Shown: positions 1-56,938 of the stretch, piece after piece | Layout of the letters: each line of letters begins with the position of its first letter | Position numbering within the stretch: the stretch's first letter is position 1 | Source: an uncultured virus (IMG/VR IMGVR_UViG_3300036766_001530) | Taxonomy: Duplodnaviria; Heunggongvirae; Uroviricota; Caudoviricetes | DNA: 56,938 nt | Virus record (IMG/VR): IMGVR_UViG_3300036766_001530 | Direction: 5' to 3' (one strand) | The notes under the pieces: generated by a model | The model's database searches: none | Seen by the model: only the letters and a program-made list of their open reading frames with translations | Told to the model about the DNA's origin: nothing | Position numbers and translations under genes: made by a program

Positions 1-53
1 ACGCCAACCAGGGGGCGTCCGCGAAAATTCGCTGTTGTTTAGGCGGAACCAAG

Positions 54-287
54 ATGCGCATCACAAGAGATGATCTCCAACCCAAGAAGTCCAAGACGGT
101 TACGATTCGAGTTCAAGCATCCGTCCTGAAGAAGCTCAAGTCAGAAGCTCGTTCCCTCGGAATAGGCCACACGAGCTTGGCTCGGGTGATTCTGGAAAAG
201 TGGGTGGATGGGTTGGCTGCAAGCCGCCCCCTCAACTCTTCACGCGCGTCGTCTAGCGGCCAAGGCCCCTCGTCGACAACGAGGTGA
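54..287 (+). CDS. CopG/BrnA-like ribbon-helix-helix DNA-binding protein
   Basis: KSKTVTIRVQASVLKKLKSEARSLGIGHTSLARVILEKWV fits the RHH/BrnA pattern; the tail overlaps the tRNA at 242. Confidence 0.6.
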   Translation: MRITRDDLQPKKSKTVTIRVQASVLKKLKSEARSLGIGHTSLARVILEKWVDGLAASRPLNSSRASSSGQGPSSTTR

Positions 288-314
288 TCGGCAGTTCGAG
301 TCTGCCCGCGCGTA
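242..314 (+). tRNA. tRNA-Val(GAC), C at position 33
   Basis: Acceptor ACGCGCG/CGCGCGT; anticodon arm CCTCG-tcGACaa-CGAGG; T-arm GGCAG-TTCGAGT-CTGCC. Confidence 0.8.
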
Positions 315-320
315 CTCCGA

Positions 321-367
321 TCTCGTGTAGCTCAACCGGTGCAGAGCATCGTCCCCAAAGACGAAGG
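321..367 (+). pseudogene. Truncated tRNA (5' half only), ending at a hairpin element
   Basis: TAGCTCAACCGGTGCAGAGC D-arm and TCGTC-cccaaa-GACGA arm (6-nt loop); the repeat at 368 replaces the T-arm and 3' acceptor strand. Confidence 0.65.
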
Positions 368-408
368 GTGAGTCGCGGAGCGACGAACTCCGCTCCGGTC
401 CGGATCAA

Positions 409-481
409 ACGAGCGTAGCTCAGCGGCTAGAGCGTCCGCCCCACACGCGGAAAGTCGAGGGTTCAAGTCCCTCCGCTCGTA
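409..481 (+). tRNA. tRNA-Val(CAC), C33
   Basis: ACGAGCG/CGCTCGT acceptor; TCCGC-ccCACac-GCGGA; GAGGG-TTCAAGT-CCCTC. Confidence 0.85.
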
Positions 482-1594
482 CTAGCCCCGCAGCGCCTTC
501 CGCGCCGCCATGCGAGCGCCCATCGTGTCACCGGCCTGGTAGCGAGACAGTCCCTCACGACCTTGATCGGTGATCGTGACCTTCACCAGCCTCGGCTGCC
601 GCTCGCCCCCGAAGCTCGGCTCGTTCAGGAAGTCCCACGTCGCCATGTTCCGACCCTTGAGATCGCAAGCCGTGTAGTAGGTCGACATGTCCACGTCCTG
701 GTAGACGTGCTCGCCACCTTTGTTGACGAGATCCGCGAGCAGCTCGGCCTGCTTCTTCGAGACCGGCTTCGGTGGTGGGAGAGGCTTCGCCGGCTTCGCT
801 CCTCGACGAGCCGTGGGTGGAGGAGGTGGAAGACCCTGGGAGGAAGCGAGCTGACGCCGCACGTAGTCGAAGTAGCTCGGCTTGGTCGCACCACGAATCG
901 TCGTGAACATCATCATGGGCCGCTGATGTTCGAGCCAGGCGAGGAGTGTTGCTCCGGGGCGATTGGCCCCAGCGGGCGCCGGCAACGATCGCAAGAGCTT
1001 CTGCGTCGCCTCCGAGTAGTACCAGGCTCGGCCCTCTGCCACCTGCGAGACCTGCGGCTCGGGTAGACGGCCGAGCTTCTCTGGCGAGTAGATCCAGGTT
1101 GCGGTGCGACCACCAAGCACCTTGATGTCACTCTCCAGGCCGGAAATCTGAGTCTTGGTCGCGTGTTTCTTCGTCTCGACCGCCGCTTCCCAGCTCTGGC
1201 AGTAGCCGCTGCCGTACTCGCCCTTCCAGCCCGGGCTGATCGCGATGCTCTTGGTCGGCCGCTTCCCTCCCCACTCCCTCTTTCGAGTCGGATCGGCAAC
1301 GTCGATGTAGAGGGACGTCACACGACCTGCGTTCAGATCCGCGAGGTACTGCCGCTCATTCACGAGCCAGGCTTCGAGCTTGCCCTTCCAGTGCTTCGTG
1401 AACTCGCACGACAGCTCGAACGGTAGGTGCCCTTCTCCAGCGCAACGCCCGACCGTCTCGCCCGTCCCAGGTCGCCGATACCCGTGCAGGACCAGCACCG
1501 GATCTTTCGAGCGAGCTTTCGGCTTGACGATTTGCTGTCGGAGGCAGGCCTGACAGGTGCCCTGGAACCGCTTGTCATCGTCGCTCATGGGCAC
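482..1594 (-). CDS. Hypothetical protein with N-terminal Cys/His motif
   Basis: 370-aa ORF filling the gap between two tRNAs; CQAC...H...C. Confidence 0.75.
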   Translation of the reverse strand: MPMSDDDKRFQGTCQACLRQQIVKPKARSKDPVLVLHGYRRPGTGETVGRCAGEGHLPFELSCEFTKHWKGKLEAWLVNERQYLADLNAGRVTSLYIDVADPTRKREWGGKRPTKSIAISPGWKGEYGSGYCQSWEAAVETKKHATKTQISGLESDIKVLGGRTATWIYSPEKLGRLPEPQVSQVAEGRAWYYSEATQKLLRSLPAPAGANRPGATLLAWLEHQRPMMMFTTIRGATKPSYFDYVRRQLASSQGLPPPPPTARRGAKPAKPLPPPKPVSKKQAELLADLVNKGGEHVYQDVDMSTYYTACDLKGRNMATWDFLNEPSFGGERQPRLVKVTITDQGREGLSRYQAGDTMGARMAARKALRG

Positions 1595-1628
1595 ACGCTA
1601 CCAGAAGTAGAGCCTTGCATCACCACTT

Positions 1629-1708
1629 GGAGCCGTAGGGGAGCCAGGCCGTCCCCGCTGGTCTGTCACACCAGAGATCGCTGGGTTCAAATCCCGCCGG
1701 CTCCGCCA
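1629..1708 (+). tRNA. tRNA-Asp(GTC) with encoded CCA
   Basis: GGAGCCG/CGGCTCC-G-CCA; CTGGT-ctGTCac-ACCAG; TTCAAAT T-loop. Confidence 0.85.
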
Positions 1709-1811
1709 TCGTCAGTCCACTGCCGCCGTCTCGGAGGCCAAGAGTTGGTAGCCTTCCGGGTGCGAAAGCATGAGTCGCGGAGCGACGAATTCCGCTCCGG
1801 TCCGGTCCGAT

Positions 1812-2096
1812 TCATTCCACCGCCGCCGTCTCAGGAACGAGAAGCTGATAGCCCTCCGGGTGCGAGAGAAGCTCGGGGAACATCTCGGCCAGTCGCAGGC
1901 TCTCACAACGACGAAGCGTCTCTGGCGATCCACCGATCTCGACTTCGTAGGCTTCGCAGTCGTCCGAGCAGGTGCAGGTCCCCGACACGATGCGGACGGC
2001 TTCGGCGTAGCGCCAGGGACCGCGGCCCGTGAGCAGCCGGCCGATTTCCCTGTAGTCGAGGTCCAGACCGAGACGGGGCGGCATTCCGGAAACCAC
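1812..2096 (-). CDS. Small hypothetical protein
   Basis: 94-aa ORF; its 3' end is duplicated at 1712-1770 with mostly synonymous changes, implying coding constraint. Confidence 0.6.
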   Translation of the reverse strand: MVSGMPPRLGLDLDYREIGRLLTGRGPWRYAEAVRIVSGTCTCSDDCEAYEVEIGGSPETLRRCESLRLAEMFPELLSHPEGYQLLVPETAAVE

Positions 2097-2162
2097 CTCT
2101 TCCTATATGATACCCCAGCGTGAGTCGCGGAGCGACGAACTCCGATCTGGGTTCCGGTTCCG

Positions 2163-2235
2163 GCTGGCGTAGCTCAATCGGCAGAGCGGTTGCTCTATAA
2201 GCGAAGGGTTCCCGGTTCGATCCCGGGCGCCAGTA
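2163..2235 (+). tRNA. tRNA-Ile(TAT), C33
   Basis: GCTGGCG/CGCCAGT acceptor; imperfect stem GTTGC-tcTATaa-GCGAA; CCCGG-TTCGATC-CCGGG. Confidence 0.75.
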
Positions 2236-2244
2236 CGAATTCAC

Positions 2245-2329
2245 GCGGTCGTGGTGAAACTGGAAACCACGCAGGCTTGAGGTGCCTGTGGGCGAAAGCC
2301 CGTTGGGGGTTCGAGTCCCCCCGACCGCA
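2245..2329 (+). tRNA. tRNA-Leu(GAG)
   Basis: CAGGC-ttGAGgt-GCCTG; long variable arm GGGC-GAAA-GCCC. Confidence 0.9.
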
Positions 2330-2335
2330 CAAGAA

Positions 2336-2596
2336 CTAGCGCCTGTCGATATGCCTCTCGACAAGCTTCATCATCTCCATCATGTTCGCCGAGCGCTTCC
2401 CGAGCACGAGCGCGAGCTTGCTGTCGGCGACGATAACGCGACCGTCGCTGGGCGACTGGAGCTTGTGCCGCTTGATGTAGCCCCAGAGCTTCTTGACGAT
2501 CTGGGCGCTCGGCAGCGGCTTGTGACCAACGATCGCCCCGAGGGTGGAGTCGACGCGGACCGGACGTGAAAGGGCGCGAGAGAGCTTTCGTGGCAT
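2336..2596 (-). CDS. SWIB/MDM2 domain protein
   Basis: LGAIVG...QIVKKLWGYIKRHKLQSPSDGRVIVADSKLALVLG...MMEMMKLVERHI is a typical stand-alone SWIB; start placed at MPRKL. Confidence 0.85.
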   Translation of the reverse strand: MPRKLSRALSRPVRVDSTLGAIVGHKPLPSAQIVKKLWGYIKRHKLQSPSDGRVIVADSKLALVLGKRSANMMEMMKLVERHIDRR

Positions 2597-2753
2597 GGGC
2601 AGGAACCTCCTGCCGGGCAACGTAGCACGAGACTCCGGCACTCCGAAAAAGACGAAGGGCCCGGGTGAACTACCCCGAGCCCCTCGCGGTCCGCCAGCCG
2701 CAGACCAGCCGGCTTCCAGAAGTATCAGGACTAGAGATTCAAGTCAATACCCT

Positions 2754-2838
2754 GCGAGGGTGGCGGAATTGGCAGATCGCGCATCGTTCAGACCGATGTG
2801 GGGGCAACCCCGTGGAGGTTCGAGTCCTCTCCCTCGCA
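2754..2838 (+). tRNA. tRNA-Leu(CAG)
   Basis: CATCG-ttCAGac-CGATG; variable arm GGGG-CAA-CCCC; repeat element begins at 2841. Confidence 0.9.
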
Positions 2839-2883
2839 CAGTGAGCCGCGAAGCGGCGAACTCCGAGTCCGATCCGGACTCAA

Positions 2884-2958
2884 GCCGGCGTGGCCCAACC
2901 TGGTAGAGGCCTCGTCTCAAAAACGAGTCATGTGCGAGTTCGAGTCTCGCCGCCGGTA
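2884..2958 (+). tRNA. Atypical tRNA, anticodon CAA (Leu) on a short-variable-arm body
   Basis: GCCGGCG/CGCCGGT; CTCGT-ctCAAaa-ACGAG; GCGAG-TTCGAGT-CTCGC; no long variable arm. Confidence 0.7.
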
Positions 2959-3046
2959 CTGAAATCCAGATCAGAAAACCCAGATCAGAAAAACCCGGAG
3001 TGCGCCGCTTCGCGGCTTACCCTGTAGAATGAAAGGAGGTGACGCC

Positions 3047-3610
3047 GTGACTGCTCTTGCTCTCGAAGGAAGAAGGGTTCTCGTAGTAGATGCCGGTCTC
3101 CAACCGGTCAACATCGTCTCGTGGCGGAGGGCCATGTGTCTCCTCTTCTCGGGGGAAGACGACGACGAGCCGCCCAAGGTCATCGAGTGGAGCGAGGACG
3201 GTGCCGTCATCACGAGCCCATCGCGCAACTACCCGCTGCCCTCCGTCATCCAGCTCGGCAGCATGCTGGCGCCATGGCGGCGCCGGCCAAAGTTCTGTCG
3301 CAAGAACGTCCTCGTCGGCCGTGACCGGTGCGTCTGTCAATACTGCGGACGCCAGTTCTCGACCGAAGGGCTGACGCTCGATCACGTCACGCCGCGAGCG
3401 CAGGGAGGAACCACCACCTGGGAGAACACGGTCGCAGCCTGCGTGCCGTGCAACCAGAAGAAGGCCAACCGAACGCCCGTGCAGGCCGGCATGCGCCTCG
3501 TGCGCAAGCCCGTCCGCCCGCGCGACATCATGGAGTCCGAGGTCCGGCAGAACCCCAGGGGCGCTCCGCCCGAGTGGAAGAACTACTGGACCGGCCGGCT
3601 GCTCCCGTAG
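3047..3610 (+). CDS. HNH endonuclease (McrA-like)
   Basis: RDRCVCQYCG...TLDHVTPRAQGG...WENTVAACVPCNQKK; RBS AAAGGAGGT precedes GTG 3047. Confidence 0.92.
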   Translation: MTALALEGRRVLVVDAGLQPVNIVSWRRAMCLLFSGEDDDEPPKVIEWSEDGAVITSPSRNYPLPSVIQLGSMLAPWRRRPKFCRKNVLVGRDRCVCQYCGRQFSTEGLTLDHVTPRAQGGTTTWENTVAACVPCNQKKANRTPVQAGMRLVRKPVRPRDIMESEVRQNPRGAPPEWKNYWTGRLLP

Positions 3611-3668
3611 GTGAGCCGCGAAGCGGCGAACTCCGCTCTGCTCCGTTCCGTGCTCGCCTCCGGGGAAT

Positions 3669-4136
3669 TTACTTCCCCGGAGCGTTGGCGGCGAGCACCT
3701 TCAGACTTTCCACCAACTCGGCCACCATCGCAGCTCCAGCTTCCGCCTCAGCCTGCCGCAAAGCCCTCTCGGTCTCGACAAGCTTGTGATCCAGATCCCT
3801 CATCTTGAGGCGGATCTCATCCTTGGCCTTCTCGTCTCGCGCACGAACCACATCCAGCAACAGGCCCATGTACGAGCTGGCCACCCCCTCGTAGAGACGT
3901 GCCCGGTTGTAGTACCGACATGCAGCCGTGGCAAAGAGTCGTCCGACAGCAAGCTGCTTTTCCAGAGCCAGCATGAACTCGCGGTTGTCCTGCGCGCTCT
4001 CTCGCCGAAACCTCTCCCATTTCTTCTCCCTCTCGCGAGCCGTCCGATCGATGAACAGAGACAAGCGAAACTTGTCGAGCCAGAACAGAAACGAAAGAGC
4101 AAGGAGAAAGCAGACACCGATCACCGTCAGAGGCAT
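3669..4136 (-). CDS. Membrane-anchored coiled-coil hypothetical protein
   Basis: N-terminal hydrophobic helix followed by charged helical sequence. Confidence 0.6.
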   Translation of the reverse strand: MPLTVIGVCFLLALSFLFWLDKFRLSLFIDRTAREREKKWERFRRESAQDNREFMLALEKQLAVGRLFATAACRYYNRARLYEGVASSYMGLLLDVVRARDEKAKDEIRLKMRDLDHKLVETERALRQAEAEAGAAMVAELVESLKVLAANAPGK

Positions 4137-4153
4137 GGTCCATAAATCTTACC

Positions 4154-4226
4154 GCCCTCGTAGCTCAGTGGATAGAGCGCTGATCTCCGACATCAGAGGC
4201 CGTGAGTCCGAGTCTCACCGAGGGCA
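4154..4226 (+). tRNA. tRNA-Arg(CCG)
   Basis: GCCCTCG/CGAGGGC; CTGAT-ctCCGac-ATCAG; variant T-loop TCCGAGT. Confidence 0.85.
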
Positions 4227-4239
4227 CAGTTAGTTTTCA

Positions 4240-4312
4240 GGGCCCGTAGCTCATCTGGAAGAGCGCTCGCCCCGCAAGCGAGAGGCGGAAGGTTCAAGTC
4301 CTTTCGGGTCCA
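4240..4312 (+). tRNA. tRNA-Ala(CGC), C33
   Basis: G3:U70 Ala determinant; CTCGC-ccCGCaa-GCGAG. Confidence 0.9.
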
Positions 4313-4313
4313 C

Positions 4314-4388
4314 GCCGGTGTAGATCAGCGGTAGATTGCGTCCTTGGTAAGGACGAGGTCGCGAGTTCAATCCTCGCCGCCGGCTCCA
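4314..4388 (+). tRNA. tRNA-Thr(GGT) with encoded CCA
   Basis: CGTCC-ttGGTaa-GGACG; GCGAG-TTCAATC-CTCGC. Confidence 0.9.
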
Positions 4389-4389
4389 T

Positions 4390-4463
4390 GCGCTCGTAGC
4401 TCAGACGGACAGAGCGGCGGTTCCCTAAACCGCAGGTCGACCGTTCGATTCGGTCCGAGCGCA
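4390..4463 (+). tRNA. tRNA-Arg(CCT), C33
   Basis: GCGCTCG/CGAGCGC; GCGGT-tcCCTaa-ACCGC; A20 in the D-loop. Confidence 0.85.
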
Positions 4464-4661
4464 CGTGAGCCGCGAAAGTGAGTCGCGAAGCGGCGAACTC
4501 CGAGTCCGATCCGGTTTCTCCGACGACGTCTTCTATTACCTTGTCTATCCCAACTTGCGCCCATGCTGTAAACGCGGCATGGTGAGCCGCGAAGCGGCGA
4601 ACTCCTGATCCGGTCCGGTCCGGTTTAACCCCGTTCCTTGCCCCGGCTCGTCCAAGCCTCC

Positions 4662-4690
4662 TTGCAGTCATGCTGTAAACGCGGCATGAT
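4662..4690 (+). promoter_or_regulatory. Possible sigma70-like promoter
   Basis: TTGCAG-17 bp-CATGAT just upstream of 4697; a truncated sister copy lies at 4555-4581. Confidence 0.35.
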
Positions 4691-4696
4691 CCAACC

Positions 4697-4957
4697 GTGC
4701 AGGTCAAGCCAGCCTACGATCTGACCGGCCAGGTCTTCGGCCGCCTCACGGCCATCAAGGTCGTGAAGAAGGATCGCGCTCGGCGCTACTACTGGCTCTG
4801 CCGCTGCCGCTGCAACCCCAACCGGACGACTGTCGTCAGGGCCGACTACCTCAAGGGTGGAGTCATCGAAAGCTGCGGATGTCTGCGCGTGGATCTGCGC
4901 CGCAGCGGCATGACGATCCGAGCGGCTCTGCGACGCCTTGCGCCTCGCGCCGCCTAA
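4697..4957 (+). CDS. Stand-alone N-terminal module of phage AP2/HNH-associated proteins
   Basis: DLTGQVFGRLT...WLCRCRC...L..G...SCGCL motif; no nuclease or AP2 domain follows. Confidence 0.75.
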   Translation: MQVKPAYDLTGQVFGRLTAIKVVKKDRARRYYWLCRCRCNPNRTTVVRADYLKGGVIESCGCLRVDLRRSGMTIRAALRRLAPRAA

Positions 4958-6234
4958 GGCTTGTCGTCCTTATGACCCCAGGCTTCCTTGAGAGTGCCGA
5001 GAAGCCACCCGAAGGAAGCGACACCACCGCCGCTTCCTCCATCGCCACCTCCGCTCCTCTTCGCAGCCCTATCTGCCCGGCGCTGAGCGCGAAGAGCCTG
5101 ACGATCTGCCTCTACCTTTTTCCCCAGATCGTTGTTCTTGAGAGCATCCTGATTCGCCTTCTCGGACTCACGGTCCATGTCCTTCCACAACCTTCGCATC
5201 CCGCGCTCGGCCTGCTCTTGCTCGCGCAACCCTTCGCCGTTCGCGTACTTCTCGTATTTCTCGACCTCGCGCTGATCGATCTCCTTCTGAACCAGAGCCT
5301 TCTCGGCAAGCCGCCGAGTCGTTGTGCCGCTGGGGGAATCGAGCCAGGACTTCACTGCACGCGAGGCCTCGTCTCGCTTCATGCCGAAGGCCAAGATCGC
5401 GGACGACTCGATCGAGGCTACGTCGCCAACCAACGACCGCTCGGTGAGAGACGGTCGAAACGAAACGAGATCGTCAACCGCATCCATAGCTCGACGTCTT
5501 GACCAGCTTGCGAACGCGAGCTTCGCACGCGCGACGTCTCCACCGGTGTGTGGCGTGAGCAGCTCGACGACATCACCTCTCGTTTCCAGAGCTTCTTGCC
5601 AGAGTCCCCGGACAAGTTCGTCTTCGACACCCTTCGGTTGGACGCTCGCCTCGACACCCTTCGGTTGGACGCTCGCCTCGACACCCTTCGGCTGAACGCT
5701 CGCCTCGACACCCTTCGGCTGAACACTCGCCTCGACACCCTTCGGTCGAGGGATGATCTCCGGCTCGACATCGACGTCAATGACAAGCGGCTCCAACCTG
5801 GTGGGAGCCGGCTCGCCCTCCACCACCGCGGCTGGTCCCTTGTGATCTCGCTCTTTCCCCCGCTCGATACCCAGCTTCACCACCTCGGGCTCGTACCACA
5901 ACGAGCTGCGAGTGCCCTGCATCGCAGAACCGAAGTAACCGAGGTTGGCCAAGTACACGACTCGCGTGAGCGGCAGCGAATAGTTCTCGGCAATGTCGGG
6001 CCTGGTCAACCAGCTCTCGCAGCCATCTGGAGGTATCGGCTTGTGACTCGTCACATTAGAAAGGATACCCCAACCCTCCCGATCGCTACTCTGGAATGTC
6101 ACACTGGAATTCGATCTCCCTGGGCTCCTTTTGATCACTAGGATTACCGACGGAGATTCGACGTTATGAAACGACGTCGGCGCCCAACTATAGAATTCGA
6201 TCTTTCTAACATGGTTGGCACCAGGCTGCTTCAC
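4954..6234 (-). CDS. Hypothetical protein with PKGVEASVQ tandem repeats
   Basis: 426-aa ORF; the internal 27-bp repeat is in frame. Confidence 0.6.
   Translation of the reverse strand: MKQPGANHVRKIEFYSWAPTSFHNVESPSVILVIKRSPGRSNSSVTFQSSDREGWGILSNVTSHKPIPPDGCESWLTRPDIAENYSLPLTRVVYLANLGYFGSAMQGTRSSLWYEPEVVKLGIERGKERDHKGPAAVVEGEPAPTRLEPLVIDVDVEPEIIPRPKGVEASVQPKGVEASVQPKGVEASVQPKGVEASVQPKGVEDELVRGLWQEALETRGDVVELLTPHTGGDVARAKLAFASWSRRRAMDAVDDLVSFRPSLTERSLVGDVASIESSAILAFGMKRDEASRAVKSWLDSPSGTTTRRLAEKALVQKEIDQREVEKYEKYANGEGLREQEQAERGMRRLWKDMDRESEKANQDALKNNDLGKKVEADRQALRAQRRADRAAKRSGGGDGGSGGGVASFGWLLGTLKEAWGHKDDKP
5624..5745. repeat. 27-bp tandem repeat, about 4.5 copies
   Basis: TCGACACCCTTCGGTTGGACGCTCGCC units. 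Confidence 0.95.
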
Positions 6235-6285
6235 CGTCGGTGCTGGCTAGCGCGCGACATCCTGGCCTCGCGCCCATGGCCCCGC

Positions 6286-6346
6286 CCGCTCTTGAGAAGT
6301 GGCCCACCCACTCTTGAGAAGTGGCCCCTCCGCTTTCGAGAAGTGC
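6286..6346. promoter_or_regulatory. Three 22-bp-period quasi-palindromic repeats (operator/iteron-like)
   Basis: CC(G/A)CTCTTGAGAAGTGGC-like units at 6286, 6308 and 6330 in the divergent intergenic region. Confidence 0.55.
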
Positions 6347-6605
6347 TGCGTTCCAGATTTGGAACGATTTGTCTCTCCACAGGACAGACCCTCCGAATCA
6401 CTCGGCTATTCCTTGCTCCTAGTATCGACTCGAATCCTCAATGGTTGCGCCGCCTCGTCGAGAATCGACATGACATGGCCTCTGGCCATCTTCACGAAAG
6501 GTCCGAAATTACGCAGAATTTGGGGGTCAACCAAACCGCCTCGAATGTGTCGAGGCAACCACTTCGTTTCCGGGGTTCGGGACCACCGGAAGGAGACACT
6601 GAACC

Positions 6606-7067
6606 ATGGCTCTGCATCTGACCCAGTCCGACATCATCCGCTTCAAGCACCAGGCGGAGGCGATGAAGAATCGTGCAAAGGCTGCCTTGGAGAAGGCAGA
6701 CGGCGCGGTCGACACGCTCATCCGGTCCTCCGAGGTCGCTGTCTCGGCGTTCGCCTTCGGCGTTCTCCAGGGCAAGTTCAAGAAGCAGGGCGGTGTCACG
6801 CTGCTCGGCATCCCCGTCGATCTGCTCTCGGGCGTGGGCTTCCACGTCCTCGGGCTGGCCGGCGTCGGCGGCCGGAACGCGCATCACCTCCACGCCTTCG
6901 GCGACGGTGCCCTGGCGTCCTACTTCACCACGCTCGGCCGGGGAGTCGGCGCGAGCTGGGGTGGCGGCGTCGCGGGAGCCATCGAGGGCGACCGTGCGGT
7001 GACGGGCGGTGGGAGCCTGGCCGACGAGGAGCTGGCGCGCATGGTGAGCGCGGCGGCCCGCAAGTAG
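6606..7067 (+). CDS. Putative virion membrane protein
   Basis: RBS AAGGAG; Gly/Ala-rich hydrophobic helices; first gene of the + strand block. Confidence 0.75.
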   Translation: MALHLTQSDIIRFKHQAEAMKNRAKAALEKADGAVDTLIRSSEVAVSAFAFGVLQGKFKKQGGVTLLGIPVDLLSGVGFHVLGLAGVGGRNAHHLHAFGDGALASYFTTLGRGVGASWGGGVAGAIEGDRAVTGGGSLADEELARMVSAAARK

Positions 7068-7269
7068 GTGAGTCGCGGAGCGACGAACTCCGGTCCGGAC
7101 TCCGGTCCGAACCAGGGAACCAAGCTCACAAGCTCCTCAAGCAAAAGCAGCCGGCGACCAGGCCGGTAGCAAGAGTCCGAAACCCGAACCCGAAACCCGC
7201 TCCCGACAATCAACCCCACCAATTCCGGTGGGCACGAGACCCCGGGAGTTGAACGAAAGAAGGATCAAC

Positions 7270-7896
7270 ATGCGTACGGACATCGTGGGAGCCTCCGAGA
7301 TCGTCGGCGACGACGTGCTCGACGGCGACATCTTCGGAGACGTCGAAGGCGACGCCTTCGTGGGCGACGAATCGGCCGGGGACATCGACGCGCTCATGGG
7401 CGCGTGGTACAACCCCCTGTCGTGGGGCCGCACCAAGGGCCCCTCGGCCCAGCAGCGGGCCATGGCCCTCCAGCAGCAGAGGGCGGCGGCACAGTCCGCG
7501 CTGGCTCGTCGTCGCGTGTCGGAGGGTTCGATCCTCCGCGACGTGGCGCCGACCAAGAGCCGGGAGTACATCCTCGGCTTCGACGTGACGTCCATCCCGG
7601 GCGGCGCGAGCGCGAACATCACGAAGAGGCCCCAGGTCATCTTCCGGCCGGAGCGGGTGATCATCCCCTCGACGGTCGGTGTGAACTTCCAGGTCCTCGA
7701 CGTGAAGGTCGGAAAGAACTCGCAGTTCACCGCGAGCGGCTCCGTCCCCGCCGTCGTCTTCGCCGAGACGTCGTTCGGCGTCCGCCTGAAGATGGACACC
7801 TGCCAGGTGTCGATGGACGTGACCCTGAGCGTCCAGAACACCAACGCGAACGCGCAGAACTTCACCGCCGCCATCATCGGCCCGGCGGTCGAGTAG
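7270..7896 (+). CDS. Candidate major capsid protein (single jelly-roll-like) with acidic propeptide
   Basis: Strong codon bias; acidic N-terminus with GDAFVG; C-terminal ~110 aa of alternating beta-strands (ILGFD...RPQVIFRPERVII...FQVLDVKVG...VTLSVQN...FTAAIIG). The fold is inferred. Confidence 0.55.
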   Translation: MRTDIVGASEIVGDDVLDGDIFGDVEGDAFVGDESAGDIDALMGAWYNPLSWGRTKGPSAQQRAMALQQQRAAAQSALARRRVSEGSILRDVAPTKSREYILGFDVTSIPGGASANITKRPQVIFRPERVIIPSTVGVNFQVLDVKVGKNSQFTASGSVPAVVFAETSFGVRLKMDTCQVSMDVTLSVQNTNANAQNFTAAIIGPAVE

Positions 7897-8243
7897 GTGA
7901 GTCGCGAAGCGACGAACTCCGATCTGGACTCCGGGTTTCTTCCGGGTTCCTGACCAGAGCCGGGTGGTGAGCCCGGATCGTCGCTTCGCACCCGCTTTCT
8001 GTTTTTCGCCGTAGCGAGACCCGCTCGGCCCCGGTGGTGAACCGGGCAAATCGTGGGGGTCGTCCCCGGCGGCGCGTTTCCTGAAAGTCCCAGGAACGCG
8101 CCGTCCGGGGGCTACTTTCGGAAGGGGATGGCTCCCTCCGCAACTGTTCGATTCGGTTGCTTCCGACCAAAACTAAATAGTCCCCGAAGCAGACCGTCCC
8201 CACGGCCGTTCGCTCCGGGAGTCCTTTCGAGAAAGGAAACGCA

Positions 8244-8573
8244 GTGGCAGCCAAAGACGTACAACAGCGACCGCTGGACCTCTCGTCCCCCGGCGCCACT
8301 GGCTCGCCCACCGCCCCGACCGACGCGACGCACGTCGATCCGGCCACGCTGCCTCAGCCAGACGGCGCGGGCGCTCCGGGCAACAGCCTCCTCGCCGCCC
8401 CGGCCAACCACGTCCACCCGGGCGCCACGGCCTCGAACTACTTGCAGGCCGATGTCTTTACCAATGACGCGGTCAACTGGTCAACGCTGGTGACCGTGAA
8501 CATCAACACATCGGGAGGTACGACTCTCGCTGCTCAGGCTCACGCCTCCGTCTCAAACCTGGGGAATCCCTGA
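8244..8573 (+). CDS. Virion beta-rich protein, N-terminal part
   Basis: RBS AAAGGA + GTG; AAPANHVHP fibre-type motif; stop overlaps the next ATG. Confidence 0.65.
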   Translation: MAAKDVQQRPLDLSSPGATGSPTAPTDATHVDPATLPQPDGAGAPGNSLLAAPANHVHPGATASNYLQADVFTNDAVNWSTLVTVNINTSGGTTLAAQAHASVSNLGNP

Positions 8574-8827
8574 TGGCTTTCTTCGCCAAAACCCAGTTCC
8601 GTCTCGTCATCGACGGAGTCCCGGTGCCGGGCTCAAATGTGGAGACGTCCTTCGATCTCCTCAACGACACCGAGGTCATCGCCATCATCGGCCAGAAAGT
8701 CGCCGTTCTCTCTGGAGCCCACGTCGTCCAACTCCAATGGAAATCGGCCGATGGCAACACGGCGGTATGTCGTCCAATCCTCGCACCACTGAATGAATCG
8801 GCATCGCTCTTTGTCTCGGAGGTGTGA
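8573..8827 (+). CDS. Virion beta-rich protein, C-terminal part
   Basis: QFRLVIDG...GAHVVQLQWK...SLFVSEV looks like the second half of a beta-sandwich. Confidence 0.65.
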   Translation: MAFFAKTQFRLVIDGVPVPGSNVETSFDLLNDTEVIAIIGQKVAVLSGAHVVQLQWKSADGNTAVCRPILAPLNESASLFVSEV

Positions 8828-8921
8828 TTGCCGCCATGCCGATGCCCATGATCCAGTTCGGTGAGCTGCGAAGCAGCGAACTCCGCTCCGGCTCCGGTCC
8901 GAACCATCAGGAGATCACCTG

Positions 8922-10328
8922 ATGCCGATGCCCACGATCCAGTTCAAGCTCAAGCTCTTCCGGGGCGACTGGGACCAGGCACGTTCGCAGGTCGCTCTGC
9001 TCTGGCTCATGGAGGCGCTCGTCCGCCAGAACCAGAGCCACATCCGGCAGTTCGTCTCGCTCGCCAAGCGCGGCATCATCAAGGAGCCGTACCCGCGCCT
9101 CTATCGCGCAGGTGTCCACTACGAGCGCGAGCCGCCCGGCCAGGAAGTCTGGCCGGATGTGCCGACCATCCTGGAGACCAAGGACGGCGAGTTCTCCGGC
9201 CCCTGGGGCGACTGCTTGCCCGTCTCGACGCTCGTCGCCAAGTACAACGACAAGGGCGACGCCCAGATGTTCCCCTTCGGCTCGCTCAAGATCGGCGATG
9301 TCATCGTCGAAGGAGGACCGTCTCAGATCGCTCCAACCGGGCGCACAATGGTGCTGGAATTCGCCGAGACTGGCGAAAAAGAAATCATCGCTTTCCGCCT
9401 GGCCCACCCCTACGGAACTCCAAGAACACTCCGCTGCTCACCAGAGCACAAACTCTTCCTCCTCGAAGGTGAAAAGGAAGTCAGAGCCAAGAATGTAAGG
9501 CCCGGCGATCAGCTCCTCGGAGGAAGCAACGGCAAGTACGGGGGGCTCAAAGTCATCGAGATCACCACTCCGGGGAAAGAACGCTGCGCCGACATCAAGA
9601 CGGCCAGTGGTCGCTTCTGGCTTCCGGAATCCGACGCCATCGTCCACAACTGCGAAGACCTTGCATGCTGGCGCACGGCCGAGCTGCGCGAGCTGGGCAA
9701 CATCAAGGCCAAGCCATTCGCCAAGTGGCGCTTCGGCAAGAGCGGCAACTACCACTACCACGCGCTCACGCTTCTGCCCGACGGCCGACTCGAAGATCCG
9801 AGCCTGACGCTCGGCATGGGCCGCGAGGCCTTCTTCGCCAAGCACGACATCGTGGATCGCTACAAGAAGGGCGAGCTGAAGCCCCTCGTCATGTTCGCCA
9901 AGCTGCCCGACGTCATCGTCGTCGATCCGGAAAAGCCGACCGGCTACTCGGGCGGCAAGGCCGACTACTACCAGCAGGGCGTCTCGGGAACCGGTGCCCG
10001 CCCCGACGAGCTGGCCGCCTGGGGATACGACCACAACGATGTCCGAGGTGCCGACATGGCGGCCCTACGAGACATGACCTCCGGCATGAGCCGCGTCGAC
10101 CACATGGGCTCGTTCTCGGCCATGACCCAGCTCCCCGACATCTCGACCGCCGACATCGTCATGGGCGGAGCGCGCCACAAGATCGTCTCCAAGCACGAGC
10201 GCGAAGTCGACGACGACGGCAATACGCTCGACGCCATGATCGGCTGGAACGGCAAGACCTTCGTGCCACGCTCGGACGCCGAGGCCATGCGCCGCCTCAT
10301 GGGCTACGGGGCCGGAGGAGGTCGCTGA
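8922..10328 (+). CDS. Transglutaminase-like cysteine protease (putative maturation protease), intein-containing
   Basis: After splicing it reads WGD-CEDLACWRTAEL...YHALTLLPDGRLEDPS, a Cys-His-Asp triad in transglutaminase-like context. Confidence 0.75.
   Translation: MPMPTIQFKLKLFRGDWDQARSQVALLWLMEALVRQNQSHIRQFVSLAKRGIIKEPYPRLYRAGVHYEREPPGQEVWPDVPTILETKDGEFSGPWGDCLPVSTLVAKYNDKGDAQMFPFGSLKIGDVIVEGGPSQIAPTGRTMVLEFAETGEKEIIAFRLAHPYGTPRTLRCSPEHKLFLLEGEKEVRAKNVRPGDQLLGGSNGKYGGLKVIEITTPGKERCADIKTASGRFWLPESDAIVHNCEDLACWRTAELRELGNIKAKPFAKWRFGKSGNYHYHALTLLPDGRLEDPSLTLGMGREAFFAKHDIVDRYKKGELKPLVMFAKLPDVIVVDPEKPTGYSGGKADYYQQGVSGTGARPDELAAWGYDHNDVRGADMAALRDMTSGMSRVDHMGSFSAMTQLPDISTADIVMGGARHKIVSKHEREVDDDGNTLDAMIGWNGKTFVPRSDAEAMRRLMGYGAGGGR
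9213..9650 (+). mobile_element. Mini-intein, 146 aa, no homing endonuclease
   Basis: Starts CLPVSTLV; block B LRCSPEHKLF; VRAKNVRPGDQL; ends IVHN followed by extein Cys. Confidence 0.92.
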
Positions 10329-10380
10329 TGAAGATCGCCACTCAATACGGACCGGAGCGGAATTCGTCGCTCCGCGACTC

Positions 10381-10935
10381 ATGATGCCACTCATCGCCGT
10401 ACCATTCATCGGTCTCGCTATCGCCATCCTTGCGGGACTCGGTGCCGGGTTCATGACCAAGCACCGGAAAGAAGAGATCACGACCGACGAGCAGCGCCTC
10501 TGGGCCGCCATCGTGAAGGCCCAGCAGACGGGCAAGCCGGACGACTTCATCAGCGCCGCCAACCTCGCCCGCATCCTCGGCAAGCCGAAGACTGCCGACG
10601 AGCTGACCGCGCAGGCAACGGCCGCCGCCCAACGATCGATGCTCGCCGCTCGGGCCGGCGCGCTCGCCAGAAACGTCAAGCCCAGTTCCAAGAAGACCGG
10701 CGTCAACGGCGAGGGCCGCCCGACCATGGCCTACCTCTACCAGCATCCCAACGACGCCTATGCTGTCCGGATGGCAATCGGACCCACCTGGGCCGAGCGC
10801 AAGGAAATGGGCATCTTCGACAACGTCGATCTTGCGAGAAACGTGGCCGAGGGCAACGCCTGGCGCCTGGCCTGGTACGAGCCCAAGGACCTCAAGGTCG
10901 TTCTCGCTCTCGCTCAACAGAAAAGGATCGCCTGA
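10381..10935 (+). CDS. N-terminally anchored membrane protein
   Basis: Hydrophobic N-terminus; AANLARILGKPKTADEL motif. Confidence 0.75.
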   Translation: MMPLIAVPFIGLAIAILAGLGAGFMTKHRKEEITTDEQRLWAAIVKAQQTGKPDDFISAANLARILGKPKTADELTAQATAAAQRSMLAARAGALARNVKPSSKKTGVNGEGRPTMAYLYQHPNDAYAVRMAIGPTWAERKEMGIFDNVDLARNVAEGNAWRLAWYEPKDLKVVLALAQQKRIA

Positions 10936-10936
10936 C

Positions 10937-11452
10937 ATGCTCCCCATCTTCGGAATGATTCTCGCCGGCATCATCGGCTTCGCCATCGCCCAGAGCAAGA
11001 AGACCGATGAGAAGAAGCAACTCGCGGTACCAGAGCCACAGAGGGCTCTGCCTCCGATCGAACCATCTCCGACCCAGATGGACAGGATGGAGCAATCTAT
11101 CAACCGGCAAATCACTCAACAACTCGCAGCCCATGACACCGCCTACCCCTTGATGCTGGCGGCCATCAAGCATGCCGAGGCCACCAAGGACCCTCGCGAC
11201 TACCGTGCTGCCTCGATCTTGGCCGTCAAGGCTGGCAGACCAAAGTCGGCGAAGACCCTTGCAAGCATCGCCGATGAGCGGGCCCGCGAGATCGCAAGCA
11301 AGGCGAAGAAGGTCGGCAAGGTCGCGAAGGTGACTGGAGATCCTCGCGCCCTCGACGTCTTTGCGGGCCTGGTCGAGCAAATCGACCAGACCGAGCTGGC
11401 GCGCCGCGCCCGCCGCGCCGCCAAGGCCATCCGCAATGGGGAGGTGGGCTGA
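10937..11452 (+). CDS. N-terminally anchored membrane protein
   Basis: MLPIFGMILAGIIGFAIA anchor; RBS AAGGA; AGRPKSAKTL motif. Confidence 0.75.
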   Translation: MLPIFGMILAGIIGFAIAQSKKTDEKKQLAVPEPQRALPPIEPSPTQMDRMEQSINRQITQQLAAHDTAYPLMLAAIKHAEATKDPRDYRAASILAVKAGRPKSAKTLASIADERAREIASKAKKVGKVAKVTGDPRALDVFAGLVEQIDQTELARRARRAAKAIRNGEVG

Positions 11453-11619
11453 TGCTCCAGGTAGTCCTTCCCCTCGCAATCGTCCTACTCATCCTGCGCG
11501 CCACCCGCGGGATGACGGACACGATCAAGAAGTACGAACGTCGCGGCACCATGGCCGGTGGTGACCCGGAGGAGAAGAAGCTCTCCTCGTTCTCCGGCTA
11601 CGCCAAGGGCCTGGAATGA
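11452..11619 (+). CDS. Small membrane protein, 55 aa (not in the ORF track)
   Basis: MLQVVLPLAIVLLILRA...SGYAKGLE; start and stop both overlap neighbouring genes. Confidence 0.7.
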   Translation: MLQVVLPLAIVLLILRATRGMTDTIKKYERRGTMAGGDPEEKKLSSFSGYAKGLE

Positions 11620-12434
11620 CCACAGCTTCCCCCAGCACCTCCCCTCTCGCCAACGTCATCGTCAAGGTCCTCGCCGACCCCAAGACGACCGAGAAGGATC
11701 TGCTCGCCGTCGCCTCTCTCGCCGAGAAGAGCGGCCAGGCCAAGACAGCCGAGGCCCTGCGCGATCGTGCGCGCAAGCTGATGATCGAACAAGCTGCCGC
11801 CGCAGCCGCCACCGCGATCCCCAAGATCGGCGAATCCACCACTTCCGAATCTGAAACTGAGCCGGCCTCAGAACCGGCCTCGCCGGCCTCTGAACCAGCC
11901 TCGCCGGCCTCTGAACCGGAGCGGAATTCGCCGCTTCGCGGCTCATTCGTCGGCTTCCCCTCGCCCTGGAAGGACGTGCCTCCTCCGGCCTGGACCGCCT
12001 TCGTCAAGGCGATGGGCGACAAGAAGGCAAAGGCCGTCGATGATCGCTACCGCCTCGGCATCTTCGGCATCGGCGCCCGCCGACTGGTCGACCTCGGGCT
12101 CATGAAGAACCCGAAGAAGGGGGAGTACAAGGGAGCCAAGGGCGTCTGGGTAGCCGAGTGGCTGCCACCGCACAGCGAGGAGAAGTTCCTTGGCTCGCCC
12201 GAGGCCCAGTACCGCGCTTTCGTGGCGAGCATGATCGCCTACCGCCGCGCCATCAACCAGCAGTTCGCGGGCAAGCCCGCGCCGGCTCCCGTCGGCGGCA
12301 AGCGCGTGAGCCTCTCGGGACTCCTGGCGGTGGCGCACCACGCCGGCATGGGCGGACTCGGCAAGTGGCTCTCTGACGAGCGGCGCGTGCCAGCGACCAC
12401 CGAGGCCTTCACCAAGGCGACCGAAATCTTCTAG
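11616..12434 (+). CDS. Hypothetical virion protein
   Basis: Coupled ORF; SGQAKTAEAL motif; PASE repeats and an in-frame reversed hairpin element. Confidence 0.75.
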   Translation: MTTASPSTSPLANVIVKVLADPKTTEKDLLAVASLAEKSGQAKTAEALRDRARKLMIEQAAAAAATAIPKIGESTTSESETEPASEPASPASEPASPASEPERNSPLRGSFVGFPSPWKDVPPPAWTAFVKAMGDKKAKAVDDRYRLGIFGIGARRLVDLGLMKNPKKGEYKGAKGVWVAEWLPPHSEEKFLGSPEAQYRAFVASMIAYRRAINQQFAGKPAPAPVGGKRVSLSGLLAVAHHAGMGGLGKWLSDERRVPATTEAFTKATEIF

Positions 12435-12497
12435 GGTGAGCCGCGAAGCGGCGAACTCCGATCTGGTCCGAACAAAAATCTGAAAGGGACTCGACCA

Positions 12498-12622
12498 ATG
12501 GGCAAAGAACTTGTGACGGCCGGCGATGCTTTCGTCGGGGCAGATCCGTCGGTGAGGACAGCATCATCGGAGCATCGCTCGGCGCCATCTGCGGCACGAG
12601 CTGCTACCGCAAGGGACTCTGA
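12498..12622 (+). pseudogene. Frameshifted remnant consisting only of family tags
   Basis: MGKELVTAGDAFVG in one frame and GASLGAICGTSCYRKGL* in another; length 125 nt. Confidence 0.65.
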
Positions 12623-12640
12623 GGAAAGGACACGAAGACC

Positions 12641-13282
12641 ATGGGCAAAGAACTTGTAACGGCCGGCGACATCGCGAGTGGTGAGGTCGGCTGGGACCTC
12701 CTTCATCTCTTCCGCCGCTCCGACACCAACACCAAGCTCACGACCGGTCCCGAGATCGCGCGAGCCCTCACGGCTTCCGAGATCGCGGACTGGATCGAGG
12801 GACGTCGTGGCAACATCGCCCACAAGCAGTCGGGCGTGGCCGCGCTGCGCTCGATGCAGGAGCGCGCGAACGCGGGCGATCAGGATGCCGCAATCGCCGC
12901 CGGCATGATCGAGCACTTCCGCCAGAACCCGGTCCGCCCTCCCGCGTACATCTACCGCAACGCCTTCCGTCGCGCTTCGCTCGCCGTCGCCCAGGCGAAA
13001 ACCCAGAACGAGGCCGCCTACAACTACGCCAAGTTCGTGAAGAGCTACAACGAGGCCGTCGCCGGCAAGGACGTCACGCTCGCCAACCTCTACGCCGAGC
13101 GACTCGCCCAGATCCGGTCCCAGTTCGGCGACAACATCGGCCAGCTCGCCGTGCAGCGGGGATTCATCTCCCCAACCGACACCAACACCTTCGCGGCCAA
13201 CGTCTCCGCCGCCAGCAAGCCCGGCGTCGCCGGCATGTTCGGCGCCCTCTGCGGCGCTGACACCTACTCGAAGGGTCTCTGA
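12641..13282 (+). CDS. Core-like protein with C-terminal tag
   Basis: Ends GMFGALCGADTYSKGL. Confidence 0.8.
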   Translation: MGKELVTAGDIASGEVGWDLLHLFRRSDTNTKLTTGPEIARALTASEIADWIEGRRGNIAHKQSGVAALRSMQERANAGDQDAAIAAGMIEHFRQNPVRPPAYIYRNAFRRASLAVAQAKTQNEAAYNYAKFVKSYNEAVAGKDVTLANLYAERLAQIRSQFGDNIGQLAVQRGFISPTDTNTFAANVSAASKPGVAGMFGALCGADTYSKGL

Positions 13283-13746
13283 TGGCCTACGGACGGGACG
13301 AACTCGAAGCGATGAGCGAAGGAGGCATCGAAGGCGATGCCTTCGTCGGCTCCTTCTGGGGAGGGGTCAAACACATGGCCCACGCCCCCAGGCTCCTCGT
13401 CGAGACGATGGTCGCCCCACTCGACTGGGCTGGTCGGAAGATCGGACTGCCGCACGCCAAGAAAGCCCGCTACTTCGATCACTACCAGTTCCCGAACGAA
13501 GCACAGCTCAACCAGGCCATCGAGAAGCTGCGAGGAGCCGGGCTCGTCGCTCACCGGTGGTACCGCTTCGACCGCGGCCCACAGCGACCGACCCTGACCA
13601 CCAACGCCACCATGAAGCAGATCATCGCCCTCAACATCGGGGGCTACCGAGTGCCCTGGCAGAAGGGGCGCACCGACACCACGCGCGCAGAGGCCCTGAA
13701 AGAGCCGACTGGCGTGCGTGGTAGCACGTACACGAAAGGACTCTGA
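13282..13746 (+). CDS. Core-like protein, GDAFVG family
   Basis: MAYGRDEL...EGDAFVG-SFWGGVK; ends TYTKGL. Confidence 0.8.
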   Translation: MAYGRDELEAMSEGGIEGDAFVGSFWGGVKHMAHAPRLLVETMVAPLDWAGRKIGLPHAKKARYFDHYQFPNEAQLNQAIEKLRGAGLVAHRWYRFDRGPQRPTLTTNATMKQIIALNIGGYRVPWQKGRTDTTRAEALKEPTGVRGSTYTKGL

Positions 13747-13749
13747 GAC

Positions 13750-15021
13750 ATGTCGTACAGCAGGGACGAACTCAAGGCGATGGATGGCGAGGGTGTCGAA
13801 GGCGACGCCTTCGTCGGCGACCTGCGCGGCTTCCAGAGCACCTCACCTCAGGGCTTCCGCAGCTCAACTCGTCCCGACTGGTTCAACTCGGTGCCGCGCG
13901 ACAATCTCGGCGGCGAGACCGAGATCGAAGCCGGTCCCGAAACCCAGGCGTTGAGCATCCTCGGCGACGAGATGGGCTCCGCTTGGGGCAAGATCAAGAA
14001 GTACGGCAGGAAAGCCGGCAAAGGCGCCTACAAGTACGGCAAGAAGGTGGGCAAGGTCGCCTTGGCTCCCCAGCTCGCCATGTACAAGTACAGCAAGAAG
14101 GCGCTGGCGGCGATCAGCTCGGCCTCCATGTGGCCGATCAGGAAGTCCGCGCGCAAGCACATCTTGAACACGGCGATGATCTACGCCAGGGCGGGAGGCC
14201 GAGCGAAGCCCGACAAGAACGACAAGAAGCGAGCCAACGCCGCCGTCATCGCCGTCATGGCAAAGGCCCCGGGACCCAAGGGAGCGCTCCTCAAGTCGGG
14301 GGCGTACCTCCTCAAGAAGTTCGGCACCGGCGTCTCGGGCATGTCGGGCGACATCTTCATGGGTTACGAGGCCTACCCCGAGTACATCAAGAACGCCGCT
14401 GCCAGGAGTCTCATCGCCCAGGGCAAGCTGCCTCCTGGCACCAAGATCCTCGCCAACGAGCTGACCGGAAGCGGCGTCGATCCGAAGGGCTACCACATCC
14501 GCGGCCAGATCACCTATCCCAACCCGAGAGGCGGCCACTATAGCTTCTCGTACAAGGTGAGGATCAACCCTGAAATCGAGAGCATGGACGGCGACGCCTT
14601 CGTCGGCCACGACGAGGTCGGCGCCGTCGTCATCGCCAGCGGCCTTCTCGCCGCCGGCATCGCAGCCGCCATCATGGCCTCGGGCGCTCTCATCGCCATG
14701 ATGGCCACCTCGTACGCCAAGAAGCAGATCGGAGCACCCGGTGGCCAGCAGCTCGGACCACCTCCCGAGGGTGGCGAAGGAGCCCCGGGCGAAGGAGCCC
14801 CGGGCGAAGGTGCCCCGGGTGGTGAGGGCGGAGGGGCTCCGGGCGAGGGAGCCCCGGGTGGTGGCGAAGGCGGCGAAGGTGGTGGCGAAGGTGGCGGAGC
14901 CCCCGGTGAGGAAGGAGCGCCTCCCGAAGGTGGCGAAGAGGGCCCGCAGGACGAATCGTCCGGCATCGAGTCGCTCATGGGCGGCTTCTGCGGCATGTCC
15001 TGCTACCGGAAAGGACTCTGA
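13750..15021 (+). CDS. Core-like polyprotein, GDAFVG family, with TM segment and GEGAP repeats
   Basis: Two GDAFVG motifs; ends GIESLMGGFCGMSCYRKGL. Confidence 0.85.
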   Translation: MSYSRDELKAMDGEGVEGDAFVGDLRGFQSTSPQGFRSSTRPDWFNSVPRDNLGGETEIEAGPETQALSILGDEMGSAWGKIKKYGRKAGKGAYKYGKKVGKVALAPQLAMYKYSKKALAAISSASMWPIRKSARKHILNTAMIYARAGGRAKPDKNDKKRANAAVIAVMAKAPGPKGALLKSGAYLLKKFGTGVSGMSGDIFMGYEAYPEYIKNAAARSLIAQGKLPPGTKILANELTGSGVDPKGYHIRGQITYPNPRGGHYSFSYKVRINPEIESMDGDAFVGHDEVGAVVIASGLLAAGIAAAIMASGALIAMMATSYAKKQIGAPGGQQLGPPPEGGEGAPGEGAPGEGAPGGEGGGAPGEGAPGGGEGGEGGGEGGGAPGEEGAPPEGGEEGPQDESSGIESLMGGFCGMSCYRKGL

Positions 15022-15125
15022 TCCCACATGGCCTTCGATAAGGATGAAATGGTCCTCGACTCCTCGGGCGACGGTGAGCCGCGAAGCGGCGAACTCTGCT
15101 CTGGTCCGAACAAAAAGGAAGTCTG

Positions 15126-15839
15126 ATGGCCTTCGATAAGGATGAAATGGTCCTCGACTCCTCGGGCGACGAATCCGTCGCCTGGGAGACGGTCGGCCTT
15201 ATCACGCCTCCAAGGCCCACGCCTCGCCCCGGGTGGGTACGAAAGCTCATCCACCGATGGGCGTTCGCTGCCAGGCGATCTGACCGGGCCCGTGCCGAGG
15301 GCGACCAGGAGCGATCCGCATCAGCTCAGCGCCGCATGGCCAGAGTCAACCGGAACTACCAGCAGGTGACCGGCCGCTCCGACATTCGGGCGCGAGCCAT
15401 AGCGATGGGGCTCTACCGGCCGGCGCCACCCCCGCCACCACCACCTCCACCGCCGGCCTACGATCCGTACGCTCAGCAGTACGGGCAGCCCGACTCCTAC
15501 GCCTCGGCATCTCCTGACGATCCGTACGCCCAGTACGATCCGTCGACCTACGATCCGAACATCGCTGGTAACGACGTCGGGGCCGTCTTCTCACCCTCGA
15601 CCTGGTTCATGACCAAGGCCGAGGAGAGCCTCCACTGGGAGAAGAAGAAGGCAGCGACCGACATCAAGGCCGCCAAGGAAATGGCCTCCCTCCGCCAGCA
15701 AGAAAAGGCTGCCTTCGAGGAGGCCGCCTCTGCCAGGAAGGGGATCGAGGAAGCCAGGAAAGCCGCCGGGATGGCAGGAATCGAATCCATCATGGGTGGT
15801 CTCTGCGGCACAAGCTGCTATCGGAAGGGACTCGACTGA
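15126..15839 (+). CDS. Core-like protein, MAFDKDE family
   Basis: MAFDKDE...SGDE; poly-Pro; ends GIESIMGGLCGTSCYRKGLD. Confidence 0.8.
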   Translation: MAFDKDEMVLDSSGDESVAWETVGLITPPRPTPRPGWVRKLIHRWAFAARRSDRARAEGDQERSASAQRRMARVNRNYQQVTGRSDIRARAIAMGLYRPAPPPPPPPPPPAYDPYAQQYGQPDSYASASPDDPYAQYDPSTYDPNIAGNDVGAVFSPSTWFMTKAEESLHWEKKKAATDIKAAKEMASLRQQEKAAFEEAASARKGIEEARKAAGMAGIESIMGGLCGTSCYRKGLD

Positions 15840-16498
15840 TGGTCTTCGATCGAGACGAAAAAGCTCTTGCCATGCACGGCGACGAAATCGCCGCATGGCA
15901 GATCGGCATGCGGGCCCAGGCGTCGCGGGCCCCGTCCTTCCGTGGGCCCGTGGCCATGGGACCAAGCATGCTGTCGCCGCTCGCCCCAGCTCAAAGACCA
16001 TACGCCCCATCGCTTCCGCAAGCGCCGTACCCGGGTCCATCCCCATACGCCAGCTCACCTCCTGATGATGGTGGCGGTGGCGGCGGTGGCGGCGGTGGCG
16101 GCGGTGGCGGCGGTGGCGGCGGTGGCGGCGGTGGCGGCGGTGGCGGCGGTGGTGGTGGTGGCAGTGACACCCCGGCCAAGGGCGGAGAAAAAGAAGCTCC
16201 CGGGGCCAAGGGAGAAGAGGCCGCTCCAGATCCGACCCAGATCGAAGCCGCCAGGGCCACGCTCGAAGCGGCAAATGCTGGCGACAAGAAAGCCCAGGCA
16301 CTCATCACCACTGCGACAAAGAACGCCCAGTCCGGAGATCCGGCGGCGATCTCCGCCATGAAGGCTCTCGACGCCGCCGCTACCGGCCCCTCCCCCGAAA
16401 CTGATCCTGAGAAAGCCAAGAAGGAATCCGGCGTGACCGGAATCGAATCCATCATGGGCGGCCTGTGCGGCACGAGCTGCTATCGAAAGGGACTCTGA
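15839..16498 (+). CDS. Core-like protein with poly-Gly tract
   Basis: MVFDRDE...GDEI; about 30 Gly; ends GIESIMGGLCGTSCYRKGL. Confidence 0.8.
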   Translation: MVFDRDEKALAMHGDEIAAWQIGMRAQASRAPSFRGPVAMGPSMLSPLAPAQRPYAPSLPQAPYPGPSPYASSPPDDGGGGGGGGGGGGGGGGGGGGGGGGGGGGGGGSDTPAKGGEKEAPGAKGEEAAPDPTQIEAARATLEAANAGDKKAQALITTATKNAQSGDPAAISAMKALDAAATGPSPETDPEKAKKESGVTGIESIMGGLCGTSCYRKGL

Positions 16499-16881
16499 TG
16501 GCCTTCGACAAAGACGAAGAAGCCCTCCGCCTCAGCGGTGATGAGATCGGAAGCGTCTGGGGCAAGATCAAGAGCGGGACTCGGAGTGTCGGCCGCGGCG
16601 TGCTCCAGGCTGGCCGCGACCTGCGCGACGCGAGCATCTTTTCCCAGCGCTACGAGTATCTCTCACCGACCTACCGCGACTCGGTGAAGACCCTCAGCCG
16701 CAAGCTCCGTTACATCAACGAGAACCTCCCTGGAGCTATCGAGAACGCAAAAAAGCATCCGGCCCGAGGAACCACTCGCTACGCGAAGATGCTCACGAGC
16801 GATCGCAGGCTCGCCATCGTGTTGCTCGCCAGGAAGGGCGTCAACGTCTCTGGTGACGATCCCATGGAAGGGGAGTTCTAA
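16498..16881 (+). CDS. Core-like protein, MAFDKDE family
   Basis: MAFDKDEEALRLSGDEIG-SVWGKIK; TGATG coupling. Confidence 0.8.
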   Translation: MAFDKDEEALRLSGDEIGSVWGKIKSGTRSVGRGVLQAGRDLRDASIFSQRYEYLSPTYRDSVKTLSRKLRYINENLPGAIENAKKHPARGTTRYAKMLTSDRRLAIVLLARKGVNVSGDDPMEGEF

Positions 16882-17513
16882 TGGCATTCGACAAAGACGA
16901 AGAATCTCTCCGCCTCAGCGGCGACGAGATCGGCTTCTCGACGCCAAGGTGGCTCAAGAACATCGGCCGCGGCAGCTCTGGCGCCGCGCAAGCGGTCGTC
17001 CGGCACATCGCGGCCAACCCCAAGACCTACATCACCGCGGCTGCCCTGCTCACGGCCGGCGCCGCCGCGCCGATCATCATCGCGGCCATGAAACGCGACG
17101 AGGCCGCCGCTTCATCTCCCATTCCCGAAGCACCAGCTCCTCAGGAGACGACTGCCTCGGCTCCTTCGCCCGATGAGCCAACCGCAATCATCGGCCGCGG
17201 TCGTGGTGGCGGACGCGGCGGCGGCGGCGGAATGCGTCGCCATTTCGGCCATCGCGGCCGTGGCTGGGGAGGCTGGGGTGGTGGTCCGTGGGGCTACGAC
17301 GACTATGGCGATCCGTTCGTCTCGCCGGTCTTCATCGAGCGGCCGAATGTCGATTCGATGTTCCCGACTTCCGAGGACGAACCATCCTCTCCCAACCCCA
17401 AGGCTGCCCAGCTCGCCAGCCTCCGCTCGCAGTACAACGCGGCCAAGAAAAAGGGCGACAAGAAGCTGACTGCGACTCTCGGACAGCGTATTCTGGCTCT
17501 CACCACCTCTTAA
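16881..17513 (+). CDS. Core/membrane protein, MAFDKDE family
   Basis: MAFDKDEESLRLSGDEIG; hydrophobic helix; RGG-rich segment. Confidence 0.8.
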   Translation: MAFDKDEESLRLSGDEIGFSTPRWLKNIGRGSSGAAQAVVRHIAANPKTYITAAALLTAGAAAPIIIAAMKRDEAAASSPIPEAPAPQETTASAPSPDEPTAIIGRGRGGGRGGGGGMRRHFGHRGRGWGGWGGGPWGYDDYGDPFVSPVFIERPNVDSMFPTSEDEPSSPNPKAAQLASLRSQYNAAKKKGDKKLTATLGQRILALTTS

Positions 17514-17796
17514 CGAGGTACTTCAACCATGGAACTCTCTCGCATCTTCAATCGTGAGTCGCGAAGCGACGAACTCCGGTTCCGGCCCGGTCCGAACTGA
17601 ACTCCAAAACGAAAGCAACTTCAAACTGACCACGTCCTCTTAGACGAGGTACTTCAACCATGGAACTCTCTCGCATCTTCAATCTTTGGGCGAACAAGTG
17701 AGTCGCGAAGCGACGAACTCCGGTCTGGTCCGATCCGGACTGGGCCCCAAGGCAACTTCAAACTGACCACGTCCTCTTAGACGAGGTACTTCAACC

Positions 17797-20700
17797 ATGG
17801 AACTCTCTCGCATCTTCAATCTTTGGGCGAACAAGGGCAGCAAGCCCGAGCCCGAGCCCAAGGCTCACAATCTCCGTCCCGCAATCTCCATCCGCAACGA
17901 GGGTGACAAGGTCTGCGCGACACTGAGTCTCGACACGGCGCAGGGCAAGCGCGAGTACACCGCGTGCGTTCTGCCCTCCGAGGTCGAGGAGATCCGCAAG
18001 CTCATCTACGACTGGGTCCACCATCGCAACACCGCCGCTCTCGCGAAGATGCCCGAGCACGCAAGACTCGCCGCGACCACTTCGCTCGGCGAGTCGGAAA
18101 CCCTCAACCCCTTCGAGAAAAGTGAGCCGCGAAGCGGCGAACTCCGGTCCGGTTCCGGACAAAAGACCAAGCAGCTCGACCCCGGCGAGACCATGACCCC
18201 GTCCTGGGCCAAGTCCGGCAAAAGCCCCGCCATCCCCAAGAAGACCGCCACCTACGATCCGGACGCTCTTCTGCCCATGGCTGACGGCCGCAAGCTCAAG
18301 GGCAAGGTCACCAAGGCCCCCTTCGATCCGGACGCTCCTCTTCCCGTCTCCTTCACCAAAAAGAAGGACTCCAGGCACGGCGCGGCGACCGCAGCCGTGA
18401 CCGATCCGGACGCTCCGATGCCCATGTCGACGTCCGGCGACTCCATCACGATCCTCGGTCAGGACGCGGTCGACCAGATCGCCGAGAGCCACATCCGAGG
18501 ACTCGTGCTCGACCGCCTCGACAAGGCCGCCCCCAAGGGAGCCATGGAAGCCGTCGCTCGTCTGGAACTGTCTCGTCGCGTGACGACGAGCGGCGCCGGC
18601 TTCCATGAGGATGACGCTCTCGACACCCAGCCCGGGGAGCCCCGCGACGTCCTCCTCGACTTCGGCCCGGACACGACCTTCCTCGACGACTCGACGCACG
18701 AAGCCGAGATGATGAAGAAGATGAACCAGGGCACGAGCGCGATCGACAAGACGCTGCTCGATCAGATGTACGGCGAACTCCGCTCCGATCTGTCCGGAAT
18801 GACCGCCCTCGAAAAGGCCGCCCTCGGAGCCACCGCGGGTGTCGCGACCGCAGCCCTCGTCCGATCGGCTCAGGAGGCCAGCGCCTTGCGAGAGAGCAGG
18901 GGCCTGGCAATGAAAGCCCCTCCGGAAGAGAGCGACTTCATCGTCGGCATCGACCTCGAAGGAGCCTTTGTCGGCGAAAAGCAGATCCTCTCTGGAACCA
19001 TCGAGCCAATCGTTTCCGACGGCAAGACCGTCGGCTGGAAACTCCCTGACCAGGGGATCGCCAAGCGCCTGAAGAAGACCGACTCGAAGCACTCCAAGCG
19101 GTTCGTTCCAGATCGTGACAAGGAAAAGCTCGCCCTCGTCAAGCAACTCGAAAAGGCGCTCGTCACCCGACGCGCCAACTACCTCGCGTTCCAGAAGGGC
19201 GCCGCCAAGCCGACGCCGATCCAGATCGCCAGCGCCAAGACCTGGGCCGCCGCCAAGATCAAGAAACACGGCCTGCCCCTGCCGGCAAGCGCCGTCATCG
19301 GAGAGGCCACCTTCTCGGCGCTCCCGCAGGGCGTCTTCTGGGACCCGAAGAAGGGCGCCCTGCCCGGCACCAACCCGCAGACCGGCCGCTACGATGCTCA
19401 GTACCCAGCCCCAGATCCGCGCACCGCTTCCACGTCCCCGCTCCCCCAGCCCGGCTACACGTCGCCACTCGCTCGGCCCGGCTACACGTCGCCGCTTCCG
19501 ATCGCCGCCCCCTCGTATCCCAGAGCCTTCGCACCCATCACGTACCCGGGGGCCCGCCGACCACTTCCCACCTCCCCTGCCGCCATGCAGTTCCGACTGC
19601 CCCCCGGCCCCCGGCCATCGGCTCCCATCATGGCCGCTCTGCAAGTCTGGCACGGAGCGAACCGAGGCAACCAGTTCTACCGCCGCGAGGTTCTCGCCGC
19701 CAAAGCAGACGAAGGCCGTGGTGTGCCTCTCGCGCGCCAGCGCATGAACGAGCTGCGGGCCGCCAGATCGTGGTGGCGGAAGCGCATGCGCAAGCGACCC
19801 GTTGCCCATGGTCCGATGGGTCCCGCGTCCATCGCCGCGCTGGCCGCTCGCAGATACACGTCCACGGCCAGGGCGGCTATGATGGGTGCGACGGGAGCCG
19901 CTGCCGACAAGCGCCTCGGTCCCCTGCCCTCCAACGCCTTCGCCGGCATCGAGGACTGGGTGCTCGACGCGCTCATCCGTACCCGCGCGGGCGAGAAGGC
20001 CGCCTGGGTATCCATCAACTCGGTGGCCAATCGCCCCGAGGTCGCGGCGGCAATCGCTGCCGCCACTGCGCGGCTTGCGCTCCAGACTCCCGGCAAGACC
20101 TGGAAGTCGCCCAACGGCTACGCCTACAAGCTCTCGCCGGACGGGAGCTGGGTGCGCCTGCCCGGCAAGCCGGCTGCAACCTCGACAGCCATGGGACTCT
20201 CCGCCGTGGATCTCGATCCTCGCTCCTGGTTCTGGTGGAGCAAGGAAGAGACCGCCCTGCGCAAGAAGCGGCGCGAGGCGAGGGCTCGCTCCGAGCAGCT
20301 CGAAAAGATCGCTCCCATCGCCCAGGAGACCGTGGCACTCCGGGCCAAGAGCGCCGAGATGGAGAAGATCGTCCAGGAGGCTCAGTCGTCTGGCGATTCG
20401 CTCACCGGCTCTCACGTGCCCGGCCACATCGACGAGACCGGCACCTGGCCGGCCACGACGGCCCCGATCGAATCCGAGCCTCCCGCCACTCTCGACACTT
20501 CGCGGGCTCCTCTCATCACCTTCCTCGGCACCTGGTGGAACCCGACGACCTGGTTCAAGAAGAAAGCCGAGGAGACCCTCAAGGACTCCGAGGTCGAAGC
20601 TCCTCCGAGCGTGCCCCAGATCGTCGTGATTGATGACCAGGACCAGGACCAGGACCGGGACCAGGACGACCGGGACCAGGACCAGGACCAGGGCGACAAT

Positions 20701-23700
20701 AGCTACGACTACGACGACGCGAGCGGTGTGAGCGCTCTCGACGTCATGCGCGTGCCCGAGCAGATCATCCGATCGCTCGCGGCTCCCAAGCCCGCGCTCT
20801 CTCACCTCACGTCGCTGACAGCACCAGCCCCAGTGGCTCCCGCTACGGCTCCCAGGACCGGCGCCCGAACGGCCCCGGCCTCGACGGCCGCTGCCCCGAC
20901 CACCAAGCCCAAGTACGAAGAAGAAGTGAACGAAGGAGACATCACCATGGGTCACGAGAACGAGGAAGACATGAGGGGTGTCGATGGTGATGCCTTCGTC
21001 GGAGACGATGTCGGCTTCGGCTTCGGCGATCTCATCAAGTGGCCTCTCAAGGGTGTCGAGCGCGTGCTGACCGGCACCTACTACGGAGCCAAAGGCTTGA
21101 CGCTGGGCACCTACAAGGGCGTCCGCTACGGGACCGACGAGCCCGGCAAGAAGCAATCGCCCATGGAGAAGCGCGCTGCGGCTCGCAAGAAGAAGCGTGA
21201 AGCCGCCGCCAAGCGCAAACTGGCAGCCGCCAAGCGCCAGCGGGCCGCCGTTGCCCAGCAGCGTGCCGCTCGTGCCGAGCGTGCCGAGGAGCGCGCCGCT
21301 GCCCAGGCCGAGGCCCGAGCCGCCGCCGCCGAGGCCGCCGCTGCCGAAGCCGAGGCTGGCGATCTCGAAGCTGACGCTTCCGAAGCCGGCCCGGACGCCG
21401 GGGCCCCGGACGAGGGCGAGAGCATGGACAACACCACTTCGGAGGGCGACGCCTTCGTCGGCGCCGAGGCCGTCAAGAAGGCCCAGGCGAAGCTCCACCC
21501 GGCCGCCAAGAAGTATCTCGGACCAGCGGCCAAGGTCGCCGCCACTGCCACACCCGCCGGGGCCCAGATCCGAGCTGGCCAGGAGTTGTACAAGGCCGGG
21601 AAGAAGGGCCACCCGCAGGCGAAAAAGGCCATCGAGACCATCGCCCAGAAGGCCACCGAGGGTCACCCGCAGGCGAAGAAGGACATGGCTGCCCTCCACG
21701 CAGGCCGCCAGGCAGAGATGGAGATGAAGACGGCCCGCAAGGCCGATGTGGCCATCAAGAGAAAAGACGCCCAGCAGAAGCGCCAGGTCTCGCAGCGCAA
21801 GCACGTCGAACTGCTCGCGCTCTATGGGGCGGGCGTGACGGTCCCCCAGGCTCCACGAGATCCGGCTAAGCGCCGCTTCAACGCCGCTCTCGAAGCGGAC
21901 AAGAAGGTCGCCGCGGGCGATCCGAAGGCTCGCGGCGAAAAGGCCATCATCGACGCCGCCGCCTCCCAGGGCAATCCAACGGCCAAGAAGATGCAGAAGG
22001 AAGCGGCGGTCGCCCGCGTCGTCAACCAGCAGACGAAAACTCCAGAAGATCGCAAACGGTTCGCCGCCGCGTACGCGATGTACAAAGATCAGAACAAGTG
22101 GGGCCATCGTGGAGCGAAGGCGAGGGAGGGCCTGAAGTTCATGTACGACGCCGCTGCCGCTGGCGATCCGAAAGCCATCAAGGCAATCGACGCGATGAAG
22201 GCTGCCATCGCCGCCGACATCGCCATCAAGGGCAAGAAGCACGAGGTCTACGCCTCCCGCAAAGAAAAGATGGAGAAAACGCGCCCGGCGTCTCCCACCA
22301 AGAAGATCGAGAGGATCGATCTGGAAGCGGAGGCAAGGCCCGACGTCGGCTACCCGATCTTGCGCCTGGGCGCAACCGGCGCAGCGGTAGGCAAGCTCCA
22401 GGGCCAGCTCAACACCGCGGGCTTCGGTCCCCTCAAGATCGACGGGGCCTTCGGTCCCGGCACGAAGAAAGCCGTCATGCGATTCCAGGTGTCCCGCCGG
22501 CTGCCCGCCAATGGTGTCGCCGGTCCCAAGACGCAGCAGGCTCTCTCGGCTGCTCCGTCAGCTCCCGCGCCCCTGGTCGCCAGAAAGGATGAAAGCGTCG
22601 AGCAGCTCATGCAGAGAGCGACCGGCGGAAAGAAGCCGGCCCCGGTCGCCACGCCGACCGCTCCCTCGATCACCACTCTGCGTCTCGGCTCTCATGGCCC
22701 GGCGGTCGGCAAGCTCCAGGGCCAGCTCAACACCACCGGTCACTGGCCCCTCAAGGACCCTCTCAAGATCGACGGCGTCTTCGGCCCCAGCACTCGAACT
22801 GCCGTGATGGGATTCCAGAAGTCGCATGGGCTCACGCCTGATGGCGTCGCCGGCCCCAGGACGCTCGCGGCTCTCTCGGCCGCTCCGCCAGTTGCCCCGC
22901 CTCTCGTCGCCAGGAAAGTTGCTCCCACCGGAGTTGACCCCTGGGCTACCGCACAGGTTCCGACCTCGATCGCCGTCCTGCGTCTCGGCTCTCGCGGCCC
23001 CGCGGTCGGCAAGCTTCAGGGCCAGCTCAACACGGCCGGCTTCGGACCCCTCAAGATCGACGGCGCCTTCGGCCCCGGCACAAGGAGATCCGTTGTCCGG
23101 TTCCAGGCCTCCCGCAAGCTCAAGCCGGACGGCATCGCCGGCCCGCAGACGCTCGCGGCCCTTGCGGCTACTCCGCCGGCCTCGCCCGCCGTTGCGGACG
23201 TCCGGAAGATGGTCGAGAAGCACAAGGGCGAGACCGTTCCCACTCCCAACAAGATCGACCAGTCGAAGTTCTCGCCCGCCGCGCAGCAGAAAATCGAGGA
23301 AGCCAAGCGAGATCCGGCCGTGAAAGAAGAGATCAGGACCACCCAAAAGTCGGTCGAGAAAGCTCTCGCGGGCGATCAGACCGAGGCGCTGAATGTGAGA
23401 GAGCAGGCCAAGAATCCTGCCACGTCCGGCATCACCGAGGTCGCAACCGCTCTCGCCGCCTCCAAGGCTCCTGCCGGCACGTTCCCTGGTAGTCCCGGCG
23501 GCCCTGGTGGTCCCGGCGGCCCTGGTGGTCCCGGCGGTCCTGGAGGTCCCGGCCCGGTGCCTCCCGAGATCGCCAAGCAGCTCTCCACCCCCGACGGCAA
23601 GATCAACCTGGCGGCCCTACCTCCTCCGGCCCGGGAGGCCGTCATCACCGCCCAGCACGATCCTGAGGCGGCCGACAAGCTCGCGAGCAACGCCAAGATC

Positions 23701-24354
23701 CTGAAAGATGCTCACGCGAATGTTCCGGGAGCACAGGACAAGGTCGACGAGGCCATGCAGAGCCCAGACACCGCCGCCGGCATGGCGGCAGCCACCGCCT
23801 TCCTCGCCGCCAAGCAGCGGCGAGCGGAGTCCGGCCTGCCCCCGGCCCCGATCGCCACCACCGGCAAGCCCCTTGGAGCTGGAGGTCCCGCTCGCGAGAC
23901 CATGACCCCTCCCGAGTTCGAGGAAGGACCCTCGGCGACCGAACCATCACCAGCCGCCGTCCAGGCAGCCGTCGAAGCAACCCCGGACGCCGCAAGAAAG
24001 ATCGACCTATTCAATGCCGGAGATCCGGCGACGAAAAAGGAGTTCGCCGAGGCCGCCAAAGTCCTGAAGGCCAAGGAAGCTGGCAACCCCGCCGCCAGGG
24101 ATCTCATCAAGCAGGCCCAGAAGGACGCGGACGAAGGCCACAAGCCGGCCAAGGAAGCTCTCGCGACCTTGATTGGCGTCCAATACCTCATCATCATCCA
24201 CAAGGGACGCAAGCGCACGAAGGCCGCCGAGCAGCTCGCGCAAGCGATACCAAGCCGTGCGGAGTTGCGAGTGATGGAACCAGAGGCGTTCGGCCACTGG
24301 TACACGGGGCCGTTCTCGACGTACCGCAACGCAGTCCGCATGGGATGGAGCTGA
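17797..24354 (+). CDS. Giant 2185-aa virion protein with three peptidoglycan-binding (PG_binding_1-type) domains
   Basis: Three LRLG..G.AVGKLQGQLN..G...IDG.FGP.T...V..FQ....L..DG.AGP.T units at about 22360-23165; GDAFVG motifs; DQ and GGP low-complexity tracts. Confidence 0.85.
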   Translation: MELSRIFNLWANKGSKPEPEPKAHNLRPAISIRNEGDKVCATLSLDTAQGKREYTACVLPSEVEEIRKLIYDWVHHRNTAALAKMPEHARLAATTSLGESETLNPFEKSEPRSGELRSGSGQKTKQLDPGETMTPSWAKSGKSPAIPKKTATYDPDALLPMADGRKLKGKVTKAPFDPDAPLPVSFTKKKDSRHGAATAAVTDPDAPMPMSTSGDSITILGQDAVDQIAESHIRGLVLDRLDKAAPKGAMEAVARLELSRRVTTSGAGFHEDDALDTQPGEPRDVLLDFGPDTTFLDDSTHEAEMMKKMNQGTSAIDKTLLDQMYGELRSDLSGMTALEKAALGATAGVATAALVRSAQEASALRESRGLAMKAPPEESDFIVGIDLEGAFVGEKQILSGTIEPIVSDGKTVGWKLPDQGIAKRLKKTDSKHSKRFVPDRDKEKLALVKQLEKALVTRRANYLAFQKGAAKPTPIQIASAKTWAAAKIKKHGLPLPASAVIGEATFSALPQGVFWDPKKGALPGTNPQTGRYDAQYPAPDPRTASTSPLPQPGYTSPLARPGYTSPLPIAAPSYPRAFAPITYPGARRPLPTSPAAMQFRLPPGPRPSAPIMAALQVWHGANRGNQFYRREVLAAKADEGRGVPLARQRMNELRAARSWWRKRMRKRPVAHGPMGPASIAALAARRYTSTARAAMMGATGAAADKRLGPLPSNAFAGIEDWVLDALIRTRAGEKAAWVSINSVANRPEVAAAIAAATARLALQTPGKTWKSPNGYAYKLSPDGSWVRLPGKPAATSTAMGLSAVDLDPRSWFWWSKEETALRKKRREARARSEQLEKIAPIAQETVALRAKSAEMEKIVQEAQSSGDSLTGSHVPGHIDETGTWPATTAPIESEPPATLDTSRAPLITFLGTWWNPTTWFKKKAEETLKDSEVEAPPSVPQIVVIDDQDQDQDRDQDDRDQDQDQGDNSYDYDDASGVSALDVMRVPEQIIRSLAAPKPALSHLTSLTAPAPVAPATAPRTGARTAPASTAAAPTTKPKYEEEVNEGDITMGHENEEDMRGVDGDAFVGDDVGFGFGDLIKWPLKGVERVLTGTYYGAKGLTLGTYKGVRYGTDEPGKKQSPMEKRAAARKKKREAAAKRKLAAAKRQRAAVAQQRAARAERAEERAAAQAEARAAAAEAAAAEAEAGDLEADASEAGPDAGAPDEGESMDNTTSEGDAFVGAEAVKKAQAKLHPAAKKYLGPAAKVAATATPAGAQIRAGQELYKAGKKGHPQAKKAIETIAQKATEGHPQAKKDMAALHAGRQAEMEMKTARKADVAIKRKDAQQKRQVSQRKHVELLALYGAGVTVPQAPRDPAKRRFNAALEADKKVAAGDPKARGEKAIIDAAASQGNPTAKKMQKEAAVARVVNQQTKTPEDRKRFAAAYAMYKDQNKWGHRGAKAREGLKFMYDAAAAGDPKAIKAIDAMKAAIAADIAIKGKKHEVYASRKEKMEKTRPASPTKKIERIDLEAEARPDVGYPILRLGATGAAVGKLQGQLNTAGFGPLKIDGAFGPGTKKAVMRFQVSRRLPANGVAGPKTQQALSAAPSAPAPLVARKDESVEQLMQRATGGKKPAPVATPTAPSITTLRLGSHGPAVGKLQGQLNTTGHWPLKDPLKIDGVFGPSTRTAVMGFQKSHGLTPDGVAGPRTLAALSAAPPVAPPLVARKVAPTGVDPWATAQVPTSIAVLRLGSRGPAVGKLQGQLNTAGFGPLKIDGAFGPGTRRSVVRFQASRKLKPDGIAGPQTLAALAATPPASPAVADVRKMVEKHKGETVPTPNKIDQSKFSPAAQQKIEEAKRDPAVKEEIRTTQKSVEKALAGDQTEALNVREQAKNPATSGITEVATALAASKAPAGTFPGSPGGPGGPGGPGGPGGPGGPGPVPPEIAKQLSTPDGKINLAALPPPAREAVITAQHDPEAADKLASNAKILKDAHANVPGAQDKVDEAMQSPDTAAGMAAATAFLAAKQRRAESGLPPAPIATTGKPLGAGGPARETMTPPEFEEGPSATEPSPAAVQAAVEATPDAARKIDLFNAGDPATKKEFAEAAKVLKAKEAGNPAARDLIKQAQKDADEGHKPAKEALATLIGVQYLIIIHKGRKRTKAAEQLAQAIPSRAELRVMEPEAFGHWYTGPFSTYRNAVRMGWS

Positions 24355-24357
24355 CCA

Positions 24358-27069
24358 ATGGGCTACTCGAAAGAAGAAGCTGGCGAACTGCAACGAGCGA
24401 AGGCCCTGCCGGCGCGCTTCCGCTCGGAAGGCGACGCCTTCGTTGGTCTGTCGATGGGGCCCCGGCATTCCTGGGGACCATCTTCCGAGATGGCCCGACG
24501 TGCTCGTCGAGCCGCACGCGCGGCTCGCACCGCGGCGCCCTCTCCGTTGATGCCGGCCGAGATGCCCAAGCCCAAGAAGAAGCACAAGAAGCGGCACTGG
24601 TGGCAGAAAGCCTGGTCCGGCGTCAAGGACGTGGCCACCTTCATCCCCGCGCACGGGGGTGAGATCGCCAGGGGCATGATGACCGCCGCCTCGGCCGCTC
24701 CCATGCTGATGCGGGGCGAAGGATCTGAAGAGGACATGCGGGGTGTCGAGGGTGACGCCTTCGTCGGTGACGACTTCATGGGCGATGCCTTCGTCGGACG
24801 TTTCAGCCGCGACGAAGCGCAGGCCGTCGCTCGCGACGGCGCTCTGCCCTATCTCGACGACATCTACCGTGGTGGCCGTGACGAGCCAGTCGAAGCCGGT
24901 CCGCACGACATCGTGATCTCAGAGCAGGACGAGTTCCTCGGTGACATCGACGGCGACGCCTTCGTTGGCGCATACACAGGCACGGCGACCCGACGGGGGC
25001 TCATGCGCAAGTGGTCCACCAACAGGACTCGCAAGCGCATCACCGGGCAGGCTGGCGACCGGCAGAAGGAAGCCTGGCACATCCAGCAGATGCGCGAGGC
25101 GCGACTGGAATGGAGGAAAGCCGGATTCCGGCCAAGATCGATCAAGAGGGCCTCCATGGAAGCCGGTCTCTACACTCCGATGGCTGGCGACTCCGTCGAC
25201 GGCGACGCCTTCGTAGGAAACGACGAAGCTGCCAGGCACCGCAACATCGAGGCTCGCAACCTCGCGGCCGGGCTCGTCTCCTCAGATCCGGCGATCGCAC
25301 GCGACGCGAAGGAGACCTTCGCCGTGCTCGAACGTCGATCCCAGGTCGATCCCGAAGCCAAGAAGACGGTCGAGGGCGTGCTCTTCTTCAAGAAGCGGCT
25401 CGAAGCCCGGGGACCCCAGGATGTTTTGAGCGGCGGCGACAGCCCGGATGACCTCGTCAAGCGATGGGGCGAGGAAGCCAATCGCCTCATCAAGAACCCC
25501 CGCCACGGCAACATGCAAGAGCTGGAAGAAATCGCTCGTCGTTTCCGATCTCTCGTTCCCAGAGGAACACCGCCCATCGGCCTGCTCGCGAGCAAGCAAG
25601 GTCTCGTGAATCTTGACGCCTATCGCGAGGCCGTCACGAGATGGAACGCCTTTGCCGGCCCCGAGAGGAATCCGAACGACATGATCTCCGGCGAAGAGGA
25701 CGACCGCAAGCACGCTGCCATCTACAAGGCGGCCAAGGCCGGCGACCCGAAAGCTCTGCTCGAAGTCGATCGCTTCGTCGGCAAGCGCCTGTCGCAGGGC
25801 CTCGCCTCTGGCGACAAGAAGATGATCGCGGCCTACAAGACGCTCAAGGCTGAGGCCGACAAGGGCGACAAGCGCGCCGCCCGCGTGATCCACTTCGCCG
25901 ACACGGCCGAAATCGAAACCGACATCCCGAACGTCTCAGGTGACGCCTTCGTCGGCTCTCACCATCTCGAAGAAGCCAGGGTCCTCCTGGCCGCTGCGAA
26001 CGCCGGTGACGAGAAGTCCCGGAACCTCATCCTGACCGCGGCCGAACACGCGCAGGCCGGCAACCCCGCAGCAATCAAAGCGATGAAGACCCTCAACAAG
26101 GTGGCAAGCAAGATGAGTGGAGATGCTTTCGTCGGAGCCTATCGTCCCCAGGCGGGCGGCAACCGCCAGGCGATCCTCGACCAGTGGGTCCGCAACTACA
26201 AGATCAAGCACGCCAACCCCAAGGGCTCGCCCCAGTGGAAGAGCGCCAAGAAGTACATGAGCGGCGCCTACAAGGCCTGGAGGAAGTCCGGCTTCCAGCC
26301 GAAGCACATCAAGATGGCTGCCAGATCCTCGGGACTCATCTCCGGCGACGCCTTCGTGGGCGTCTCGGCCTACGGCGGCTACAGCGTCGCCGAGGCCGGG
26401 GCCATCATCAAGGCCGCCAAGATGGGCAACCCCAAGGCTCGCGGGCTCATGAAGATGCTGTCGCTCCACGCCAAGCAGGGTCACCCGGAAGCGAAGCTCG
26501 CCGTCCAGGCCCTCTACGCCGCGGACAAGGTCAGCAAGATGAGCGGCGATGCCTTCGTGGGAGATGAAGCGAAGCCCAGCCCGAAGATGATGGAGCACCT
26601 CGCCCAGATCGCCCGCGGCCTCGACTCGACCGACGAGGGAACCCGGGGCACCGCGCGATCTGACTACCACAGCTACGTCGAAGCCTCCCGCGGGGGCGAC
26701 AAGCGAGCCGGAGCCTACACCCAGATCATCGACAAGCTGCGCGGCTCCACCGAGTCAACGGTCGCTCGACCTCGCACGACACAGAAGGACGTGCTCACCG
26801 CCTCGCTCGGCGCCATCTGCGGCGCGGATGCCTACCGCATGGGCCTTGCCACCGGAGATGAAGAAGGGGTCTTCGACTCCGAAGACGGCCCGAAGGACAC
26901 GCTCGACCCGTTCTTCAACCGCCCGATCAATCCCTACGACGACGCCGTCGAACCGGCCGAAGACATCGCTCTCGACAACGCCGCCACCATGCCCGAGAGT
27001 GTCGCGTCCCTCTCCGGCATCATGGGAGCCTTCTGCGGCACCCGCGGCTGCTACCGGGCGGGGCTCTAG
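24358..27069 (+). CDS. 903-aa putative polyprotein with nine GDAFVG motifs
   Basis: Nine motifs counted in the translation; ends GIMGAFCGTRGCYRAGL. Confidence 0.85.
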   Translation: MGYSKEEAGELQRAKALPARFRSEGDAFVGLSMGPRHSWGPSSEMARRARRAARAARTAAPSPLMPAEMPKPKKKHKKRHWWQKAWSGVKDVATFIPAHGGEIARGMMTAASAAPMLMRGEGSEEDMRGVEGDAFVGDDFMGDAFVGRFSRDEAQAVARDGALPYLDDIYRGGRDEPVEAGPHDIVISEQDEFLGDIDGDAFVGAYTGTATRRGLMRKWSTNRTRKRITGQAGDRQKEAWHIQQMREARLEWRKAGFRPRSIKRASMEAGLYTPMAGDSVDGDAFVGNDEAARHRNIEARNLAAGLVSSDPAIARDAKETFAVLERRSQVDPEAKKTVEGVLFFKKRLEARGPQDVLSGGDSPDDLVKRWGEEANRLIKNPRHGNMQELEEIARRFRSLVPRGTPPIGLLASKQGLVNLDAYREAVTRWNAFAGPERNPNDMISGEEDDRKHAAIYKAAKAGDPKALLEVDRFVGKRLSQGLASGDKKMIAAYKTLKAEADKGDKRAARVIHFADTAEIETDIPNVSGDAFVGSHHLEEARVLLAAANAGDEKSRNLILTAAEHAQAGNPAAIKAMKTLNKVASKMSGDAFVGAYRPQAGGNRQAILDQWVRNYKIKHANPKGSPQWKSAKKYMSGAYKAWRKSGFQPKHIKMAARSSGLISGDAFVGVSAYGGYSVAEAGAIIKAAKMGNPKARGLMKMLSLHAKQGHPEAKLAVQALYAADKVSKMSGDAFVGDEAKPSPKMMEHLAQIARGLDSTDEGTRGTARSDYHSYVEASRGGDKRAGAYTQIIDKLRGSTESTVARPRTTQKDVLTASLGAICGADAYRMGLATGDEEGVFDSEDGPKDTLDPFFNRPINPYDDAVEPAEDIALDNAATMPESVASLSGIMGAFCGTRGCYRAGL

Positions 27070-27094
27070 GCCGACGGAACTCGATGAACGCTGA

Positions 27095-27631
27095 TCAGCA
27101 ACAGGCTCCAGGACACGTGGGCTTGCACGAGGTTGTTCCCGGGCAGTACCGCGTGTGGCACTGGGTACTCGTCCAGCCCGACAGATAAACGCACAACTCG
27201 CACGATCCGCAGACCATGGAGCAGCAAATCTTCTTCCCCAACCAAGAGCCAGAATCCACGCAGTGTCCCGTACGACACTGCGAGTCTGCCGTGCAGATCG
27301 TTCCGATGACCAAATCACCACCACCACCATCGACCGGGGTCTCCCCGGATGAATCCTTCATTCCCGAATCGGGGAGTGGGGGCGGCTCCGTTCCCCCATC
27401 GACCATCTTCCCGTCAGCACTTCCTGCTTCTCCTCCCGAATCGGGAGCAATCTCCGAATCGGCCAGGACCTCTGTCAAGGCATCCGGCTGCTCTCCTCGC
27501 TGGTCAGCAACAAGGGCATCCGACCGGGGTTCTACCGACCGATCGGCCGACGAGTCCGACATCGTGTTCGTGCTGCCTTCGCACCCAAGACCCAGGAACA
27601 GAACGATGAGAGCGATTGAGAAACGTGACAT
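27095..27631 (-). CDS. Cys-rich lipoprotein, myxobacterial style
   Basis: MSRFSIALIVLFLGLG-C lipobox; DSG/DGG acidic linker; CTADSQCRTGHCVD...ICC; RBS AAAGGA. Confidence 0.75.
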   Translation of the reverse strand: MSRFSIALIVLFLGLGCEGSTNTMSDSSADRSVEPRSDALVADQRGEQPDALTEVLADSEIAPDSGGEAGSADGKMVDGGTEPPPLPDSGMKDSSGETPVDGGGGDLVIGTICTADSQCRTGHCVDSGSWLGKKICCSMVCGSCELCVYLSGWTSTQCHTRYCPGTTSCKPTCPGACC

Positions 27632-27654
27632 GGTGGAGGTCCTTTCTTTCGAGA

Positions 27655-27683
27655 AGGATAGCACCCTTCCGGGTGATATGCAA
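27655..27683 (-). promoter_or_regulatory. Sigma70-like promoter of the lipoprotein gene
   Basis: TTGCAT-17 bp-TATCCT on the - strand with TG extended -10. Confidence 0.55.
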
Positions 27684-27715
27684 ACCACATCAAATTGCAT
27701 CATCGGGAGGGTCTG

Positions 27716-28537
27716 ATGCCGAAACGTGACGATCCCAGTGCGGGCGATCCCCAGGCGTCCCTTGAACAGGTCTTCCGCGGAGACCACGCTATCGTCAAGC
27801 ATTCACTTCTGGAGACCTCTGGGGTCCCGAAAATTCAGCCGATCTTCCGAAAAAACTGGTCCAACAAGCAAGCTCGGAATGTGATCTTGACGCTGGCTCC
27901 CGTCGAACTCGACGCTCGCGTCTTGACGAACCTCGCCGTCTTTCTTCAGACCGGACCGGTCACAGGTCTTCTCACCTGGGGGATCGAAGGTGCGGATGCC
28001 AAAGAAGTCGAATTCGACTGGGGCTCCGCATTCTTCAACAGCAACAACGTGCCGGACGGTAGAGGCTCAGGACTCCAGCTTTGCTTCCCGGCCAGCTACG
28101 TCCAGCTCGATGCTCGGAACTGGATGGGTACGTCACCTCCTCTGGGAGGGTTTCCCGATTCTGCCGGAACAGCAATTCTCCCCAGAGATGCCATCCTGAG
28201 AGCGTTCCTGACGGTCGGGGCTGCCACACAGCGGCTCACCCCCATCACCAGAACCTTCTGGTACCAGCTCCCGATCGGTTCCGGCGCTGGCTTCGTTCAG
28301 GTCATACCTCCCATGGCAAAGCGAGTGCAGGTAACTAGATCACCAGCCTTGGCCATGACCGTAGAAGTCGCAAACGATCCTGGTGGTGGCAACCCGACCG
28401 ATCAGGTGATCATACCGGCTGGCGGTCGTTGCCCGATCATCGATCTACCTCCGGATGCCAGCACGGTTTCCTTTACGAACAACGACGCTCTCAACCCCAT
28501 CGGCCGGGCAAGAATCATCTTCGAGCTGGCCATCTAG
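27716..28537 (+). CDS. Putative virion structural protein (beta-rich)
   Basis: RBS GGGAGG; beta-strand-like pattern; more AT-rich codons than its neighbours. Confidence 0.7.
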   Translation: MPKRDDPSAGDPQASLEQVFRGDHAIVKHSLLETSGVPKIQPIFRKNWSNKQARNVILTLAPVELDARVLTNLAVFLQTGPVTGLLTWGIEGADAKEVEFDWGSAFFNSNNVPDGRGSGLQLCFPASYVQLDARNWMGTSPPLGGFPDSAGTAILPRDAILRAFLTVGAATQRLTPITRTFWYQLPIGSGAGFVQVIPPMAKRVQVTRSPALAMTVEVANDPGGGNPTDQVIIPAGGRCPIIDLPPDASTVSFTNNDALNPIGRARIIFELAI

Positions 28538-28555
28538 TTCAAGGAGAAACCGAAA

Positions 28556-31537
28556 ATGGGCGCCAACCAATTCATCCCCCTCCCACTGCCAAACCCGGCG
28601 TTCCAGCCGTTCATCGACCCGAACCTCCGGACGGTCGTCGGCGTCACCAACGCGAACCCCGCCGAGATCACGACCGCGGCGCCCCACGGCTTCCTCGGCA
28701 CCGACATCGTCGTGGTCAGGGGCGTGCTCGGCATGGGCGACGTCCCGAACGGCATCTTCGCCATCATCGTCACGGGACCCAGCACCTTCCAGCTCGTCGG
28801 CGCCGACACCACGGCGACCGGTCTCTACGCGGGGAGTGGCAAGGCCGCTCTCTCGGGCCGGCGATACGTCGGCACGATCTCGAACGATCTCGCGCCGGCT
28901 CCGGGAGGACCGATCAGGATCGAGTCGCTCGACAAGCCGGCTTTCGGAGGAGCCATCGACGACAAGCTCCTCCCCGGCGATCCGGTCAAGATCAGCGGCA
29001 ACACCACCCTGCCCGAGATCAACGGCATCTTCACGACCGGGGCCGCAACTCCCCCATCCGCGACCGAGTTCACCCTGGTCGGTACCTCCTACACAGGGCC
29101 GGCTCTATCGGGGGGTGGAACCATCGACCTCGGCCCCTTCCCGGTCATCTGCCAGACCCCGACCCCACACGGCTACACGACCGGCTCCGTCGTGGACGTC
29201 CGCGCCAACCCGGGCGACCCTGGCCAGCTCTTCGAGATCACCGTCATCAGCCCAACGCAATTCTCGCTCGATTTCCAGGGCGAAAACGTCCAGTACCCGC
29301 TGGGAGGCATCGTCCGGCAGGTCTCGACCGGTGTTCTCGACCTGGCGGCCATCGTGCCCCCGAACGGCGTCGAGAAGCGCAAGACGTTCAGCGTGGCCGG
29401 CGACTACTCGGGACGCCTCATCATCGAAGGCTCGATGGACAACGACAAGTTCTCGCCCTTCCTGCTCTTCAACGAGGGCAAGCCCGGCGGCATCAAGGTC
29501 GTCGAGGTGAACGTCCCCTACATCCGCACCCGCGGCGAGGGCCTCGTCATCAACTCGGGCACGCTCGTCGGCTTCATGGCCGCCGAGCAGAACTGCGACT
29601 GCGATCCGGCGTGGTCCGACCACGGAGCCAACGTCTACGACAACCTCGACGTCCCAGATCCGGTCGAGCTACCGTTCGACCGCGAGGAACCCTTCGGAAT
29701 CGTCGGAGCCACCAGCAACCTCGGAGTCGTCCAGATCGAAACGTCCGGAGCAAACCCCTACGTCACCGGAGATCGCGTCCGGATCTCGGGTGTCGCCGAC
29801 GCTCTCGGCGCGCTCCTGCCGTCCGTCAATGGCGTCTGGACCATCACCGTCCTGGACCAGTTCAACTTCACGCTCGACACCTCCGTCTACGTGGCTGATG
29901 GCTTCGGAGGCCAGGCCGCCATCATCACGTCACCGAACGTCAGCCCCATCCCGCTCATCACCGCCGCACCGCACGGCTACGCGACCGGCGACACCGTCCG
30001 GGTGCGCGGAGTCAGCGATCCGGAAACGCCAGTAGCGATCGCCACCGTCTTCTCGCCCGACAACCTGACTCCGATCATGGTCACGACCGCCGCGCTGCAC
30101 GGCTACACCACCGGCAACCGGGTCCAGATCGCTAGCTCTGCCATCCCCGACGGCACCTACACCATCACCGTCACCGGAGCCTTCACCTTCACCCTCAACG
30201 GCTTCGTCGGACCCGTCAACGGAACAGGAGGCACCTCTCTCCGGATCACGGGAGCCAACGGCGACTACACGATCACAGTACCCGGACCGAGCGGTCCCAA
30301 CTCCTTCACACTCAATGCTCCCCCGGCCAACCCCGGCGCCGTTCCCACCGGCGACGGCACCGGCGGCACCGTCCAGGCACTCGCCTCGGGAGGCTCCGAC
30401 ACCTCCAACTTCAAGTCGGAGAAAACCATCCAGCTCCAGGGCGGCCCCTACACGGGCACCTTCATCGTCGAGGGCACGCTCGATCCGGGCCCCTCGCCCA
30501 TCTTCCTGCCCTTCAGCCGGCGGTTCAACACCGGAGGCGCCGACGAAAAGCTCGAACTCGATGCCCTCTTCGCCAAGATGCGCATCACTCCTGAAGGAGC
30601 CTCGGGAGATGTTGCGATGTACATCGGCTCGCAGCTCGCCTGCGCTTGCCCCCCAGCTCCACCCGTTCCGCTCACCTGCTGTCCGTGTGCAGATCCAGTC
30701 GGAGCTGGCAGGCCAGATCCGGAAAGCTTCTGCACCGAGTTTCCGGCCGGAGCAATCGACCCATTCGCCGAAACCGCTCACGATCTGGGCTTCACCCGCA
30801 CGACCTCCGGCGACGACACCATCCTGTCCTTCGACGGAACTCAAGGCGCGGGCGCCCTCTTCATGGAGGCCCCCGGTCCGCTCGTCGATCCGGCTCAGCC
30901 AGGGTCCTTCTGCTTCTGCGCAGTGATGGCTCAAGACGTGGTGACACCCGGAACTCCGTTCACCCCCGTTGGAGGGGCCTACGTCGGATTGACCTCGGGA
31001 CCGTTCAACGAGCAGCTCTTCGTCGCGACCGTGAACCCACAGACGGGAGCGAGTTTCACGACGTATCAGATCGTCGTCTACGAGGGGGCTGGCCCGACGC
31101 AATTCCTCGTCGACACTGGGGTTCCAATCGACGGAACGCTACACAAGTTCGTGGTCTGCCGCGACCTCACTCCCACCGGATTCCTCCTCTCCGTCGACAA
31201 CGGCGCCCCCATCCCATTCGATCCGGGGTTCCTGCCCGGACAGATGGTTCCGTTCATCGGGATCAACGCCCTCGGCCCCGATGCCCTCGGCAACCCGTTC
31301 GTCCTCACGGTCGACTCGTTCTGCACCAGCAACCAGCTCAACCTTCTCGGCAAGGCCCGAGCCAAGGCGAAGGTGAAGAGCCCAGCCAAGCTCGCGAAGA
31401 GCGGTCGCGGAGCGACCGCTTCCGATCTGGCTTCTTCCGGATCAATCCACAATCGCGCCGCCGCCAAGCGCGCCAAGAAGAAACCAATCGCTCGCGCCGC
31501 TCTGACACCAAAAACGACCAAGGAGAAGAAGAGATGA
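28556..31537 (+). CDS. Spike/adhesin-like protein with repeated FCCH-like beta modules
   Basis: Repeats ITTAAPHG..TGD.V...G...NG.YTITV....FTL as in phage E1-FCCH-like proteins; AEQNCDC and LACAC motifs; basic tail. Confidence 0.75.
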   Translation: MGANQFIPLPLPNPAFQPFIDPNLRTVVGVTNANPAEITTAAPHGFLGTDIVVVRGVLGMGDVPNGIFAIIVTGPSTFQLVGADTTATGLYAGSGKAALSGRRYVGTISNDLAPAPGGPIRIESLDKPAFGGAIDDKLLPGDPVKISGNTTLPEINGIFTTGAATPPSATEFTLVGTSYTGPALSGGGTIDLGPFPVICQTPTPHGYTTGSVVDVRANPGDPGQLFEITVISPTQFSLDFQGENVQYPLGGIVRQVSTGVLDLAAIVPPNGVEKRKTFSVAGDYSGRLIIEGSMDNDKFSPFLLFNEGKPGGIKVVEVNVPYIRTRGEGLVINSGTLVGFMAAEQNCDCDPAWSDHGANVYDNLDVPDPVELPFDREEPFGIVGATSNLGVVQIETSGANPYVTGDRVRISGVADALGALLPSVNGVWTITVLDQFNFTLDTSVYVADGFGGQAAIITSPNVSPIPLITAAPHGYATGDTVRVRGVSDPETPVAIATVFSPDNLTPIMVTTAALHGYTTGNRVQIASSAIPDGTYTITVTGAFTFTLNGFVGPVNGTGGTSLRITGANGDYTITVPGPSGPNSFTLNAPPANPGAVPTGDGTGGTVQALASGGSDTSNFKSEKTIQLQGGPYTGTFIVEGTLDPGPSPIFLPFSRRFNTGGADEKLELDALFAKMRITPEGASGDVAMYIGSQLACACPPAPPVPLTCCPCADPVGAGRPDPESFCTEFPAGAIDPFAETAHDLGFTRTTSGDDTILSFDGTQGAGALFMEAPGPLVDPAQPGSFCFCAVMAQDVVTPGTPFTPVGGAYVGLTSGPFNEQLFVATVNPQTGASFTTYQIVVYEGAGPTQFLVDTGVPIDGTLHKFVVCRDLTPTGFLLSVDNGAPIPFDPGFLPGQMVPFIGINALGPDALGNPFVLTVDSFCTSNQLNLLGKARAKAKVKSPAKLAKSGRGATASDLASSGSIHNRAAAKRAKKKPIARAALTPKTTKEKKR

Positions 31538-32459
31538 TGCCAGCCATCCGAATCCTCGTCCTCCTCCTTGTCACGGGGTGGACGCTGGGAAAAGCCTTGC
31601 TGGCACTCTCCCACGGCCGCCTGTAGCGGACGTCGAGGGTGCCAGCACTGCCGCGAGTCGCGGAGCGACGAACTCCGCTCCGACTTTCGGTCAAACACCA
31701 AAGAAAGCGCTCCGGTACCTCAAGATGCTGAAGTCCTACTTCCCAAAGGGAGTCCCCGAGGACTTCTTCATGTTCGATCCTCTCTACGAGGACGCTTCAC
31801 ACATCTCCGGCGTGCCGGTGCCCCTCTATCGCACGATCGCCTCGCGCGAAACCGGCAACGATCCGACGCTCGTCAACCCCCGCACTCGCGCGACCGGACT
31901 TCTCCAACTCCTGCCGGTGACCTGGCGCGAATGGAACAACAAGATCGCGATCCCAAGGGGTGACGCTCCGATGGACGGGCAGAAGCTCCTCGAACCGCAG
32001 GCCAACGTCGGCGTCGGCTCGTGGCTCATGACCAACATCCTCGACATGTTCCAGAAACACCCAGGAATCAAGATCGACTGGAAGTCGATCATCTTCGTCG
32101 AGCTGTTCGTCTTCGCCTACCACGCCGGCATGTACGGCGCGGACGCCGCCATCAAGCTCGTCGAAGCCTCGGGGCTCCCGGTGACGCTCGACCACGTCAT
32201 CGCCGCCTCCAAGCAAAACCTCGCCACGACTTTTCCCTACGCCCGCAAGGAACCCGCGATGCTCGACCGCATCGCCGCCTACGACAAGGTGACCGCCGTC
32301 CTCTACGACAAGACTCGCGATCTCAAGGCACCGCCTCGGATCGCCGAGGCGGGTCCACTCCGCTCCAGGACGCAGACCTCTTCCGGGGCCGGGGCTCTTG
32401 GCGCCGGCCTGCTCGCAGCCGTGGTCGGTGTGGCCGTCTTCGGAGGCAAGAGGAAGTAG
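31534..32459 (+). CDS. Lytic transglycosylase (SLT family), probably via -1 frameshift at 31587-31593
   Basis: IASRETG..P...ATGLLQLLP...P..NVGVG...AYHAG SLT motifs; the signal anchor MMPAIRILVLLLVTG is in a different frame (31534-31626). Confidence 0.85.
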
Positions 32460-32461
32460 TC

Positions 32462-33235
32462 GTGGCCGAGGTCAGGATCATAGACGGCGGCACGTACAAC
32501 ACCGAGCCACTGGGACCCGGCTGGCATGGAGCCTCGCCAGATAGAGTACCTCCCGCAGATCCGGAGATCCCTTTCGAGAACTACCGGATCTTCCTGGTCC
32601 CGTTCAAGGACGGCGACATCAGCCCGCTCTTCGTCAACCAAGACGACGCCGGAGGCGGCACCACCCCAACGGTGCTGACTCCAGCCCCCGACGGCACGAA
32701 CATCAAGGTCGTCCTGCCACTACCAGGCGATGGCACCAAATGGACGGCTGTCGGCCAGTACATCGTGGATCTCAGCCGCGATTCAGCGAAGCTCTGCGCG
32801 AAGCTGCGTACCATCTCCCCGAGCCCCGGCCCGACCCTCTCGGCGCTCATCGCCATGGGTCTGCTCAGCCAGGAGCAGCTCCTCGGCTTCTTCTACGACT
32901 CGAACGTCGGGCAATTCTTCTTCTTCATCCAGGAGGGACCCACATCCGCAGCAGCACCGCTGGCCCCTTACGCCCCCGGCTCCGAGTACGAGTTCGAGAT
33001 CACGATCCGCCAACTCTCGGCCGGCGGCCAGTGCCTCTACGTGACGGCGAAACAGGACGGAGTATTGACCGCCAGCTTCGTGATGCCCTCTCCGTTCGTT
33101 CTTCGCTTCCCGATGGGACCGGTTTTCCACCTGGAGACCGGTACTACCGCGCCGGGAGCCAGCTTCGAGTTTGTGGCGGGTGAACTCTCGGTCGGCTATC
33201 AGCCGCTCGCCGGCAAGATTGGAAGTTGCCCATGA
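32462..33235 (+). CDS. Putative virion beta-sandwich protein
   Basis: GTG start MAEVRII; similar to 35712 (MAEVQIT...QLCL...YRPLA...C). Confidence 0.7.
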   Translation: MAEVRIIDGGTYNTEPLGPGWHGASPDRVPPADPEIPFENYRIFLVPFKDGDISPLFVNQDDAGGGTTPTVLTPAPDGTNIKVVLPLPGDGTKWTAVGQYIVDLSRDSAKLCAKLRTISPSPGPTLSALIAMGLLSQEQLLGFFYDSNVGQFFFFIQEGPTSAAAPLAPYAPGSEYEFEITIRQLSAGGQCLYVTAKQDGVLTASFVMPSPFVLRFPMGPVFHLETGTTAPGASFEFVAGELSVGYQPLAGKIGSCP

Positions 33236-33489
33236 ACACAAACCCCCCAATTCCAAGAACCGTCGTCCACACTCACGACGGCAAGTGCCTCGTCATCTCG
33301 GCGACCGGCAACTTCGCTTGCACCGTCACTCTGCTGCCTCTCTCGATCATAGGGCGAGCGCCAACAAACCTCGCCCCGGAGGCCTATAGCTTCATGGCTA
33401 CCCTCGCATCTCTCTCACCCGCGGCGCGAGCCGCCGACTACTCCAAGCGCTACGGAGCCGCCGTCGCGGCAGCCACGGGGACCCCATGA
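33232..33489 (+). CDS. Small hypothetical protein
   Basis: ATGA coupling at both ends; resembles 36508. Confidence 0.6.
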   Translation: MNTNPPIPRTVVHTHDGKCLVISATGNFACTVTLLPLSIIGRAPTNLAPEAYSFMATLASLSPAARAADYSKRYGAAVAAATGTP

Positions 33490-33935
33490 GCGTCACGTTC
33501 ATCATCGCCGGCTGGACGATGAAGCTCATCATCGCCTGCGTCTCCGCTCTCATCGGCTCGGTCTTCGGGCGCCACTGGGAACGCAGCCGCGTCATCCGCG
33601 AACGCGCAGAGTGGCTCGGCTACGACATCCCATGCGACGCCTTCGACCAAGATCATCTCGAACCCGGACACTCCGAAGGCTCGCGCAACCCACTCTGCGT
33701 CCGATGTGGGTTCCGCTTCTCATCGCATGACTCCGATGTCCGCAGGATGCACGAGAGCTACGGCAAAGGATCTTCGCCCAGCGCCTCGCCGAACGCCTCG
33801 GCCGGAGCCCCGGGCAACGGAGCCATCCCGAACAAGAAGCAAAGGAACGGGACCCCGGTCGAAGGAATCCCGATCCACTCCGACACCGAGACCACACCAC
33901 TCGAAATCCCGAGCAGCCGCAAGGAGCGCGGATGA
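33486..33935 (+). CDS. Membrane-anchored protein with Cys/His motif
   Basis: Hydrophobic N-terminus; C...CVRCG...H. Confidence 0.65.
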   Translation: MSVTFIIAGWTMKLIIACVSALIGSVFGRHWERSRVIRERAEWLGYDIPCDAFDQDHLEPGHSEGSRNPLCVRCGFRFSSHDSDVRRMHESYGKGSSPSASPNASAGAPGNGAIPNKKQRNGTPVEGIPIHSDTETTPLEIPSSRKERG

Positions 33936-35182
33936 AGATTCAACCCCAGACCCCTGCCAAGGGAGGGCGATACCTCGTCGGCTTCGGAGGGCCACAAGGA
34001 CCTGCGGCTCTCGGCTCGACAGACATGGAAGCGACCGCCATTGCCCGGGCCACCAACATTGCCAAGGCGATCGGCCCCATCGGCTTCGGCACCGTCATCG
34101 ACCGCTTCAAGGGCACCGCCTGGCAGTGGAAGATGGCGACCGACGGCACCATCGGCCGGCAGGGCATCAAACTGCCCGACGGTGTGACCGGCGTGCTCCT
34201 CGGCGCAAGCCTCGGAGGGGATCTATCCGAGAACGAAGCCCGCCGCCGGCTCATCGCCGCCATCATGAGGAAGCGCGGCGGCGAGGCCTCCGTCATGGGC
34301 ATCCCACTTTCGGTCGCGCTCGCGCCGCGCTACTGCGTGTGCCTCCACTTCCCGGGCGGCGCGGTCCCGGTGTGCTGCTCGCGCAAGAGCCTGCCCGCCG
34401 TGACGCTGGCGCGTCAGATCGCCCAGGGCGCAGCGGGCTCCAAGATGTTCACGCTCGTCGTCGATCGGCAAAGCCGCCAGGGCTGGATGTTCAAGCCGGA
34501 CGCCAAGGGCCACGTCATCGCCTCGGGAGCCGGCCTGCCATCCGTCTCAGGTTGGCACGGTGAGTCGCGAAGCGACGAACTCCGCTCCGGATCTGGACCA
34601 AGAGTCTCAGGCTGGCACGAAGGCCGAGCCCACGTCTCCGGCCCACTCGGCGAAGCCGCCGCCGCGGGCGCCGCCGGAGGTGCAGCAGCCGGCGCCGCCG
34701 CCGCCGCGATGACCGCACTCATCAATCTCATCAGCCGAGCCTTCGCCACGAAGAAGCCGTCCGACGCTCGCAAGGCCGCCACCTACGCCGAGAAGACCGG
34801 CAAGCCGAAGACCGCTGCGAGCCTGCACGAGACAGCAGAAAAATTCGAGACCAATCAGCCCACATCCAACGACTCCGAGTCCTCCGACTCCAGCTCGACC
34901 GGCTGGGACCCCACGACCACCAGGACGCACACCATCTCGCAAGCGAAGCTCGAAGCCTTCTTGCTCAAGCAGAAGAACAGCAACGGCTTCGGGATCATGA
35001 GCTACGGACCGATGGGTGAAGTGTTCGAGATCCGCTGGGAGCCCATGACGCCGGTTCCGGCCCTCCCCTCCGAGGTCGTCGACTCATCGAACCGCAGCTA
35101 CCCGATCATCATCCTGCCGACCTACCGGGCCGTGGCTTACTCGGCGCCGCGAACCCTCACCGACATCAAGATCGAAAGGTGA
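33932..35182 (+). CDS. Hypothetical virion protein with in-frame hairpin element
   Basis: 416-aa ORF; VSGWH-[element]-VSGWH; TGKPKTAASL motif. Confidence 0.75.
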   Translation: MKIQPQTPAKGGRYLVGFGGPQGPAALGSTDMEATAIARATNIAKAIGPIGFGTVIDRFKGTAWQWKMATDGTIGRQGIKLPDGVTGVLLGASLGGDLSENEARRRLIAAIMRKRGGEASVMGIPLSVALAPRYCVCLHFPGGAVPVCCSRKSLPAVTLARQIAQGAAGSKMFTLVVDRQSRQGWMFKPDAKGHVIASGAGLPSVSGWHGESRSDELRSGSGPRVSGWHEGRAHVSGPLGEAAAAGAAGGAAAGAAAAAMTALINLISRAFATKKPSDARKAATYAEKTGKPKTAASLHETAEKFETNQPTSNDSESSDSSSTGWDPTTTRTHTISQAKLEAFLLKQKNSNGFGIMSYGPMGEVFEIRWEPMTPVPALPSEVVDSSNRSYPIIILPTYRAVAYSAPRTLTDIKIER

Positions 35183-35189
35183 ACCAACC

Positions 35190-35681
35190 ATGAGCGCCGA
35201 AGACATCCAGCGCCGCATCCTCAACTTCAACCTGTTCGGAGGTCGAAACGTGAAGCGACCGGTGACTCTCCTCGACGTTCCGAGGTACCTCGAATGCCCT
35301 CCGCGTCTCGGATACTACCGGATCATCCCCGGTGGCGGCGGCGACGCAATCATCAACCCCTTCGCGGATCTCGATGGCAACGGCAAGGTACTCCCCGCCA
35401 TCATCCCGGCAGCCTCGGGATTCCTGCCAGCTCCGACCGTGCCGCCAACCACGCTCAAGGTCGACTGGACGCCGTTCCATGCTGGTGCCACACCAGCCTT
35501 CGCAACCGCCGCAGCCAACGCTGGCAAACTATGGGTGGAGCTGACCGGGGGTGGTGGCACGAACAACGCAGGAGGAACCCTGGTCACAAGTTCGTCCTTC
35601 CGGATCGTAAACGACAGCCCGGCTGTCGGTGACGCAATCGCCCTCATCATCTACGTCGGCTTCGTCCCACTGTTCCCGTAG
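35190..35681 (+). CDS. Putative structural protein
   Basis: 163-aa ORF in the operon, beta-rich. Confidence 0.7.
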   Translation: MSAEDIQRRILNFNLFGGRNVKRPVTLLDVPRYLECPPRLGYYRIIPGGGGDAIINPFADLDGNGKVLPAIIPAASGFLPAPTVPPTTLKVDWTPFHAGATPAFATAAANAGKLWVELTGGGGTNNAGGTLVTSSSFRIVNDSPAVGDAIALIIYVGFVPLFP

Positions 35682-35711
35682 GTCCCGCTCACCGAACAAG
35701 GAGAAAGTCCC

Positions 35712-36488
35712 ATGGCCGAAGTCCAGATCACAAGCGACACCCCAACCTTCTACATCGAGCCGGAAGGAGGATCGCAGAGCGCACTGCCGGACTCGTCACC
35801 GGTCTCCAGCCCTCCGGAGCCGTTCAACAAGCTCCGCACGTTCTTCTCGCAGATGCGTGAAGGCGAAGTCAGCCCGCTCAACATCCTTCTCACCGACTCT
35901 CCGGGTCAAGATCCGACAGTCATCGAGGACTCCGGCGATGGGGGAACCAGGATCAAGCAAGACCACCCCAACCCCTTCGTTGGCTCCAACTGCCTGCTAC
36001 TCGGAGGACCGCTGGCTCAACCAGATCAGGACTCCTTCACCCACAGCCACAAATTCAAGCTGGAGGGACCGGCTCCAGTGCCGGGCGAGTTCCTCAACTA
36101 CCGCTGGGGTCTCCAGGGGAACGGCGCCCCACAAGCGGTGGCCATCACGTACGACCCGGCCAACAACTTCTCGGTCGTGGTCGAAACTCCGGCCGGCGCC
36201 TTCGTCTTCCCCAACCTCGCTCCCTACGTCCAGGGCGACGAGCACGAGTGGAAAGTCCGGTGCAAGCCACTCTCCGGGAGCCAGCTCTGCCTGACGATCA
36301 CGGCCATCGTCAACGGTGTCATCGTCGCCTTCGGCAGCGTCGCCGTTCCGACGACACTCGTCCACAGGCTCAGCCCCATCTTCACGATGCAATCGAACTC
36401 GGGCGGTGGGCCTGTTCAGTTCGGCATCATCCTGCGTCAGTACGCCATCAACTACCGGCCGCTGGCTGTCCCCGAGATGACCTGCTGA
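35712..36488 (+). CDS. Putative virion beta-sandwich protein (paralog of 32462)
   Basis: RBS AAGGAG; shared N- and C-terminal motifs. Confidence 0.75.
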   Translation: MAEVQITSDTPTFYIEPEGGSQSALPDSSPVSSPPEPFNKLRTFFSQMREGEVSPLNILLTDSPGQDPTVIEDSGDGGTRIKQDHPNPFVGSNCLLLGGPLAQPDQDSFTHSHKFKLEGPAPVPGEFLNYRWGLQGNGAPQAVAITYDPANNFSVVVETPAGAFVFPNLAPYVQGDEHEWKVRCKPLSGSQLCLTITAIVNGVIVAFGSVAVPTTLVHRLSPIFTMQSNSGGGPVQFGIILRQYAINYRPLAVPEMTC

Positions 36489-36507
36489 ACGACCAAGGAG
36501 AATCGAC

Positions 36508-36729
36508 ATGAAAGCCATCGAAATGATCGCCACGGGCCCGCACAAGCACGACACCTCTTGCATCGGAGCAACCGGAGGGGGAGCGATTTTCTGCACCACC
36601 CTCCTCCGGCCGATCGACAACGTCGCCGAGCTGTCCCCGGTCGCGATGATGACGGCCGCCTCTCTGCTCCAAAGCGATCCGGCGTCGCGCAACGCCGACC
36701 TCATCAGACGCCTGAAGAAGACGGCCTGA
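36508..36729 (+). CDS. Small hypothetical protein
   Basis: RBS AAGGAG; HKHDTSCIGATG...FCTTLL resembles 33232 HTHDGKCLVISATG. Confidence 0.65.
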   Translation: MKAIEMIATGPHKHDTSCIGATGGGAIFCTTLLRPIDNVAELSPVAMMTAASLLQSDPASRNADLIRRLKKTA

Positions 36730-36829
36730 CCGGCACGAGCCACTGCGACCCCCACGCAGTTTCGCACACCCCCGACATCTAATGTAACCGAACCAACCCA
36801 TCCCCTAACGACCCCGAGGAGAGATCGCC

Positions 36830-37795
36830 GTGCAGAGCGAAAAATTGTGGCAAGCCTTCACGGCCAGTGACCACCCCAAGAACGATCTCATCCTGCTCGG
36901 CAAGAGCCTGTTCTTCGGCAAGCCGTTTCCCAAGCTCGACAACCGGGCGAAGAAGATCGTCTCAGACGTCGCCGCATCCTCCGGCGCACAGGCCGAGCCT
37001 CTCTACGAGGCCATGAACCAGGTCCCACTCGGCGGCATGTCGGCAGCGCGCAAGCTGCTCGGCGACTTCGGCCAGGACGTCCTCCACAAGAAGAGCTGGG
37101 CCGAGGCGAAGGTCACCACTCAGGATCTCATGGTCAAGACAGTCGCCGCCCTGGCCAGTCCCAAGGCGACACCTGCCGCTGGCTCCCAGCCCAAGGCAAA
37201 GGCCGTCGCAGCAACAGCAGTTTCACACGCCGCCTCGCAAACCCACGCTCGCGCGACCGAGCACCCGGGCGACGCTCCCGCGTTCCACCTGGCCGAGCAG
37301 GGCGCTCCCATCGACCTCTACCGGCTCCCGTTCGGCAAGCTCTACCGCGAGGCAGTCATGATGCAAGGAGACGACAGCGAACTCGTCTCGGAAGCGAAGC
37401 GTGCCGAAGCCAAGATCCGAAAGCTCAGCGACACCACCACCAAGCTCGCGAGCGCAACGGCGGATCTCAGCTCCGAGAACGCCTCCCTCCGAGCCCAGAA
37501 CGACCGCCAGGCCCAGATCGTGATCGCCGACGCCGCCCTCGCCGTCAAGCAGGGCAAGGCCACGCGAGCCCAGGTCGAACAGGCCCGCGACCTCGCCACG
37601 GCTCGCAGCATGACCAAGACCGCCATCGAGCTGGACCGCATCGCCCGCTCGATGCCAGCGGACAAGGCCCGGCCAGAGCCCAAGAAGGGCATGCCAACCG
37701 CCGGCAAGATCGTGCTCGGCGCCGCCGCGGTCGCCGCCGCGGTCGGGATCGCGCACATCCACGGTCAACACACCACCGACAAGAAGAAGACCTGA
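36830..37795 (+). CDS. Helical protein with C-terminal membrane anchor
   Basis: RBS GAGGAG + GTG; coiled coil; KIVLGAAAVAAAVGIA. Confidence 0.75.
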   Translation: MQSEKLWQAFTASDHPKNDLILLGKSLFFGKPFPKLDNRAKKIVSDVAASSGAQAEPLYEAMNQVPLGGMSAARKLLGDFGQDVLHKKSWAEAKVTTQDLMVKTVAALASPKATPAAGSQPKAKAVAATAVSHAASQTHARATEHPGDAPAFHLAEQGAPIDLYRLPFGKLYREAVMMQGDDSELVSEAKRAEAKIRKLSDTTTKLASATADLSSENASLRAQNDRQAQIVIADAALAVKQGKATRAQVEQARDLATARSMTKTAIELDRIARSMPADKARPEPKKGMPTAGKIVLGAAAVAAAVGIAHIHGQHTTDKKKT

Positions 37796-37865
37796 GGGTA
37801 GCAAGCGAACCAAATTTACAAGCAATTTCGTCCCGGCCGGGATACCATCCGGCGCAAGGAGCCCC

Positions 37866-38078
37866 ATGGCAAAAGAACCCACCTCGATCACTCTGCGGCC
37901 GACCACCTTCGCAGCTCGCGATCCTCGCGACGGCAAGCTCGTGGTCTTCACCGAGCCCCGGATCAGGTGGGTCGGCAAGGACGCCGACGACTACCTCGCA
38001 GCCATGTCCGACTGGCACAAGGAACAGCACAAGAAGGATCTCGAAGGCGTCTCCGGTCTCGTGAGCGACCGGATCTGA
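37866..38078 (+). CDS. Small hypothetical protein
   Basis: RBS AAGGAG. Confidence 0.65.
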   Translation: MAKEPTSITLRPTTFAARDPRDGKLVVFTEPRIRWVGKDADDYLAAMSDWHKEQHKKDLEGVSGLVSDRI

Positions 38079-38130
38079 ACCCCAGTTCGCTCACTCACAA
38101 CCGAACAAACCATCGAGGAGAAACGAGCAC

Positions 38131-38553
38131 ATGAAGATCGTTAAAGATTCACTCGGACGATCTGAAATCGTCGGCGACGGCGAACTCGTCGAGGGATGGA
38201 ATCCGATTCCCCGCAACCTGAATCCACTCGCCTACTTCAAGAAGAAGCCATCCATCAACGAACGGGCTACCGCCCTCGTCAAGAAGCTCTACGACAAATA
38301 CGCCCCCGGCTACAAGATACAGAGACAGGGGGTTTCGTTCGAGATCGAAATGCGCGACGGTACCGTGCGACTCATCTCGGCCATGTTCAATCCGTTCACC
38401 AAGACTCTCAACCTGATTTCGCGGCCTGGCGAAGGATTCAGTGGTGAAACCTTCTCGACCAACTTCGGTACGAGAGAGTTGAGTTTCAAGATGCCGAGCG
38501 ATCCTTTCACCGAAAGCAACGCCAAGAAGCTCGTCGGCCAGAAGAACGGGTAG
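38131..38553 (+). CDS. Hypothetical protein with EIVG/VEG-WNP processing-like N-terminus
   Basis: RBS GAGGAG; SEIVGDGELVEGWNP echoes the capsid-candidate propeptide. Confidence 0.7.
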   Translation: MKIVKDSLGRSEIVGDGELVEGWNPIPRNLNPLAYFKKKPSINERATALVKKLYDKYAPGYKIQRQGVSFEIEMRDGTVRLISAMFNPFTKTLNLISRPGEGFSGETFSTNFGTRELSFKMPSDPFTESNAKKLVGQKNG

Positions 38554-38563
38554 CTCACTTTCC

Positions 38564-39295
38564 ATGGCCCCACACACGCACAACCTCGAATGCCTCGAAG
38601 AACGGGGCGGACGCATCGTCTGCTCCATCACGGGGCTCGGCGCTCGCAAGCCGGCGCCGAAGAAGGTCCGCGTGCGCTGGGGCCGGGGCGTCTACGATCT
38701 CACGGCCGCCGACGTCGAGGAGTGGCGCAAGTGGAACTTCGTCGAGGCGCCCCTCGGCAGTCGCGTCGGCAAGCGCGTCTACGAAGAGCACCAGGGCGAC
38801 TGGTACAAGTCGCCCTGGAACCCGTCGGGCCCCTACCAGCAGTACCTCTCCGACGACGAAAAGACGAAGCTCATCTACTCGGTCGACGAATACTCGAAGC
38901 TCGACCGTCGCGAGATCGAGTACGAGCTGAAGCGTGGCCACGCCGGAGGTCCTCCCAAGAACGACATGAGCCACTGGAAGGCGCTCATGGCCGCCAGCAA
39001 GGCAATCGGATGGCCGTCCGCCTACGTGCGCGATCTCACCTTCCACGACAAGCACTTCCTCGCCAAGCGAGCCACCTGGCTCCCCTTCGGCTGGATGCTG
39101 CGCGAGAGCGGCACCCAGCTCATCACCCCCGAGCGCGGCAACCCGGCCGAGTCGATCGCCATGTACCTCAACTCCTTTGGACCCAACGCCCGCTGGTACC
39201 ACTGGGACGGCCGATCGCTCACCGAGATGACGAACCGCCAGCTCGGTCAGCAGCTCGACATGGACCGCGACCGAGTCCTCGGCAGGACCGCCTGA
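38564..39295 (+). CDS. HxH-C-C tag family protein
   Basis: MAPHTHNLECLEERGGRIVCSITG. Confidence 0.8.
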   Translation: MAPHTHNLECLEERGGRIVCSITGLGARKPAPKKVRVRWGRGVYDLTAADVEEWRKWNFVEAPLGSRVGKRVYEEHQGDWYKSPWNPSGPYQQYLSDDEKTKLIYSVDEYSKLDRREIEYELKRGHAGGPPKNDMSHWKALMAASKAIGWPSAYVRDLTFHDKHFLAKRATWLPFGWMLRESGTQLITPERGNPAESIAMYLNSFGPNARWYHWDGRSLTEMTNRQLGQQLDMDRDRVLGRTA

Positions 39296-39651
39296 TGGCT
39301 CGCCACGTCCACAGCCTCTCCTGCCTCGACCACTGTCCGAGCCCGGGCAAGAAGAAGTCGAAGGCAGAGCGAGCCATGGATTCGATCCGTGCGACCGAGG
39401 CCGAGACCAAGCGACACCGCCTCGCGGCAGCCGCGACCGGCGGGCCCCCGGCCTGCCCCGAGTGCGGCCAGAACGCGGGCGTCGTCGGCGGACGCTTCCT
39501 CGAACACACCGCCTACCGCCCGGTCACGCCTCGCGAAACCCGTTCCTTCCTCTGCTCCGGCGGTGGGCGGCTCATTCCAAGAGACCAGCAGCATCCCGAG
39601 AGTGAGCCGCGAAGCGGCGAACTCCGTTCCGGTCCGGAGGGCAAGTCATGA
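39295..39651 (+). CDS. HxH-C-C tag family protein with Zn-ribbon
   Basis: MARHVHSLSCLDHCPSPG; CPECG...H...C. Confidence 0.75.
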   Translation: MARHVHSLSCLDHCPSPGKKKSKAERAMDSIRATEAETKRHRLAAAATGGPPACPECGQNAGVVGGRFLEHTAYRPVTPRETRSFLCSGGGRLIPRDQQHPESEPRSGELRSGPEGKS

Positions 39652-40178
39652 GCAGCTTCGAGGAAAGCTTCCACAAGGCACTCGCCGAGGCGAACCGGGA
39701 AAAGGATCTGTCGAAGGGCACCCGACACTCGATCACCACGCAGGCCGAGGGTGACGCTCGCACGGCCTTCGAGGGAGCGGCTCACGTGCATCCGCTGCCG
39801 CGCGGGACCTCGGTCGCCGCCCTCAAGCGACACGCCGGAGTGCAGTGGCACCGCTACCATCGCGACGCGATCTTGCCGACGCCCGAGATGATGTTCGACT
39901 GCGCCACGTCGGCTGCTCGGCTCTACATCAAGACCTTCGTCGCAGCGTTCCAGGCCGAGGTCCGCCGCGTACCGCCCACCGCCAAGGGCAAGCCCGACGC
40001 GATCTACGCCTCGACCTACTGCAACTTCGGCCACCGGATGTCGACCGGCCATCCGGTCGGTCACGAGTGCCGGATCATCCCGCCGGCCGCGCTCCGCGCC
40101 GAGCGCGAAGGGAACACTGAGGAAGCGATCCGCATCATGCAGGCCACCCCAGCCAGAACCATGCGGGGACGCAGATGA
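39648..40178 (+). CDS. MSKFE tag family protein
   Basis: MSSFEESFHKALAEA. Confidence 0.8.
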   Translation: MSSFEESFHKALAEANREKDLSKGTRHSITTQAEGDARTAFEGAAHVHPLPRGTSVAALKRHAGVQWHRYHRDAILPTPEMMFDCATSAARLYIKTFVAAFQAEVRRVPPTAKGKPDAIYASTYCNFGHRMSTGHPVGHECRIIPPAALRAEREGNTEEAIRIMQATPARTMRGRR

Positions 40179-40536
40179 GCAAGTTCGAGGACAGCTTCCA
40201 GAAAGCCCTGGCTGCTGCGGCGCCAACCGCGAAGCGCTCGCACAAGAAGAAGGGAACCGTCGTCAGCCTCGCGATCCGAACCCCATCGGGGGTCGTCGTC
40301 GAATCCGATCGTCCTGGAGCGCGCCCCGGCGGAACACCGCTTCACGATCCGAGAGAACTACGGGAGAGGATGACCCTCGACTGGGGACCTCTCGGCGAAC
40401 TCAAGCTCCGTCCCATGGTCCATGGACGAGCGAACGCTCGCGTCTGGCTCGACGAGAAGAACATCGTGACGATCCAGTGGCCGACTGGCGATGGTTTCTG
40501 GGACACCGTCGCCAGATACCGAGTCAAGGAAACGCC

Positions 40537-40540
<4 letters not shown>
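40175..40540 (+). CDS. MSKFE tag family protein
   Basis: MSKFEDSFQKALAAA. Confidence 0.8.
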
Positions 40541-41393
<853 letters not shown>

Positions 41394-41394
<1 letters not shown>

Positions 41395-41684
41395 TGAGCA
41401 AGTTCGAGGACAGCTTTCAGAAGGCGATGGCCGCCGCCGATCCGAAACGGTCGCAGGCACTCGTCACCAGCCGAACCGGCTCGTTCGGCCACGAACGCCT
41501 GGTCGTGAAGCGCGTCCCCGCGTCCCCGACCGGCGAGTCAGGCGCGCACTGGTGGCTCAACCGCCAAACCGACAACCGCTGGAGCATCTACGAGGGCGAC
41601 CTTGGGCCCGGGACCTACGCCTTCGTCGGCGGCAAGTGGGTCAACGTCAAGAAGATCGATCCGTCGGTTCTGCCGCACGTCTAG
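41394..41684 (+). CDS. MSKFE tag family protein
   Basis: MSKFEDSFQKAMAAA. Confidence 0.8.
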
Positions 41685-41696
41685 CGAAGGACGACC

Positions 41697-42653
41697 ATGA
41701 GCAAGTTCGAGGAAAGCTTCCAAAGGGCGCTGCGCGCCGCCGCTCCAGGCGCGACCCATCAGGGAAAGCCGGCGTGGTGGACTGAACAACACGACCAGGC
41801 CTACTCCGCCTTGCAGGCGGCTGGTGAGCGCATCGGAGCGGCCGAGTACGCGGCCGGCCGGTACAAGGCCCGTCGTGGGCGAACGGGAAAGGTCACCCAG
41901 GGCTACACCATCAGCTCCGAGCACAAGCAGGTCGTCGACGCCCTCAACGATCTCGGACGGAACCGCATCAGCCCCGAGCAGGCCATGGCGATCTTGCACG
42001 AGTACGACGTCCTCAAGGCCAGAACCTCCGTGCCGAGGCAAGATCCGGACTGGGGCAAGGCGCACGGCTTCCCCGGCCCAGACTTCCGCACATCACCACG
42101 AGGTCTCGAAATCTCGCGCGCTCGCCCGGGCGAATGCACACGCCCCGAATGCTCGCTCCCGAGGGGCCACAAGAGCAACCACGACACCTTGGCCACCCAC
42201 ACCTTCCACGGCTTCCGCGTCGGCGACCACGTCGCCGTCACCGCCGGCCGCGAGAAGGGTCTGCGCGGCTACGTCCGCGGCCTGCGCTCTGGGCCTGGCC
42301 GGGACAAGGTCTCGGTCGCCCTCGACCACCCCGTACAGGCGATGCTCGGGCCGGCCATCCTCGACCCGGCTCATCTGCGCCACAACCCAGGGACCGCTCC
42401 GCGGTTCTCCGTCCTCTACTACCGATCGTCCGGGACCATCGACTCTCTCCAGGGACCAACAGATCGCTTCGCCACCGCCAACGACGCGGCGAAGGACATC
42501 CGCCACAACTTCGACAGCCGCTTCTACGACGAGGCCCACATCACCGAGGTCGCGAGCGGCCGGCCCATCGCAACCATCCACCGAATCGACAGGGCCCGGA
42601 GCCGCTGGTTCGTCGGCCGCCGGCCCGCGACTCTGGCCAGATACTTCGACTGA
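41697..42653 (+). CDS. MSKFE tag family protein with KOW/SH3-like module
   Basis: MSKFEESFQRALRAAA; FRVGDHVAVTAGREKGLRGYV. Confidence 0.8.
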   Translation: MSKFEESFQRALRAAAPGATHQGKPAWWTEQHDQAYSALQAAGERIGAAEYAAGRYKARRGRTGKVTQGYTISSEHKQVVDALNDLGRNRISPEQAMAILHEYDVLKARTSVPRQDPDWGKAHGFPGPDFRTSPRGLEISRARPGECTRPECSLPRGHKSNHDTLATHTFHGFRVGDHVAVTAGREKGLRGYVRGLRSGPGRDKVSVALDHPVQAMLGPAILDPAHLRHNPGTAPRFSVLYYRSSGTIDSLQGPTDRFATANDAAKDIRHNFDSRFYDEAHITEVASGRPIATIHRIDRARSRWFVGRRPATLARYFD

Positions 42654-42673
42654 TTTGGAGCAGAATCTCCACC

Positions 42674-43300
42674 ATGAGCAAATTCGAGGAAAGCTTCCAG
42701 AAGGCGATGACCGCCGCTCGCAAGACGGAGGAGCTGCTGAGGTCTTCCGAGCCGATCTTCGCCAAGAGCTACGCCAGATCCAAGAGGCTCGAACACGAGT
42801 CGGAGAAGCAGGGCAAGACGTTCGGCTCGCCGTATCGCCTGTCGGTCTACGCAGATAGCGTCTGGCGCGGCGTCGAGCCGACCGGCGATACCGGACACTT
42901 CGGCTTCTACGACACCGAGGATGCCGCCGAGCGAGCCGCCAACCTCTACAAGCAAAAGCACGCCACGCCCCCCATGATGTCGTTGAGCAAGCGCGTCTCC
43001 GCCAAACGCGATCTGCCGGTGTGGGACGAGTTTAACGGACTCCGCCGCGTGGGAGCCGAAGTGGCAGCGCGGATCGGAAAGCCGCAGCGGCCCAAGTCGG
43101 TGCCCTTTCCGCCCGGAACCGAGACCCTCACCATCCAGCGCGAGCCACTCGACCAACAAGGATACGCGCGAGGCGGCCGGTACTTCGGCACTGGAGAGAA
43201 GCTGTGGTCCGTCGATGATGGCGAGCACTCCTGGCACGTGCGGGCGCCATCGAGAGCCGATGCCCGCAGAGTCGCGCTAGATCCGAAATGGGGACGGTAA
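42674..43300 (+). CDS. MSKFE tag family protein
   Basis: MSKFEESFQKAMTAA. Confidence 0.8.
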   Translation: MSKFEESFQKAMTAARKTEELLRSSEPIFAKSYARSKRLEHESEKQGKTFGSPYRLSVYADSVWRGVEPTGDTGHFGFYDTEDAAERAANLYKQKHATPPMMSLSKRVSAKRDLPVWDEFNGLRRVGAEVAARIGKPQRPKSVPFPPGTETLTIQREPLDQQGYARGGRYFGTGEKLWSVDDGEHSWHVRAPSRADARRVALDPKWGR

Positions 43301-43304
43301 CGGC

Positions 43305-43775
43305 ATGAGTCACGAACACTCCATCACCTGTCTCGAAGAGCGCAGCGGGCGACTCGTCTGCTCCGTCACTGGCCTCGGCATGAGCACAAGACCTCCCGAA
43401 GCTGGCGCTTCCGCTCCGGCAGCCACGAAGAAACCTCGCGCCCAGAAGAAGGGCATCGGCGAGGGCACGGTCGAGAAGTTCCTGCTCGTGCTCAGCTCGA
43501 AGCTGACCCAGCACGACCAGCGCGAAGAAAAACGCGACATGAAGCGTGGTGGGCGAGTCAACATCTACCGTCTCGGCCACCTGCTCGGCGCTCTCGAACG
43601 GACGCGCGAGCGCGTGAAGGAAGTCGAGAGCCGCTCCGACGACTACTCCCTCGATCTGCTCAGGAAGGCCATGAACCGGGAGTTCACGCCCGGCTTCTCG
43701 CCGGTCATGAACGTCGAGCGGCAGATTGCAAACTGGATCGCAACAAAGAAGGAACCGACCCTCATCGGGGGCTGA
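43305..43775 (+). CDS. HxH-C-C tag family protein
   Basis: MSHEHSITCLEERSGRLVCSVTG. Confidence 0.8.
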   Translation: MSHEHSITCLEERSGRLVCSVTGLGMSTRPPEAGASAPAATKKPRAQKKGIGEGTVEKFLLVLSSKLTQHDQREEKRDMKRGGRVNIYRLGHLLGALERTRERVKEVESRSDDYSLDLLRKAMNREFTPGFSPVMNVERQIANWIATKKEPTLIGG

Positions 43776-43780
43776 CAACC

Positions 43781-44209
43781 ATGGCCAAACATCGACACTC
43801 ACTCTCGTGCCTCGAAGAAGTCGGCTCGCACGGCGTCCTCACGTGCAAGTTCGGCAAGGACGTCGGCCCCGAGACCTTCCGCGGCTACGTCCACCACAAG
43901 ACGCAGATCGCGATCTCCGAGCGCCGCGCCAGAGCCACAGCCAAGGCCAAGGCCGAACCCAAGATCGCCAGAGCCCTCGCCAAGGCCAGAGCCGACAACC
44001 CACCCTGGCTCAAGCCCGGCGAGAAGATCCTCGGCGAAGTGACGGTCGGGGGCTCCCAGCACCGCCGCGCCGTGCCTCGCATCGTCGGCAGCGAAGCCGA
44101 CATCCGGGCCCACTGTCTGAAGATGGGCATCTGCACGAGATGCCGCATTCGCCAGGCCGTCTCACCGAGCGAATGCTGCTCCGAGTGTCAGCGAAACTGG
44201 GCTATGTAA
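43781..44209 (+). CDS. HxH-C-C tag family protein with C-terminal C4 finger
   Basis: MAKHRHSLSCLEE...LTCKFG; CTRC...CSEC. Confidence 0.8.
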   Translation: MAKHRHSLSCLEEVGSHGVLTCKFGKDVGPETFRGYVHHKTQIAISERRARATAKAKAEPKIARALAKARADNPPWLKPGEKILGEVTVGGSQHRRAVPRIVGSEADIRAHCLKMGICTRCRIRQAVSPSECCSECQRNWAM

Positions 44210-44224
44210 GGAGCTGCCAACAAC

Positions 44225-44830
44225 ATGCCACACAACCACGACATCCACTGCATCGAAGAGCGCGACGGCCAGCTCTACTGCAAGCTCGGCGACCCATCGA
44301 CGGCTCCAAGCTTCGGCCCGAAGGGTAGCTACCCGGACAAGACCACGCGGGTTCTCATGGCCGTCCAGCGCAGCGCCGAATCCGCTCGATCGGCGAACCG
44401 TGCCCTCCTCGTCGTCGCCCCACGTGGAGCCGGCGCCGTCATGGGCCTGCGCCGCTTCGCCGAGAAGTTCTATCCGAGGCGTTCCGAAGACGAGGCCCTC
44501 CGGCTCGCCAAGAAGCTCGGCGTCGACGAGGAGAAGCTCGTCCCCGGCTACGTCGGGATGCTGAGGAACAACGTCCGCTGGCCCCACCACACCGTCTCAT
44601 CGGCCGGGCTCACCGGCTCCAAGAAGCACCCGGGCGAGATGCACCTGGCCCGACACGGCATGCTCGTCCTCGACGAGGTCGACGAGTTCTCGCACCGGGC
44701 TCTCGACGCGCTCCACGAGGCGATCGCGAAGGACGGTCACCCCATCTTCATCGCCGGCATCAGCTACCAGCCGAGCACGAGCATGCGGCGCTTCGAGACC
44801 CTCTTCAACCCGACCGTCGTCCGCATCTGA
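44225..44830 (+). CDS. HxH-C-C tag fused to a degenerate Mg-chelatase/ComM-like AAA+ fragment
   Basis: MPHNHDIHCIEE; RWPHHTVSSAGLTG...PGEMHLARHGMLVLDEVDEF; Walker A decayed (APRGAGAV). Confidence 0.8.
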   Translation: MPHNHDIHCIEERDGQLYCKLGDPSTAPSFGPKGSYPDKTTRVLMAVQRSAESARSANRALLVVAPRGAGAVMGLRRFAEKFYPRRSEDEALRLAKKLGVDEEKLVPGYVGMLRNNVRWPHHTVSSAGLTGSKKHPGEMHLARHGMLVLDEVDEFSHRALDALHEAIAKDGHPIFIAGISYQPSTSMRRFETLFNPTVVRI

Positions 44831-44845
44831 AGGAGACGCGACAAC

Positions 44846-45295
44846 ATGGCCCACACACACGACATCGCCTGCCTCTCCGAGCTGACCCCAGGCGGCAAGC
44901 TCTACTGCAAGGCCACCGGCGTCCAGCTCCTCATGGGAGGCGGCAAGATCAACGAGTGGAGGTCTCCCCCACCGCCGGCCCCCCACGTCGAGCCCAAGAC
45001 CCCGTACTACATGTCCGGCCGCGGCCAATCCTACCGGCTCACCGACGAAGGATGGATCAAGCGGATGGACATGCCGTTCACGCCATCGCCAAGCTGGACC
45101 GTGGTCGCCGTCGTGCAGCGCTGGAACGCCCACCCCAAGTACGGCATCAACGACTGGCCCGCCCTCAAGCGCGAGCTGGACGCCGGCAAGACCGTCACCG
45201 GCTACCTCTACGATCGTGACCACGGATCGCTGCGCATGTGGGGCGGCAGCTACGGCGGCAGGATTCCGAAGGTCACCATCCGGAAGGTCGGCTAG
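44846..45295 (+). CDS. HxH-C-C tag family protein
   Basis: MAHTHDIACLSELTPGGKLYCKATG. Confidence 0.8.
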   Translation: MAHTHDIACLSELTPGGKLYCKATGVQLLMGGGKINEWRSPPPPAPHVEPKTPYYMSGRGQSYRLTDEGWIKRMDMPFTPSPSWTVVAVVQRWNAHPKYGINDWPALKRELDAGKTVTGYLYDRDHGSLRMWGGSYGGRIPKVTIRKVG

Positions 45296-45300
45296 TAAAC

Positions 45301-45822
45301 GTGGCCCACCACCACACCATCGAGTGCATCAGCGACCCTCCGATCCACTGCAAGGTGACCGGCGAGAGCATGACGATGGAGCACAAGTTCAAGCTGCCAT
45401 CCTGGAAAGGCAAGACCCACTCGATCAAGGTCATCACCTCCCGCCACCACATCGGCTACGACGCGCTCGTCATCGCCGATCAGATCGGAATCGTCATGGA
45501 GGAGAACGGCCACGCCAGTCCCGGCGCCGCCTTCAACGCCGCCATGACCCGAGCCCGCGAAACCTACCCCGAAGAGTTCGGAGGCCGCCACCCAAGCGAG
45601 GGACAGCCTGGCAAGCTCACGGCCGACCAGGCCAGGGCCCTCGGCTGGTTCGCGAAAAAGAACGGCCGCACCTGGAAAAGCCAGCTCAACCTCATGTGGC
45701 AGGACGGTCGCGATGCAGATCAGATCGACGGCCACCTGTTGCGCCAGGTGCGCAACAACCTCGGCCCGAGCTGGCTCATCAGAACCTCACTCGCCGACAT
45801 CCAGAAAATCGCAAGGAGCTGA
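45301..45822 (+). CDS. HxH-C-C tag family protein
   Basis: GTG start MAHHHTIECISDPPIHCKVTG. Confidence 0.75.
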   Translation: MAHHHTIECISDPPIHCKVTGESMTMEHKFKLPSWKGKTHSIKVITSRHHIGYDALVIADQIGIVMEENGHASPGAAFNAAMTRARETYPEEFGGRHPSEGQPGKLTADQARALGWFAKKNGRTWKSQLNLMWQDGRDADQIDGHLLRQVRNNLGPSWLIRTSLADIQKIARS

Positions 45823-45826
45823 TCCT

Positions 45827-46126
45827 ATGAAACGCCATGCCCACAGCATCAACTGCCTCAACCGCGTCGGCTCCGCCGTCGTGTGCAACGTCACCGGCCG
45901 ACCCGTCACGACCGGTGCAAAGGCAAACCCGAGGACCCGCGAAAGCTGCGACCGCCTCTTGCGCAAGATCGCCGATCAGCGATCTGTCGCGGCTCGCAAG
46001 GCCATCACCCCGGCCGGCAACGCCAGATACGAGAAACTCAATCGCGAGTACGACCGACTCCAGACGCTCTACTGGACTCTGCCGTACGCGAGCAAGCCCA
46101 GGCACACCAACCCTTCACTCGCCTGA
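45827..46126 (+). CDS. HxH-C-C tag family protein
   Basis: MKRHAHSINCLNRVGSAVVCNVTG. Confidence 0.75.
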   Translation: MKRHAHSINCLNRVGSAVVCNVTGRPVTTGAKANPRTRESCDRLLRKIADQRSVAARKAITPAGNARYEKLNREYDRLQTLYWTLPYASKPRHTNPSLA

Positions 46127-46135
46127 GGAACACCC

Positions 46136-46681
46136 ATGCCCAAGCACACGCACACCTGGGGCTGCCTTCGTGAGATCGGCGGCAAGCTCTACTGCACCGA
46201 GGAGCGAACGGAGGGCAAGCCGAGCCTCGTCAAGAACCCGAAGAAGTCCTACCTCTCGCACCCCCTCCTCTTCCCCGACGCCAAGAAGTTCTCGGACATC
46301 TTCGAGAACCACAGCTTCGACACCGAGAACAAACCGCTGCGCCGCATGTGGACCCACAAGTCCTCGCACATCCCGACGCTCAAGCTCGGTGCCTGGACCT
46401 CCGTCGACGACGGTCCTGCGATGCTCGTCAATCCACACCCGAGCGTGGCCGCTGCCGTCGACAAGGCCCTCGTGGTCGGTGACGACGAGACCTACTGGAA
46501 GCTCACGCGCCGAAGCGGAGGCTCGACCCTCGTCACCGTCCAGTACAACCACATCATCGGCAGCCGATGGATCGCCCTCATCCGGACGAGCACGATCCCA
46601 AAGGACCTGGGCCAGTCGAGGAAGCTCGACGCTTCCGCGAGGAGCGGTCGCAAAGCGACCGCTTCCGTCTCCCGGTCCTAA
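46136..46681 (+). CDS. HxH-C-C tag family protein
   Basis: MPKHTHTWGCLREIGGKLYC. Confidence 0.8.
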   Translation: MPKHTHTWGCLREIGGKLYCTEERTEGKPSLVKNPKKSYLSHPLLFPDAKKFSDIFENHSFDTENKPLRRMWTHKSSHIPTLKLGAWTSVDDGPAMLVNPHPSVAAAVDKALVVGDDETYWKLTRRSGGSTLVTVQYNHIIGSRWIALIRTSTIPKDLGQSRKLDASARSGRKATASVSRS

Positions 46682-46738
46682 GCCAAGGAGAAACCAGCCG
46701 ACTCCGCGACCGACAATAGAACTCACCACCCCCACCAA

Positions 46739-47266
46739 ATGGCCCAGGCCCAGCACATACACAGCATCGCCTGCCTCTCGGCTGTCGGGGGCCGCGTGAC
46801 CTGTTTCTTTGGCGATCAGAAACGAGCCGTGCGCGTTCCCGTCGTGACGCAGATTCCACATCGCAATCGCCCGACCTCGGCTCCCCGACCCTACGACTCG
46901 CGAGCCAGCCTTCCTCGGGGACCCCGGCCGGCGGCCCGCATCCCAAGGACTCCGAAACTCACGCGGGCCCAGCGCGCCGCGCTACCTGACTGGTGCTTTG
47001 CGATCCCGGAGACCCGCGACTACCCGCTCACCGGCAAGCACAAGAACTGGGACCCGTACCAGGCGAAGCTCGCCCTCGCGCAGGTGGCGCGGCTCGCGAG
47101 TCAGAAGGGTCCGAACCCCAAGATCGCCCGCCGCGTGATCGAGCGAATCGCTCGCATCTTCCCCGAGGTCTACCGCTGCGAGCTGGACCTCGTCCAGCGG
47201 ATCGCGATCCGCCATCGGATGAGTCGCGGCGCGACGAATTCCGCTCCGGTCCGAAGAAGGTACTGA
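46739..47266 (+). CDS. HxH-C-C tag family protein
   Basis: MAQAQHIHSIACLSAVGGRVTCFFG; C-terminus supplied by a hairpin element. Confidence 0.75.
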   Translation: MAQAQHIHSIACLSAVGGRVTCFFGDQKRAVRVPVVTQIPHRNRPTSAPRPYDSRASLPRGPRPAARIPRTPKLTRAQRAALPDWCFAIPETRDYPLTGKHKNWDPYQAKLALAQVARLASQKGPNPKIARRVIERIARIFPEVYRCELDLVQRIAIRHRMSRGATNSAPVRRRY

Positions 47267-47625
47267 TGCCCACCCACAAACACTCACTCACCTGCCTGGA
47301 TACCAAGTCCTTCTTCAAGGGCAAGGGAATGCTCTGCAAGGTCACCCACCGCTACGTCAACCTTGATCGTGGCAAGGTCTCCGAGAAATGGCCGTTGCCT
47401 CCACAAGCCCTTCTCGATCTGTTCCGACAATCCGGCAAAGACGTCAGCCGCAAGACACTCCAGGCCGTCCAGCGATTCATCGCCAAGCTCCCGCTCAAGG
47501 ACGAGCACGACAACGCGAGCGCCGCCGCGCACTACCGCAAGATCGCAGCTCGCCACAGTCGGCGAGGTGGCGCTGGCCTCCTTGCCGACGCTTACTACGA
47601 GATCGCCAACCAGCTCTGGAACTGA
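47266..47625 (+). CDS. HxH-C-C tag family protein
   Basis: MPTHKHSLTCLD...MLCKVTH. Confidence 0.75.
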   Translation: MPTHKHSLTCLDTKSFFKGKGMLCKVTHRYVNLDRGKVSEKWPLPPQALLDLFRQSGKDVSRKTLQAVQRFIAKLPLKDEHDNASAAAHYRKIAARHSRRGGAGLLADAYYEIANQLWN

Positions 47626-47630
47626 CCAAC

Positions 47631-48041
47631 ATGAGCCACAACCACCACCACAACCTCTCGTGTCTCGGGGATCTGCCGAACGGCGATCTCTACTGCAAGG
47701 TCACGGGCGCCTCTCGCATGACCGCGGCCGAACGCGAGACGGCCACCGAAGCCCAGCTCGGAAAATCCCGGGCTCGCCTTCGTGGACCCGCGTCCAAGAA
47801 GCCAGCGAAGAGCCGTGCGACGAACGACAAGCGATGGTCCGGCCGCTTCTTCCGAAGCCTCGACAGCATGCGCGAAATGAAGATCACCCACGGGATGCGC
47901 TCGCCTCGCCCACTCAGCCACAAGGCGCAAGAGCTGGCCAGCCGTTACATCGCCGAAGAGATGAAGACCGGCAAGTACGAACGCCAGCAAGCGATCGCAA
48001 TCGGAATCAGCCGAGCCCGCCGTGAAACTGGAGAAGAGTGA
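47631..48041 (+). CDS. HxH-C-C tag family protein
   Basis: MSHNHHHNLSCLGDLPNGDLYCKVTG; the stop codon is the TGA of the element at 48038. Confidence 0.8.
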   Translation: MSHNHHHNLSCLGDLPNGDLYCKVTGASRMTAAERETATEAQLGKSRARLRGPASKKPAKSRATNDKRWSGRFFRSLDSMREMKITHGMRSPRPLSHKAQELASRYIAEEMKTGKYERQQAIAIGISRARRETGEE

Positions 48042-48099
48042 GTCGCGAAGCGACGAACTCCGGTCCGAATCCGGATCTGAACCAAGCAAAGGAAGACGG

Positions 48100-48777
48100 A
48101 TGGCCCACAAGCACAACCTCTCGTGCCTCGACAACTGCCCGAGCCCGGGCCGCAAGGCCAAGAAGACCTCGGCTCCCACCACGACTCCGTCCCTGACCGG
48201 ACAGGAAGCGATCGATCGCATCCGGCTTCTCATCGACGATGAGGAGATCCACATCGACGACAACCGAATCCGGCGCCACTACGCTGCCACCATGTCGACG
48301 CCTCAGATCGGCTCGTTCATCCACGAGCTAGATCGCCAGCTCCACGCCGAGAAGAAACGCCGAACCACGAGCGAGCACGAAGAACGCTGGCGCCAGAATC
48401 TCGTCTGGAGGCTCAACACAACCATCCGAGGTCTCCGCGAAGCTCTCGTCGACCGTCGCGAAGAACAGAAGCGCACACGACTCGCCGAGGGAGCCCGCGC
48501 CGCGGAGGCCACCGGCCGCGAGACCTGCACCTGCGGCCAGCGCCACCCCTACGGAGCGAACTTCTACGTCTCCGTCCAAGACGCCGGCCGCACCGGACTC
48601 CTGCGGGGCCCGTTCAAGACCCACGCTCAGGCCATCGCAGCAATCCCCCAGGCCAAGAAAGAGGCCGAGGCAGCCAACTCGCGAGCGATCTTCTACGCCT
48701 TCGGCACCGTCGCGATGCCCCACAGCTACCGGAAGCCCGGCATCCTCGACACCGACAAGAAGAGAAAGGCGGCCTGA
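48100..48777 (+). CDS. HxH-C-C tag family protein
   Basis: MAHKHNLSCLDNCPSPG, nearly identical to the tag of 39295. Confidence 0.8.
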   Translation: MAHKHNLSCLDNCPSPGRKAKKTSAPTTTPSLTGQEAIDRIRLLIDDEEIHIDDNRIRRHYAATMSTPQIGSFIHELDRQLHAEKKRRTTSEHEERWRQNLVWRLNTTIRGLREALVDRREEQKRTRLAEGARAAEATGRETCTCGQRHPYGANFYVSVQDAGRTGLLRGPFKTHAQAIAAIPQAKKEAEAANSRAIFYAFGTVAMPHSYRKPGILDTDKKRKAA

Positions 48778-48780
48778 CCC

Positions 48781-49674
48781 ATGCACCACGAAGCGTCAAC
48801 CGCCATCCTCGGGCGCGAGAAGAAACTCGCGATTCACTTCCCCGAGATCCAATTTCTCCCGAGCGAGACCAGGCACGTCAAGGCCGCCGTCCACGGATTC
48901 TTCCTCGGGCGTCATCTCGTCATCGAACCAACAGCGCCCAGGGACAACCCGTTCCTGCTCTACGACATCCGCGTCGGCCGCAATTCCCAGATCGCAGCGA
49001 CCGGCTGAATGGACTCGCGCGCTTTCGCTCCACTACCCAAGGAGATCATGGCCAAGCTGGTCGAGCGTGACGACGCCAACGAGATCGTGAAGCTCCTCTA
49101 CAACCTCGGCAGAACCGCCGACTGGGCCCAGCTAGGAATCGATCTCACCCTCGTCGCCGGCCGAGACGACGATCACCACGGCGAGCCCATCCCGTTCCGG
49201 GCTCGCATCTATGGCGACTCTGTCGAACTCCCCGAGCATGCTCCACAAGATCGCCTGCCTCCAGGTGAGATTCATTCGAGCGGCCCCCAACAGACGATCT
49301 TGCCGTTCTACCAGGAGTTCAAACGCGGCGAGACGATCAGGGTCAAGAACCGGCCCCAGATCATCGTCGGAGGCCGAAGGCTCGTCTACGGAGGGCTCCC
49401 CGGAGAGTTCGTCCTGCGCGACATCCTGGTCGGAGCCGACTCCTTCTGGAAAGGCAAAGGCCGCAAGGCGACCCCGATGGAGGAGTTCGCGCCTGTTCCT
49501 CCGAAAGCTCGCGAGGCGATCTTGGCCGGCTCTCCACCAAGCGAGATCGCCCACACCATCGAGAACGCCAAGATCGGAACCGCCGCCCCCTCGATCGAGG
49601 CGGCCCTCCTCGTGGAGTGCGTCGGCAAGGGAGGCCTCTTCCTCTCGCACCTCGTCGGCGATATGTCCCTCTAG
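48781..49674 (+). CDS. Two-domain paralog of the capsid candidate, interrupted by an in-frame TGA (49006-49008)
   Basis: FLLYDIRVGRNSQIAATG* vs capsid FQVLDVKVGKNSQFTASG; second unit RPQII...FVLRDILVG; 48781 and 49009 share a frame. Confidence 0.6.
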
Positions 49675-49746
49675 GGATAGAGGAATAGCGCACATCCCGA
49701 AACGAAATAGAGTAAAGTCAAGAGGCAGCCGGAAAGCGAGCGAATT

Positions 49747-50673
49747 TTGGCCGGAGTAACCGACTACTACAGCATGGGGTGCGACGACGACGACGTCGTC
49801 GGCGCCGCAGATCCGCTTGCCCAGGCGACAGCCCGCGTCCGCAAGGACATGCAGAAGACCTCCGACATCATGGCGGAGGTCAACGGCAAAATCGCAGGAT
49901 CGTCCGTCCGCCAGCCGTTCAAGGACATCTGGTCGGACTTCTACTCGCGCTGGCTCGACTACACGAAGGGCAACCCGGTCCTCAAGTCAAACGGCCGCCC
50001 GACCACCATCACCAACTCCGAGCTGGGCACGATCGAAGACGCCGTTCTCGACTACCGGCGCCGCGCTCTCCTCATGTACGAGGCGTGGAAAAAGGAAACC
50101 TACCGAGACCGCGAAGCGAAGACCGACGGCCAGGGACGCACGGAGCTTTTCGACCCGAAGAACGTCGACAAGTGGAAGGCCGCCAAGTGGGGTCTCGGAC
50201 TCCTCGCTCTCGTCGGCACCGTCTGGGGCACCCGCAAGCTCCTCATGAACTGGCAAGACGAGCGCCGCGAGAAGCAGAAGGGCGAACGCGAGGACAAGCG
50301 CCTCGAACGACTCGAACGCCTCGGTCTCATCGAGCCCATGCAGAACTCCGGAGGCCAGCCCAGCCAGGTCGCCTCGCCCACCGTTACGCCGGTGACGATC
50401 GTGATGCCCCAGGGCGCCATGTTCGCCGGACCTCCCCAGGTCTCCGTCTCGACGCCCTATCCGCCACCACCGCCGCAGTACCAGCAGCAGCCCCAGCAGC
50501 AGCTCGGTCCCGAGAGCGCCCGCGACATCGCCACGCGCGTCATGCGTGCCCTGCCGCCCACGCCTCCGCCACTCTTCCCTCGCGGACACAAAGAGCCACC
50601 CGCCGAGCCGGGCGACTTCGAGGAGCTTCCAGACGGATTCGGGTTCGGACACCCAGAGCCACAGGGGTACTAG
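49747..50673 (+). CDS. Membrane protein with Pro/Gln-rich tail
   Basis: DDDDVVG N-terminal motif; TM WGLGLLALVGTVWG; start may be ATG 49774. Confidence 0.75.
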   Translation: MAGVTDYYSMGCDDDDVVGAADPLAQATARVRKDMQKTSDIMAEVNGKIAGSSVRQPFKDIWSDFYSRWLDYTKGNPVLKSNGRPTTITNSELGTIEDAVLDYRRRALLMYEAWKKETYRDREAKTDGQGRTELFDPKNVDKWKAAKWGLGLLALVGTVWGTRKLLMNWQDERREKQKGEREDKRLERLERLGLIEPMQNSGGQPSQVASPTVTPVTIVMPQGAMFAGPPQVSVSTPYPPPPPQYQQQPQQQLGPESARDIATRVMRALPPTPPPLFPRGHKEPPAEPGDFEELPDGFGFGHPEPQGY

Positions 50674-50676
50674 ACC

Positions 50677-51378
50677 ATGGCTCGCGAGATGGAAACCGAG
50701 CTTCGAGCGGCGCCGCCCGCGACCCCCTCGCAGGTAGTCGCTAAGGCCACCCAGCTCCAGGAGACCCGCTCGCCATTCCAGGGCGAAATCGAAAAAGTCG
50801 CTCGCGGCTTCCCCAACTCCTTCACGCCAAGGAGCATCCAACCGGTCCTCAGAGAAGCTCTCAAGTTCGCCGAAGAGCGCGTCACCAGGGTCAAGGCCTA
50901 CCGGTACGGATCTATCCTCACTCCGTTCGGCCTTCCCGGCGGGTACACGGAGAGCTGGCTGAACAAGATCATCCACTGGTCAGGATCGACCTCGGCTGAG
51001 TCCATGCAGCGCGAAGCCGAATCGGCCCGAGATGGTCTGCTAGCTCTCGCCAGGTGGTCGATCGCCGACAAGTCCGGTCAGGTCTTCCGCAACGGCATCG
51101 ACAGAGAGTTCGAGGTCGTTCGCCAGGCCGTGTTCCGGCCCTACGTGAATGCAGCCGGCTTCGAGGGGGGCAAAGACCCCGGACCAGTCGCCAGCCTCGC
51201 CCGTCTCGGCGAGTCGTTCAAGGAAGCCCTCAAGTACGACATCCCGGACATGTGGGAGAAGGCCAAACCCTGGCTCATCTTCGGAGGAGCCGTGGTCGGG
51301 CTCGCAGCAGCAGCCAACATCTACGGAGCCTCCAGGAGCCACCGGCCCCGAGCCCAAGCCCAAGCCTCAAGGATCTGA
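50677..51378 (+). CDS. Protein with C-terminal membrane anchor
   Basis: PWLIFGGAVVGLAAAANIY. Confidence 0.75.
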   Translation: MAREMETELRAAPPATPSQVVAKATQLQETRSPFQGEIEKVARGFPNSFTPRSIQPVLREALKFAEERVTRVKAYRYGSILTPFGLPGGYTESWLNKIIHWSGSTSAESMQREAESARDGLLALARWSIADKSGQVFRNGIDREFEVVRQAVFRPYVNAAGFEGGKDPGPVASLARLGESFKEALKYDIPDMWEKAKPWLIFGGAVVGLAAAANIYGASRSHRPRAQAQASRI

Positions 51379-51380
51379 CC

Positions 51381-52079
51381 ATGCCGATGCCAAAGAAATG
51401 GGACACGAACGTCGCCGAAGCACTGATGCACCTCCAAGCTCGCTACGCCCACCTCTCGGCGATGGCCGAGCGAGCCATCAAGACGTCGCGTCAGACCGGG
51501 CAGAAGGTCCCCGACGCTTTCATCCACCCCTACAGCCTGGCCGTCAGCGACTACCGGAAGTTCGGCAGCGATCTGTTCGACACCATGGGCAAGAAAGGAC
51601 TCTCGGTCGAGCAGGTCATCTGGCGCCACGGAAAGCCTGAGCCAGATCCGACCGACCCCAAGAAGTTCCGCACTGTCAAGATCGCCGCCCCGCTCGTTCC
51701 TCCTGTCTTCTCCGGCGTGGCCGGCATGGTTGGAGAAACCGAAGTCGGAATCTTCCCGGTTGGAGCTGTCGTCATCGGAGGCCTGGTCGTGGTCGGCACC
51801 GCCATCGGAGGCTACTTCGCCGTCAAGGCGCTCCACGAAATCCGGATCGGAATCACGGGACCCGACTACAATCCTGACAAGCAGGCCGAAGCCTCTCTCA
51901 AGCTCTTCGAGGGACTCAGAAGGACGGGGCTCTCACCAGAGCAGTCCGCCGAGTTGACCAAGCAAGGAACCACACCGCCTCCGAACAAGGGAGTCGGCAT
52001 CGGCGGCGTCGTCCTCGGAGCCGCCGCCATCCTCGGCGGCGCCTACGCCATCACCCACTGGCCGAAGAAAGCCGCCTAA
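51381..52079 (+). CDS. Two-TM virion membrane protein
   Basis: GMVGETEVG-IFPVGAVVIGG; second TM at the C-terminus. Confidence 0.75.
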   Translation: MPMPKKWDTNVAEALMHLQARYAHLSAMAERAIKTSRQTGQKVPDAFIHPYSLAVSDYRKFGSDLFDTMGKKGLSVEQVIWRHGKPEPDPTDPKKFRTVKIAAPLVPPVFSGVAGMVGETEVGIFPVGAVVIGGLVVVGTAIGGYFAVKALHEIRIGITGPDYNPDKQAEASLKLFEGLRRTGLSPEQSAELTKQGTTPPPNKGVGIGGVVLGAAAILGGAYAITHWPKKAA

Positions 52080-52169
52080 CGACCGGCACCGAAATGACGA
52101 TCAACCCCACATCCTCCGACAGCCGAAATTCTTGGCAATTTCGGCTCACCGGAGTAGGGTAAGCGCAAA

Positions 52170-53114
52170 ATGGGCGCCGATACCCAGGAATACATACGCC
52201 GCAAGATCGCCTCGTGGGTGCAGCGACAGTTCTACAAGCCGAACCCGCGCTTCGGCACCTGCGAGAAGATCATCCTGCGCCACATGCGAGCTGACGGAGT
52301 CGCGAACTCCGAGGTCTACACATACATGGCGGAGGGTGGCGATCCGTCCCAGCTTCCTCCTCCCGAGTTCGACCTCGTACTCGGTGAGATCACGATGGCA
52401 GCCGCCGAGCACGCCGATGGCTTCGGCTCCGGCGTCCAGCGCTATGCGCTCTACTCCTACTTCACCCAGCTCCCGACATCTCCGTCCTGTTTCCCCTTCC
52501 TGATCCAGAGCGAGATGATCGAGGCCAGCGCGGACGCCATGCCGACCGAGCCGGCGACCAAGGAAGGCATGCTCTCCATGCAGATGCGTCACAACGACGC
52601 GATCATGCGGACGAGCGTCATGTCGATGGGAGGTGTCGTCCAGGCCCTCCAGAGGAATCTCGAACGCTTCGCCTCTCACAACGAAAAGCTCATCGACGAT
52701 CGCATGGGAACGCTCCACCTCATCGAGGACCTCATCAACGGCAAGCACGAGCGCGATCTCGACGTCAAGCGCGAAGAATTCAAGATGGGTCTCCAGACGG
52801 AGCTGCTCGACAAGGTCAAGATCCTGTTGCCGTTCATGGTCAACAAGATGGTCGGCAAGCCGGTCCTGCCCGAGCCGACCACCCCCGAGGCGATTCTCGT
52901 TCGCTCGATCGTCGAGACGCTCACGGTCGATCAGGTCTCGAAGCTCAAGGGTGTGCTGACGCCCGAACAGCTCATCGGCATGATGGAGCTGGCCGAACAG
53001 ATGGTGAAGCAGTCCGGCGAGAAGCCCGGCATGTCCAACGTGCCGAAGCTCCACGCTGTCGCACTCCAAGGTCTCGAAGGAGGAGAAGCGGCAGCCGCCG
53101 GCCAGAAGTTGTAG
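52170..53114 (+). CDS. Hypothetical protein
   Basis: 314-aa ORF with typical codon bias; helical C-terminal half. Confidence 0.8.
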   Translation: MGADTQEYIRRKIASWVQRQFYKPNPRFGTCEKIILRHMRADGVANSEVYTYMAEGGDPSQLPPPEFDLVLGEITMAAAEHADGFGSGVQRYALYSYFTQLPTSPSCFPFLIQSEMIEASADAMPTEPATKEGMLSMQMRHNDAIMRTSVMSMGGVVQALQRNLERFASHNEKLIDDRMGTLHLIEDLINGKHERDLDVKREEFKMGLQTELLDKVKILLPFMVNKMVGKPVLPEPTTPEAILVRSIVETLTVDQVSKLKGVLTPEQLIGMMELAEQMVKQSGEKPGMSNVPKLHAVALQGLEGGEAAAAGQKL

Positions 53115-53246
53115 AATCCCTATCCACAGCGACCGGTCGCCCCACGATCCGGTTGCTACATCGTCCCGAAAAGGACGCCCAGGTCGGCCCGGGAAAGAGG
53201 CTGGCAGAAAGAGAAGGCCCACAGACACAAACAAGGAGCGATCGAC

Positions 53247-54107
53247 ATGGGAGCCAATTTCTTCCTTCCACTGCCACCGATTCCCGCGGGGGCGAGCGGG
53301 GCACAGGTGCCCATCGACCTCAACGCCCTCGTCCCATTCACGGGACTCAACGAGCATCTGACGTTCATCTGCAAGGGCGACGTCGTCGATGGCTACATCG
53401 CGATCGAAGGCAGTCCGGACGGGATCACCTACGATGGTCTCTGCCAGTTCACCTTCGGCTCCGATGCCGATGGGAACCCCGGGCCGGCCCTCGAACCGAA
53501 GATGGACGTCATCGACGCGACCGTCCGGTTCCTCCGCACCTTCGTCTTCGCCAACGTACGCGGCACGACCTCCGTGTCCGTCGCCGGAGAGCAGAACTGC
53601 GATTGCTCCGAAGGCCAGATCGGCCCCCCAGGCCCCCAGGGACCCGCAGGGCCTCCGGGACCTCCAGGACCTCCGGGCAGCAACCTCGGGTTCGCCTTCT
53701 TCTTCGCCAACCCGGTCGGGCCGTTCGCGCCCATCGCCATCGACGCTGCGGTCCCGTTCGACCAGGACGGTCCAGCGTCCGGAGGTATCGTCAGGGCGGG
53801 TCCGGACTCCTTCATCCTTCCGGCGGCAGGTGTCTACGACATCAGTTGGCAGGTCTCGATCGATGAGCCCGGCCAGCTCGCTCTCTTCGTCGGCGACGGT
53901 GGTCCACTCCTGTTCCAGCCCCAGACGCTCGCCGGTCGGGCCACCGGCACAAACCAGATCACGAACCGCGTCATCATCCAGGTGGCCAGCCCCGGCGCTC
54001 TCATCGCGGTCGTCAACCACTCCAGCCCCGCGGCGATCACCCTGACGCCACTGCCCGGCGGCACCTCCGCCGGATCGACGTCACTCGTCATCGTCCGCTT
54101 GGCCTAA
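53247..54107 (+). CDS. Spike protein: shared base module + collagen repeats + BclA C-terminal-like domain
   Basis: GPP/GPQ triplets; VPFDQDGP...G.Y.I.WQVSIDEPGQL...GRATGTNQI...SLVIVRLA resembles BclA-CTD. Confidence 0.8.
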   Translation: MGANFFLPLPPIPAGASGAQVPIDLNALVPFTGLNEHLTFICKGDVVDGYIAIEGSPDGITYDGLCQFTFGSDADGNPGPALEPKMDVIDATVRFLRTFVFANVRGTTSVSVAGEQNCDCSEGQIGPPGPQGPAGPPGPPGPPGSNLGFAFFFANPVGPFAPIAIDAAVPFDQDGPASGGIVRAGPDSFILPAAGVYDISWQVSIDEPGQLALFVGDGGPLLFQPQTLAGRATGTNQITNRVIIQVASPGALIAVVNHSSPAAITLTPLPGGTSAGSTSLVIVRLA

Positions 54108-54138
54108 AGCCAGGCCAAAACCAAAAGGAAACTGACCA

Positions 54139-54933
54139 ATGGGAAACAACTTCTTCCTCCCGCTCCCTCCGATCCTGGCTGGAGCAAGTGGGGCGCAGGC
54201 CCCCATCGACCTCAACGCTCTCGTCCCGACCACGGGGCTCAACGAGCATCTGACGTTCATCTGCAAGGGTGACGTCACCGATGGCTACATCGCCATCGAA
54301 GGCAGCCCCAATGGCATCACCTACGACGGCCTCGGCCAATTCACCTTCGGCTCCGACGCCGATGGTATGCCGGGCCCGGCTCTGGAGCCCAAGCTCCTCG
54401 TCGTCGACGCGACCGTGAGGTTCATCCGGACCTTCGTTCAGGCCAACGTCCGGGCCACTACCGCGGTCACGGTCGCTGGTGAACAGAACTGCGACTGCAT
54501 CTCAGGTGGTGGAGCGCCCAGCCAGAGCTGTCCCGACATCACCCTCGACGAAGATGGTGAGCGATCCTCCACTGGAGGAGCCGAAGACATCGTCGCCGAG
54601 TGGTACGTCGACATGTCAACGATCGCTCAAATCGGCCTCACCATGGGAGCCTTCTTCAGCGGCATCATGAGGACGGCCGGTGGCCAGCCGGGCAACCTCG
54701 CGAGACTCCGTGTCGGCTCCTCGGCGCCCGGGGTCGCCGACGGCCTCATCGTCGGCACGCTCACGACAGCCAATGTCGTGGACACCCCGCTCGCAACCCA
54801 GAGCACTCCACCAAACCCGGGAGGTCCTGTGCTCGTCCAGGTCACCCTCCAGGCTGCTGGCCCCAACGGAGGGGGCGACACTGTCTTCCTGCGTGGATTC
54901 GTCGCGCAGTTCTCTTGCCCCATCTTCAACTGA
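54139..54933 (+). CDS. Spike protein paralog with the same ~120-aa base module and a different head
   Basis: Near-identical to 53247 up to GEQNCDC. Confidence 0.8.
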   Translation: MGNNFFLPLPPILAGASGAQAPIDLNALVPTTGLNEHLTFICKGDVTDGYIAIEGSPNGITYDGLGQFTFGSDADGMPGPALEPKLLVVDATVRFIRTFVQANVRATTAVTVAGEQNCDCISGGGAPSQSCPDITLDEDGERSSTGGAEDIVAEWYVDMSTIAQIGLTMGAFFSGIMRTAGGQPGNLARLRVGSSAPGVADGLIVGTLTTANVVDTPLATQSTPPNPGGPVLVQVTLQAAGPNGGGDTVFLRGFVAQFSCPIFN

Positions 54934-54987
54934 TCTGCCCGACAACCGCAAACCTCTTCCACAACTCGAACCACAGGAGATTCCATC

Positions 54988-55608
54988 ATGGCCCAACAGC
55001 TTCACTCGACCGGCTGCGCCGGACTCAACGCCTACATCCCCCTCATCGTGCCACCCGTCAACTCGGACGGCCCTCTCACGAGCGTCGCCAACCTGATCGC
55101 CGAGAAGACCATCTACCTCACCGGGACCTTCAACGGTGAGTACATCGTCCTCGGATCGCACGACAACGTCGACTTCGTGCCGATCGCGAAGTTCAACGGG
55201 AACGGCAATCCCCAGAGCGCCAAGCTCCAGGTGGACGCCGCTCTCAACACCGTTCGTGTCCGCCGCAACGCGGACGCGGGTGCGGTCATCACGGTGGCAT
55301 CGCGACTCACCTGCGCCTGTGTGGCGCCCCAGGAAGGGGGTCCCTTCTTCGGCGCCGCGGCCCCCTCGGGCGAAGCCCCAACTCCAATGGCCAAGGCGCC
55401 CGCGGCCCACGCCGCCACGCCCAAGGTCCCGACGATGAGCGTCACCCCGCCGGCCCCCGTGACCTCACAGGCCATCCCCAAGCCGGGCACCAAGGGAAGC
55501 GCCTACGCCGCCGCCAAGCCCGGGGCCAAGCGCGCAGATCCACCTGCCGCGCCGACCGCCGCTCCCGCGGCTCCGAAGGCGAGCGTCAAGGCTCCCAAGA
55601 GGAAGTAG
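54988..55608 (+). CDS. Base-module protein with Ala/Pro/Lys-rich tail
   Basis: EKTIYLTGTFNGEYIVLGSHD...LTCAC resembles the module in 28556. Confidence 0.8.
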   Translation: MAQQLHSTGCAGLNAYIPLIVPPVNSDGPLTSVANLIAEKTIYLTGTFNGEYIVLGSHDNVDFVPIAKFNGNGNPQSAKLQVDAALNTVRVRRNADAGAVITVASRLTCACVAPQEGGPFFGAAAPSGEAPTPMAKAPAAHAATPKVPTMSVTPPAPVTSQAIPKPGTKGSAYAAAKPGAKRADPPAAPTAAPAAPKASVKAPKRK

Positions 55609-55884
55609 CAAAGCTCTCCCCGCGTCGCTCTTCTGCCGGGAAGAGCGACACGGGTTCAATCCTGTCATCCGGCCAAAACCCACCACTCGGGGACGGTGAG
55701 TCGCGAAGCGACAAACTCCGATCCTCTCTCCCCCGTCCCAACAGTCAACCAACTCAAATAGTCCAAACCGCTTCACGCTCTGGCCGGGAAGTGCGACGCG
55801 GGTTCACTCCTGTCATCCGGCCAAAAACCACCGCTCGGGGACGACCCCCACGAAGTTTCCAGGCGGAAGAAAGAGAAAAGAGTC

Positions 55885-56520
55885 ATGCCCGATCCGACAC
55901 AGCAGTTCTCCCCCGAGGTCCTCGCGCAGGCCAAGCTCCTACTCGAAATCAAGGAGCGCATCCTCGACGTCAAGAGGAACCTGCCGAACGCTGCCTACCC
56001 GGCCCAGCTCCGGGAGGTCGTAACGCAGCTCACTCACGCTGTCGAGCTGCTCGCCTTCGGCCACGTCACCGAGGCCGGCTCGAACCAGATGATGGGCATG
56101 ATAGCTGGAGCACCAGACGGTGGTCAGCGAGTGCAAATCTTCATGCCGACTCCCTCGGCCGCCATCCCACGCCCCGAACAGCCCGCCTTCGAGATCCTGC
56201 CGGCGCCTCCCGCTCCCACGCCGGTCGTCACCGTGGCTCCGGTCGGCGGCGGATCGCTCGAAGCTGCCATGGCCGCCCTCGCCGGACGTCCGGCGCCGGC
56301 CCCGGCTCCCGCGCCTGCCGGCCCTCCGAATGGTGGGGCTCCGATCATGGGCCCGATGCCGATCATGCGTGGCGGACCCGCGCTCGATCCGCAAGCCGCC
56401 GCCGCGATGGCCGCGCTCGCCAACGCCAGGCCGGCTCCCGTCGCAGCCCCGACCCCAGGGCTATCGGTCGAGATTTTCCCGGCCGGCGATCCGAGGGCCC
56501 CCATGCCGAGCGGCGGGTAA
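55885..56520 (+). CDS. Pro/Ala-rich hypothetical protein
   Basis: 211-aa ORF; helical N-terminus then low complexity. Confidence 0.7.
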   Translation: MPDPTQQFSPEVLAQAKLLLEIKERILDVKRNLPNAAYPAQLREVVTQLTHAVELLAFGHVTEAGSNQMMGMIAGAPDGGQRVQIFMPTPSAAIPRPEQPAFEILPAPPAPTPVVTVAPVGGGSLEAAMAALAGRPAPAPAPAPAGPPNGGAPIMGPMPIMRGGPALDPQAAAAMAALANARPAPVAAPTPGLSVEIFPAGDPRAPMPSGG

Positions 56521-56558
56521 ATGAGCAGGTAGGCAGGAGACTGACGGACTAACGGACG

Positions 56559-56777
56559 ATGCCAGCCCTCGGATCACCGATGCCTCGCTACGACGCCGAC
56601 GAAGGGGCGTTCGAGGAGCATTTCGACATCCCGTACTCGGACTTCGTCCTCGCCGTCGCGTCGCTCGATCAGCAGGCACAAGATCAATACGGCAGAACCT
56701 ACGAAGCAAACCCCGAAGCTGCGATCCTCTGGGCCATCAAGGTGTGCAAGGAGCGTGGTATCCTCGAAGAGGATTAG
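56559..56777 (+). CDS. Small acidic hypothetical protein
   Basis: 72-aa ORF; start may be ATG 56580. Confidence 0.55.
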   Translation: MPALGSPMPRYDADEGAFEEHFDIPYSDFVLAVASLDQQAQDQYGRTYEANPEAAILWAIKVCKERGILEED

Positions 56778-56938
56778 CCAAGAAGCGACGGTCAGATCCG
56801 ATTCAAAATTCACCAGCCAGGGACGACCCCCACGAAGTCCATGGCCGACACCAACAACCAATCGAAAAACCACCTGACCCAGAGTTCGCCGCTCTGCGGC
56901 TCACCGTGGCGTGGAACCGGACCGGATCTGACCCGGAG

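Follow-up and report, generated by a model that had tools for sequence, protein, structure and literature searches.

The window analysed here, a stretch of 56,938 nt that represents half of a 118.9-kb contig, belongs to an uncultured GC-rich phage and carries tRNA, HNH, structural and other genes. Between these genes, and in some cases inside them, there are about 27 copies per 57 kb of a short hairpin element whose 24-nt core is GTGAGYCGCGRAGCGRCGAAYTCC. A pattern search for this core allowing up to three mismatches gave 26 matches in the whole window, 22 on the + strand and four on the minus strand (cores at 2997, 10359, 11923 and 56881); none of 100 shuffled controls contained any match, and none was expected. 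An unfiltered scan of the window with a covariance model, which had been proposed as a check, recovered the identical 26 copies with 38-51 bits, the next-best match reaching 15 bits. In addition to the full matches there are one diverged copy (31404) and one partial copy (4465), and no decayed copies other than that at 31404 were found by the same scan. The element reported in an earlier, sequence-only reading, with about 26 copies and some 85% of them on the + strand, is therefore confirmed. The strand bias is supported as genuine, the structured strand being the one that carries the GNA loop. Along the arm the copies keep one orientation, which reverses at the right end of the window, close to the middle of the contig. 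The density is uneven: the first 18 kb contain 18 copies and the following 39 kb eight. With respect to read support, Logan contigs from the probable source run span the flanks of the copies but break within the repeats.

In the left part of the window several copies are neighbours of tRNA genes. The copy at 368-402 (+), which has a T-A stem and a GGA loop, precedes tRNA-Val, located 17 nt past its core, and adjoins a tRNA-like 5' fragment (316-367). This fragment had been taken for a tRNA truncated by the element, but it is no more than tRNA-like: it contains a D-arm-like stretch, ARAGORN makes no call, and its sole Rfam match is weak (YrlA, E = 0.17). The copy at 1770-1809 (+), of the ATGAG...GAAT subfamily, is bordered on both sides by a 57-nt direct repeat that has diverged (1712-1768 and 1812-1868) and corresponds to the 3' end of a minus-strand gene, and that at 2120-2162 (+) has the start of a minus-strand gene on one side and tRNA-Ile, 19 nt past the core, on the other. 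The copy at 2841-2876 (+) begins 1 nt past tRNA-Leu(cag) and is followed, 19 nt past its core, by tRNA-Leu(caa), which is bracketed on the other side by the copy at 2996-3020 (minus strand), a GTAAG variant with a T-rich tail located 27 nt upstream of an HNH gene start. A partial copy (4465-4477, +), consisting of the 5' arm and the loop (12-13 nt), lies with no gap between tRNA-Arg and the full copy at 4478-4522 (+). The latter has a hybrid stem (T8.G18) and a tail in common with 2841, and constitutes the first member of a tandem pair with 4582-4622 (+), whose 28-nt flank repeat (25/28) comes from the start region of an HNH-like gene. Thus, both the abutment on tRNA 3' ends (2841 and 4465) and the 13-nt partial self-copy preceding a full one had been correctly described.

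Other copies are placed at gene boundaries. Those at 3611-3650, 7068-7109 and 7897-7933 (all +) directly adjoin the TAG stops of an HNH gene (3029-3610) and of genes 6606-7067 and 7228-7896, respectively, and that at 12436-12470 (+) lies 1 nt past a TAG stop, in agreement with the earlier description. The copy at 8861-8901 (+) has a C-T/A-G stem and a 24-nt flank repeat from the start of gene 8922. That at 15074-15108 (+) is flanked by a perfect 46-nt repeat (15028-15073 and 15126-15171) from the start of the downstream gene; the short ORFs that pass through these two copies end at TGATG. Another member of the ATGAG subfamily (10348-10382, minus strand) is found between a stop at 10328 and a start at 10381. 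The copies at 17554-17584 and 17698-17737 (both +) are units 1 and 2 of a tandem array, the former just preceded by a 49-nt copy of a gene-start region and the latter having an 86-nt flank repeat. Further to the right, a GCGAG variant (31653-31689, +) is located upstream of an SLT-domain gene, and the copy at 55696-55720 (+), nearly devoid of the TCCG tail, shows a 76-nt diverged flank repeat of a structured non-coding stretch. At the right end lies the copy at 56880-56904 (minus strand), with an AGA loop, and the final 34 nt of the window resemble the tail of another minus-strand copy lying beyond it. The distance from the end of the core to the next feature is 17-19 nt for three tRNAs and 22-39 nt for at least six start codons. 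Copies 1770 and 3611 are directed towards the 3' ends of minus-strand genes.

Several copies are located in frame within genes. That at 18122-18157 (+) lies inside an ORF of 2185 aa with coding signal on both sides, and the diverged 27th copy (31400-31440, +), which retains the TCCG/TCTG tail, is inside an ORF of 993 aa. At 34560-34595 (+), within ORF 33932-35182, 60 nt are accounted for by the core (24), the tail (20) and a 16-nt repeat, and the peptide VSGWH is duplicated around the copy. The copy at 39602-39636 (+) is read in frame by the terminal part of an ORF, and the stop codon of that ORF overlaps the ATG at 39648. In the copy at 41138-41172 (ACGAG...GAGT, +), within ORF 40477-41394, both outer pairs are changed and the coding signal of the ORF ends at the copy. 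One copy is reversed inside an ORF (11917-11946, minus strand, in ORF 11616-12434), its tail being expanded to 21-nt repeats that encode a PAS-rich linker. A further copy of the ATGAG subfamily (47219-47253, +), with a GGC loop, lies where ORF 46739-47266 terminates at its 3' end, the stop being at TGATG, and that at 48038-48079 (+) provides with its own TGA (48039-48041) the stop of ORF 47388-48041. In total, five read-through ORFs end with a stop that overlaps the next start; together with the in-frame copies, these overlaps look like the accommodation of an intruder.

The hairpin is longer than previously described, since outer pairs G3-C23 and T4-A22 and two tandem sheared G.A pairs extend the inner 5-bp stem. 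All 130 cells of the inner stem are paired, as are 181 of the 182 cells of the seven pairs, the outer two of which also covary. Compensatory changes are present in four of the seven pairs: 3/23 (GC in 21 copies, AU in five), 4/22 (UA in 24, CG in one), 8/18 (UA in 14, CG in 11, UG in one) and 9/17 (CG in 25, UA only in the copy at 8861). None of 500 shuffles reached these pairing and covariation values, and sliding the partner column gives at most 54% of paired cells. The loop is GAA in 18 copies, GGA in six, GGC in one (47219) and AGA in one (56881; n = 26), a GNA loop closed by C-G being found, as anticipated, in 24 of the 26. This C-GNA-G triloop with a sheared G.A pair is the signature of a very stable DNA mini-hairpin (PMC13037366). 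T24 and C25 are invariant across copies. In the diverged copy at 31404 the inner hairpin is identical, and the four outer positions on each side are replaced, all of them by Watson-Crick pairs. Because of this replacement and the compensatory changes, the hairpin must be regarded as being under selection as a structure, and both the covarying 5-bp stem and the selection for structure proposed from the sequence alone are supported.

The core is followed by a tail of zero to three further TCCG/TCTG units. TC[CT]G units reach 2.35 per 30 nt in tails versus 0.31 in the background, and at least two of them are present in 22 of the 26 tails; a general second hairpin was not seen in the tail. It had been proposed that each copy bears a different run of TCCGG-like units. 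The enrichment in units supports this description, but not all tails are different: copies 12436 and 15074 have 44 nt of core and tail in common (95% identity), and copies 2841 and 4478 have 42 nt (90%). Since related copies have tails in common, these are inherited and not made anew each time, which disagrees with the earlier suggestion of an enzymatically added break-repair tag. In the array, units 17554 and 17698 have identical cores (24/24) and a single difference in the 86-nt flank, whereas their tails show about nine differences and a 6-nt indel. The tail is thus passed between related copies, yet it diverges much faster than the flanks.

Direct repeats of 16-86 nt flank eight of the 26 copies, the upstream repeat ending 0-1 nt before GTGAG. 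Their identity ranges from 75% to 100%, some having diverged to about 75-85%. An exact flank suffix of at least 8 nt is repeated downstream of five of the 26 copies, versus 1.9% of random places, and three reiterations (4465/4478, 4478/4582 and 17554/17698) restart at GTGAG. In the left part of the 17554 array, identity jumps from about 70% to 100% at a gene end. Additional tandem copies are present in the source run, outside the window. The element has therefore been duplicated along with pieces of its flanks, the new junction always falling exactly at the 5' G of GTGAG; a common cut-site motif was not seen in the 5' flanks. The idea of an actively inserted element finds support in these junction repeats, in the 60-nt in-frame insertion at 34560 and in the tandem units, but this support does not extend to 17 of the 26 copies, which have no flank repeat. 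A comparison, available as coordinates, with a relative in run X4 points in the same direction: X4 is about 183 nt shorter over 2632-3031, which approximates the 180-nt unit formed by a copy, a tRNA and an inverted copy. This comparison provided no empty site as sequence. Homology with X4 runs only over 11946-12435, a stretch delimited exactly by the 5' edges of two copies, also as coordinates. The 7897 copy occupies the same position in X4, with two substitutions in the tail.

Enzymes that could move or read the element were searched for in the window. No transposase, reverse transcriptase, primase or HUH/Y1 enzyme was detected among 215 ORF translations of these 57 kb, in line with the sequence-only reading as to transposase and reverse transcriptase, nor in 57 PHROG scans, a result that covers the window but neither the remaining 62 kb of the contig nor the host; integrase, RNA polymerase, virion RNA polymerase and RAYT were likewise not found in the window. 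Searches did not find the element in any other genome and yielded no relative and no host repeat family, and Rfam gave no family match. The analogy with the target signals of diversity-generating retroelements is not supported by any reverse transcriptase, TR or VR.

Our preferred, though still tentative, explanation is that of a short (25-45 nt) non-autonomous and strand-specific element that acts as folded single-stranded DNA, similar to REPs or to the ends of IS200/IS605, and that is cut and joined by an unseen enzyme. Its anatomy comprises a 4-nt 5' tag (GTGA), the 5-bp hairpin with its GNA triloop, and a 3' tetranucleotide (GAAC) whose pairing with the tag involves two Watson-Crick pairs and two sheared G.A pairs; next come an invariant TC and the run of TCCG/TCTG units. 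In IS200/IS605 ends and REPs, a guide tetranucleotide 5' of the palindrome picks the cut site by base pairing; TnpA-REP cleaves single-stranded DNA on both the 5' and the 3' side of the REP and stays on the 5' phosphate, and the bound 5' end can accept any 3'-OH (PMC8266576). Here, tag and 3' tetranucleotide covary. The enzyme, most likely of the HUH/Y1 single-strand nicking-joining kind, would be encoded outside the visible half of the genome, by the phage or its host. It would cut at the foot of the folded structure, presumably 5' of GTGAG and at GAAC|TCCG, the cut 5' end being joined to other 3' ends; tail units could be altered by repeated cutting and rejoining or by slippage. Alternatively, a hairpin-protected 5' flap might escape flap removal and then be ligated, giving rise to the same local duplications. 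In favour of this explanation are the covarying structure, the layout of tag and tetranucleotide, the tandem units, the GTGAG junctions, the in-frame copies, the X4 polymorphism and the hypervariable tail. Against it, the GTAG tag is found in none of the 26 copies, the tag being GTGA(G) and, unlike that of REPs, pairing with the far side. Also against it are the enzymes not found in the window, the 17 copies lacking a flank repeat, the X4 comparison with no empty site as sequence, the element not found in other genomes, the TCCG-unit tail that REPs lack and the 5' flanks with no common cut-site motif. Moreover, no copy other than 31404 is decayed, although some flank repeats have diverged to about 75-85% identity, so that a selected cis-signal fits at least as well as a selfish element.

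A first alternative is a single-strand initiation signal, in which a phage primase or an N4-like RNA polymerase would recognise the GNA hairpin of the + strand; synthesis would begin at the 5' foot of the hairpin and head leftward with the + strand as template, for instance in priming on a displaced or lagging strand, and a recurrent strand discontinuity there would lead to the local duplications. The inner hairpin has the architecture of the promoters used by N4 virion RNA polymerase (PMC4496689, PMC13037366), and mini-hairpins are present at the G4 and ssiA priming sites (PMC13037366). If the loop centre is taken as -11, as in N4, +1 falls one base 5' of GTGAG, precisely where sequence conservation ends and flank repeats abut, and both the orientation, flipping near the middle of the contig, and the core without decayed copies are in agreement. 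However, the product would be antisense to the genes for 22 of the 26 copies, 13 of 26 copies have at the predicted +1 a G, which is ill suited as template for a purine start, and the window has no detectable RNA polymerase or primase. The uneven spacing, the in-frame copies in structural genes and the one reversed inside an ORF also argue against it, and the tail is left unexplained; on balance it seems rather unlikely. The N4 analogy of the earlier reading thus fits in the hairpin and not in the direction. Somewhat less probable still is a role in RNA transcribed with the + strand genes, as a processing, stability or translation-coupling signal in mRNA or pre-tRNA, or as a sense promoter of a phage polymerase with its start near the core/tail border. 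Copies are situated between genes and co-oriented with them, at the short distances from tRNAs and start codons given above. Within 1-20 kb sigma-70-like promoters did not exceed chance, and no intrinsic terminators were seen on the + strand. ORFs pass through the element, which therefore lies inside mRNA, and there is one G.U-type pair, at 4478. But the C-GNA-G loop with sheared G.A is a DNA signature (PMC13037366), copies 1770 and 3611 point at minus-strand gene ends, four copies are inverted, and minus-strand genes would need another type of promoter. The missing Rfam match and the tail without a general second hairpin do not favour RNA either, and the exact GTGAG junctions call for an event at the DNA level.

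Two alternatives remain. In one, the copies would be recombination linkers or cassette boundaries, short common sequences where related phages swap modules, resembling integron attC sites or the PeSL cassettes of T4-type phages. This reading, with the partial duplications as failed or illegitimate exchanges, would account for X4 homology that ends, at 11946 and 12435, no more than 1 nt from the 5' edges of two copies, for flank repeats of such different identity, as if donor and recipient differed, and for the identity switch in the 17554 array; uniform orientation and position after stop codons also recall attC. We regard it as improbable: no integrase was found in the window, attC-type boxes are absent, only two mosaic edges were seen, and these as coordinates, and homologous exchange in a 24-nt core explains neither arbitrary flank junctions nor in-frame copies. 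A telomerase-like tag, hairpin and fresh tail being synthesised on broken 3' ends from an internal template before synthesis resumes upstream, is very improbable. The arrangement of an upstream sequence, the element and that sequence again has the shape of a healed nascent end with upstream re-priming, and the tail is built from short degenerate units; nevertheless, tails common to related copies have been copied, core subfamilies with compensated changes have propagated, no reverse transcriptase was found, and 17 of 26 copies lack a flank repeat.

Among known systems, the REPs mobilised by RAYT/TnpA-REP and the hairpin ends of IS200/IS605 share with the proposed single-stranded DNA element a GC-rich short stem-loop whose palindrome is preceded on the 5' side by a conserved 4-nt tag, a mode of action as folded single-stranded DNA, stem subfamilies with compensated changes, the lack of a gene of their own, a mostly post-gene position with some copies within genes, and tandem units with flank pieces (PMC3733652, PMC8266576). 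In contrast to REPs, which have GTAG and no such tail, here the tag is GTGA pairing with GAAC, the GNA triloop is strict and there is a tail of TCCG units; most copies are single and share one orientation instead of forming head-to-head dimers, and they reside in a phage genome, with no RAYT found in the window. PMC3733652 does not contain the word 'phage'. The N4 promoters share with the element a 5-bp stem, a GGA/GAA loop with sheared G:A, the GCGGAGC/GCGAAGC heptamer and a structured strand resistant to melting, as well as a G at -8, a C at -9 and a hairpin located on the template strand (PMC13037366, PMC4496689). However, they are three, at one genome end and upstream of early genes, whereas at least 27 copies are spread here across tRNA, structural and other genes, mostly in the antisense geometry mentioned above and with no virion RNA polymerase detected. 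The element thus resembles REPs and N4-type hairpins without proof of membership in either. The G4 complementary-strand origin and ssiA of RSF1010 also present a GCGNAGC-type mini-hairpin on a single-stranded template and strand specificity (PMC13037366), although with one or two sites per replicon and a known primase, in contrast to the many copies, repeat tail, in-frame copies and lack of a visible primase in this phage. Rickettsia palindromic elements, and similar small hairpin repeats inserting in frame into genes, are likewise small palindromic repeats tolerated and translated within protein genes. The Rickettsia elements are chromosomal, of about 100-150 bp, and without a GNA mini-hairpin or unit tail. 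These elements are also mentioned in PMC3733652. The site-specific nicks of phiKMV-like, T5-like and tf phages differ in spacing (3 nt here versus 9), in having no hairpin reported in the accessible text and in numbering 3-14 sites per genome; what they have in common with the element is the location of the sites on one strand, and the phiKMV consensus CGACxxxxxCCTA/CTCCGG has CGAC...CTCCGG in common with the core/tail border GCGACGAA CTCCGG (PMC3517423).

The 24-nt core pattern of the element occurs 26 times in the window where none is expected, 22 times on the + strand and four times on the - strand. An unfiltered covariance model, a scan proposed in the sequence-only reading, recovers exactly the same 26 copies at 38-51 bits, the next match scoring 15 bits; a diverged copy at 31404 and a partial copy at 4465 are found besides. 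Copy number and strand bias are as that reading had described them, and so are the covarying stem and the GAA or GGA loops. All 130 cells of the 5-bp stem are paired, with compensated changes (UA 14, CG 11 and UG 1 at one pair; CG 25 and UA 1 at another), and the loop is GAA in 18 copies, GGA in six and other in two (n = 26).

The structure extends beyond this stem. The first four bases, the GTGA tag, lie opposite the GAAC that follows the stem and form the pairs G3-C23 and T4-A22 together with two sheared G.A pairs. The tag is GTGA in 21 copies, ATGA in four and ACGA in one, with GCGA and GTAA as variants, and the outer pairs covary (ATGA...GAAT in four copies, ACGA...GAGT in one). Over seven pairs, 181 of 182 cells are paired and four pairs show changes on both sides, shuffled and slid controls falling far below. 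In the diverged copy at 31404 both inner hairpin and tail are preserved, and the outer AGCG...CGCT forms four Watson-Crick pairs. Since the sheared G.A pairs and the GNA loop are present only in the + strand version, the + strand is the structured one. The nearest-neighbour folding energies of the element are unremarkable (z -0.6 to -1.9), such energies not modelling the special stability of GCGNAGC mini-hairpins, which is described in PMC13037366. Core types are not significantly clustered along the window (neighbours alike in 8 of 25 cases, 5.5 expected, P = 0.16). The copies make up a genuine, densely spaced family whose structure is under selection, known so far only from this phage lineage.

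The window has 64% G+C and almost all coding is on the + strand from 6.6 kb onward. Its genes for tRNAs, two HNH endonucleases, a SWIB-domain protein, an SLT-domain protein, a collagen-like tail protein and a 2185-aa protein with three peptidoglycan-binding domains give it the look of roughly half a tailed-phage genome. One window protein, of 423 aa, is listed with a contig of 118,938 nt and has no homologue but itself among 5.8 billion clusters. Eleven tRNA genes lie at 242-4464, and 10 tRNAs are the sole matches of the window in Rfam at the gathering score, the element having none. The SWIB/MDM2 domain is, among bacteria, commonest in the PVC group, and the gene encoding it here (2336-2641, -; Pfam E = 2e-21) may hint at a host from that group. 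In the element-rich tRNA region, a 370-aa protein (482-1594, -) resembles winged-helix regulators (PadR/MarR-like) in its C-terminal part, according to low-scoring matches in an ESM Atlas structure search; this weak likeness is all that it offers as a candidate partner of the element, and it was set aside.

Several other features of the coding sequence were recorded. A mini-intein of 146 aa (9213-9650) corresponds to residues 98-243 of the protein encoded at 8922-10328; it begins with C after GPWGD, ends in IVHN before C and matches Pfam Intein_splicing weakly (E = 0.006). Its 438 nt are the piece missing from the contig of a relative in another sequencing run, X4 (9211-9648 skipped), and it sits inside a G-D-C-E-D-L-A motif, which we take to resemble a transglutaminase-type catalytic cysteine. 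The coding word GGCGACGCCTTCGTCGG (peptide GDAFVG) occurs 9-11 times in several large, presumably structural proteins (7349, 13802, 14591, 21446, 24431, 24953, 25202, 26345, 33634 and others) and may be a shared cleavage or targeting motif. Six genes end in C-G-x-S-C-Y-R-K-G-L followed by the stop (12572-12618, 13232-13278, 14971-15017, 15786-15832, 16448-16494 and 26800-26846). The N-terminus MAFDKDE is common to tandem paralogues at 15126, 15839, 16498 and 16881, and MSKFEDSFQ to five or six genes at 39647-42708. The 41-codon ORF 12499-12622 resembles a miniature chimera of the operon behind it, being composed of the initial 32 nt of gene 12642, which comes next, the GDAFVG motif and the C-terminal motif common to the six genes. 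Tandem repeats include a Gly-rich coding array of 9-nt GGC/GGT units (16051-16176) and four 27-nt repeats (5624-5758) within the minus-strand gene 4954-6234. A second common non-coding motif, similar to GGGACGACCCCCACGAAGT, lies upstream of two gene starts (55838-55858 and 56813-56833), and an earlier instance of it is split by the element copy at 55696. No further repeated non-coding motifs were found in the window, the top words being coding repeats.

The tail is the most variable part of the element. The bases T24 and C25, directly after GAAC, are invariant, and CTCCG is followed by 0-3 more units ending in TCCG or TCTG, so that unit density reaches 2.35 per 30 nt against 0.31 in the background. 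Between the tandem units at 17554 and 17698 the core is identical (24/24) and the 86-nt flank has one difference, while the 28-nt tail shows about nine differences and a 6-nt indel; the 4478/4582 pair repeats this pattern of a tail diverging fast. On the other hand, the copies at 12436 and 15074 are alike over 44 nt of core and tail (95%), and those at 2841 and 4478 have 42 nt in common (90%). Because related copies share core and tail, tails are not made anew. The earlier statement that every copy carries a different tail fails for these pairs, and the proposal of a freshly synthesised, enzymatically added tag is contradicted. A second hairpin in the tail was rejected as a general feature (mean z -0.46 for 26 tails, -0.32 for 60 random 32-mers). 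At 11840-11920, 21-nt repeats that encode an E-P-A-S-P-A-S linker continue the tail of the inverted copy 11923, which is reversed inside an ORF; here an element tail seems to have lengthened until it became a PAS-rich protein linker.

With respect to genes, four copies adjoin stop codons and two adjoin tRNA 3' ends, as had been noticed from the sequence. The four stops are all TAG, which accounts for 17 of 59 stops overall, a preference that is suggestive only. The distance from core end to tRNA start is 17-19 nt in three copies, and that to a start codon is 22-39 nt in six or more. At 18122, 34560, 39602 and 41138 real coding sequence runs through the element in the frame xGT-GAG, with coding signal on both sides of the copy at 18122 and, at 34560, a 60-nt in-frame insertion that duplicates the peptide VSGWH; the copy at 31404 is read in another frame. 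Five read-through ORFs (8861, 15074, 39602, 41138 and 47219) stop overlapping the next start, and ORF 47388-48041 is terminated by the element's own TGA. This gene context has the look of tightly coupled operons making room for an intruder, and not that of a designed signal.

The element starts with GTGAGT and often ends with AG, and a spliceosome-type or self-splicing intron was considered. It was rejected, as removal of 44, 50 or 53 nt at 18122 breaks the frame that is coding on both sides and the genes carry bacterial ribosome sites and overlapping stops and starts. A hammerhead-like core was also discarded, the CUGA turn being missing and Rfam giving no match. Two sigma-70 promoters were found against 1.5 expected, and all but one of 23 terminator-like sites lie on the minus strand. 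The sole strong intrinsic-terminator-like site (2652-2687, -; 14 pairs and then a T run) is just upstream of the SWIB gene, indicating that minus-strand genes rely on other signals.

Direct repeats of 16-86 nt flank eight copies (1770, 4582, 8861, 15074, 17554, 17698, 34560 and 55696). The upstream repeat ends 0-1 nt before GTGAG and the downstream one starts 18-58 nt after the core; the repeat at 34560 has a marginal score, yet its position coincides with the junction. An exact flank suffix of at least 8 nt recurs downstream in five of 26 copies, compared with 1.9% of random places. The repeated piece is whatever is downstream of the copy: a gene start at 4582, 8861, 15074, 17554 and 17698, the interior of an ORF at 34560, a structured non-coding stretch at 55696 and the 3' end of a minus-strand gene at 1770. 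Repeat identity ranges from 100% (46/46 at 15074) to about 75% (1770). Reiteration from GTGAG occurs three times, after 13, 104 and 144 nt, the first case being the partial copy at 4465 before 4478 that the sequence-only reading had pointed out. Joints in the probable run of the window's own sample contain more element-spacer-element pairs, with spacers missing from the window. Flank repeats and reiterations together leave one constant, an arbitrary 3' end joined to the first G of GTGAG. Active insertion, as originally proposed, is favoured by the eight flanked copies and the 60-nt insertion, but 17 of 26 copies have no flank repeat, short target-site duplications included.

Neither IMG/VR nor the metagenome set yielded a relative that bears copies, and none was found in 185,579 species genomes or among 50,697 phage records. 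In IMG/VR the strict pattern gave no match, and looser patterns gave four single matches in one scan and, in another, at least 119 loci with one match each, the 80 listed lying on as many different contigs. Scans of the metagenomes and species genomes yielded 24 and 18 single matches, respectively, all of them without the TCCG tail. The exact 24-mer is present among these only at one locus (L022), and the best covariance score outside the window is 36 bits, against at least 38 inside. The absence of any multicopy genome in the 185,579 speaks against a match to a host REP family, which had been named as a possible refutation. Megablast of window positions 1-50000 against the phage records gave no match, and two window proteins have no related loci in IMG/VR. 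Contigs of three other sediment runs contain short pieces that are about 90-95% identical to the window. Among the matches listed, compared by alignment coordinates and not by sequences, the X4 relative has copy 7897 at the same position, its tail differing by two substitutions. The match of one X4 contig is confined to 11946-12435; it sets in at the 5' edge of the inverted copy and ends 1 nt short of the following one, and the contig has 291 and 1140 additional letters without a counterpart there. In another, 216 letters stand for the window's 399 (2632-3031), and the 183 nt by which it is shorter nearly equal the 180 nt of the unit formed by a copy, tRNA-Leu and an inverted copy (2841-3020).

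The element has the layout of a REP or IS200/IS605 end, i.e. tag, hairpin and pairing tetranucleotide. According to PMC8266576, the cut site in these systems is chosen through base pairing with a guide tetranucleotide that lies 5' of the palindrome. By the same account, TnpA-REP cleaves folded single-stranded DNA to either side of the REP and remains linked to the 5' phosphate, and any 3'-OH can then be joined to that end. Such chemistry predicts arbitrary 3' ends joined to one fixed 5' end, as observed. PMC3733652 reports clusters of REPs that are repeated together with stretches of neighbouring DNA, units within genes and subfamilies with compensated stems. On the favoured reading, held with less than even confidence, a putative single-strand cut-and-join enzyme would act on the folded element, and a cut at GAAC|TCCG would bring the hypervariable tail directly behind the cut site. 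In a more far-reaching and rather unlikely version, a REP/RAYT-like system resident in this phage would be directed to both hairpin feet by the tag-hairpin-GAAC structure. Joining of the cut 5' end (GTGAG...) to a nearby 3' end would then give rise to the duplicated flanks and the tandem units, and also to mosaic borders between related phages. Each TCCG unit would be the scar of one cut-and-rejoin cycle, making the tail a self-recording microsatellite. Hairpin flaps resist FEN1, and local duplications might also, or instead, arise by ligation of a 5' flap starting at GTGAG that the hairpin shields from removal. Duplications of up to 100 bp in rad27 mutants are ascribed to unremoved flaps in PMC13493898.

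Other roles account for some of these observations. The hairpin fits an N4/ssi-like initiation signal exactly, and with N4 numbering +1 falls on the edge of GTGAG; however, 22 of 26 copies would then yield antisense products, the template base at +1 is G in 13 of 26, and in-frame copies are left without explanation. The N4 analogy drawn at the outset is therefore sound for architecture and not for direction. Punctuation of RNA would suit the placement of the copies, but is at odds with the DNA junctions, the inverted copies and those facing minus-strand gene ends. Two mosaic edges and the unequal repeat identities would fit a cassette boundary, a role against which stands the lack of a recombinase in the window search.

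What distinguishes this phage is a dense, strand-biased family of hairpins with three unusual traits: a tag covarying with the far side of the hairpin, a hypervariable tail after an invariant TC, and junctions on the same base. If an enzyme cuts at the element, its small size and defined sequence would make it a system for studying how nicking and joining of single strands remodel a viral genome, by duplicating gene starts, creating short new ORFs upstream, inserting peptides in frame and setting up mosaic borders. If the rather unlikely REP/RAYT-like version is true, the element would be one of the main forces behind changes of gene order and the duplication of gene starts in this lineage. 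Were it a priming or transcription signal instead, it would be the first genome-wide use of an N4/G4-type mini-hairpin.

Small hairpin repeats working in single-stranded form occur in bacterial chromosomes, as REPs, and at a few special phage sites (N4 promoters, priming origins). Integron attC sites, whose box consensus is of the GTTRRRY type, need a tyrosine integrase and an imperfect palindrome with R/L boxes at the 3' ends of their cassettes, while no integrase was found in the window and the core has no such box. DGRs combine a reverse transcriptase with template and variable repeats that differ specifically at adenines; the DGR analogy was not borne out, since no reverse transcriptase was found among 215 window ORF translations and the flank repeats differ by T/C. 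A cognate Y1 (HUH) transposase, whose gene is usually flanked by REPs, is likewise matched by none of the 215 (20 ORFs of at least 100 aa, the other 62 kb and the host being outside the search), in agreement with the earlier remark that neither enzyme is visible in the window. N4-type promoters, as PMC4496689 gives them, have a 5-7-bp stem, a 3-nt purine loop centred at -11 and G at -8, all matched by the element. However, the N4 hairpin is on the template strand upstream of the genes that it drives, whereas 22 of 26 GNA hairpins lie on the coding strand, and in direction the element departs from N4 promoters. A phage using such promoters encodes a giant virion RNA polymerase; here the 2185-aa and 903-aa proteins have no polymerase matches, with about half of the genome in view. 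The folded core (21-27 nt; 26 copies and one diverged) corresponds to REPs as short palindromic repeats (about 20-40 nt, many copies). The REP tag, in contrast, is an unpaired GTAG 5' of the palindrome, while GTGA pairs with GAAC and GTAG is found farther upstream in three copies only via a stop codon. REP families also reside in cellular chromosomes, unlike the element, with its 18 single matches in 185,579 genomes. By tag and by residence it is thus outside REP membership. IS200/IS605-derived elements have two different subterminal hairpins with guide tetranucleotides, against one hairpin per unit here. By analogy, it is still a REP or an IS200/IS605 end that the element would most resemble in its way of working.

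Follow-up and report, generated by a model that had tools for sequence, protein, structure and literature searches.

Phage genomes are mosaics, and the joints between their modules are usually invisible because selection keeps only the clean ones. The boundary sequences of lambdoid phages provide an analogy for the repeated element described here. Two systems come closest to it. The promoter-early stem-loop (PeSL) cassettes of T4-type phages (PMC2839356; PMC4122927) are described as the combination of a sigma-70-type promoter and a terminator, with homologous exchange between copies; they were proposed to drive modular shuffling, and the formation of mini-circles by recombination between copies has been reported (PMC2839356). 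DNA of the sequence GCGNAGC is described as forming an exceptionally stable, nuclease-resistant mini-hairpin, which has been noted at the phage G4 and ssiA priming sites and at the N4 early promoter (PMC13037366). The heptamer GCGGAGC and its complement are reported in the N4 single-strand promoter and in palindrome I of the Streptomyces telomere (PMC5449611), and in N4 an extruded ssDNA hairpin promoter is in use (PMC13434306).

The DNA analyzed here (hereafter the window) is a stretch of 56,938 bases with 64% G+C, whose proteins are placed by the database on one contig of 118,938 bases. The window looks like part of an uncultured tailed-phage-like contig of ~119 kb, judged by its gene content: tail-like and collagen/BclA-like ORFs, an SLT transglycosylase, a 2185-aa protein with peptidoglycan-binding repeats, a SWIB-domain ORF, and an array of 11 tRNA genes at 242-4464 (ARAGORN). 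Most of the remaining ORFs have no family, and beyond 6.6 kb almost every gene lies on the plus strand. Ten tRNAs, and nothing else, matched Rfam at gathering score. Two HNH-type ORFs, 3029-3610 (Pfam HNH) and 4697-4957 (PHROG 374), are the sole nucleases recognized in the window, and both adjoin copies of the element. The 63 ORFs scanned in the 57-kb window yielded no family of recombinases, transposases, reverse transcriptases or primases; a RAYT or IS200-type Y1 enzyme that might act as a cognate transposase was likewise absent from these ORFs, and neither an integrase nor an RNA polymerase, including a virion RNA polymerase, was found within the window. Tandem paralogue families are abundant, as seen in five gene starts of the type MAFDKDE... 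and six of the type MSKFEDSFQ....

Two diverged gene ends on either side of an element

Close to the left end of the window, an intact small gene and a second version of its last codons are separated by one copy of the element. The features of this locus are:

1629-1708, plus strand: tRNA-Asp (ARAGORN; Rfam tRNA match 1629-1705), 3 nt left of copy A
1712-1768, minus strand: copy A, 18 codons plus TGA, a truncated remnant that corresponds to the 3' end of the small gene, from an allele or a paralogue
1769-1811, plus strand: element copy of the subtype CATGAG...GAATTCCG, with a GGA loop (covariance-model match 1770-1811, 54.8 bits)
1812-2096, minus strand: intact small gene, which contains copy B (1812-1868); GC3 0.75
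2120-2161, plus strand: second element copy, in the same orientation as the first and 23 nt past the start of the small gene

A sequence-only reading of this DNA had described silently diverged copies of one gene end around the element. These copies are real, and their homology covers 1712-1768 and 1812-1868, rather than extending up to 1770 and 1870. The two stretches are direct repeats with a period of exactly 100 nt, and 44/57 positions are identical (77%). On the minus strand each encodes 18 codons followed by a stop, LSHPEGYQLLASETAAVD in 1712-1768 and ...LSHPEGYQLLVPETAAVE at the C-terminus of the ORF 1812-2096, with agreement at 15/18 residues. The outer end of the homology is exactly the stop codon. 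The inner end of copy A abuts the 5' edge of the element at 1769-1811, whose hairpin lies at ~1770-1790, and the stop codon of the gene 1812-2096 abuts its 3' end. Local alignment of the two flanks scored 12-15 z units above shuffled flanks, and a tblastn search with the product of the small gene gave a match at 1771-1715 with 79% identity over 19 aa. Since the small gene lies between two element copies of the same orientation (1769 and 2120), the interval 1769-2119 constitutes one element-to-element unit. The element at 2120-2161 is followed by a tRNA-Ile, whose start is 43 nt from the element's first base.

Read from GTG, the product of the small gene has 94 aa; the database protein P0001 corresponds to a start at ATG and 90 aa. 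It has no Pfam or PHROG match, all its matches in the protein atlas were below 0.9, and its AlphaFold model (pLDDT 68) gave no Foldseek match at E <= 0.001. Two database homologues, with 77% and 68% identity, share an ...AEMFPEL.(S/C)HPEGY motif; their tails differ, and neither tail matches copy A.

The substitutions between the two gene ends are not random with respect to codon position, as the sequence-only reading had anticipated. Over the 54 coding bases we counted 13 differences, 10 of them at third positions and 11 of them transitions, and only 3 residues are changed. The Nei-Gojobori counts were 9.0 synonymous differences over 13.8 sites and 4.0 non-synonymous differences over 40.2 sites (pS 0.65, pN 0.10), which corresponds to a dN/dS of ~0.07, a statistic that rests on just 13 differences. 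When 13 changes were placed randomly, three or fewer residue changes were obtained in 0.0001-0.0009 of the runs. A fairer null lets one copy be dead and decay freely while the other takes silent changes only; under this null P was 0.003-0.011 for the residue changes and 0.006-0.011 for at least 10 third-position changes. A dead duplicate decaying in place at 1712/1812 is therefore rejected at the ~1% level, and the argument that a dead duplicate would not diverge mostly at silent sites held when simulated. The mostly silent divergence, together with the low probability of the dead-copy null, suggests that most of the divergence arose while both copies were working gene ends.

The element between the two copies has not diverged in step with them. 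Its core, 1769-1804, is identical over 36 nt to that of the minus-strand copy at 10341-10383, 8.6 kb away. An undiverged element copy between flanks that are 77% alike indicates that the flanks either predate the element copy by far or originated elsewhere. It is plausible that the two gene ends derive from different viral strains; an older paralogue or a later allele replacement would give the same pattern.

The element family and its hairpin

The element is a hairpin of ~42 bases. Of its 26 copies in the window, 4 are on the minus strand and the remaining 22 on the plus strand. Its 18-nt core gave 24 matches with up to 3 mismatches, against 0.31 expected. A covariance model was built from the core matches and searched with filters off: all copies but one were recovered at E <= 4.5e-10 (25/26), the exception being a degenerate copy with 26 bits, and the best match outside the family had 15 bits. 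The conserved ~36-42 nt read (G)GTGAG-YCGCG-RAG-CGRCG-AAYTCCG and are followed by an A/T-poor, (TCCGG)n-like tail. The hairpin consists of a 2-bp outer stem, a tandem G-A internal loop, a 5-bp stem and a GAA or GGA triloop. With the structure.((..(((((...)))))..)). 132/133 cells are paired, and compensatory double changes occur at 4/7 pairs (G-C/A-T, T-A/C-G, T-A/C-G and C-G/T-A). None of 500 shuffles reached this covariation, and slid registers also fell far below it. We conclude that the hairpin is kept by selection through compensatory changes.

Between the outer and the inner stem two G-A oppositions are formed, with GA facing GA in 24/26 copies. The centre of the hairpin is GCGAAGC or GCGGAGC in 24/26 copies, the other two having GCGGCGC and GCAGAGC; this centre is the GCGNAGC mini-hairpin DNA motif, a 3-nt GNA loop on a short G-C-rich stem. 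By nearest-neighbour DNA folding the element is unremarkable (z from +0.6 to -3.3). A single internal hairpin is present and no terminal inverted repeats are visible. At gathering score no Rfam family matched the element. In a consensus scan of the 17 element copies within 1-20000, no sigma-70-like promoter was detected, and no T-run terminator was found on the element's own strand over the same interval, there being no T-run behind the hairpin. Terminator-like calls at elements were confined to the opposite strand and to two copies, the one at 18122 and the degenerate one on the minus strand at 2979-3020, where the call is in the tail.

The element is placed exactly between functional units: after stop codons, after tRNAs, and 41-43 nt before tRNAs. 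The TAG stop of a frame of 154-289 codons ends 0-1 nt before four copies (3611, 7068, 7897 and 12436), a tRNA ends 1 nt before the copy at 2841, and three copies (368, 2120 and 2841) have a tRNA start 41-43 nt downstream of their position 1. Three further copies, at 18122, 34560 and 41138, are seemingly in frame inside long ORFs. A 12-nt half element that ends in the loop is located at 4465-4476, directly before the full copy at 4478.

The element was then sought in other collections by exact pattern. In IMG/VR a 23-mer gave 0 matches and a 20-mer gave 2 identical single matches; GTDB genomes gave 4 single matches, and JGI metagenomes gave 3, which were duplicates of two of the GTDB genome matches. 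All these single matches are without the element tail; their number is about the chance level in GC-rich DNA, and they point to no relative. A protein-guided search of IMG/VR with the 94-aa and 423-aa proteins returned nothing. The searches of IMG/VR, JGI metagenomes, GTDB genomes and GenBank phages yielded no element-bearing genome. When GenBank phages were compared with 1-8000, matches were obtained at the tRNAs only, and tblastn with the 468-aa protein gave no match among them.

Direct repeats at the 5' edge of the element

The architecture of the 1712/1812 locus recurs in the window. We compared 300 nt to the left with 300 nt to the right of each element by local alignment. Among the 25 elements tested, 7 (1770, 4582, 8861, 15074, 17554, 17698 and 55696) carry a flanking direct repeat with a score of at least 19.5 (z >= 11). 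An eighth, weak scar was found at the element at 34560, with a 16-nt repeat and a z of 3.5; the other 17 testable copies have no flanking repeat. The scars other than 1712/1812 are:

4554-4581 left copy, 4582-4623 element, 4661-4688 right copy, plus strand: scar, 25/28 identical, upstream of the HNH-like ORF 4697-4957
8836-8859 left copy (ATG plus 7 codons), 8861-8902 element, 8922-8945 right copy, plus strand: scar, right copy is the start of the 468-aa gene
15028-15073 left copy (ATG plus 14 codons), 15074-15115 element, 15126-15171 right copy, plus strand: scar, 46/46 identical, start of the gene 15126-15839 (family D13)
17506-17553 and element 17554-17595, then 17612-17697 and element 17698-17739, plus strand: two successive scars
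34544-34559 left copy, 34560-34601 element, 34604-34619 right copy, plus strand: weak scar, element in frame in the ORF 33932-35182
55635-55695 left copy, 55696-55737 element, 55783-55843 right copy, plus strand: scar in non-coding DNA, ~92% identical

In 8/8 scars the gap between the left copy and the first base of the element is 0-1 nt; on the other side, the 42-nt core is followed by the right copy after 0-45 nt. As a control, 1500 random positions were treated in the same way: 82 reached the score and 6 did so with an abutting left copy, against 7/25 elements. On its right the joint always coincides with the first base of the element; on its left it falls at no fixed position, some tens of bases into a resident copy of the sequence found to the right of the element. 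The right copy continues into an intact gene in the six coding scars; at the two successive scars this intact sequence is 17749-17834, within which the 2185-aa ORF begins (17797). The element at 8861-8902 has a stem variant, GCTGC/GCAGC. A reading of 55635-55695 as a tRNA fragment was rejected, there being no tRNA match.

The repeats measure 16-86 nt and the duplicated units 60-148 nt. In the order from 1770 to 55696, the identities of the pairs are 44/57, 25/28, 23/24, 46/46, ~47/48, 85/86, 15/16 and ~56/61, a range of 77%-100% in which 1712/1812 is by far the most diverged pair and the other seven lie at 89-100%. Judged by its divergence, the 1712/1812 pair is apparently the oldest such scar. 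The identity of the other seven pairs is such that no foreign donor is called for. The remnant at 8836-8859 has one non-silent change relative to the start of the live gene, and its variant residue is absent from the N-termini of 16 relatives, out of 120 listed, a result that speaks against a displaced allele at this locus.

In three scars the repeat reaches outward exactly as far as a gene boundary, a stop codon at 1712/1812 and an ATG both at 8836/8922 and at 15028/15126; the sequences beyond this shared boundary are unrelated. An outer end on a gene boundary is what is expected for two alleles with different neighbours, and not for a target duplication. At two loci two elements follow each other in a row; their flanks are near-identical (85/86 and 25/28) but the element tails and spacers differ strongly, which indicates that these are not simple tandem duplicates.

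The sequence-only reading had proposed that the element marks recombination junctions. Within this genome it does so, with a truncated left copy abutting the 5' edge at 8/26 copies; the chain of inference in that reading thus appears reasonable, and the within-genome evidence for joints is stronger than could be known when it was made. As to mosaicism, the element may generate it, as was suggested there, or may merely sit at the joints.

Origin of the joint and comparison with described systems

With moderate confidence we favor the reading that the 5' edge of the element is a recurrent DNA joint at which element-led modules are added, leaving behind stumps of the displaced alleles. A module led by the element, and comprising the element, a spacer and the gene or tRNA to its right, would be joined at this edge onto the resident genome, and the other side of the exchange would be resolved by ordinary homologous recombination inside the shared gene. 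Where the gene was already resident and the joint fell some tens of bases within it, the 5' edge would be left with a short stump of that resident allele beside it. The stretch 1712-1768 would be such a stump, namely the last 18 codons of a displaced variant of the gene 1812-2096, which would have diverged from the incoming variant while both were still functional. On that view, a foreign or much older allele fits the silent divergence found beside an element copy with a 36-nt identity elsewhere. The donor may have been another genome. The presence of the same hairpin at reported priming and transcription start sites suggests that a DNA end or a strand switch arises at a fixed distance from the loop, and we infer that an end or switch of this kind, created at the hairpin, could make the joint. 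The two HNH ORFs are candidate enzymes by position only. That the joints lie within ~100 nt of a gene boundary is accounted for by this reading only through an appeal to selection and to the stability of the repeats.

A stronger form of the proposal seems to us quite unlikely. Here the element would be the recognition site of a dedicated system of hairpin-guided cleavage, or of priming and joining; such an integron-like or homing-like cassette machine would act on extruded single-strand mini-hairpins, cutting or starting DNA exactly at the 5' edge, and would move element-led gene and tRNA cassettes between co-infecting genomes, with the stumps as its off-target products.

The repeat-element-repeat architecture at 8/26 copies, the defined left edge and the minimal unit of 41-43 nt are also what a non-autonomous mobile element of the MITE, REP or RPE type would leave if it made long target duplications of variable length. 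Most pairs are near-identical, like fresh target duplications, and the seemingly in-frame copies inside three long ORFs recall the Rickettsia palindromic elements, of which in-frame copies occur inside genes. Only insertions within one duplication length of a gene start or end would then survive, because there the duplicate restores the gene, and the 23%-diverged pair at 1712/1812 would be a fossil duplicate, left when homologous recombination later replaced the intact gene by a diverged allele. Against this stand the repeat lengths of 16-86 nt without visible terminal inverted repeats, the distance from element to right copy, which varies from 0 to 45 nt, and the lack of a transposase among the 63 ORFs; in addition, an outer repeat boundary on a start or stop codon in three cases would be a coincidence for a staggered cut. 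We know of no prokaryotic element with target duplications so long and variable, and we consider this origin unlikely. Less probability attaches, in our judgment, to local replication errors at a very stable hairpin, by strand switching or by the ligation of a nuclease-resistant 5' flap from the element, with no exchange between genomes and with a silent pattern due to chance or mutational bias. The reported nuclease resistance of the mini-hairpin centre and its link to priming sites (PMC13037366) speak for such errors, as do the duplicated units of 60-148 nt with one end always on the hairpin side; the 89-100% identity of 7/8 pairs is explained equally well by local events. They predict a second element upstream of the left copy, however, and this is absent at 1770, 8861, 15074, 34560 and 55696; where there is an upstream element, near-identical flanks contrast with a strongly different tail and spacer. 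At 1712/1812, moreover, the dead-copy null fails at ~1% and the element copy is undiverged.

Two once-functional tandem paralogues in one genome, of which the downstream one lost its body by a deletion that ended at the 5' edge of the element, would make a second strain unnecessary. The genome is rich in tandem paralogue families, and purifying selection on both copies fits paralogues and alleles equally. Yet a tblastn search of the 57-kb window for further paralogues of the 94-aa gene was negative, a replacement accounts better than a deletion for the exact 100-nt period and for an outer boundary at the stop codon beside tRNA-Asp, and the element edge is still required as a joint. We hold this origin to be very unlikely. 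The most improbable, in our view, is a chimera of the assembly, in which two sediment strains were misjoined at the repeated element and copies A and B never stood on one molecule. The window does come from a metagenome contig. When contigs of four sediment runs were aligned to 1-20000, relatives at 80-99% identity were found as short contigs in the same and in other samples, and contig breaks at element copies are seen in the Logan assembly of the probable source run. One Logan contig of that run, however, which is an independent assembly, spans 375-1798 with 0 differences; it crosses the joint between the truncated copy A and the element, so that this joint is confirmed and the stump is real whatever lies to the right. 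Among the matches listed, none bridges the element into 1812 and onward or covers 1712-1870 in another sample. The element, at ~42 nt, is also shorter than a read, and the same architecture is present at eight loci. In a 1427-nt contig of a relative the match ends at 7895, one base before an element; this break is uninformative because it is also a gene end.

If our preferred reading of the 5' edge as a recurrent joint is correct, eight joints in this genome have kept a stump of the displaced sequence, all at the same edge of one conserved hairpin, and this edge gives a directly testable place and polarity for module exchange. Should nicking, priming or strand switching take place at the edge, the stability of the GCGNAGC mini-hairpin would be tied to genome shuffling, and exchange points in uncultured phages would have a sequence marker. 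Should the element be merely a passive repeat, it would still be a new and well-defined structured boundary element in a lineage without cultured relatives. A keyword search of the open-access literature found no description of the element, or of stump-bearing joints at a phage hairpin repeat, and no usable nick consensus was given in the parts of the T5/BF23 nick paper that were available (PMC10644984).

Several families of repeats share single traits with the element. Like the Rickettsia palindromic elements, REP/BIME sequences and MITEs, it is a short, abundant, intergenic hairpin repeat with some in-frame copies; unlike them, it has no terminal inverted repeats, its flanking repeats measure 16-86 nt in place of a fixed short duplication, and the left copy always abuts the element whereas the right copy does not. 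The integron attC sites resemble it in that genes or tRNAs are bounded by a hairpin that looks like a folded single-strand site, in having one crossover edge, and in possible insertion at secondary sites. It differs from them in that no integrase was found in the window, the element precedes its unit, and the hairpin is much shorter than attC. The two diverged copies of a gene 3' end lying close together are reminiscent of the template and variable repeats of a diversity-generating retroelement (DGR), in which differences are confined to adenines of the template and a reverse transcriptase is encoded nearby. This reading was rejected: A stands at 3/13 differences in copy A and at 1/13 in copy B, 11/13 differences are transitions and most are silent, and no reverse transcriptase was found among the 63 ORFs.

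The likeness to the mini-hairpins is closer. The 7-nt centre, GCGAAGC or GCGGAGC, is identical, with a 3-nt GNA loop closed by C-G, and it likewise occurs in a phage; the element shares with these hairpins a strand bias and a conservation that ends sharply at a fixed distance from the loop. The known sites, as far as they are described, number one to a few per genome and have a demonstrated role in priming or transcription, whereas here 26 copies are dispersed. A promoter role of the N4 type would presumably have the plus-strand hairpin drive leftward transcription, against most genes.

With the PeSL cassettes the element shares a repeated intergenic stem-loop motif, co-oriented with the genes and flanking small genes, and direct repeats on both sides of a gene, here at 1769 and 2120, that could excise or insert the unit. 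It differs from them in lacking, in the consensus scan of 17 copies, the promoter-terminator make-up; the two have no sequence similarity, and the words 'duplication' and 'remnant' occur 0 times in the main text of PMC2839356. A further difference is that its joints are one-sided: they lie at the 5' edge and carry stumps of displaced sequence. We rate the present case as repeat-associated module shuffling, as known in phages, in a new form: a one-sided joint with stumps.

A half element, paired units and truncated gene starts

The regions in which the element (the ~42-nt hairpin repeat) lies beside another copy, or beside a duplicated gene start, were as follows:

4465-4476, half element of 12 nt (GTGAGCCGCGAA), its 3' end in the hairpin loop
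47262-47330 and 48100-48170, paralogous gene starts after the elements at 47219 and 48038
8836-8924 and 15028-15128, truncated left gene starts

The half element is placed between a tRNA-Arg, immediately before it, and the full copy at 4478, immediately after it, and the pair looks like an element-into-element joint. The gene starts behind the elements at 47219 and 48038 (MPTHKHSLTCLD... and MAHKHNLSCLD..., respectively) are mutually paralogous, which suggests that element and gene were duplicated or exchanged as one unit.

At both loci the truncated left gene start retains a ribosome-binding site and an ATG of its own. The frame opened there continues across the element as far as a TGA, which shares bases with the intact gene's start codon (TGATG). 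The resulting upstream ORFs, 28-32 codons long, could couple translation. At the 55696 element, a perfect 10-bp hairpin (55617-55652; GTCGCTCTTC...GAAGAGCGAC) is found just past the stop of ORF 54988-55608. Its right-hand copy, beyond the element, is degenerate, so that at this locus function appears to rest with the left copy.

Neighbouring proteins and coding repeats

The following coding features were mapped:

8922-10328, gene of the 468-aa protein
12500-17300 and 39648-43300, tandem paralogue families (repeat families D10-D13, D19 and D20)
7330-7364, 13783-13817, 14572-14606, 20968-21002, 21427-21461, 24733-24767, 25921-25955 and others, GDAFVG motif sites
5624-5758, 27-nt unit in 4-5 tandem copies inside an ORF, coding for PKGVEASVQ on the minus strand
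16051-16176, glycine-rich 9-nt GGCGGTGGC array inside an ORF

Metagenomic relatives of the 468-aa protein number in the hundreds, many of them longer and with an intein domain (PF14890); tblastn revealed none among GenBank phages. The tandem paralogues comprise five ATGGCCTTCGA...-like gene starts (MAFDKDE...), six more that encode MSKFEDSFQ..., and six ...CYRKGL*-like gene ends, in which the stop overlaps the next start. The coding motif GGCGACGCCTTCGTCGG (GDAFVG; families D5, D6, D14 and D15) is repeated across several large ORFs, and may represent a common peptide signal, e.g., a processing site.

The element core elsewhere and the element in open frames

The 23-nt core (GAGCCGCGAAGCGGCGAACTCCG) was found once each, at position 2001 or 2501 of the locus, in outside loci L001/L007 and L003/L005/L006, which are unrelated MAG and metagenome contigs representing two distinct conserved contexts. 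Other small hairpins surround the core there, and its presence is probably due to chance or to convergent use of the mini-hairpin.

Three element copies in the window lie within long open frames:

18122-18163, 34560-34601 and 41138-41179

The frame that reads through them is E(S/P)RS(D/G)E(L/F)RSG, with 119/2076, 277/206 and 416/84 open codons upstream/downstream. These copies may be translated as in-frame inserts, as Rickettsia palindromic elements are.

Follow-up and report, generated by a model that had tools for sequence, protein, structure and literature searches.

The virus described here, uncultured and presumably a tail-less one of bacteria, probably trims its tagged candidate particle proteins during assembly with a cysteine enzyme encoded close to its capsid gene. 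The stretch of DNA analysed, hereafter the window, covers 56,938 nt of a 119-kb contig, and about 62 kb of that contig lies outside it. We favour, at a probability of roughly 0.6 and on evidence from sequences and structure models, a maturation protease that cuts after a hydrophobic residue and glycine, taking off acidic leaders, setting free ends that are basic or amphipathic and splitting a 903-aa protein. In the proposed pathway, an intein would first splice out of the enzyme. The enzyme, a neighbour of its substrates with a transglutaminase fold, would then recognise the motif and cut after its Gly. While the particle assembles, acidic leaders would keep the basic arms and the amphipathic helices neutral; cutting would strip these leaders and trim short C-terminal peptides. 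The enzyme would also shorten its own tail, and the 903-aa protein would be split into small core modules, basic or helical in character.

A glycine-ending motif is constrained at the protein level

GDAFVG occurs 16 times in the window, always on the plus strand (minus strand, 0), against a chance expectation from composition of 0.0016 in 14,644 called residues. The first-pass annotation had placed 15 of these copies, all of which we found; it missed one at 12522, in a frameshifted relic. The copies start at 7348 (capsid candidate), 12522, 13333, 13801, 14590, 20986, 21445 and at nine positions in the gene at 24358..27069. A variant, EGAFVG, lies at 18958 on the plus strand, inside the protein encoded by 17797..24354. 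Searching with the 18-nt consensus and at most two mismatches gives 12 plus-strand and 0 minus-strand matches. All mismatches among these near-consensus copies (13/13) fall at codon position 3, and constraint therefore acts on the peptide. A DNA-level repeat was rejected as the origin of the motif; the near-consensus copies vary synonymously only, and their flanks are unrelated to each other.

In general form, the motif is an acidic or small residue, a hydrophobic residue, V/I/L/M and Gly, fixed as GDAFVG in the window lineage. Its hydrophobic-Gly core is kept across loci spanning 37% to 69% GC. Sequence information lies only before the Gly, in a one-sided profile that owes most of its shape to the copies in the window.

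A motif matrix was trained on the capsid leaders of relatives and compared with shuffled sequences. It matches proteins of the 6.6-27 kb region 29 times (5 of them within the capsid candidate) against 3.5 in shuffled sequence, and the 38.5-48.2 kb block 0 times against 1.2. For the record G001 the counts are 10 against 2.4 in the core and 25 against 20.8 over 1-119 kb. In a 29.9-kb genome (G003), [VM]G occurs 44 times in particle genes against 25.5 in shuffled sequence (maximum 38 of 300), and is not enriched in the other genes (20 against 20.5). Two matrix results count against cleavage: of the 15 called core proteins only 7 have a match, and when the threshold is tightened the part of G001 that is not structural gives 14 matches against a shuffled mean of 6.8 (maximum 13).

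Looser forms of the motif, also listed in the first-pass annotation, are present, but those in the genes at 38131, 49747 and 51381 do not rise above chance by matrix score. Outside 6.6-27 kb, matrix matches number 4 against 4.3 shuffled at threshold 4, and 4 against 1.1 (maximum 5) at threshold 6. The loose pattern [DE].[VIM]G shows no enrichment in a six-frame count (29 plus, 77 minus).

Motif-bearing genes downstream of the capsid candidate

The motif-bearing genes all lie on the plus strand. At 12498..12622 is a broken cassette, with the GDAFVG leader (12522) in one frame, a C-terminal tag in another and no middle; it is identical in a Logan contig from run X1, possibly the sample that gave the window. 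A 213-aa protein (12641..13282) has a GEVG leader, a helical body and a C-terminal tag. The next, of 154 aa (13282..13746), carries an acidic leader, GDAFVG (13333) and then an amphipathic stretch. In the 423-aa protein (13750..15021), GDAFVG (13801 and 14590) is joined by GDEMG before a basic amphipathic helix, DEVG before a hydrophobic segment and SLMG before a C-terminal Cys tag. ETVG, GNDVG and SIMG with a C-terminal Cys tag are found in a 237-aa protein (15126..15839); a 46-bp duplication lies at 15028/15126. The 219-aa protein that follows (15839..16498) has a helical module and SIMG with a Cys tag; its leader reads GDEIA, and the missing Gly counts against cleavage. GDEIG recurs in two further proteins: one of 127 aa (16498..16881; motif at 16537), where a basic amphipathic helix follows, and one of 210 aa (16881..17513; motif at 16920), where an amphipathic stretch, a hydrophobic segment and an Arg/Gly-rich part follow. 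The protein at 17797..24354 (2185 aa, net charge +63) has three peptidoglycan-binding domains and helical repeats, with EGAFVG at 18958 and GDAFVG at 20986 and 21445. Weaker members are a 140-aa protein with an EIVG leader resembling that of the capsid candidate (38131..38553), one of about 300 aa with an N-terminal DDDDVVG (49747..50673) and one of 232 aa with TEVG before a hydrophobic segment (51381..52079). Against Pfam and PHROG, motif-bearing proteins gave only peptidoglycan-binding and SLT domains, and the capsid candidate gave nothing. The KGL end of the C-terminal tag was discounted as a protein signal because its KGL-stop codons partly serve as ribosome-binding site for the next gene.

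The capsid candidate carries a leader with a charge switch

The gene at 7270..7896 (plus strand) encodes 208 aa and, judged by its 486 homologs and a structure model, would be the major capsid protein, of single jelly-roll type. It consists of an acidic disordered leader (1-44), a basic helix (60-84) and a jelly roll (about 95-208). The model has a pLDDT of 74, with residues 1-42 below 50 and strands at 99-206. Its best structural match is 6h82_b of HHIV-2 (Z 8.4, rmsd 4.6, 112 aligned), the sole match with Z above 8 and near the range of common arrangements; 6h9c_Z (Z 7.2), 6oj0_T (Z 6.8) and 3zmn_A (Z 6.1) follow. A PDB sequence search with the capsid profile returned nothing, and Foldseek against PDB at E 0.001 gave no match for this model or that of the enzyme. 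The leader (7270..7401, plus strand), a predicted propeptide, carries DIVG, EIVG, GDAFVG (7348-7365) and ALMG. In 85 relatives the capsid leaders are likewise disordered, each with 3-7 hydrophobic-Gly motifs, in total 381 against 184 shuffled (maximum 216 of 500). Their net charge is -13.8 before the last site and +6.8 over the next 30 residues. One capsid candidate (locus L109) has a basic leader that still contains VRVG, VKVG and TRVG, which counts for cleavage.

Directly before the capsid gene, 6606..7067 (plus strand) encodes a conserved, moderately hydrophobic protein of 153 aa, a candidate membrane or scaffold protein. Its family is found in 66 loci, window included. Among 52 distinct sequences, AFVG occurs in 10 and G[MIVL][FL]G in 27, and the relatives' motif precedes a conserved C-terminal helix; the window copy is without a clear motif.

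This helix bears on a rather doubtful alternative, in which the motif acts as a tag for docking or loading onto the inner face of capsomers, a scaffold or a membrane protein, and is uncut or cut incidentally. Such a tag would resemble a cargo-loading peptide, with stacked copies adding avidity. Copies of the motif are stacked 4-5 residues apart, many are preceded by a leader helix (D/E-E-x-x-L) similar to the C-terminal helix of the 6606 family, and the exact hexamer is conserved beyond the needs of most protease sites. However, the motif is also found on the capsid protein and in the enzyme's own tail, conservation ends at the Gly, and in the 85 leaders charge changes sign from one side of the last copy to the other. 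Docking and cleavage are also compatible, as T4 propeptides are described as targeting proteins into the prohead as well (PMC10052503).

A transglutaminase-like enzyme with an intein follows the capsid gene

A cysteine protease gene in the same operon had been noted from the sequence, and a gene for a cysteine enzyme lies at 8922..10328 (plus strand). It encodes a 468-aa enzyme precursor with Cys244 (9651), His280 and Asp292. An intein of 146 aa (C...HN; 9213..9650, plus strand) sits immediately before the catalytic Cys. Its 438 bases are missing from the contig of a close relative (run X4 record 26), an intein-less allele; of 42 genes in which the junction is visible, 12 have an intein at the catalytic Cys. 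The enzyme is a member of the transglutaminase-like superfamily, with the order Cys-His-Asp and an upstream Trp. W76, C99, H180 and D192 are invariant in 32/32 family members (alignment A2) and present in the window gene, and the signature reads G/A-D-C-E-D...H...D. PF01841 matches 4 of the 32 members, only short distant ones (best E 6.9e-6); Atlas structure rows name PF01841 and PF06035, and a PDB sequence search gave only chance rows. The family, large and unannotated, comprises 2141 clusters at 50% identity.

The enzyme gene is tightly linked to the capsid gene. Where a locus extends at least 6.5 kb downstream, the enzyme comes after the capsid gene in 27 of 28 cases, or in 18 of 19 clusters at 90% identity. 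One locus, L019, has no enzyme within 8.5 kb and counts against cleavage. The window enzyme's tail, low-confidence in the model, carries DHMG, IVMG and AMIG; across the family, E/L-hydrophobic-G-AY is found in 16/22 tails and hydrophobic-[IFL]-G-W in 21/22. Natural fusions join the enzyme to motif-bearing segments (P0169, P0258, P0285, P0243 and P0211). In G003 it is the only protease-like Pfam match among 30 proteins scanned.

The fold leaves room for other work, which we consider unlikely: the enzyme may be a cell-wall isopeptidase, a cross-linking transglutaminase or a transpeptidase joining the Gly end to an amine, in which case a different viral or host protease would handle the motif or the motif would mark a ligation site. 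The enzyme's neighbours among the structural matches listed are transglutaminase-like. The closest, at modest scores, are the virus-encoded cell-wall isopeptidases PeiP (Z 5.5, rmsd 3.5, 110 aligned) and PeiW (Z 5.4), ahead of TglA (4.9) and LapG (4.3), and true transglutaminases are also among them. An invariant Trp precedes the catalytic Cys. Cross-linking enzymes and acetyltransferases likewise belong to the superfamily, and hydrolase and transferase activities are both reported in it (PMC10318531). Some relatives encode a papain-family (C1-like) or M50 peptidase, and the C1-like genes, like the superfamily's range and the PeiP/PeiW match, count against cleavage. Against other work, however, the C1-like gene is present only in a minority of loci, and the enzyme has no hydrophobic signal segment and no cell-wall-binding Pfam domain, SLT and peptidoglycan-binding functions being encoded on separate proteins. 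The enzyme is moreover fixed after the capsid gene and fused to motif-bearing segments.

Module boundaries in a candidate polyprotein coincide with the motif

The candidate polyprotein (24358..27069, plus strand; 903 aa) has nine GDAFVG copies, at 24430, 24751, 24781, 24952, 25201, 25939, 26119, 26344 and 26545, and two Cys tags near its end. As first described, GDAFVG separates its modules: acidic, basic and helical modules are bounded by the copies. These modules resemble each other and one separate protein, module 534-593 being 55% identical to the helical module of the 15839 protein. Two homologs have gained or lost modules and keep four motif copies each. Counted against cleavage, the nine motif positions align to an intact motif at 3/9 in P0288 and 1/9 in P0287. 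Stand-alone genes for the modules were sought in the relatives' loci, with only weak matches in large proteins. Direct scanning of viral contigs, with the capsid protein and with the 24358 protein as query, yielded no relatives.

That the internal copies in 24358 and 17797 are functionless relics, left by a leader cassette that multiplied through duplication and through read-through fusion between translationally coupled genes, is very improbable: a leader-plus-tail remnant at 12498, the 15028/15126 duplication, the reuse of KGL-stop codons as ribosome-binding site and the P0287 layout (gene-end peptides, then an in-frame Met and acidic leader) fit it, but near-consensus copies differ synonymously only amid unrelated flanks, the motif persists in homologs at 36-37% identity and its hydrophobic-Gly core from 37% to 69% GC, and fusion accounts for the origin of a polyprotein, not for retention of sites. 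The maturation protease remains our preferred reading. Besides the copy number, leader statistics and matrix matches, it draws on the linkage and invariant triad of the enzyme, the intein at its catalytic Cys, the motif in its tail, its fusions, the 24358 modules and the G003 enrichment.

Discussion

Poxvirus I7 and ASFV pS273R cut virion precursors at Gly-containing motifs, and ASFV core proteins are polyproteins. The window system resembles those of adenain with pVI, pVII and the pVIc cofactor, virophage MVP, pS273R and I7 in pairing a jelly-roll virus with a virus-encoded cysteine enzyme and a short Gly-ending motif on several precursors. Kinship with adenain, I7 and pS273R is not supported. 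Viral maturation proteases of clan CE run His-Asp/Glu-Cys along the chain (His54, Glu71, Cys122 in adenain, AVP; PMC4246237), whereas the window enzyme has Cys-His-Asp and a transglutaminase-like fold. Nor do the sites fit the adenovirus type. The clan CE viral consensus is given as GG/X or GX/G, cut at the slash (PMC6048507), while the window motif is hydrophobic-hydrophobic-Gly; no copy of GDAFVG (0/16) has Gly at +1 or +2, so it fits neither form. Three S(I/L)MG-G sites near C-termini are compatible with GG/X. The window virus further differs in being bacterial by inference and in its single jelly-roll capsid with an N-terminal leader. Likeness between 24358 and ASFV-type core polyproteins is in modular layout only. 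In mavirus, the capsid extension has multiple protease sites (PMC6048507), a likeness to the several candidate sites of the leader here.

T4/phiKZ-like prohead proteases are serine-type enzymes that cut after A-x-E, in viruses with HK97 heads, portal and terminase. Multi-substrate head maturation is already known in such tailed phages. One SPN3US protease, gp245, is described as cutting 14 sites in nine substrates, with N-terminal propeptides cut at several internal short-motif copies and a C-terminal propeptide of its own (PMC10052503). The window system is like this group in its presumed bacterial host, its predicted multi-site propeptides and an extension on the enzyme itself; it differs in its hydrophobic-Gly motif, cysteine enzyme and jelly-roll capsid candidate. 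With PeiP, PeiW, LapG (BTLCP, PF06035) and TglA, the enzyme has in common the fold and the G/A-D-C-E-D...H...D signature. Known substrates in the PeiP/PeiW group are pseudomurein isopeptides, unlike the capsid role proposed here, and that of LapG is a host adhesin; we found none of these protease types described as a capsid maturation enzyme.

Single jelly-roll virion proteins of Halopanivirales (Sphaerolipoviridae, Simuloviridae, P23-77) and Portogloboviridae (SPV1) are among the best structural matches of the capsid candidate. According to ICTV entries, these viruses have genomes of 16-30 kb and two types of major capsid protein, whereas the relatives here have a long motif-bearing leader, a linked enzyme and contigs of 30 to 260 kb. 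The same cassette recurs in a genome of 30 kb that has terminal repeats and in a contig of 194 kb. Neither capsid nor short enzyme matched any of 50,697 INPHARED phage records. Atlas clusters, where labelled, are mostly Uroviricota. PF03237 terminase was found in neither G001 nor G003, and tailed-phage head-module Pfam families matched none of the 67 G001 and 30 G003 proteins scanned (G001 being 88% complete). A PHROG labelled terminase large subunit matches a HerA-like G001 protein (E 2e-13), and a terminase match in G004 was rejected as it falls on a helicase-like ORF. PF01935 (FtsK/HerA-type ATPase) is present in G001 only, one of three records, and in none of the window proteins scanned. 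The capsid profile has three matches in G001; the window protein at 49009 matches weakly (probability 9%). An inner membrane would be consistent with the hydrophobic segments of several core proteins. We infer a bacterial host; G002 was rejected as host evidence, as its viral genes (1-41 kb) are joined to genes of alphaproteobacterial type and the large structural protein is missing from it. In the open literature searched, we found nothing that describes this virus group or a capsid protease of transglutaminase-like type, and the main text of PMC5894146 contains neither "protease" nor "transglutaminase" (0 occurrences).

A wider scheme is tentative, and we hold it possible at best. An undescribed tail-less lineage of single jelly-roll bacterial viruses (contigs 30-260 kb) may have independently evolved a full adenovirus-like maturation on a transglutaminase-fold protease, with a capsid propeptide, a core polyprotein that arose through the fusion of genes, membrane-active helices exposed by cleavage and a catalytic Cys gated by an intein. 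A released C-terminal peptide of 12-13 residues containing Cys might then act as a pVIc-like cofactor. In adenovirus, the protease works with a short Cys-containing C-terminal peptide, pVIc (PMC4246237), and protein VI contains a membrane-active peptide (10.1101/857581).

Among jelly-roll viruses, proteolytic maturation is known for those of eukaryotes, whose proteases belong to clan CE. If the maturation protease proposed here is real, a bacterial jelly-roll lineage with a protease of another clan would have arrived by convergence at sites that end in Gly, at acidic propeptides and at polyproteins. A large enzyme family that lacks annotation would then gain a substrate, and a virus group missing from cultured phage records would gain marker genes.

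The motif network in the window and in relatives

A six-frame scan of the window found 16 copies of GDAFVG, on the plus strand only, and recovered all 15 listed in the first-pass annotation. The sixteenth, at 12522, lies within a broken cassette (ATG 12498) whose leader and C-terminal tag are in different frames. In the called plus-strand genes (14,644 residues), where composition predicts 0.0016 copies, GDAFVG is the commonest hexapeptide and also the one that the most proteins have in common. At the DNA level, its consensus with at most two mismatches matches 12 times on the plus strand and 0 times on the minus, and 13 of 13 mismatches fall at third codon positions. Logan contigs from run X1, possibly the source sample, match most of 7.1-27.1 kb without differences. 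The looser motif forms described earlier are indeed present, but by score alone the copies at 38131, 49747, and 51381 do not exceed chance expectation.

The motif network is real and conserved. In an alignment (A1) of 85 of the 120 listed capsid homologs, each disordered N-terminal leader carries 3-7 hydrophobic-Gly sites, 381 in total versus 184 after shuffling (maximum 216 in 500 shuffles). DIVG, AFVG, EILG, DFVG, and DILG are the commonest. Net charge in A1 is -13.8 (-20 to -6) before the last site and +6.8 (0 to +12) over the next 30 residues. Relatives with the same layout have DEVG, DVVG, HEIG, or DELG ahead of basic helices, and the helical moment exceeds the 90th percentile in 5 of 10 hand-picked post-site stretches. 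The capsid candidate of locus L109, which matches the profile at 55% probability, has a basic leader, yet retains VRVG, VKVG, and TRVG. Sequence comparison therefore points to hydrophobic-Gly as the conserved core, the acidic surroundings being lineage-specific.

A site matrix was trained on 370 hydrophobic-Gly sites of capsid leaders. At 6.6-27 kb it gave 29 matches versus 3.5 in shuffled sequence, with 7 of 15 called proteins matched and 5 matches in the capsid candidate; the 38.5-48.2 kb block gave 0 versus 1.2. For the relative G001, the counts were 10 versus 2.4 in the core and 25 versus 20.8 at 1-119 kb. At a stricter threshold the latter region exceeds the shuffles (14 versus 6.8, maximum 13), so exclusivity of the motif is imperfect. 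In a second relative, G003, [VM]G, a pattern picked after inspection, counts 44 versus 25.5 in particle genes and 20 versus 20.5 elsewhere.

The motif could act as a docking tag rather than a cleavage site, which we consider unlikely. An F[VI]G-anchored profile (84 sites, window copies included) holds 0.54-0.81 bits at P4-P6 and 0.16-0.25 past the Gly. Trp or Phe occurs within the four residues after the Gly at 28 of 105 hydrophobic-Gly sites versus 66 of 459 other Gly.

The capsid candidate and the virus group

The capsid candidate (gene 7270, named like the others by start coordinate; 208 aa) has 486 homologs. In its predicted structure, a disordered leader (1-42) is followed by a long helix and a beta-sandwich. 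Among structural matches, HHIV-2 chain 6h82_b ranks first (Z 8.4, rmsd 4.6, 112 aligned); HCIV-1, SPV1, and P23-77 virion proteins come lower, among many unrelated jelly rolls. Fold, conservation, and position point to the major capsid protein. Diverged or tandem jelly-roll copies without a leader occur at 48781-49674 of the window, in P0035 and P0040, and at 12561 of locus L007; window gene 49009 matches the capsid profile weakly.

The window is part of a 118,938-base contig, and relatives were found on contigs of up to 260,842 bases. The host is probably bacterial, because the window has 11 tRNA calls, encodes peptidoglycan-binding and SLT domains, and has ribosome-binding-site-like sequences before most genes. 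Neither capsid nor enzyme matched any of 50,697 phage records.

G001 (194 kb, 88% complete) encodes a HerA-like ATPase and a B2-type polymerase. Its loci (L083-L092) also hold many glycosyltransferases, a major-vault-like protein, Ro60/TROVE, RtcB, RNA ligase, ThyX, and a C1-like peptidase. Terminase, portal, and HK97 had no Pfam match among 67 G001 proteins scanned. Two results count against this: a PHROG labelled terminase matches the HerA-like ATPase, and Atlas clusters, where labelled, are mostly Uroviricota. G003 (L108, L110, L111; 29,914 bases) has direct terminal repeats, yet its CheckV completeness is 31%. It carries the capsid-enzyme cassette, the match of its capsid to the profile having a probability of 99%, and no packaging ATPase or terminase was recognised in it. 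G003 is the smallest model for experiments.

A 314-aa gene (52170-53114) is kept in 13 loci including the window, often directly upstream of the gene preceding the capsid gene (6606 family) in relatives; G003 probably has a counterpart. In MAG contig G002:C14 (L081), alphaproteobacterial genes adjoin some 41 kb of this virus type near 41,000; the viral part is without the large structural genes, and the junction may be a chimera or a prophage edge.

A cysteine enzyme beside the capsid gene

The enzyme gene (8922-10328) is interrupted by a 146-aa intein (9213-9650) placed immediately ahead of Cys244. These 438 bases are missing from a relative's contig, and an intein occupies this site in 12 of the 42 enzyme genes whose junction is visible. 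Essential active sites are favoured places for intein insertion. An alignment of 32 homologs shows W, D-C-E-D, H, and E-D without variation, the catalytic residues running Cys, His, Asp; PF01841 matches 4 of the 32. A homolog lacking the intein, modelled at pLDDT 82, matches PeiP (Z 5.5), PeiW (5.4), TglA (4.9), LapG (4.3), and other transglutaminase-like folds. The family comprises 2141 clusters at 50% identity. Many distant homologs (P0158, P0159, P0162, P0165, P0171, P0193, P0208, P0245) have two tandem domains; the catalytic signature is often missing from the first copy, and an intein often sits at the Cys of the second.

Of 28 loci that extend 6.5 kb or more past the capsid gene, 27 have the enzyme 0.2-6.1 kb 3' of that gene (18 of 19 after clustering at 90% identity); for loci that extend 5 kb or more, the figure is 30 of 32. 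It is missing from the downstream stretches of L018 and L019, as far as these extend. Among 150 listed representatives, P0169, P0258, P0285, P0243, and P0211 fuse it to segments with hydrophobic-Gly sites; in P0169, TVILG precedes a basic amphipathic helix. The enzyme's own low-confidence tail has E/L-hydrophobic-G-AY in 16 of 22 full-length homologs and hydrophobic-[IFL]-G-W in 21 of 22. Among 30 G003 proteins scanned, it is the sole protease-like Pfam match. The transglutaminase-like superfamily is described as holding both hydrolases and transferases (PMC10318531); that this enzyme has another job altogether seems to us quite improbable.

The 903-aa protein and its C-terminal tag

In protein 24358, nine sites delimit segments that are 10-246 residues long and range in net charge from -10 to +13. 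Residues 205-287 resemble 594-668, and 534-593 resemble 669-735; segment 534-593 also shares 55% identity with a stretch of another protein, 15839. The search for homologs yielded only two, at 36-37% identity; both retain G[DN][AT]F[VI]G four times and have whole modules missing or added. Few motif positions align intact (3 of 9 in P0288, 1 of 9 in P0287), and the sites therefore travel with modules. In P0287, gene-end peptides run into an in-frame Met and acidic leader, which suggests that the polyprotein arose through fusion of coupled genes. That the motif copies are simply relics of fusion is very improbable.

Both homologs end in the Cys tag, after DVVG or SVMG. The tag is hydrophobic-Gly, then G/A-hydrophobic-C-G-x-x-(x)-C/A/T-Y-R/S-x-G-L. 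This tag, which the first-pass annotation does not mention, stands at the C-terminal end of 12641, 13750, 15126, 15839, 24358 (twice), and the broken cassette at 12498; 13282 has the last residues only. Its KGL-stop codons also serve as a ribosome-binding site for the next gene, but the codons of C-G and Y-R show synonymous changes only. AFCG might be no more than AFVG carrying Cys at P2. Apart from the two homologs of 24358, the tag turned up in none of the fetched loci, save YRRGL ends in three. Cleavage at the tag would release Cys peptides of 12-13 residues. Adenovirus pVIc, an 11-residue Cys peptide, is described as activating AVP (PMC4246237; PMC4740752), and a parallel with the tag peptides is speculation.

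Other repeats in the window

A 25-bp palindrome-containing element (GTGAG, a 4-bp stem, a GAA/GGA loop, then CGAACTCCG) occurs 25 times from 368 to 56904 (21 plus, 4 minus; 0 expected by chance). Copies are intergenic, adjacent to tRNAs, or in frame within genes (18122, 34560); the element is absent from 109 loci. It is a candidate REP-like mobile element or promoter hairpin. At 15028-15171 it sits between 46-bp direct repeats duplicating the start of gene 15126, and at 17548-17813 it lies within a tandem duplication (near 17.6 kb). The element is a possible driver of local duplication. Several of the 11 clustered tRNA genes (242-4464) have this palindromic element upstream.

Otherwise unrelated small proteins at 39648-42673 and 38564-48100 share N-terminal tags of two families, MSKFEDSFQKA-like (six starts) and MAHxHxxxCL-like (about ten); G001 has a MAYDLL-like family. 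The Gly motif is absent from these tag families, which are possible loading or export signals.

Comparison with known systems and proposed maturation

The annotation's analogy with adenovirus, poxvirus, and ASFV may hold for the proposed mode of maturation, but not for the enzyme. Adenain has the catalytic order His54, Glu71, Cys122 (PMC4246237), whereas the window enzyme is Cys-His-Asp with a transglutaminase-like fold and is therefore no adenain homolog. Adenovirus, virophage, and ASFV maturation, as described in PMC6048507, uses clan CE enzymes and GG|X and GX|G sites; the window system would work similarly but differs in catalytic order and sites. SPN3US prohead maturation would likewise be similar in mode but not in site. 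SPN3US gp245 is described as cleaving off its own C-terminal propeptide (PMC10052503), a possible parallel to the motif in the window enzyme's tail. A literature search found no paper on this virus group or on a transglutaminase-like capsid protease; the main text of PMC5894146 contains neither 'protease' nor 'transglutaminase', and its supplements could name such genes.

We favor, at a probability of about 0.6, the reading that the enzyme is a maturation protease. It would cut after the motif Gly. Cuts at leader sites would remove the acidic leaders and free basic and amphipathic ends, and cuts within 24358 would split the polyprotein.

Follow-up and report, generated by a model that had tools for sequence, protein, structure and literature searches.

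The giant gene of an undescribed bacterial virus begins three times. In the window, the whole 56,938-nt stretch of viral DNA analysed here (IMG/VR record IMGVR_UViG_3300036766_001530), a 41-nt RBS-plus-start string occurs at 17513, 17644 and 17781, and the first two copies are each cut off by the same short hairpin. We consider it probable that this hairpin heads a non-autonomous mobile element whose 5' edge is precise, whose 3' end is ragged and whose target duplications vary in length. The triple start would then be the scar of two successive insertions by a small element invading this virus lineage.

Structure of the triple start

An earlier note on this DNA had reported the three starts, had placed the end of copy 1 at an element at 17554 and that of copy 2, 13 nt later in the gene, at another at 17698, and had taken copy 3 as the real gene; our coordinates agree throughout (Table 1). 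The frame opened by copy 1 enters element 1 and stops at 17598-17600 after 23 aa, while the ATG of copy 3, at 17797, is that of the giant gene. Copies 2 and 3 are identical over 83 nt (17615-17698 = 17752-17835), plus one G common with the element. The A/C-rich filler behind element 1 has no second occurrence in the window. At the site of a third element, within the giant gene, two homologues of 30-35% identity differ by 3 and 12 residues, and a short-protein search revealed no empty site.

Table 1 Features of the triple start and of related events elsewhere in the window.
Feature	Position	Strand	Description
Sister event	1715..1868	+	diverged duplication with a 20-nt core and a longer weak alignment; element 1770
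Element cluster	4465..4688	+	truncated element 4465, then full element 4478; element 4582 with 20-28-nt duplication
Sister event	8836..8945	+	24-nt false start (1 mismatch), element 8861, true start 8922
Sister event	15028..15171	+	46-nt false start, element 15074, true start 15126
Upstream gene	16881..17513	+	210 aa, C-terminus ...RILALTTS-stop; stop adjoins RBS of copy 1
Copy 1, false start	17513..17553	+	RBS, ATG 17529 and 8 codons
Element 1	17554..17574	+	21-nt hairpin, 9-bp stem with tandem G.A pairs, GAA loop; 41-nt duplication
Element 1 tail and filler	17575..17614	+	TCCG-N units to ~17594, then A/C-rich filler
Resumed leader	17615..17643	+	last 20-30 nt weakly like upstream gene end (LTTSS-stop vs LTTS-stop)
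Copy 2, false start	17644..17697	+	RBS, ATG 17660; 13-aa frame, TGA within element 2
Element 2 hairpin	17698..17718	+	identical to element 1 hairpin; 83-nt duplication
Element 2 tail and filler	17719..17751	+	unlike element 1 tail
Copy 3	17752..17835	+	exact repeat of 17615-17698; bears working RBS and ATG
Giant gene	17797..24354	+	2185 aa, three peptidoglycan-binding domains
Element 3	18122..18142	+	in frame within giant gene; without flank duplication
Sister event	34544..34619	+	in frame in ORF 33932-35182; 16-nt duplication, one synonymous difference; element 34560
Sister event	55620..55843	+	~61-76-nt diverged duplication, element 55696

Contigs of two public runs, X1 and X2, were aligned to 16200-22200. 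X1 is the probable source of the window, and hence not independent of it. Five unique pieces across the triple start have depths of 9.67, 13, 14.4, 9.28 and 8.1 in this run, with 11.4 downstream, and the piece common to copies 2 and 3 reaches 27 (~2.5x). Every triple-start junction is present in the X1 reads at about one copy per genome, with the contigs leaving the locus unphased. The single copy in the reads that the earlier note had named as the sign of an artefact is thus contradicted, in this probable source run. A short-read graph cannot phase repeats of 41 nt and 83 nt, which lends some plausibility to an assembly artefact or a collapsed allele mixture; such an origin is nevertheless extremely unlikely, as the unique junctions at genome depth place the structure in the reads, the two tails differ and seven sister events exist.

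X2 comes from another study and is ~90-93% identical here, at a depth of 3.6. One 177-nt contig of this run joins 17513 to 17783 with a single start, and its upstream gene end is like that adjoining copy 1 (4 differences in 50 nt, no gap). This junction is the empty site of the triple start, seen at one locus and on one contig of depth 3.6. Given the single start and the copy-1-like upstream end in X2, the 269-nt block is best read, by parsimony, as an insertion in the lineage of the window. Depths at the element positions are 1.3, 0.8 and 2.1 in X2 compared with 72, 108 and 156 in X1, and the low-depth contigs of X2 cannot show absence.

Aligned with each other, the tails of elements 1 and 2 score 29; alignment with the tails of other copies reaches 31 and 39. 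Being no closer to each other than to other copies, elements 1 and 2 are two separate units, in keeping with the two successive events of flank, element, step back and resumption that the earlier note had described. The same scores rule out a tandem re-copy of element 1 as the origin of element 2, which a transition-only alignment would favour.

The sequence resuming after the element had also been taken for a diverged version of the upstream gene end. The last codons are indeed alike, with three synonymous changes and one codon indel over the last five; the alignment as a whole is weak (p = 0.02-0.05 by shuffling). Upstream-gene homologues at 69% and 53% identity keep RILA..TS, with the ends RILAFATS and RILALATS. 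Neither these two nor X2 carries an allele of the resumed leader, and the match to another strain's allele that the earlier note had suggested looking for was not found among them. As the most plausible reading, the leader extends the duplication by 20-30 nt, in an eroded or older form. Time alone is insufficient to explain an exact, neutral 41-nt false start at 17554 alongside a diverged leader. An extra step is needed: either the left flank was exchanged later with strains free of the element, or the leader came from the donor.

The hairpin family and its virus

A structural scan of the window gave 34 matches, 28 of which retain the family stem; the other six (26832, 28832, 35630, 49504, 52434 and 52454) were discarded. 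Five shuffled windows contained 0-2 structural matches each, against 28 copies in 57 kb, and a truncated 29th copy lies at 4465. The core of the element is a 21-nt hairpin. Its stem has pairs 1:21 and 2:20, then two adjacent internal pairs (GA/GA) and five more; the loop is GAA or GGA in 25/28 copies. Tandem G.A pairs are stable; two copies have Watson-Crick pairs in place of GA/GA. The stem covaries: four of the nine pairs change on both sides (17 cells), compared with 0/500 shuffles and 0-2 in slid controls, the kinship of the copies inflating these counts. Fifteen hairpin variants carry compensatory changes. With its GRA triloop, tandem G.A pairs and compensatory changes, the hairpin is of DNA type and probably folds as a single strand; Rfam matched only tRNAs in the window, and no RNA holder came up.

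Directly 3' of the hairpin lies a tail of 1-5 TCCG or TCTG units with spacers of 1-3 nt or longer, followed by filler, and the complete insert of hairpin, tail and filler measures 44-90 nt overall. The tails contain no consistent second hairpin, and their similarity drops weakly with distance (Spearman -0.20; pairs not independent). Fillers match the rest of the window over 8-11 nt at most, which is the level of shuffled sequence. Terminal inverted repeats were not seen in the eight delimited inserts, where only 1-5 of 14 terminal bases are complementary when the right end is set where the duplicate begins. No tag of the GTAG or CGTC type lies 5' of the 9-bp stem, whose four preceding bases vary; the GTGA/ATGA with which the hairpin begins belongs to the stem.

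Of the 28 copies, 24 lie on the + strand, where most genes are coded. An A stands three bases before the hairpin in 19/28 (p = 9e-8 before correction). Four copies are located 1-2 nt past stop codons and several ahead of an RBS or tRNA; some are in frame inside ORFs, and one interrupts another element. The window terminates inside an element tail, and an assembly break would look alike.

The window also holds 11 tRNA calls, an HNH gene, and peptidoglycan-binding and SLT domains. A capsid-like protein has 501 homologues, and its model gives jelly-roll-type matches only at Z <= 7.9, below the confident level; no Pfam or PHROG structural family was matched by this virus group, and two orphan ORFs had no usable Atlas match. 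A 194-kb relative (G001) encodes a protein-primed-type family B polymerase, DNA_pol_B_2, and neither RT nor Y1 transposase was found in the 150 of its 161 long ORFs that were scanned. No copy of the element family was found in the record of this relative, and none turned up in 80 loci totalling 817 kb that surround capsid-like gene homologues. Exact element patterns, which miss diverged families, matched neither viral nor metagenome contigs. A loose pattern gave one chance-like viral match, without a tail. One genome-contig match was rejected as a family member and judged to be due to chance, having a broken stem pair and no tail. Phage blastn with the element returned a best E of about 0.9. 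No published description of the element was found in the literature searched, where subscription journals were thinly covered.

Flank duplications and their possible origin

At 8/28 copies the left flank recurs 59-147 nt downstream, with 16-83 nt duplicated (lengths in Table 1), compared with 7/795 random sites that reach a similar score. This spread bears out the earlier view that the duplications are unlike those of fixed length. The other 20/28 copies have no flank duplication, near or long-range; in one of these, at 4478, the left flank is the truncated element. Seven of the eight duplicate pairs differ at or near their 5' side. The false-start frames at 8861 and 15074 read through the element and stop at a TGA that shares bases with the true ATG. 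Junctions of this kind occur natively in this genome, and coupled frames are seen in 2/4 gene-start events.

With a mobile element as the probable cause, the hairpin foot, i.e. the 5' edge, would attach at an exact point to a 3' end in the target, possibly through a single-strand intermediate and with A at -3 weakly favoured. The variable 3' end would be resolved 0 to ~83 nt upstream, leaving the target duplicated. In a first event, element 1 would have landed 25 nt into the gene and duplicated its RBS and start. The later target of element 2 would have been the new working copy, 38 nt inside it, and the 83 nt duplicated there take in the leader of the first event. Insertions at the 5' end of a gene may persist only where the RBS is re-created or where false and true starts are coupled; we read the duplication of the RBS itself at 17554 and 17698, and the coupled frames at 8861 and 15074, as the mark of such a survival filter.

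As only one end of the element is precise, we lean towards a one-ended reaction, target-primed or by strand transfer, over two-ended cut-and-paste. By analogy with IS1549/IS1634, a staggered cut would suit the lengths but not the missing inverted ends, whereas HUH strand transfer as for REP/RAYT would go with a single-strand hairpin but is at odds with the lack of a tag. The asymmetry of the ends is in line with target-primed copying, of which break capping is one form. The earlier note had proposed break capping followed by template switching. We consider this distinctly unlikely: the analysis turned up no enzyme, genome end or intermediate for it, and IS1549/IS1634 already provide a precedent for long variable duplications. 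Against a mobile element stand the 20/28 copies with no duplication, an empty site seen at one locus only and the extra step that the diverged leader at 17554 calls for; moreover, fresh target duplications should be identical throughout, whereas seven of eight pairs differ at or near their 5' side. Furthermore, none of the 209 frames of the window, which makes up about half of a 118,938-nt contig and, judging from the lengths, is probably its last part, matched transposase, HUH or RT families. The HNH gene (3029-3610), flanked by inverted copies, was rejected as an autonomous partner since 0/17 loci of its homologues carry hairpins, these homologues being only 34-43% identical. The target hairpin of a DGR has a GRA loop; a DGR was rejected as the source because no RT was found and the differences between copies are not confined to adenines.

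The differences within duplicate pairs would be accounted for if no target had been duplicated at all, and the two copies were instead two alleles. On this view a strand is transferred between strains, with the element as its precise 5' end; it brings leader and gene start along into the homologous locus of the recipient, where the strand's other end is resolved by homologous recombination. This is unlikely in our judgement, yet several points favour it. The copies match beside the element and diverge further 5' at 4582, 8861, 15074 and 17554, the differences at 17554 and 34560 are synonymous, and the right-hand leader at 15074 looks like the stop-start junctions native to paralogues. The divergence of the leader at 17554 is the main evidence for it. 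Against it, the 83-nt and 46-nt copies are exact even though X2 differs by ~7-9% nearby, an allele like the resumed leader is absent from X2 and the two homologues, and the in-frame 16-nt case is simpler as a target duplication. A different origin for the precise 5' edge, distinctly less likely, is capture of a genome terminus, with the hairpin and its tail serving as the terminal or origin sequence of a linear genome replicated by protein priming. Here a broken 3' end would prime on a free terminal template, copy hairpin and tail and jump back to its own template, in effect capping the break. The DNA_pol_B_2 polymerase of the 194-kb relative, the repetitive, telomere-like tail and the Streptomyces terminal-protein telomeres, described as carrying GNA-loop hairpins with a sheared G:A pair (PMC5449611), are consistent with this. 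The fifteen compensatory variants count against a single terminus as template, since they require many selected templates; in addition, the hairpin is absent from the record of the relative (88% complete, no end repeats) and the polymerase was not found in the window, about half of the contig.

Capture could also take a selfish form, to which we give a similarly small chance. The element would be the telomere or origin hairpin of a protein-primed jelly-roll bacterial virus, whose polymerase would repair 3' ends that had broken or stalled: it would copy hairpin and TCCG tail onto them and then step back onto the genome, and the interstitial telomeres left behind could act as new templates. If true, this would be a transposase-free route to mobile DNA in a phage. 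The strand bias and the copies placed just after stops or ahead of an RBS or tRNA could instead reflect a PeSL-like regulatory cassette, in which the hairpin signals transcription or processing events where genes meet and recombination between signals gives rise to the repeats. This we find very unlikely, as such recombination makes no false starts cut at new positions and copies also lie inside ORFs. Moreover, 0 sigma-70 promoter-like sites were detected at 17300-18300, a region with three copies, and the element is missing at the same gene borders in relatives and, at the triple start, in X2. The mobile element remains our preferred reading.

Relation to known systems and significance

Non-LTR retroelements and SINEs, which spread by target-primed reverse transcription, have one precise and one truncated end, variable duplications and a repetitive tail. 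The element shares with SINEs the single precise end, the variable duplications and the repetitive tail. It differs in that the inserted strand has a DNA-type fold and that neither the window nor the 194-kb relative yielded an RT. IS1549/IS1634 likewise make long, variable target duplications, for which the portion of PMC2266710 drawn on here gives very unequal lengths of 8-514 bp and, as of 2008, no model for their making. Both are autonomous elements of 1.5-2 kb with a transposase and inverted ends (PMC2266710), unlike the far shorter element with its lack of inverted ends, its one precise and one ragged end, and the many copies without duplication. The REP/BIME/REPIN sequences outlined in PMC3733652 are, like the element, multicopy polar DNA hairpins of 20-40 nt found between and inside genes. 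HUH strand transfer is put forward for REP/RAYT in the relevant parts of PMC3333891, PMC6006769 and PMC3733652, and can build tandem and variable REP units (PMC3333891). Unlike REP/RAYT, the element bears neither a GTAG/CGTC tag nor a constant guide tetranucleotide at the hairpin foot. Its repetitive tail and its long duplications are further differences, and no Y1 transposase was found in the window or the 194-kb relative. Its copies are mostly single and co-oriented, whereas REP/RAYT units are inverted doublets. The missing inverted ends and the missing REP tag, each a defining test, place the element outside both the IS1634-type and the REP classes, although it behaves like a REP- or MITE-like invader with long duplications of the IS1634 type.

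GNA loops closed by a sheared G:A pair are presented in PMC5449611 as a single-strand DNA fold, which the element has in common with the Streptomyces telomere palindromes and N4 hairpin promoters treated there. The 7-nt core of the Streptomyces telomere hairpin is that of the GGA-loop variant of the element (PMC5449611). Unlike the Streptomyces telomere and N4 hairpins, those of the element are internal, dispersed and lineage-specific. PeSL cassettes of T4-type phages are similar in being repeated intergenic stem-loops tied to genome change (PMC2839356). According to the same account they carry a promoter and shuffle ORFs by homologous recombination, and the sections of PMC2839356 concerned do not describe them as making false starts or target duplications. 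Pithovirus M1/M2 and viral MITEs, as portrayed in PMC10664404, are likewise lineage-specific palindromic non-coding repeats with no certain transposase; M1/M2 differ from the element by terminal inverted repeats of 47-54 bp and a putative 2-bp TA duplication (PMC10664404). The element family appears to be new, as do its DNA-type stem, its tail of repeats and its presence in a group of phages that have protein-primed polymerases.

These observations bear on two open questions, the spread of short palindromic repeats and the making of long variable target duplications. The virus has 28 copies in 57 kb; the junctions of eight can be read, one event is nested in another, and a related strain supplies the empty site. 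That only one end is precise argues against ordinary cut-and-paste. Furthermore, the locus suggests how insertions may be tolerated in a compact genome, by RBS re-creation or by coupling of the false start to the true one. We propose that the giant gene survived its insertions because the duplication re-created its start signal.

Endonuclease-like and tRNA genes beside elements

The HNH endonuclease gene has one element (the hairpin with its tail and filler) on each side, the two forming an inverted pair with tails pointing outward. This arrangement resembles the REP/RAYT system, in which RAYT genes are bracketed by REPs. The inverted element bracket was absent around distant homologues of the HNH gene. 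A further reading frame is located downstream of the element at 4582, and we take it, by its motif, to resemble AP2/HNH-type homing endonucleases in their N-terminal part; a comparison of this frame to Pfam gave no match.

Near the window start, a tRNA-like 5' part breaks off at an element, after which comes a complete tRNA-Val. The truncated part is possibly a false start of a tRNA gene.

Positions of features in the window and in two related loci
Feature	Sequence	Position
tRNA-like 5' part to tRNA-Val	window	323-408
HNH gene with both elements	window	2998-3633
HNH gene	window	3029-3610
Homing endonuclease-like frame	window	4679-4957
Structural-looking proteins	window	7273-27069
ORF with intein-domain match	window	8922-10328
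Region possibly differing between strains	window	18090-18121
Short genes in runs	window	38564-48777
19-nt leader motif	window	55800-55830
19-nt leader motif, again	window	56810-56835
CRISPR-like array	L019	600-1100
CRISPR-like array	L020	1-1100

Shared protein ends and gene content of relatives

Many structural-looking proteins contain recurring GDAFVG-like motifs and have N- and C-terminal ends in common, forming paralogue families (MAFDKDE..., ...CYRKGL). These repeats and common ends are suggestive of protease processing sites. One ORF has a weak intein-domain match. Short genes lying in runs begin almost identically (MSKFEDSFQKA..., MAH.H...CL...) and have unrelated bodies.

In two related loci, a CRISPR-like array with a 36-nt repeat is located ~9 kb from the capsid-like gene. 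The 194-kb relative G001, whose genome is unusually large for a carrier of such a polymerase, encodes a protein-primed-type PolB along with TROVE/Ro60, RNA ligase, major-vault-like and Cas12f/TnpB-like proteins and numerous glycosyltransferases.

Possible strain difference and further element copies

A contig from X2, a run of another study, aligns up to window position 18089, with its final 25 nt unaligned; the alignment breaks off 32 nt upstream of element 3, a copy that sits in frame inside the giant gene. Judging by this alignment, the intervening in-frame region may differ between strains.

The 19-nt leader motif lies in the duplication at 55696 and recurs near the window end. Elements form both termini of other contigs of X1, the probable source run (found with positions 17578-18158 of the window), and in some the spacing between two copies is just 18-28 nt, showing that beyond the window there are further copies and short arrays.
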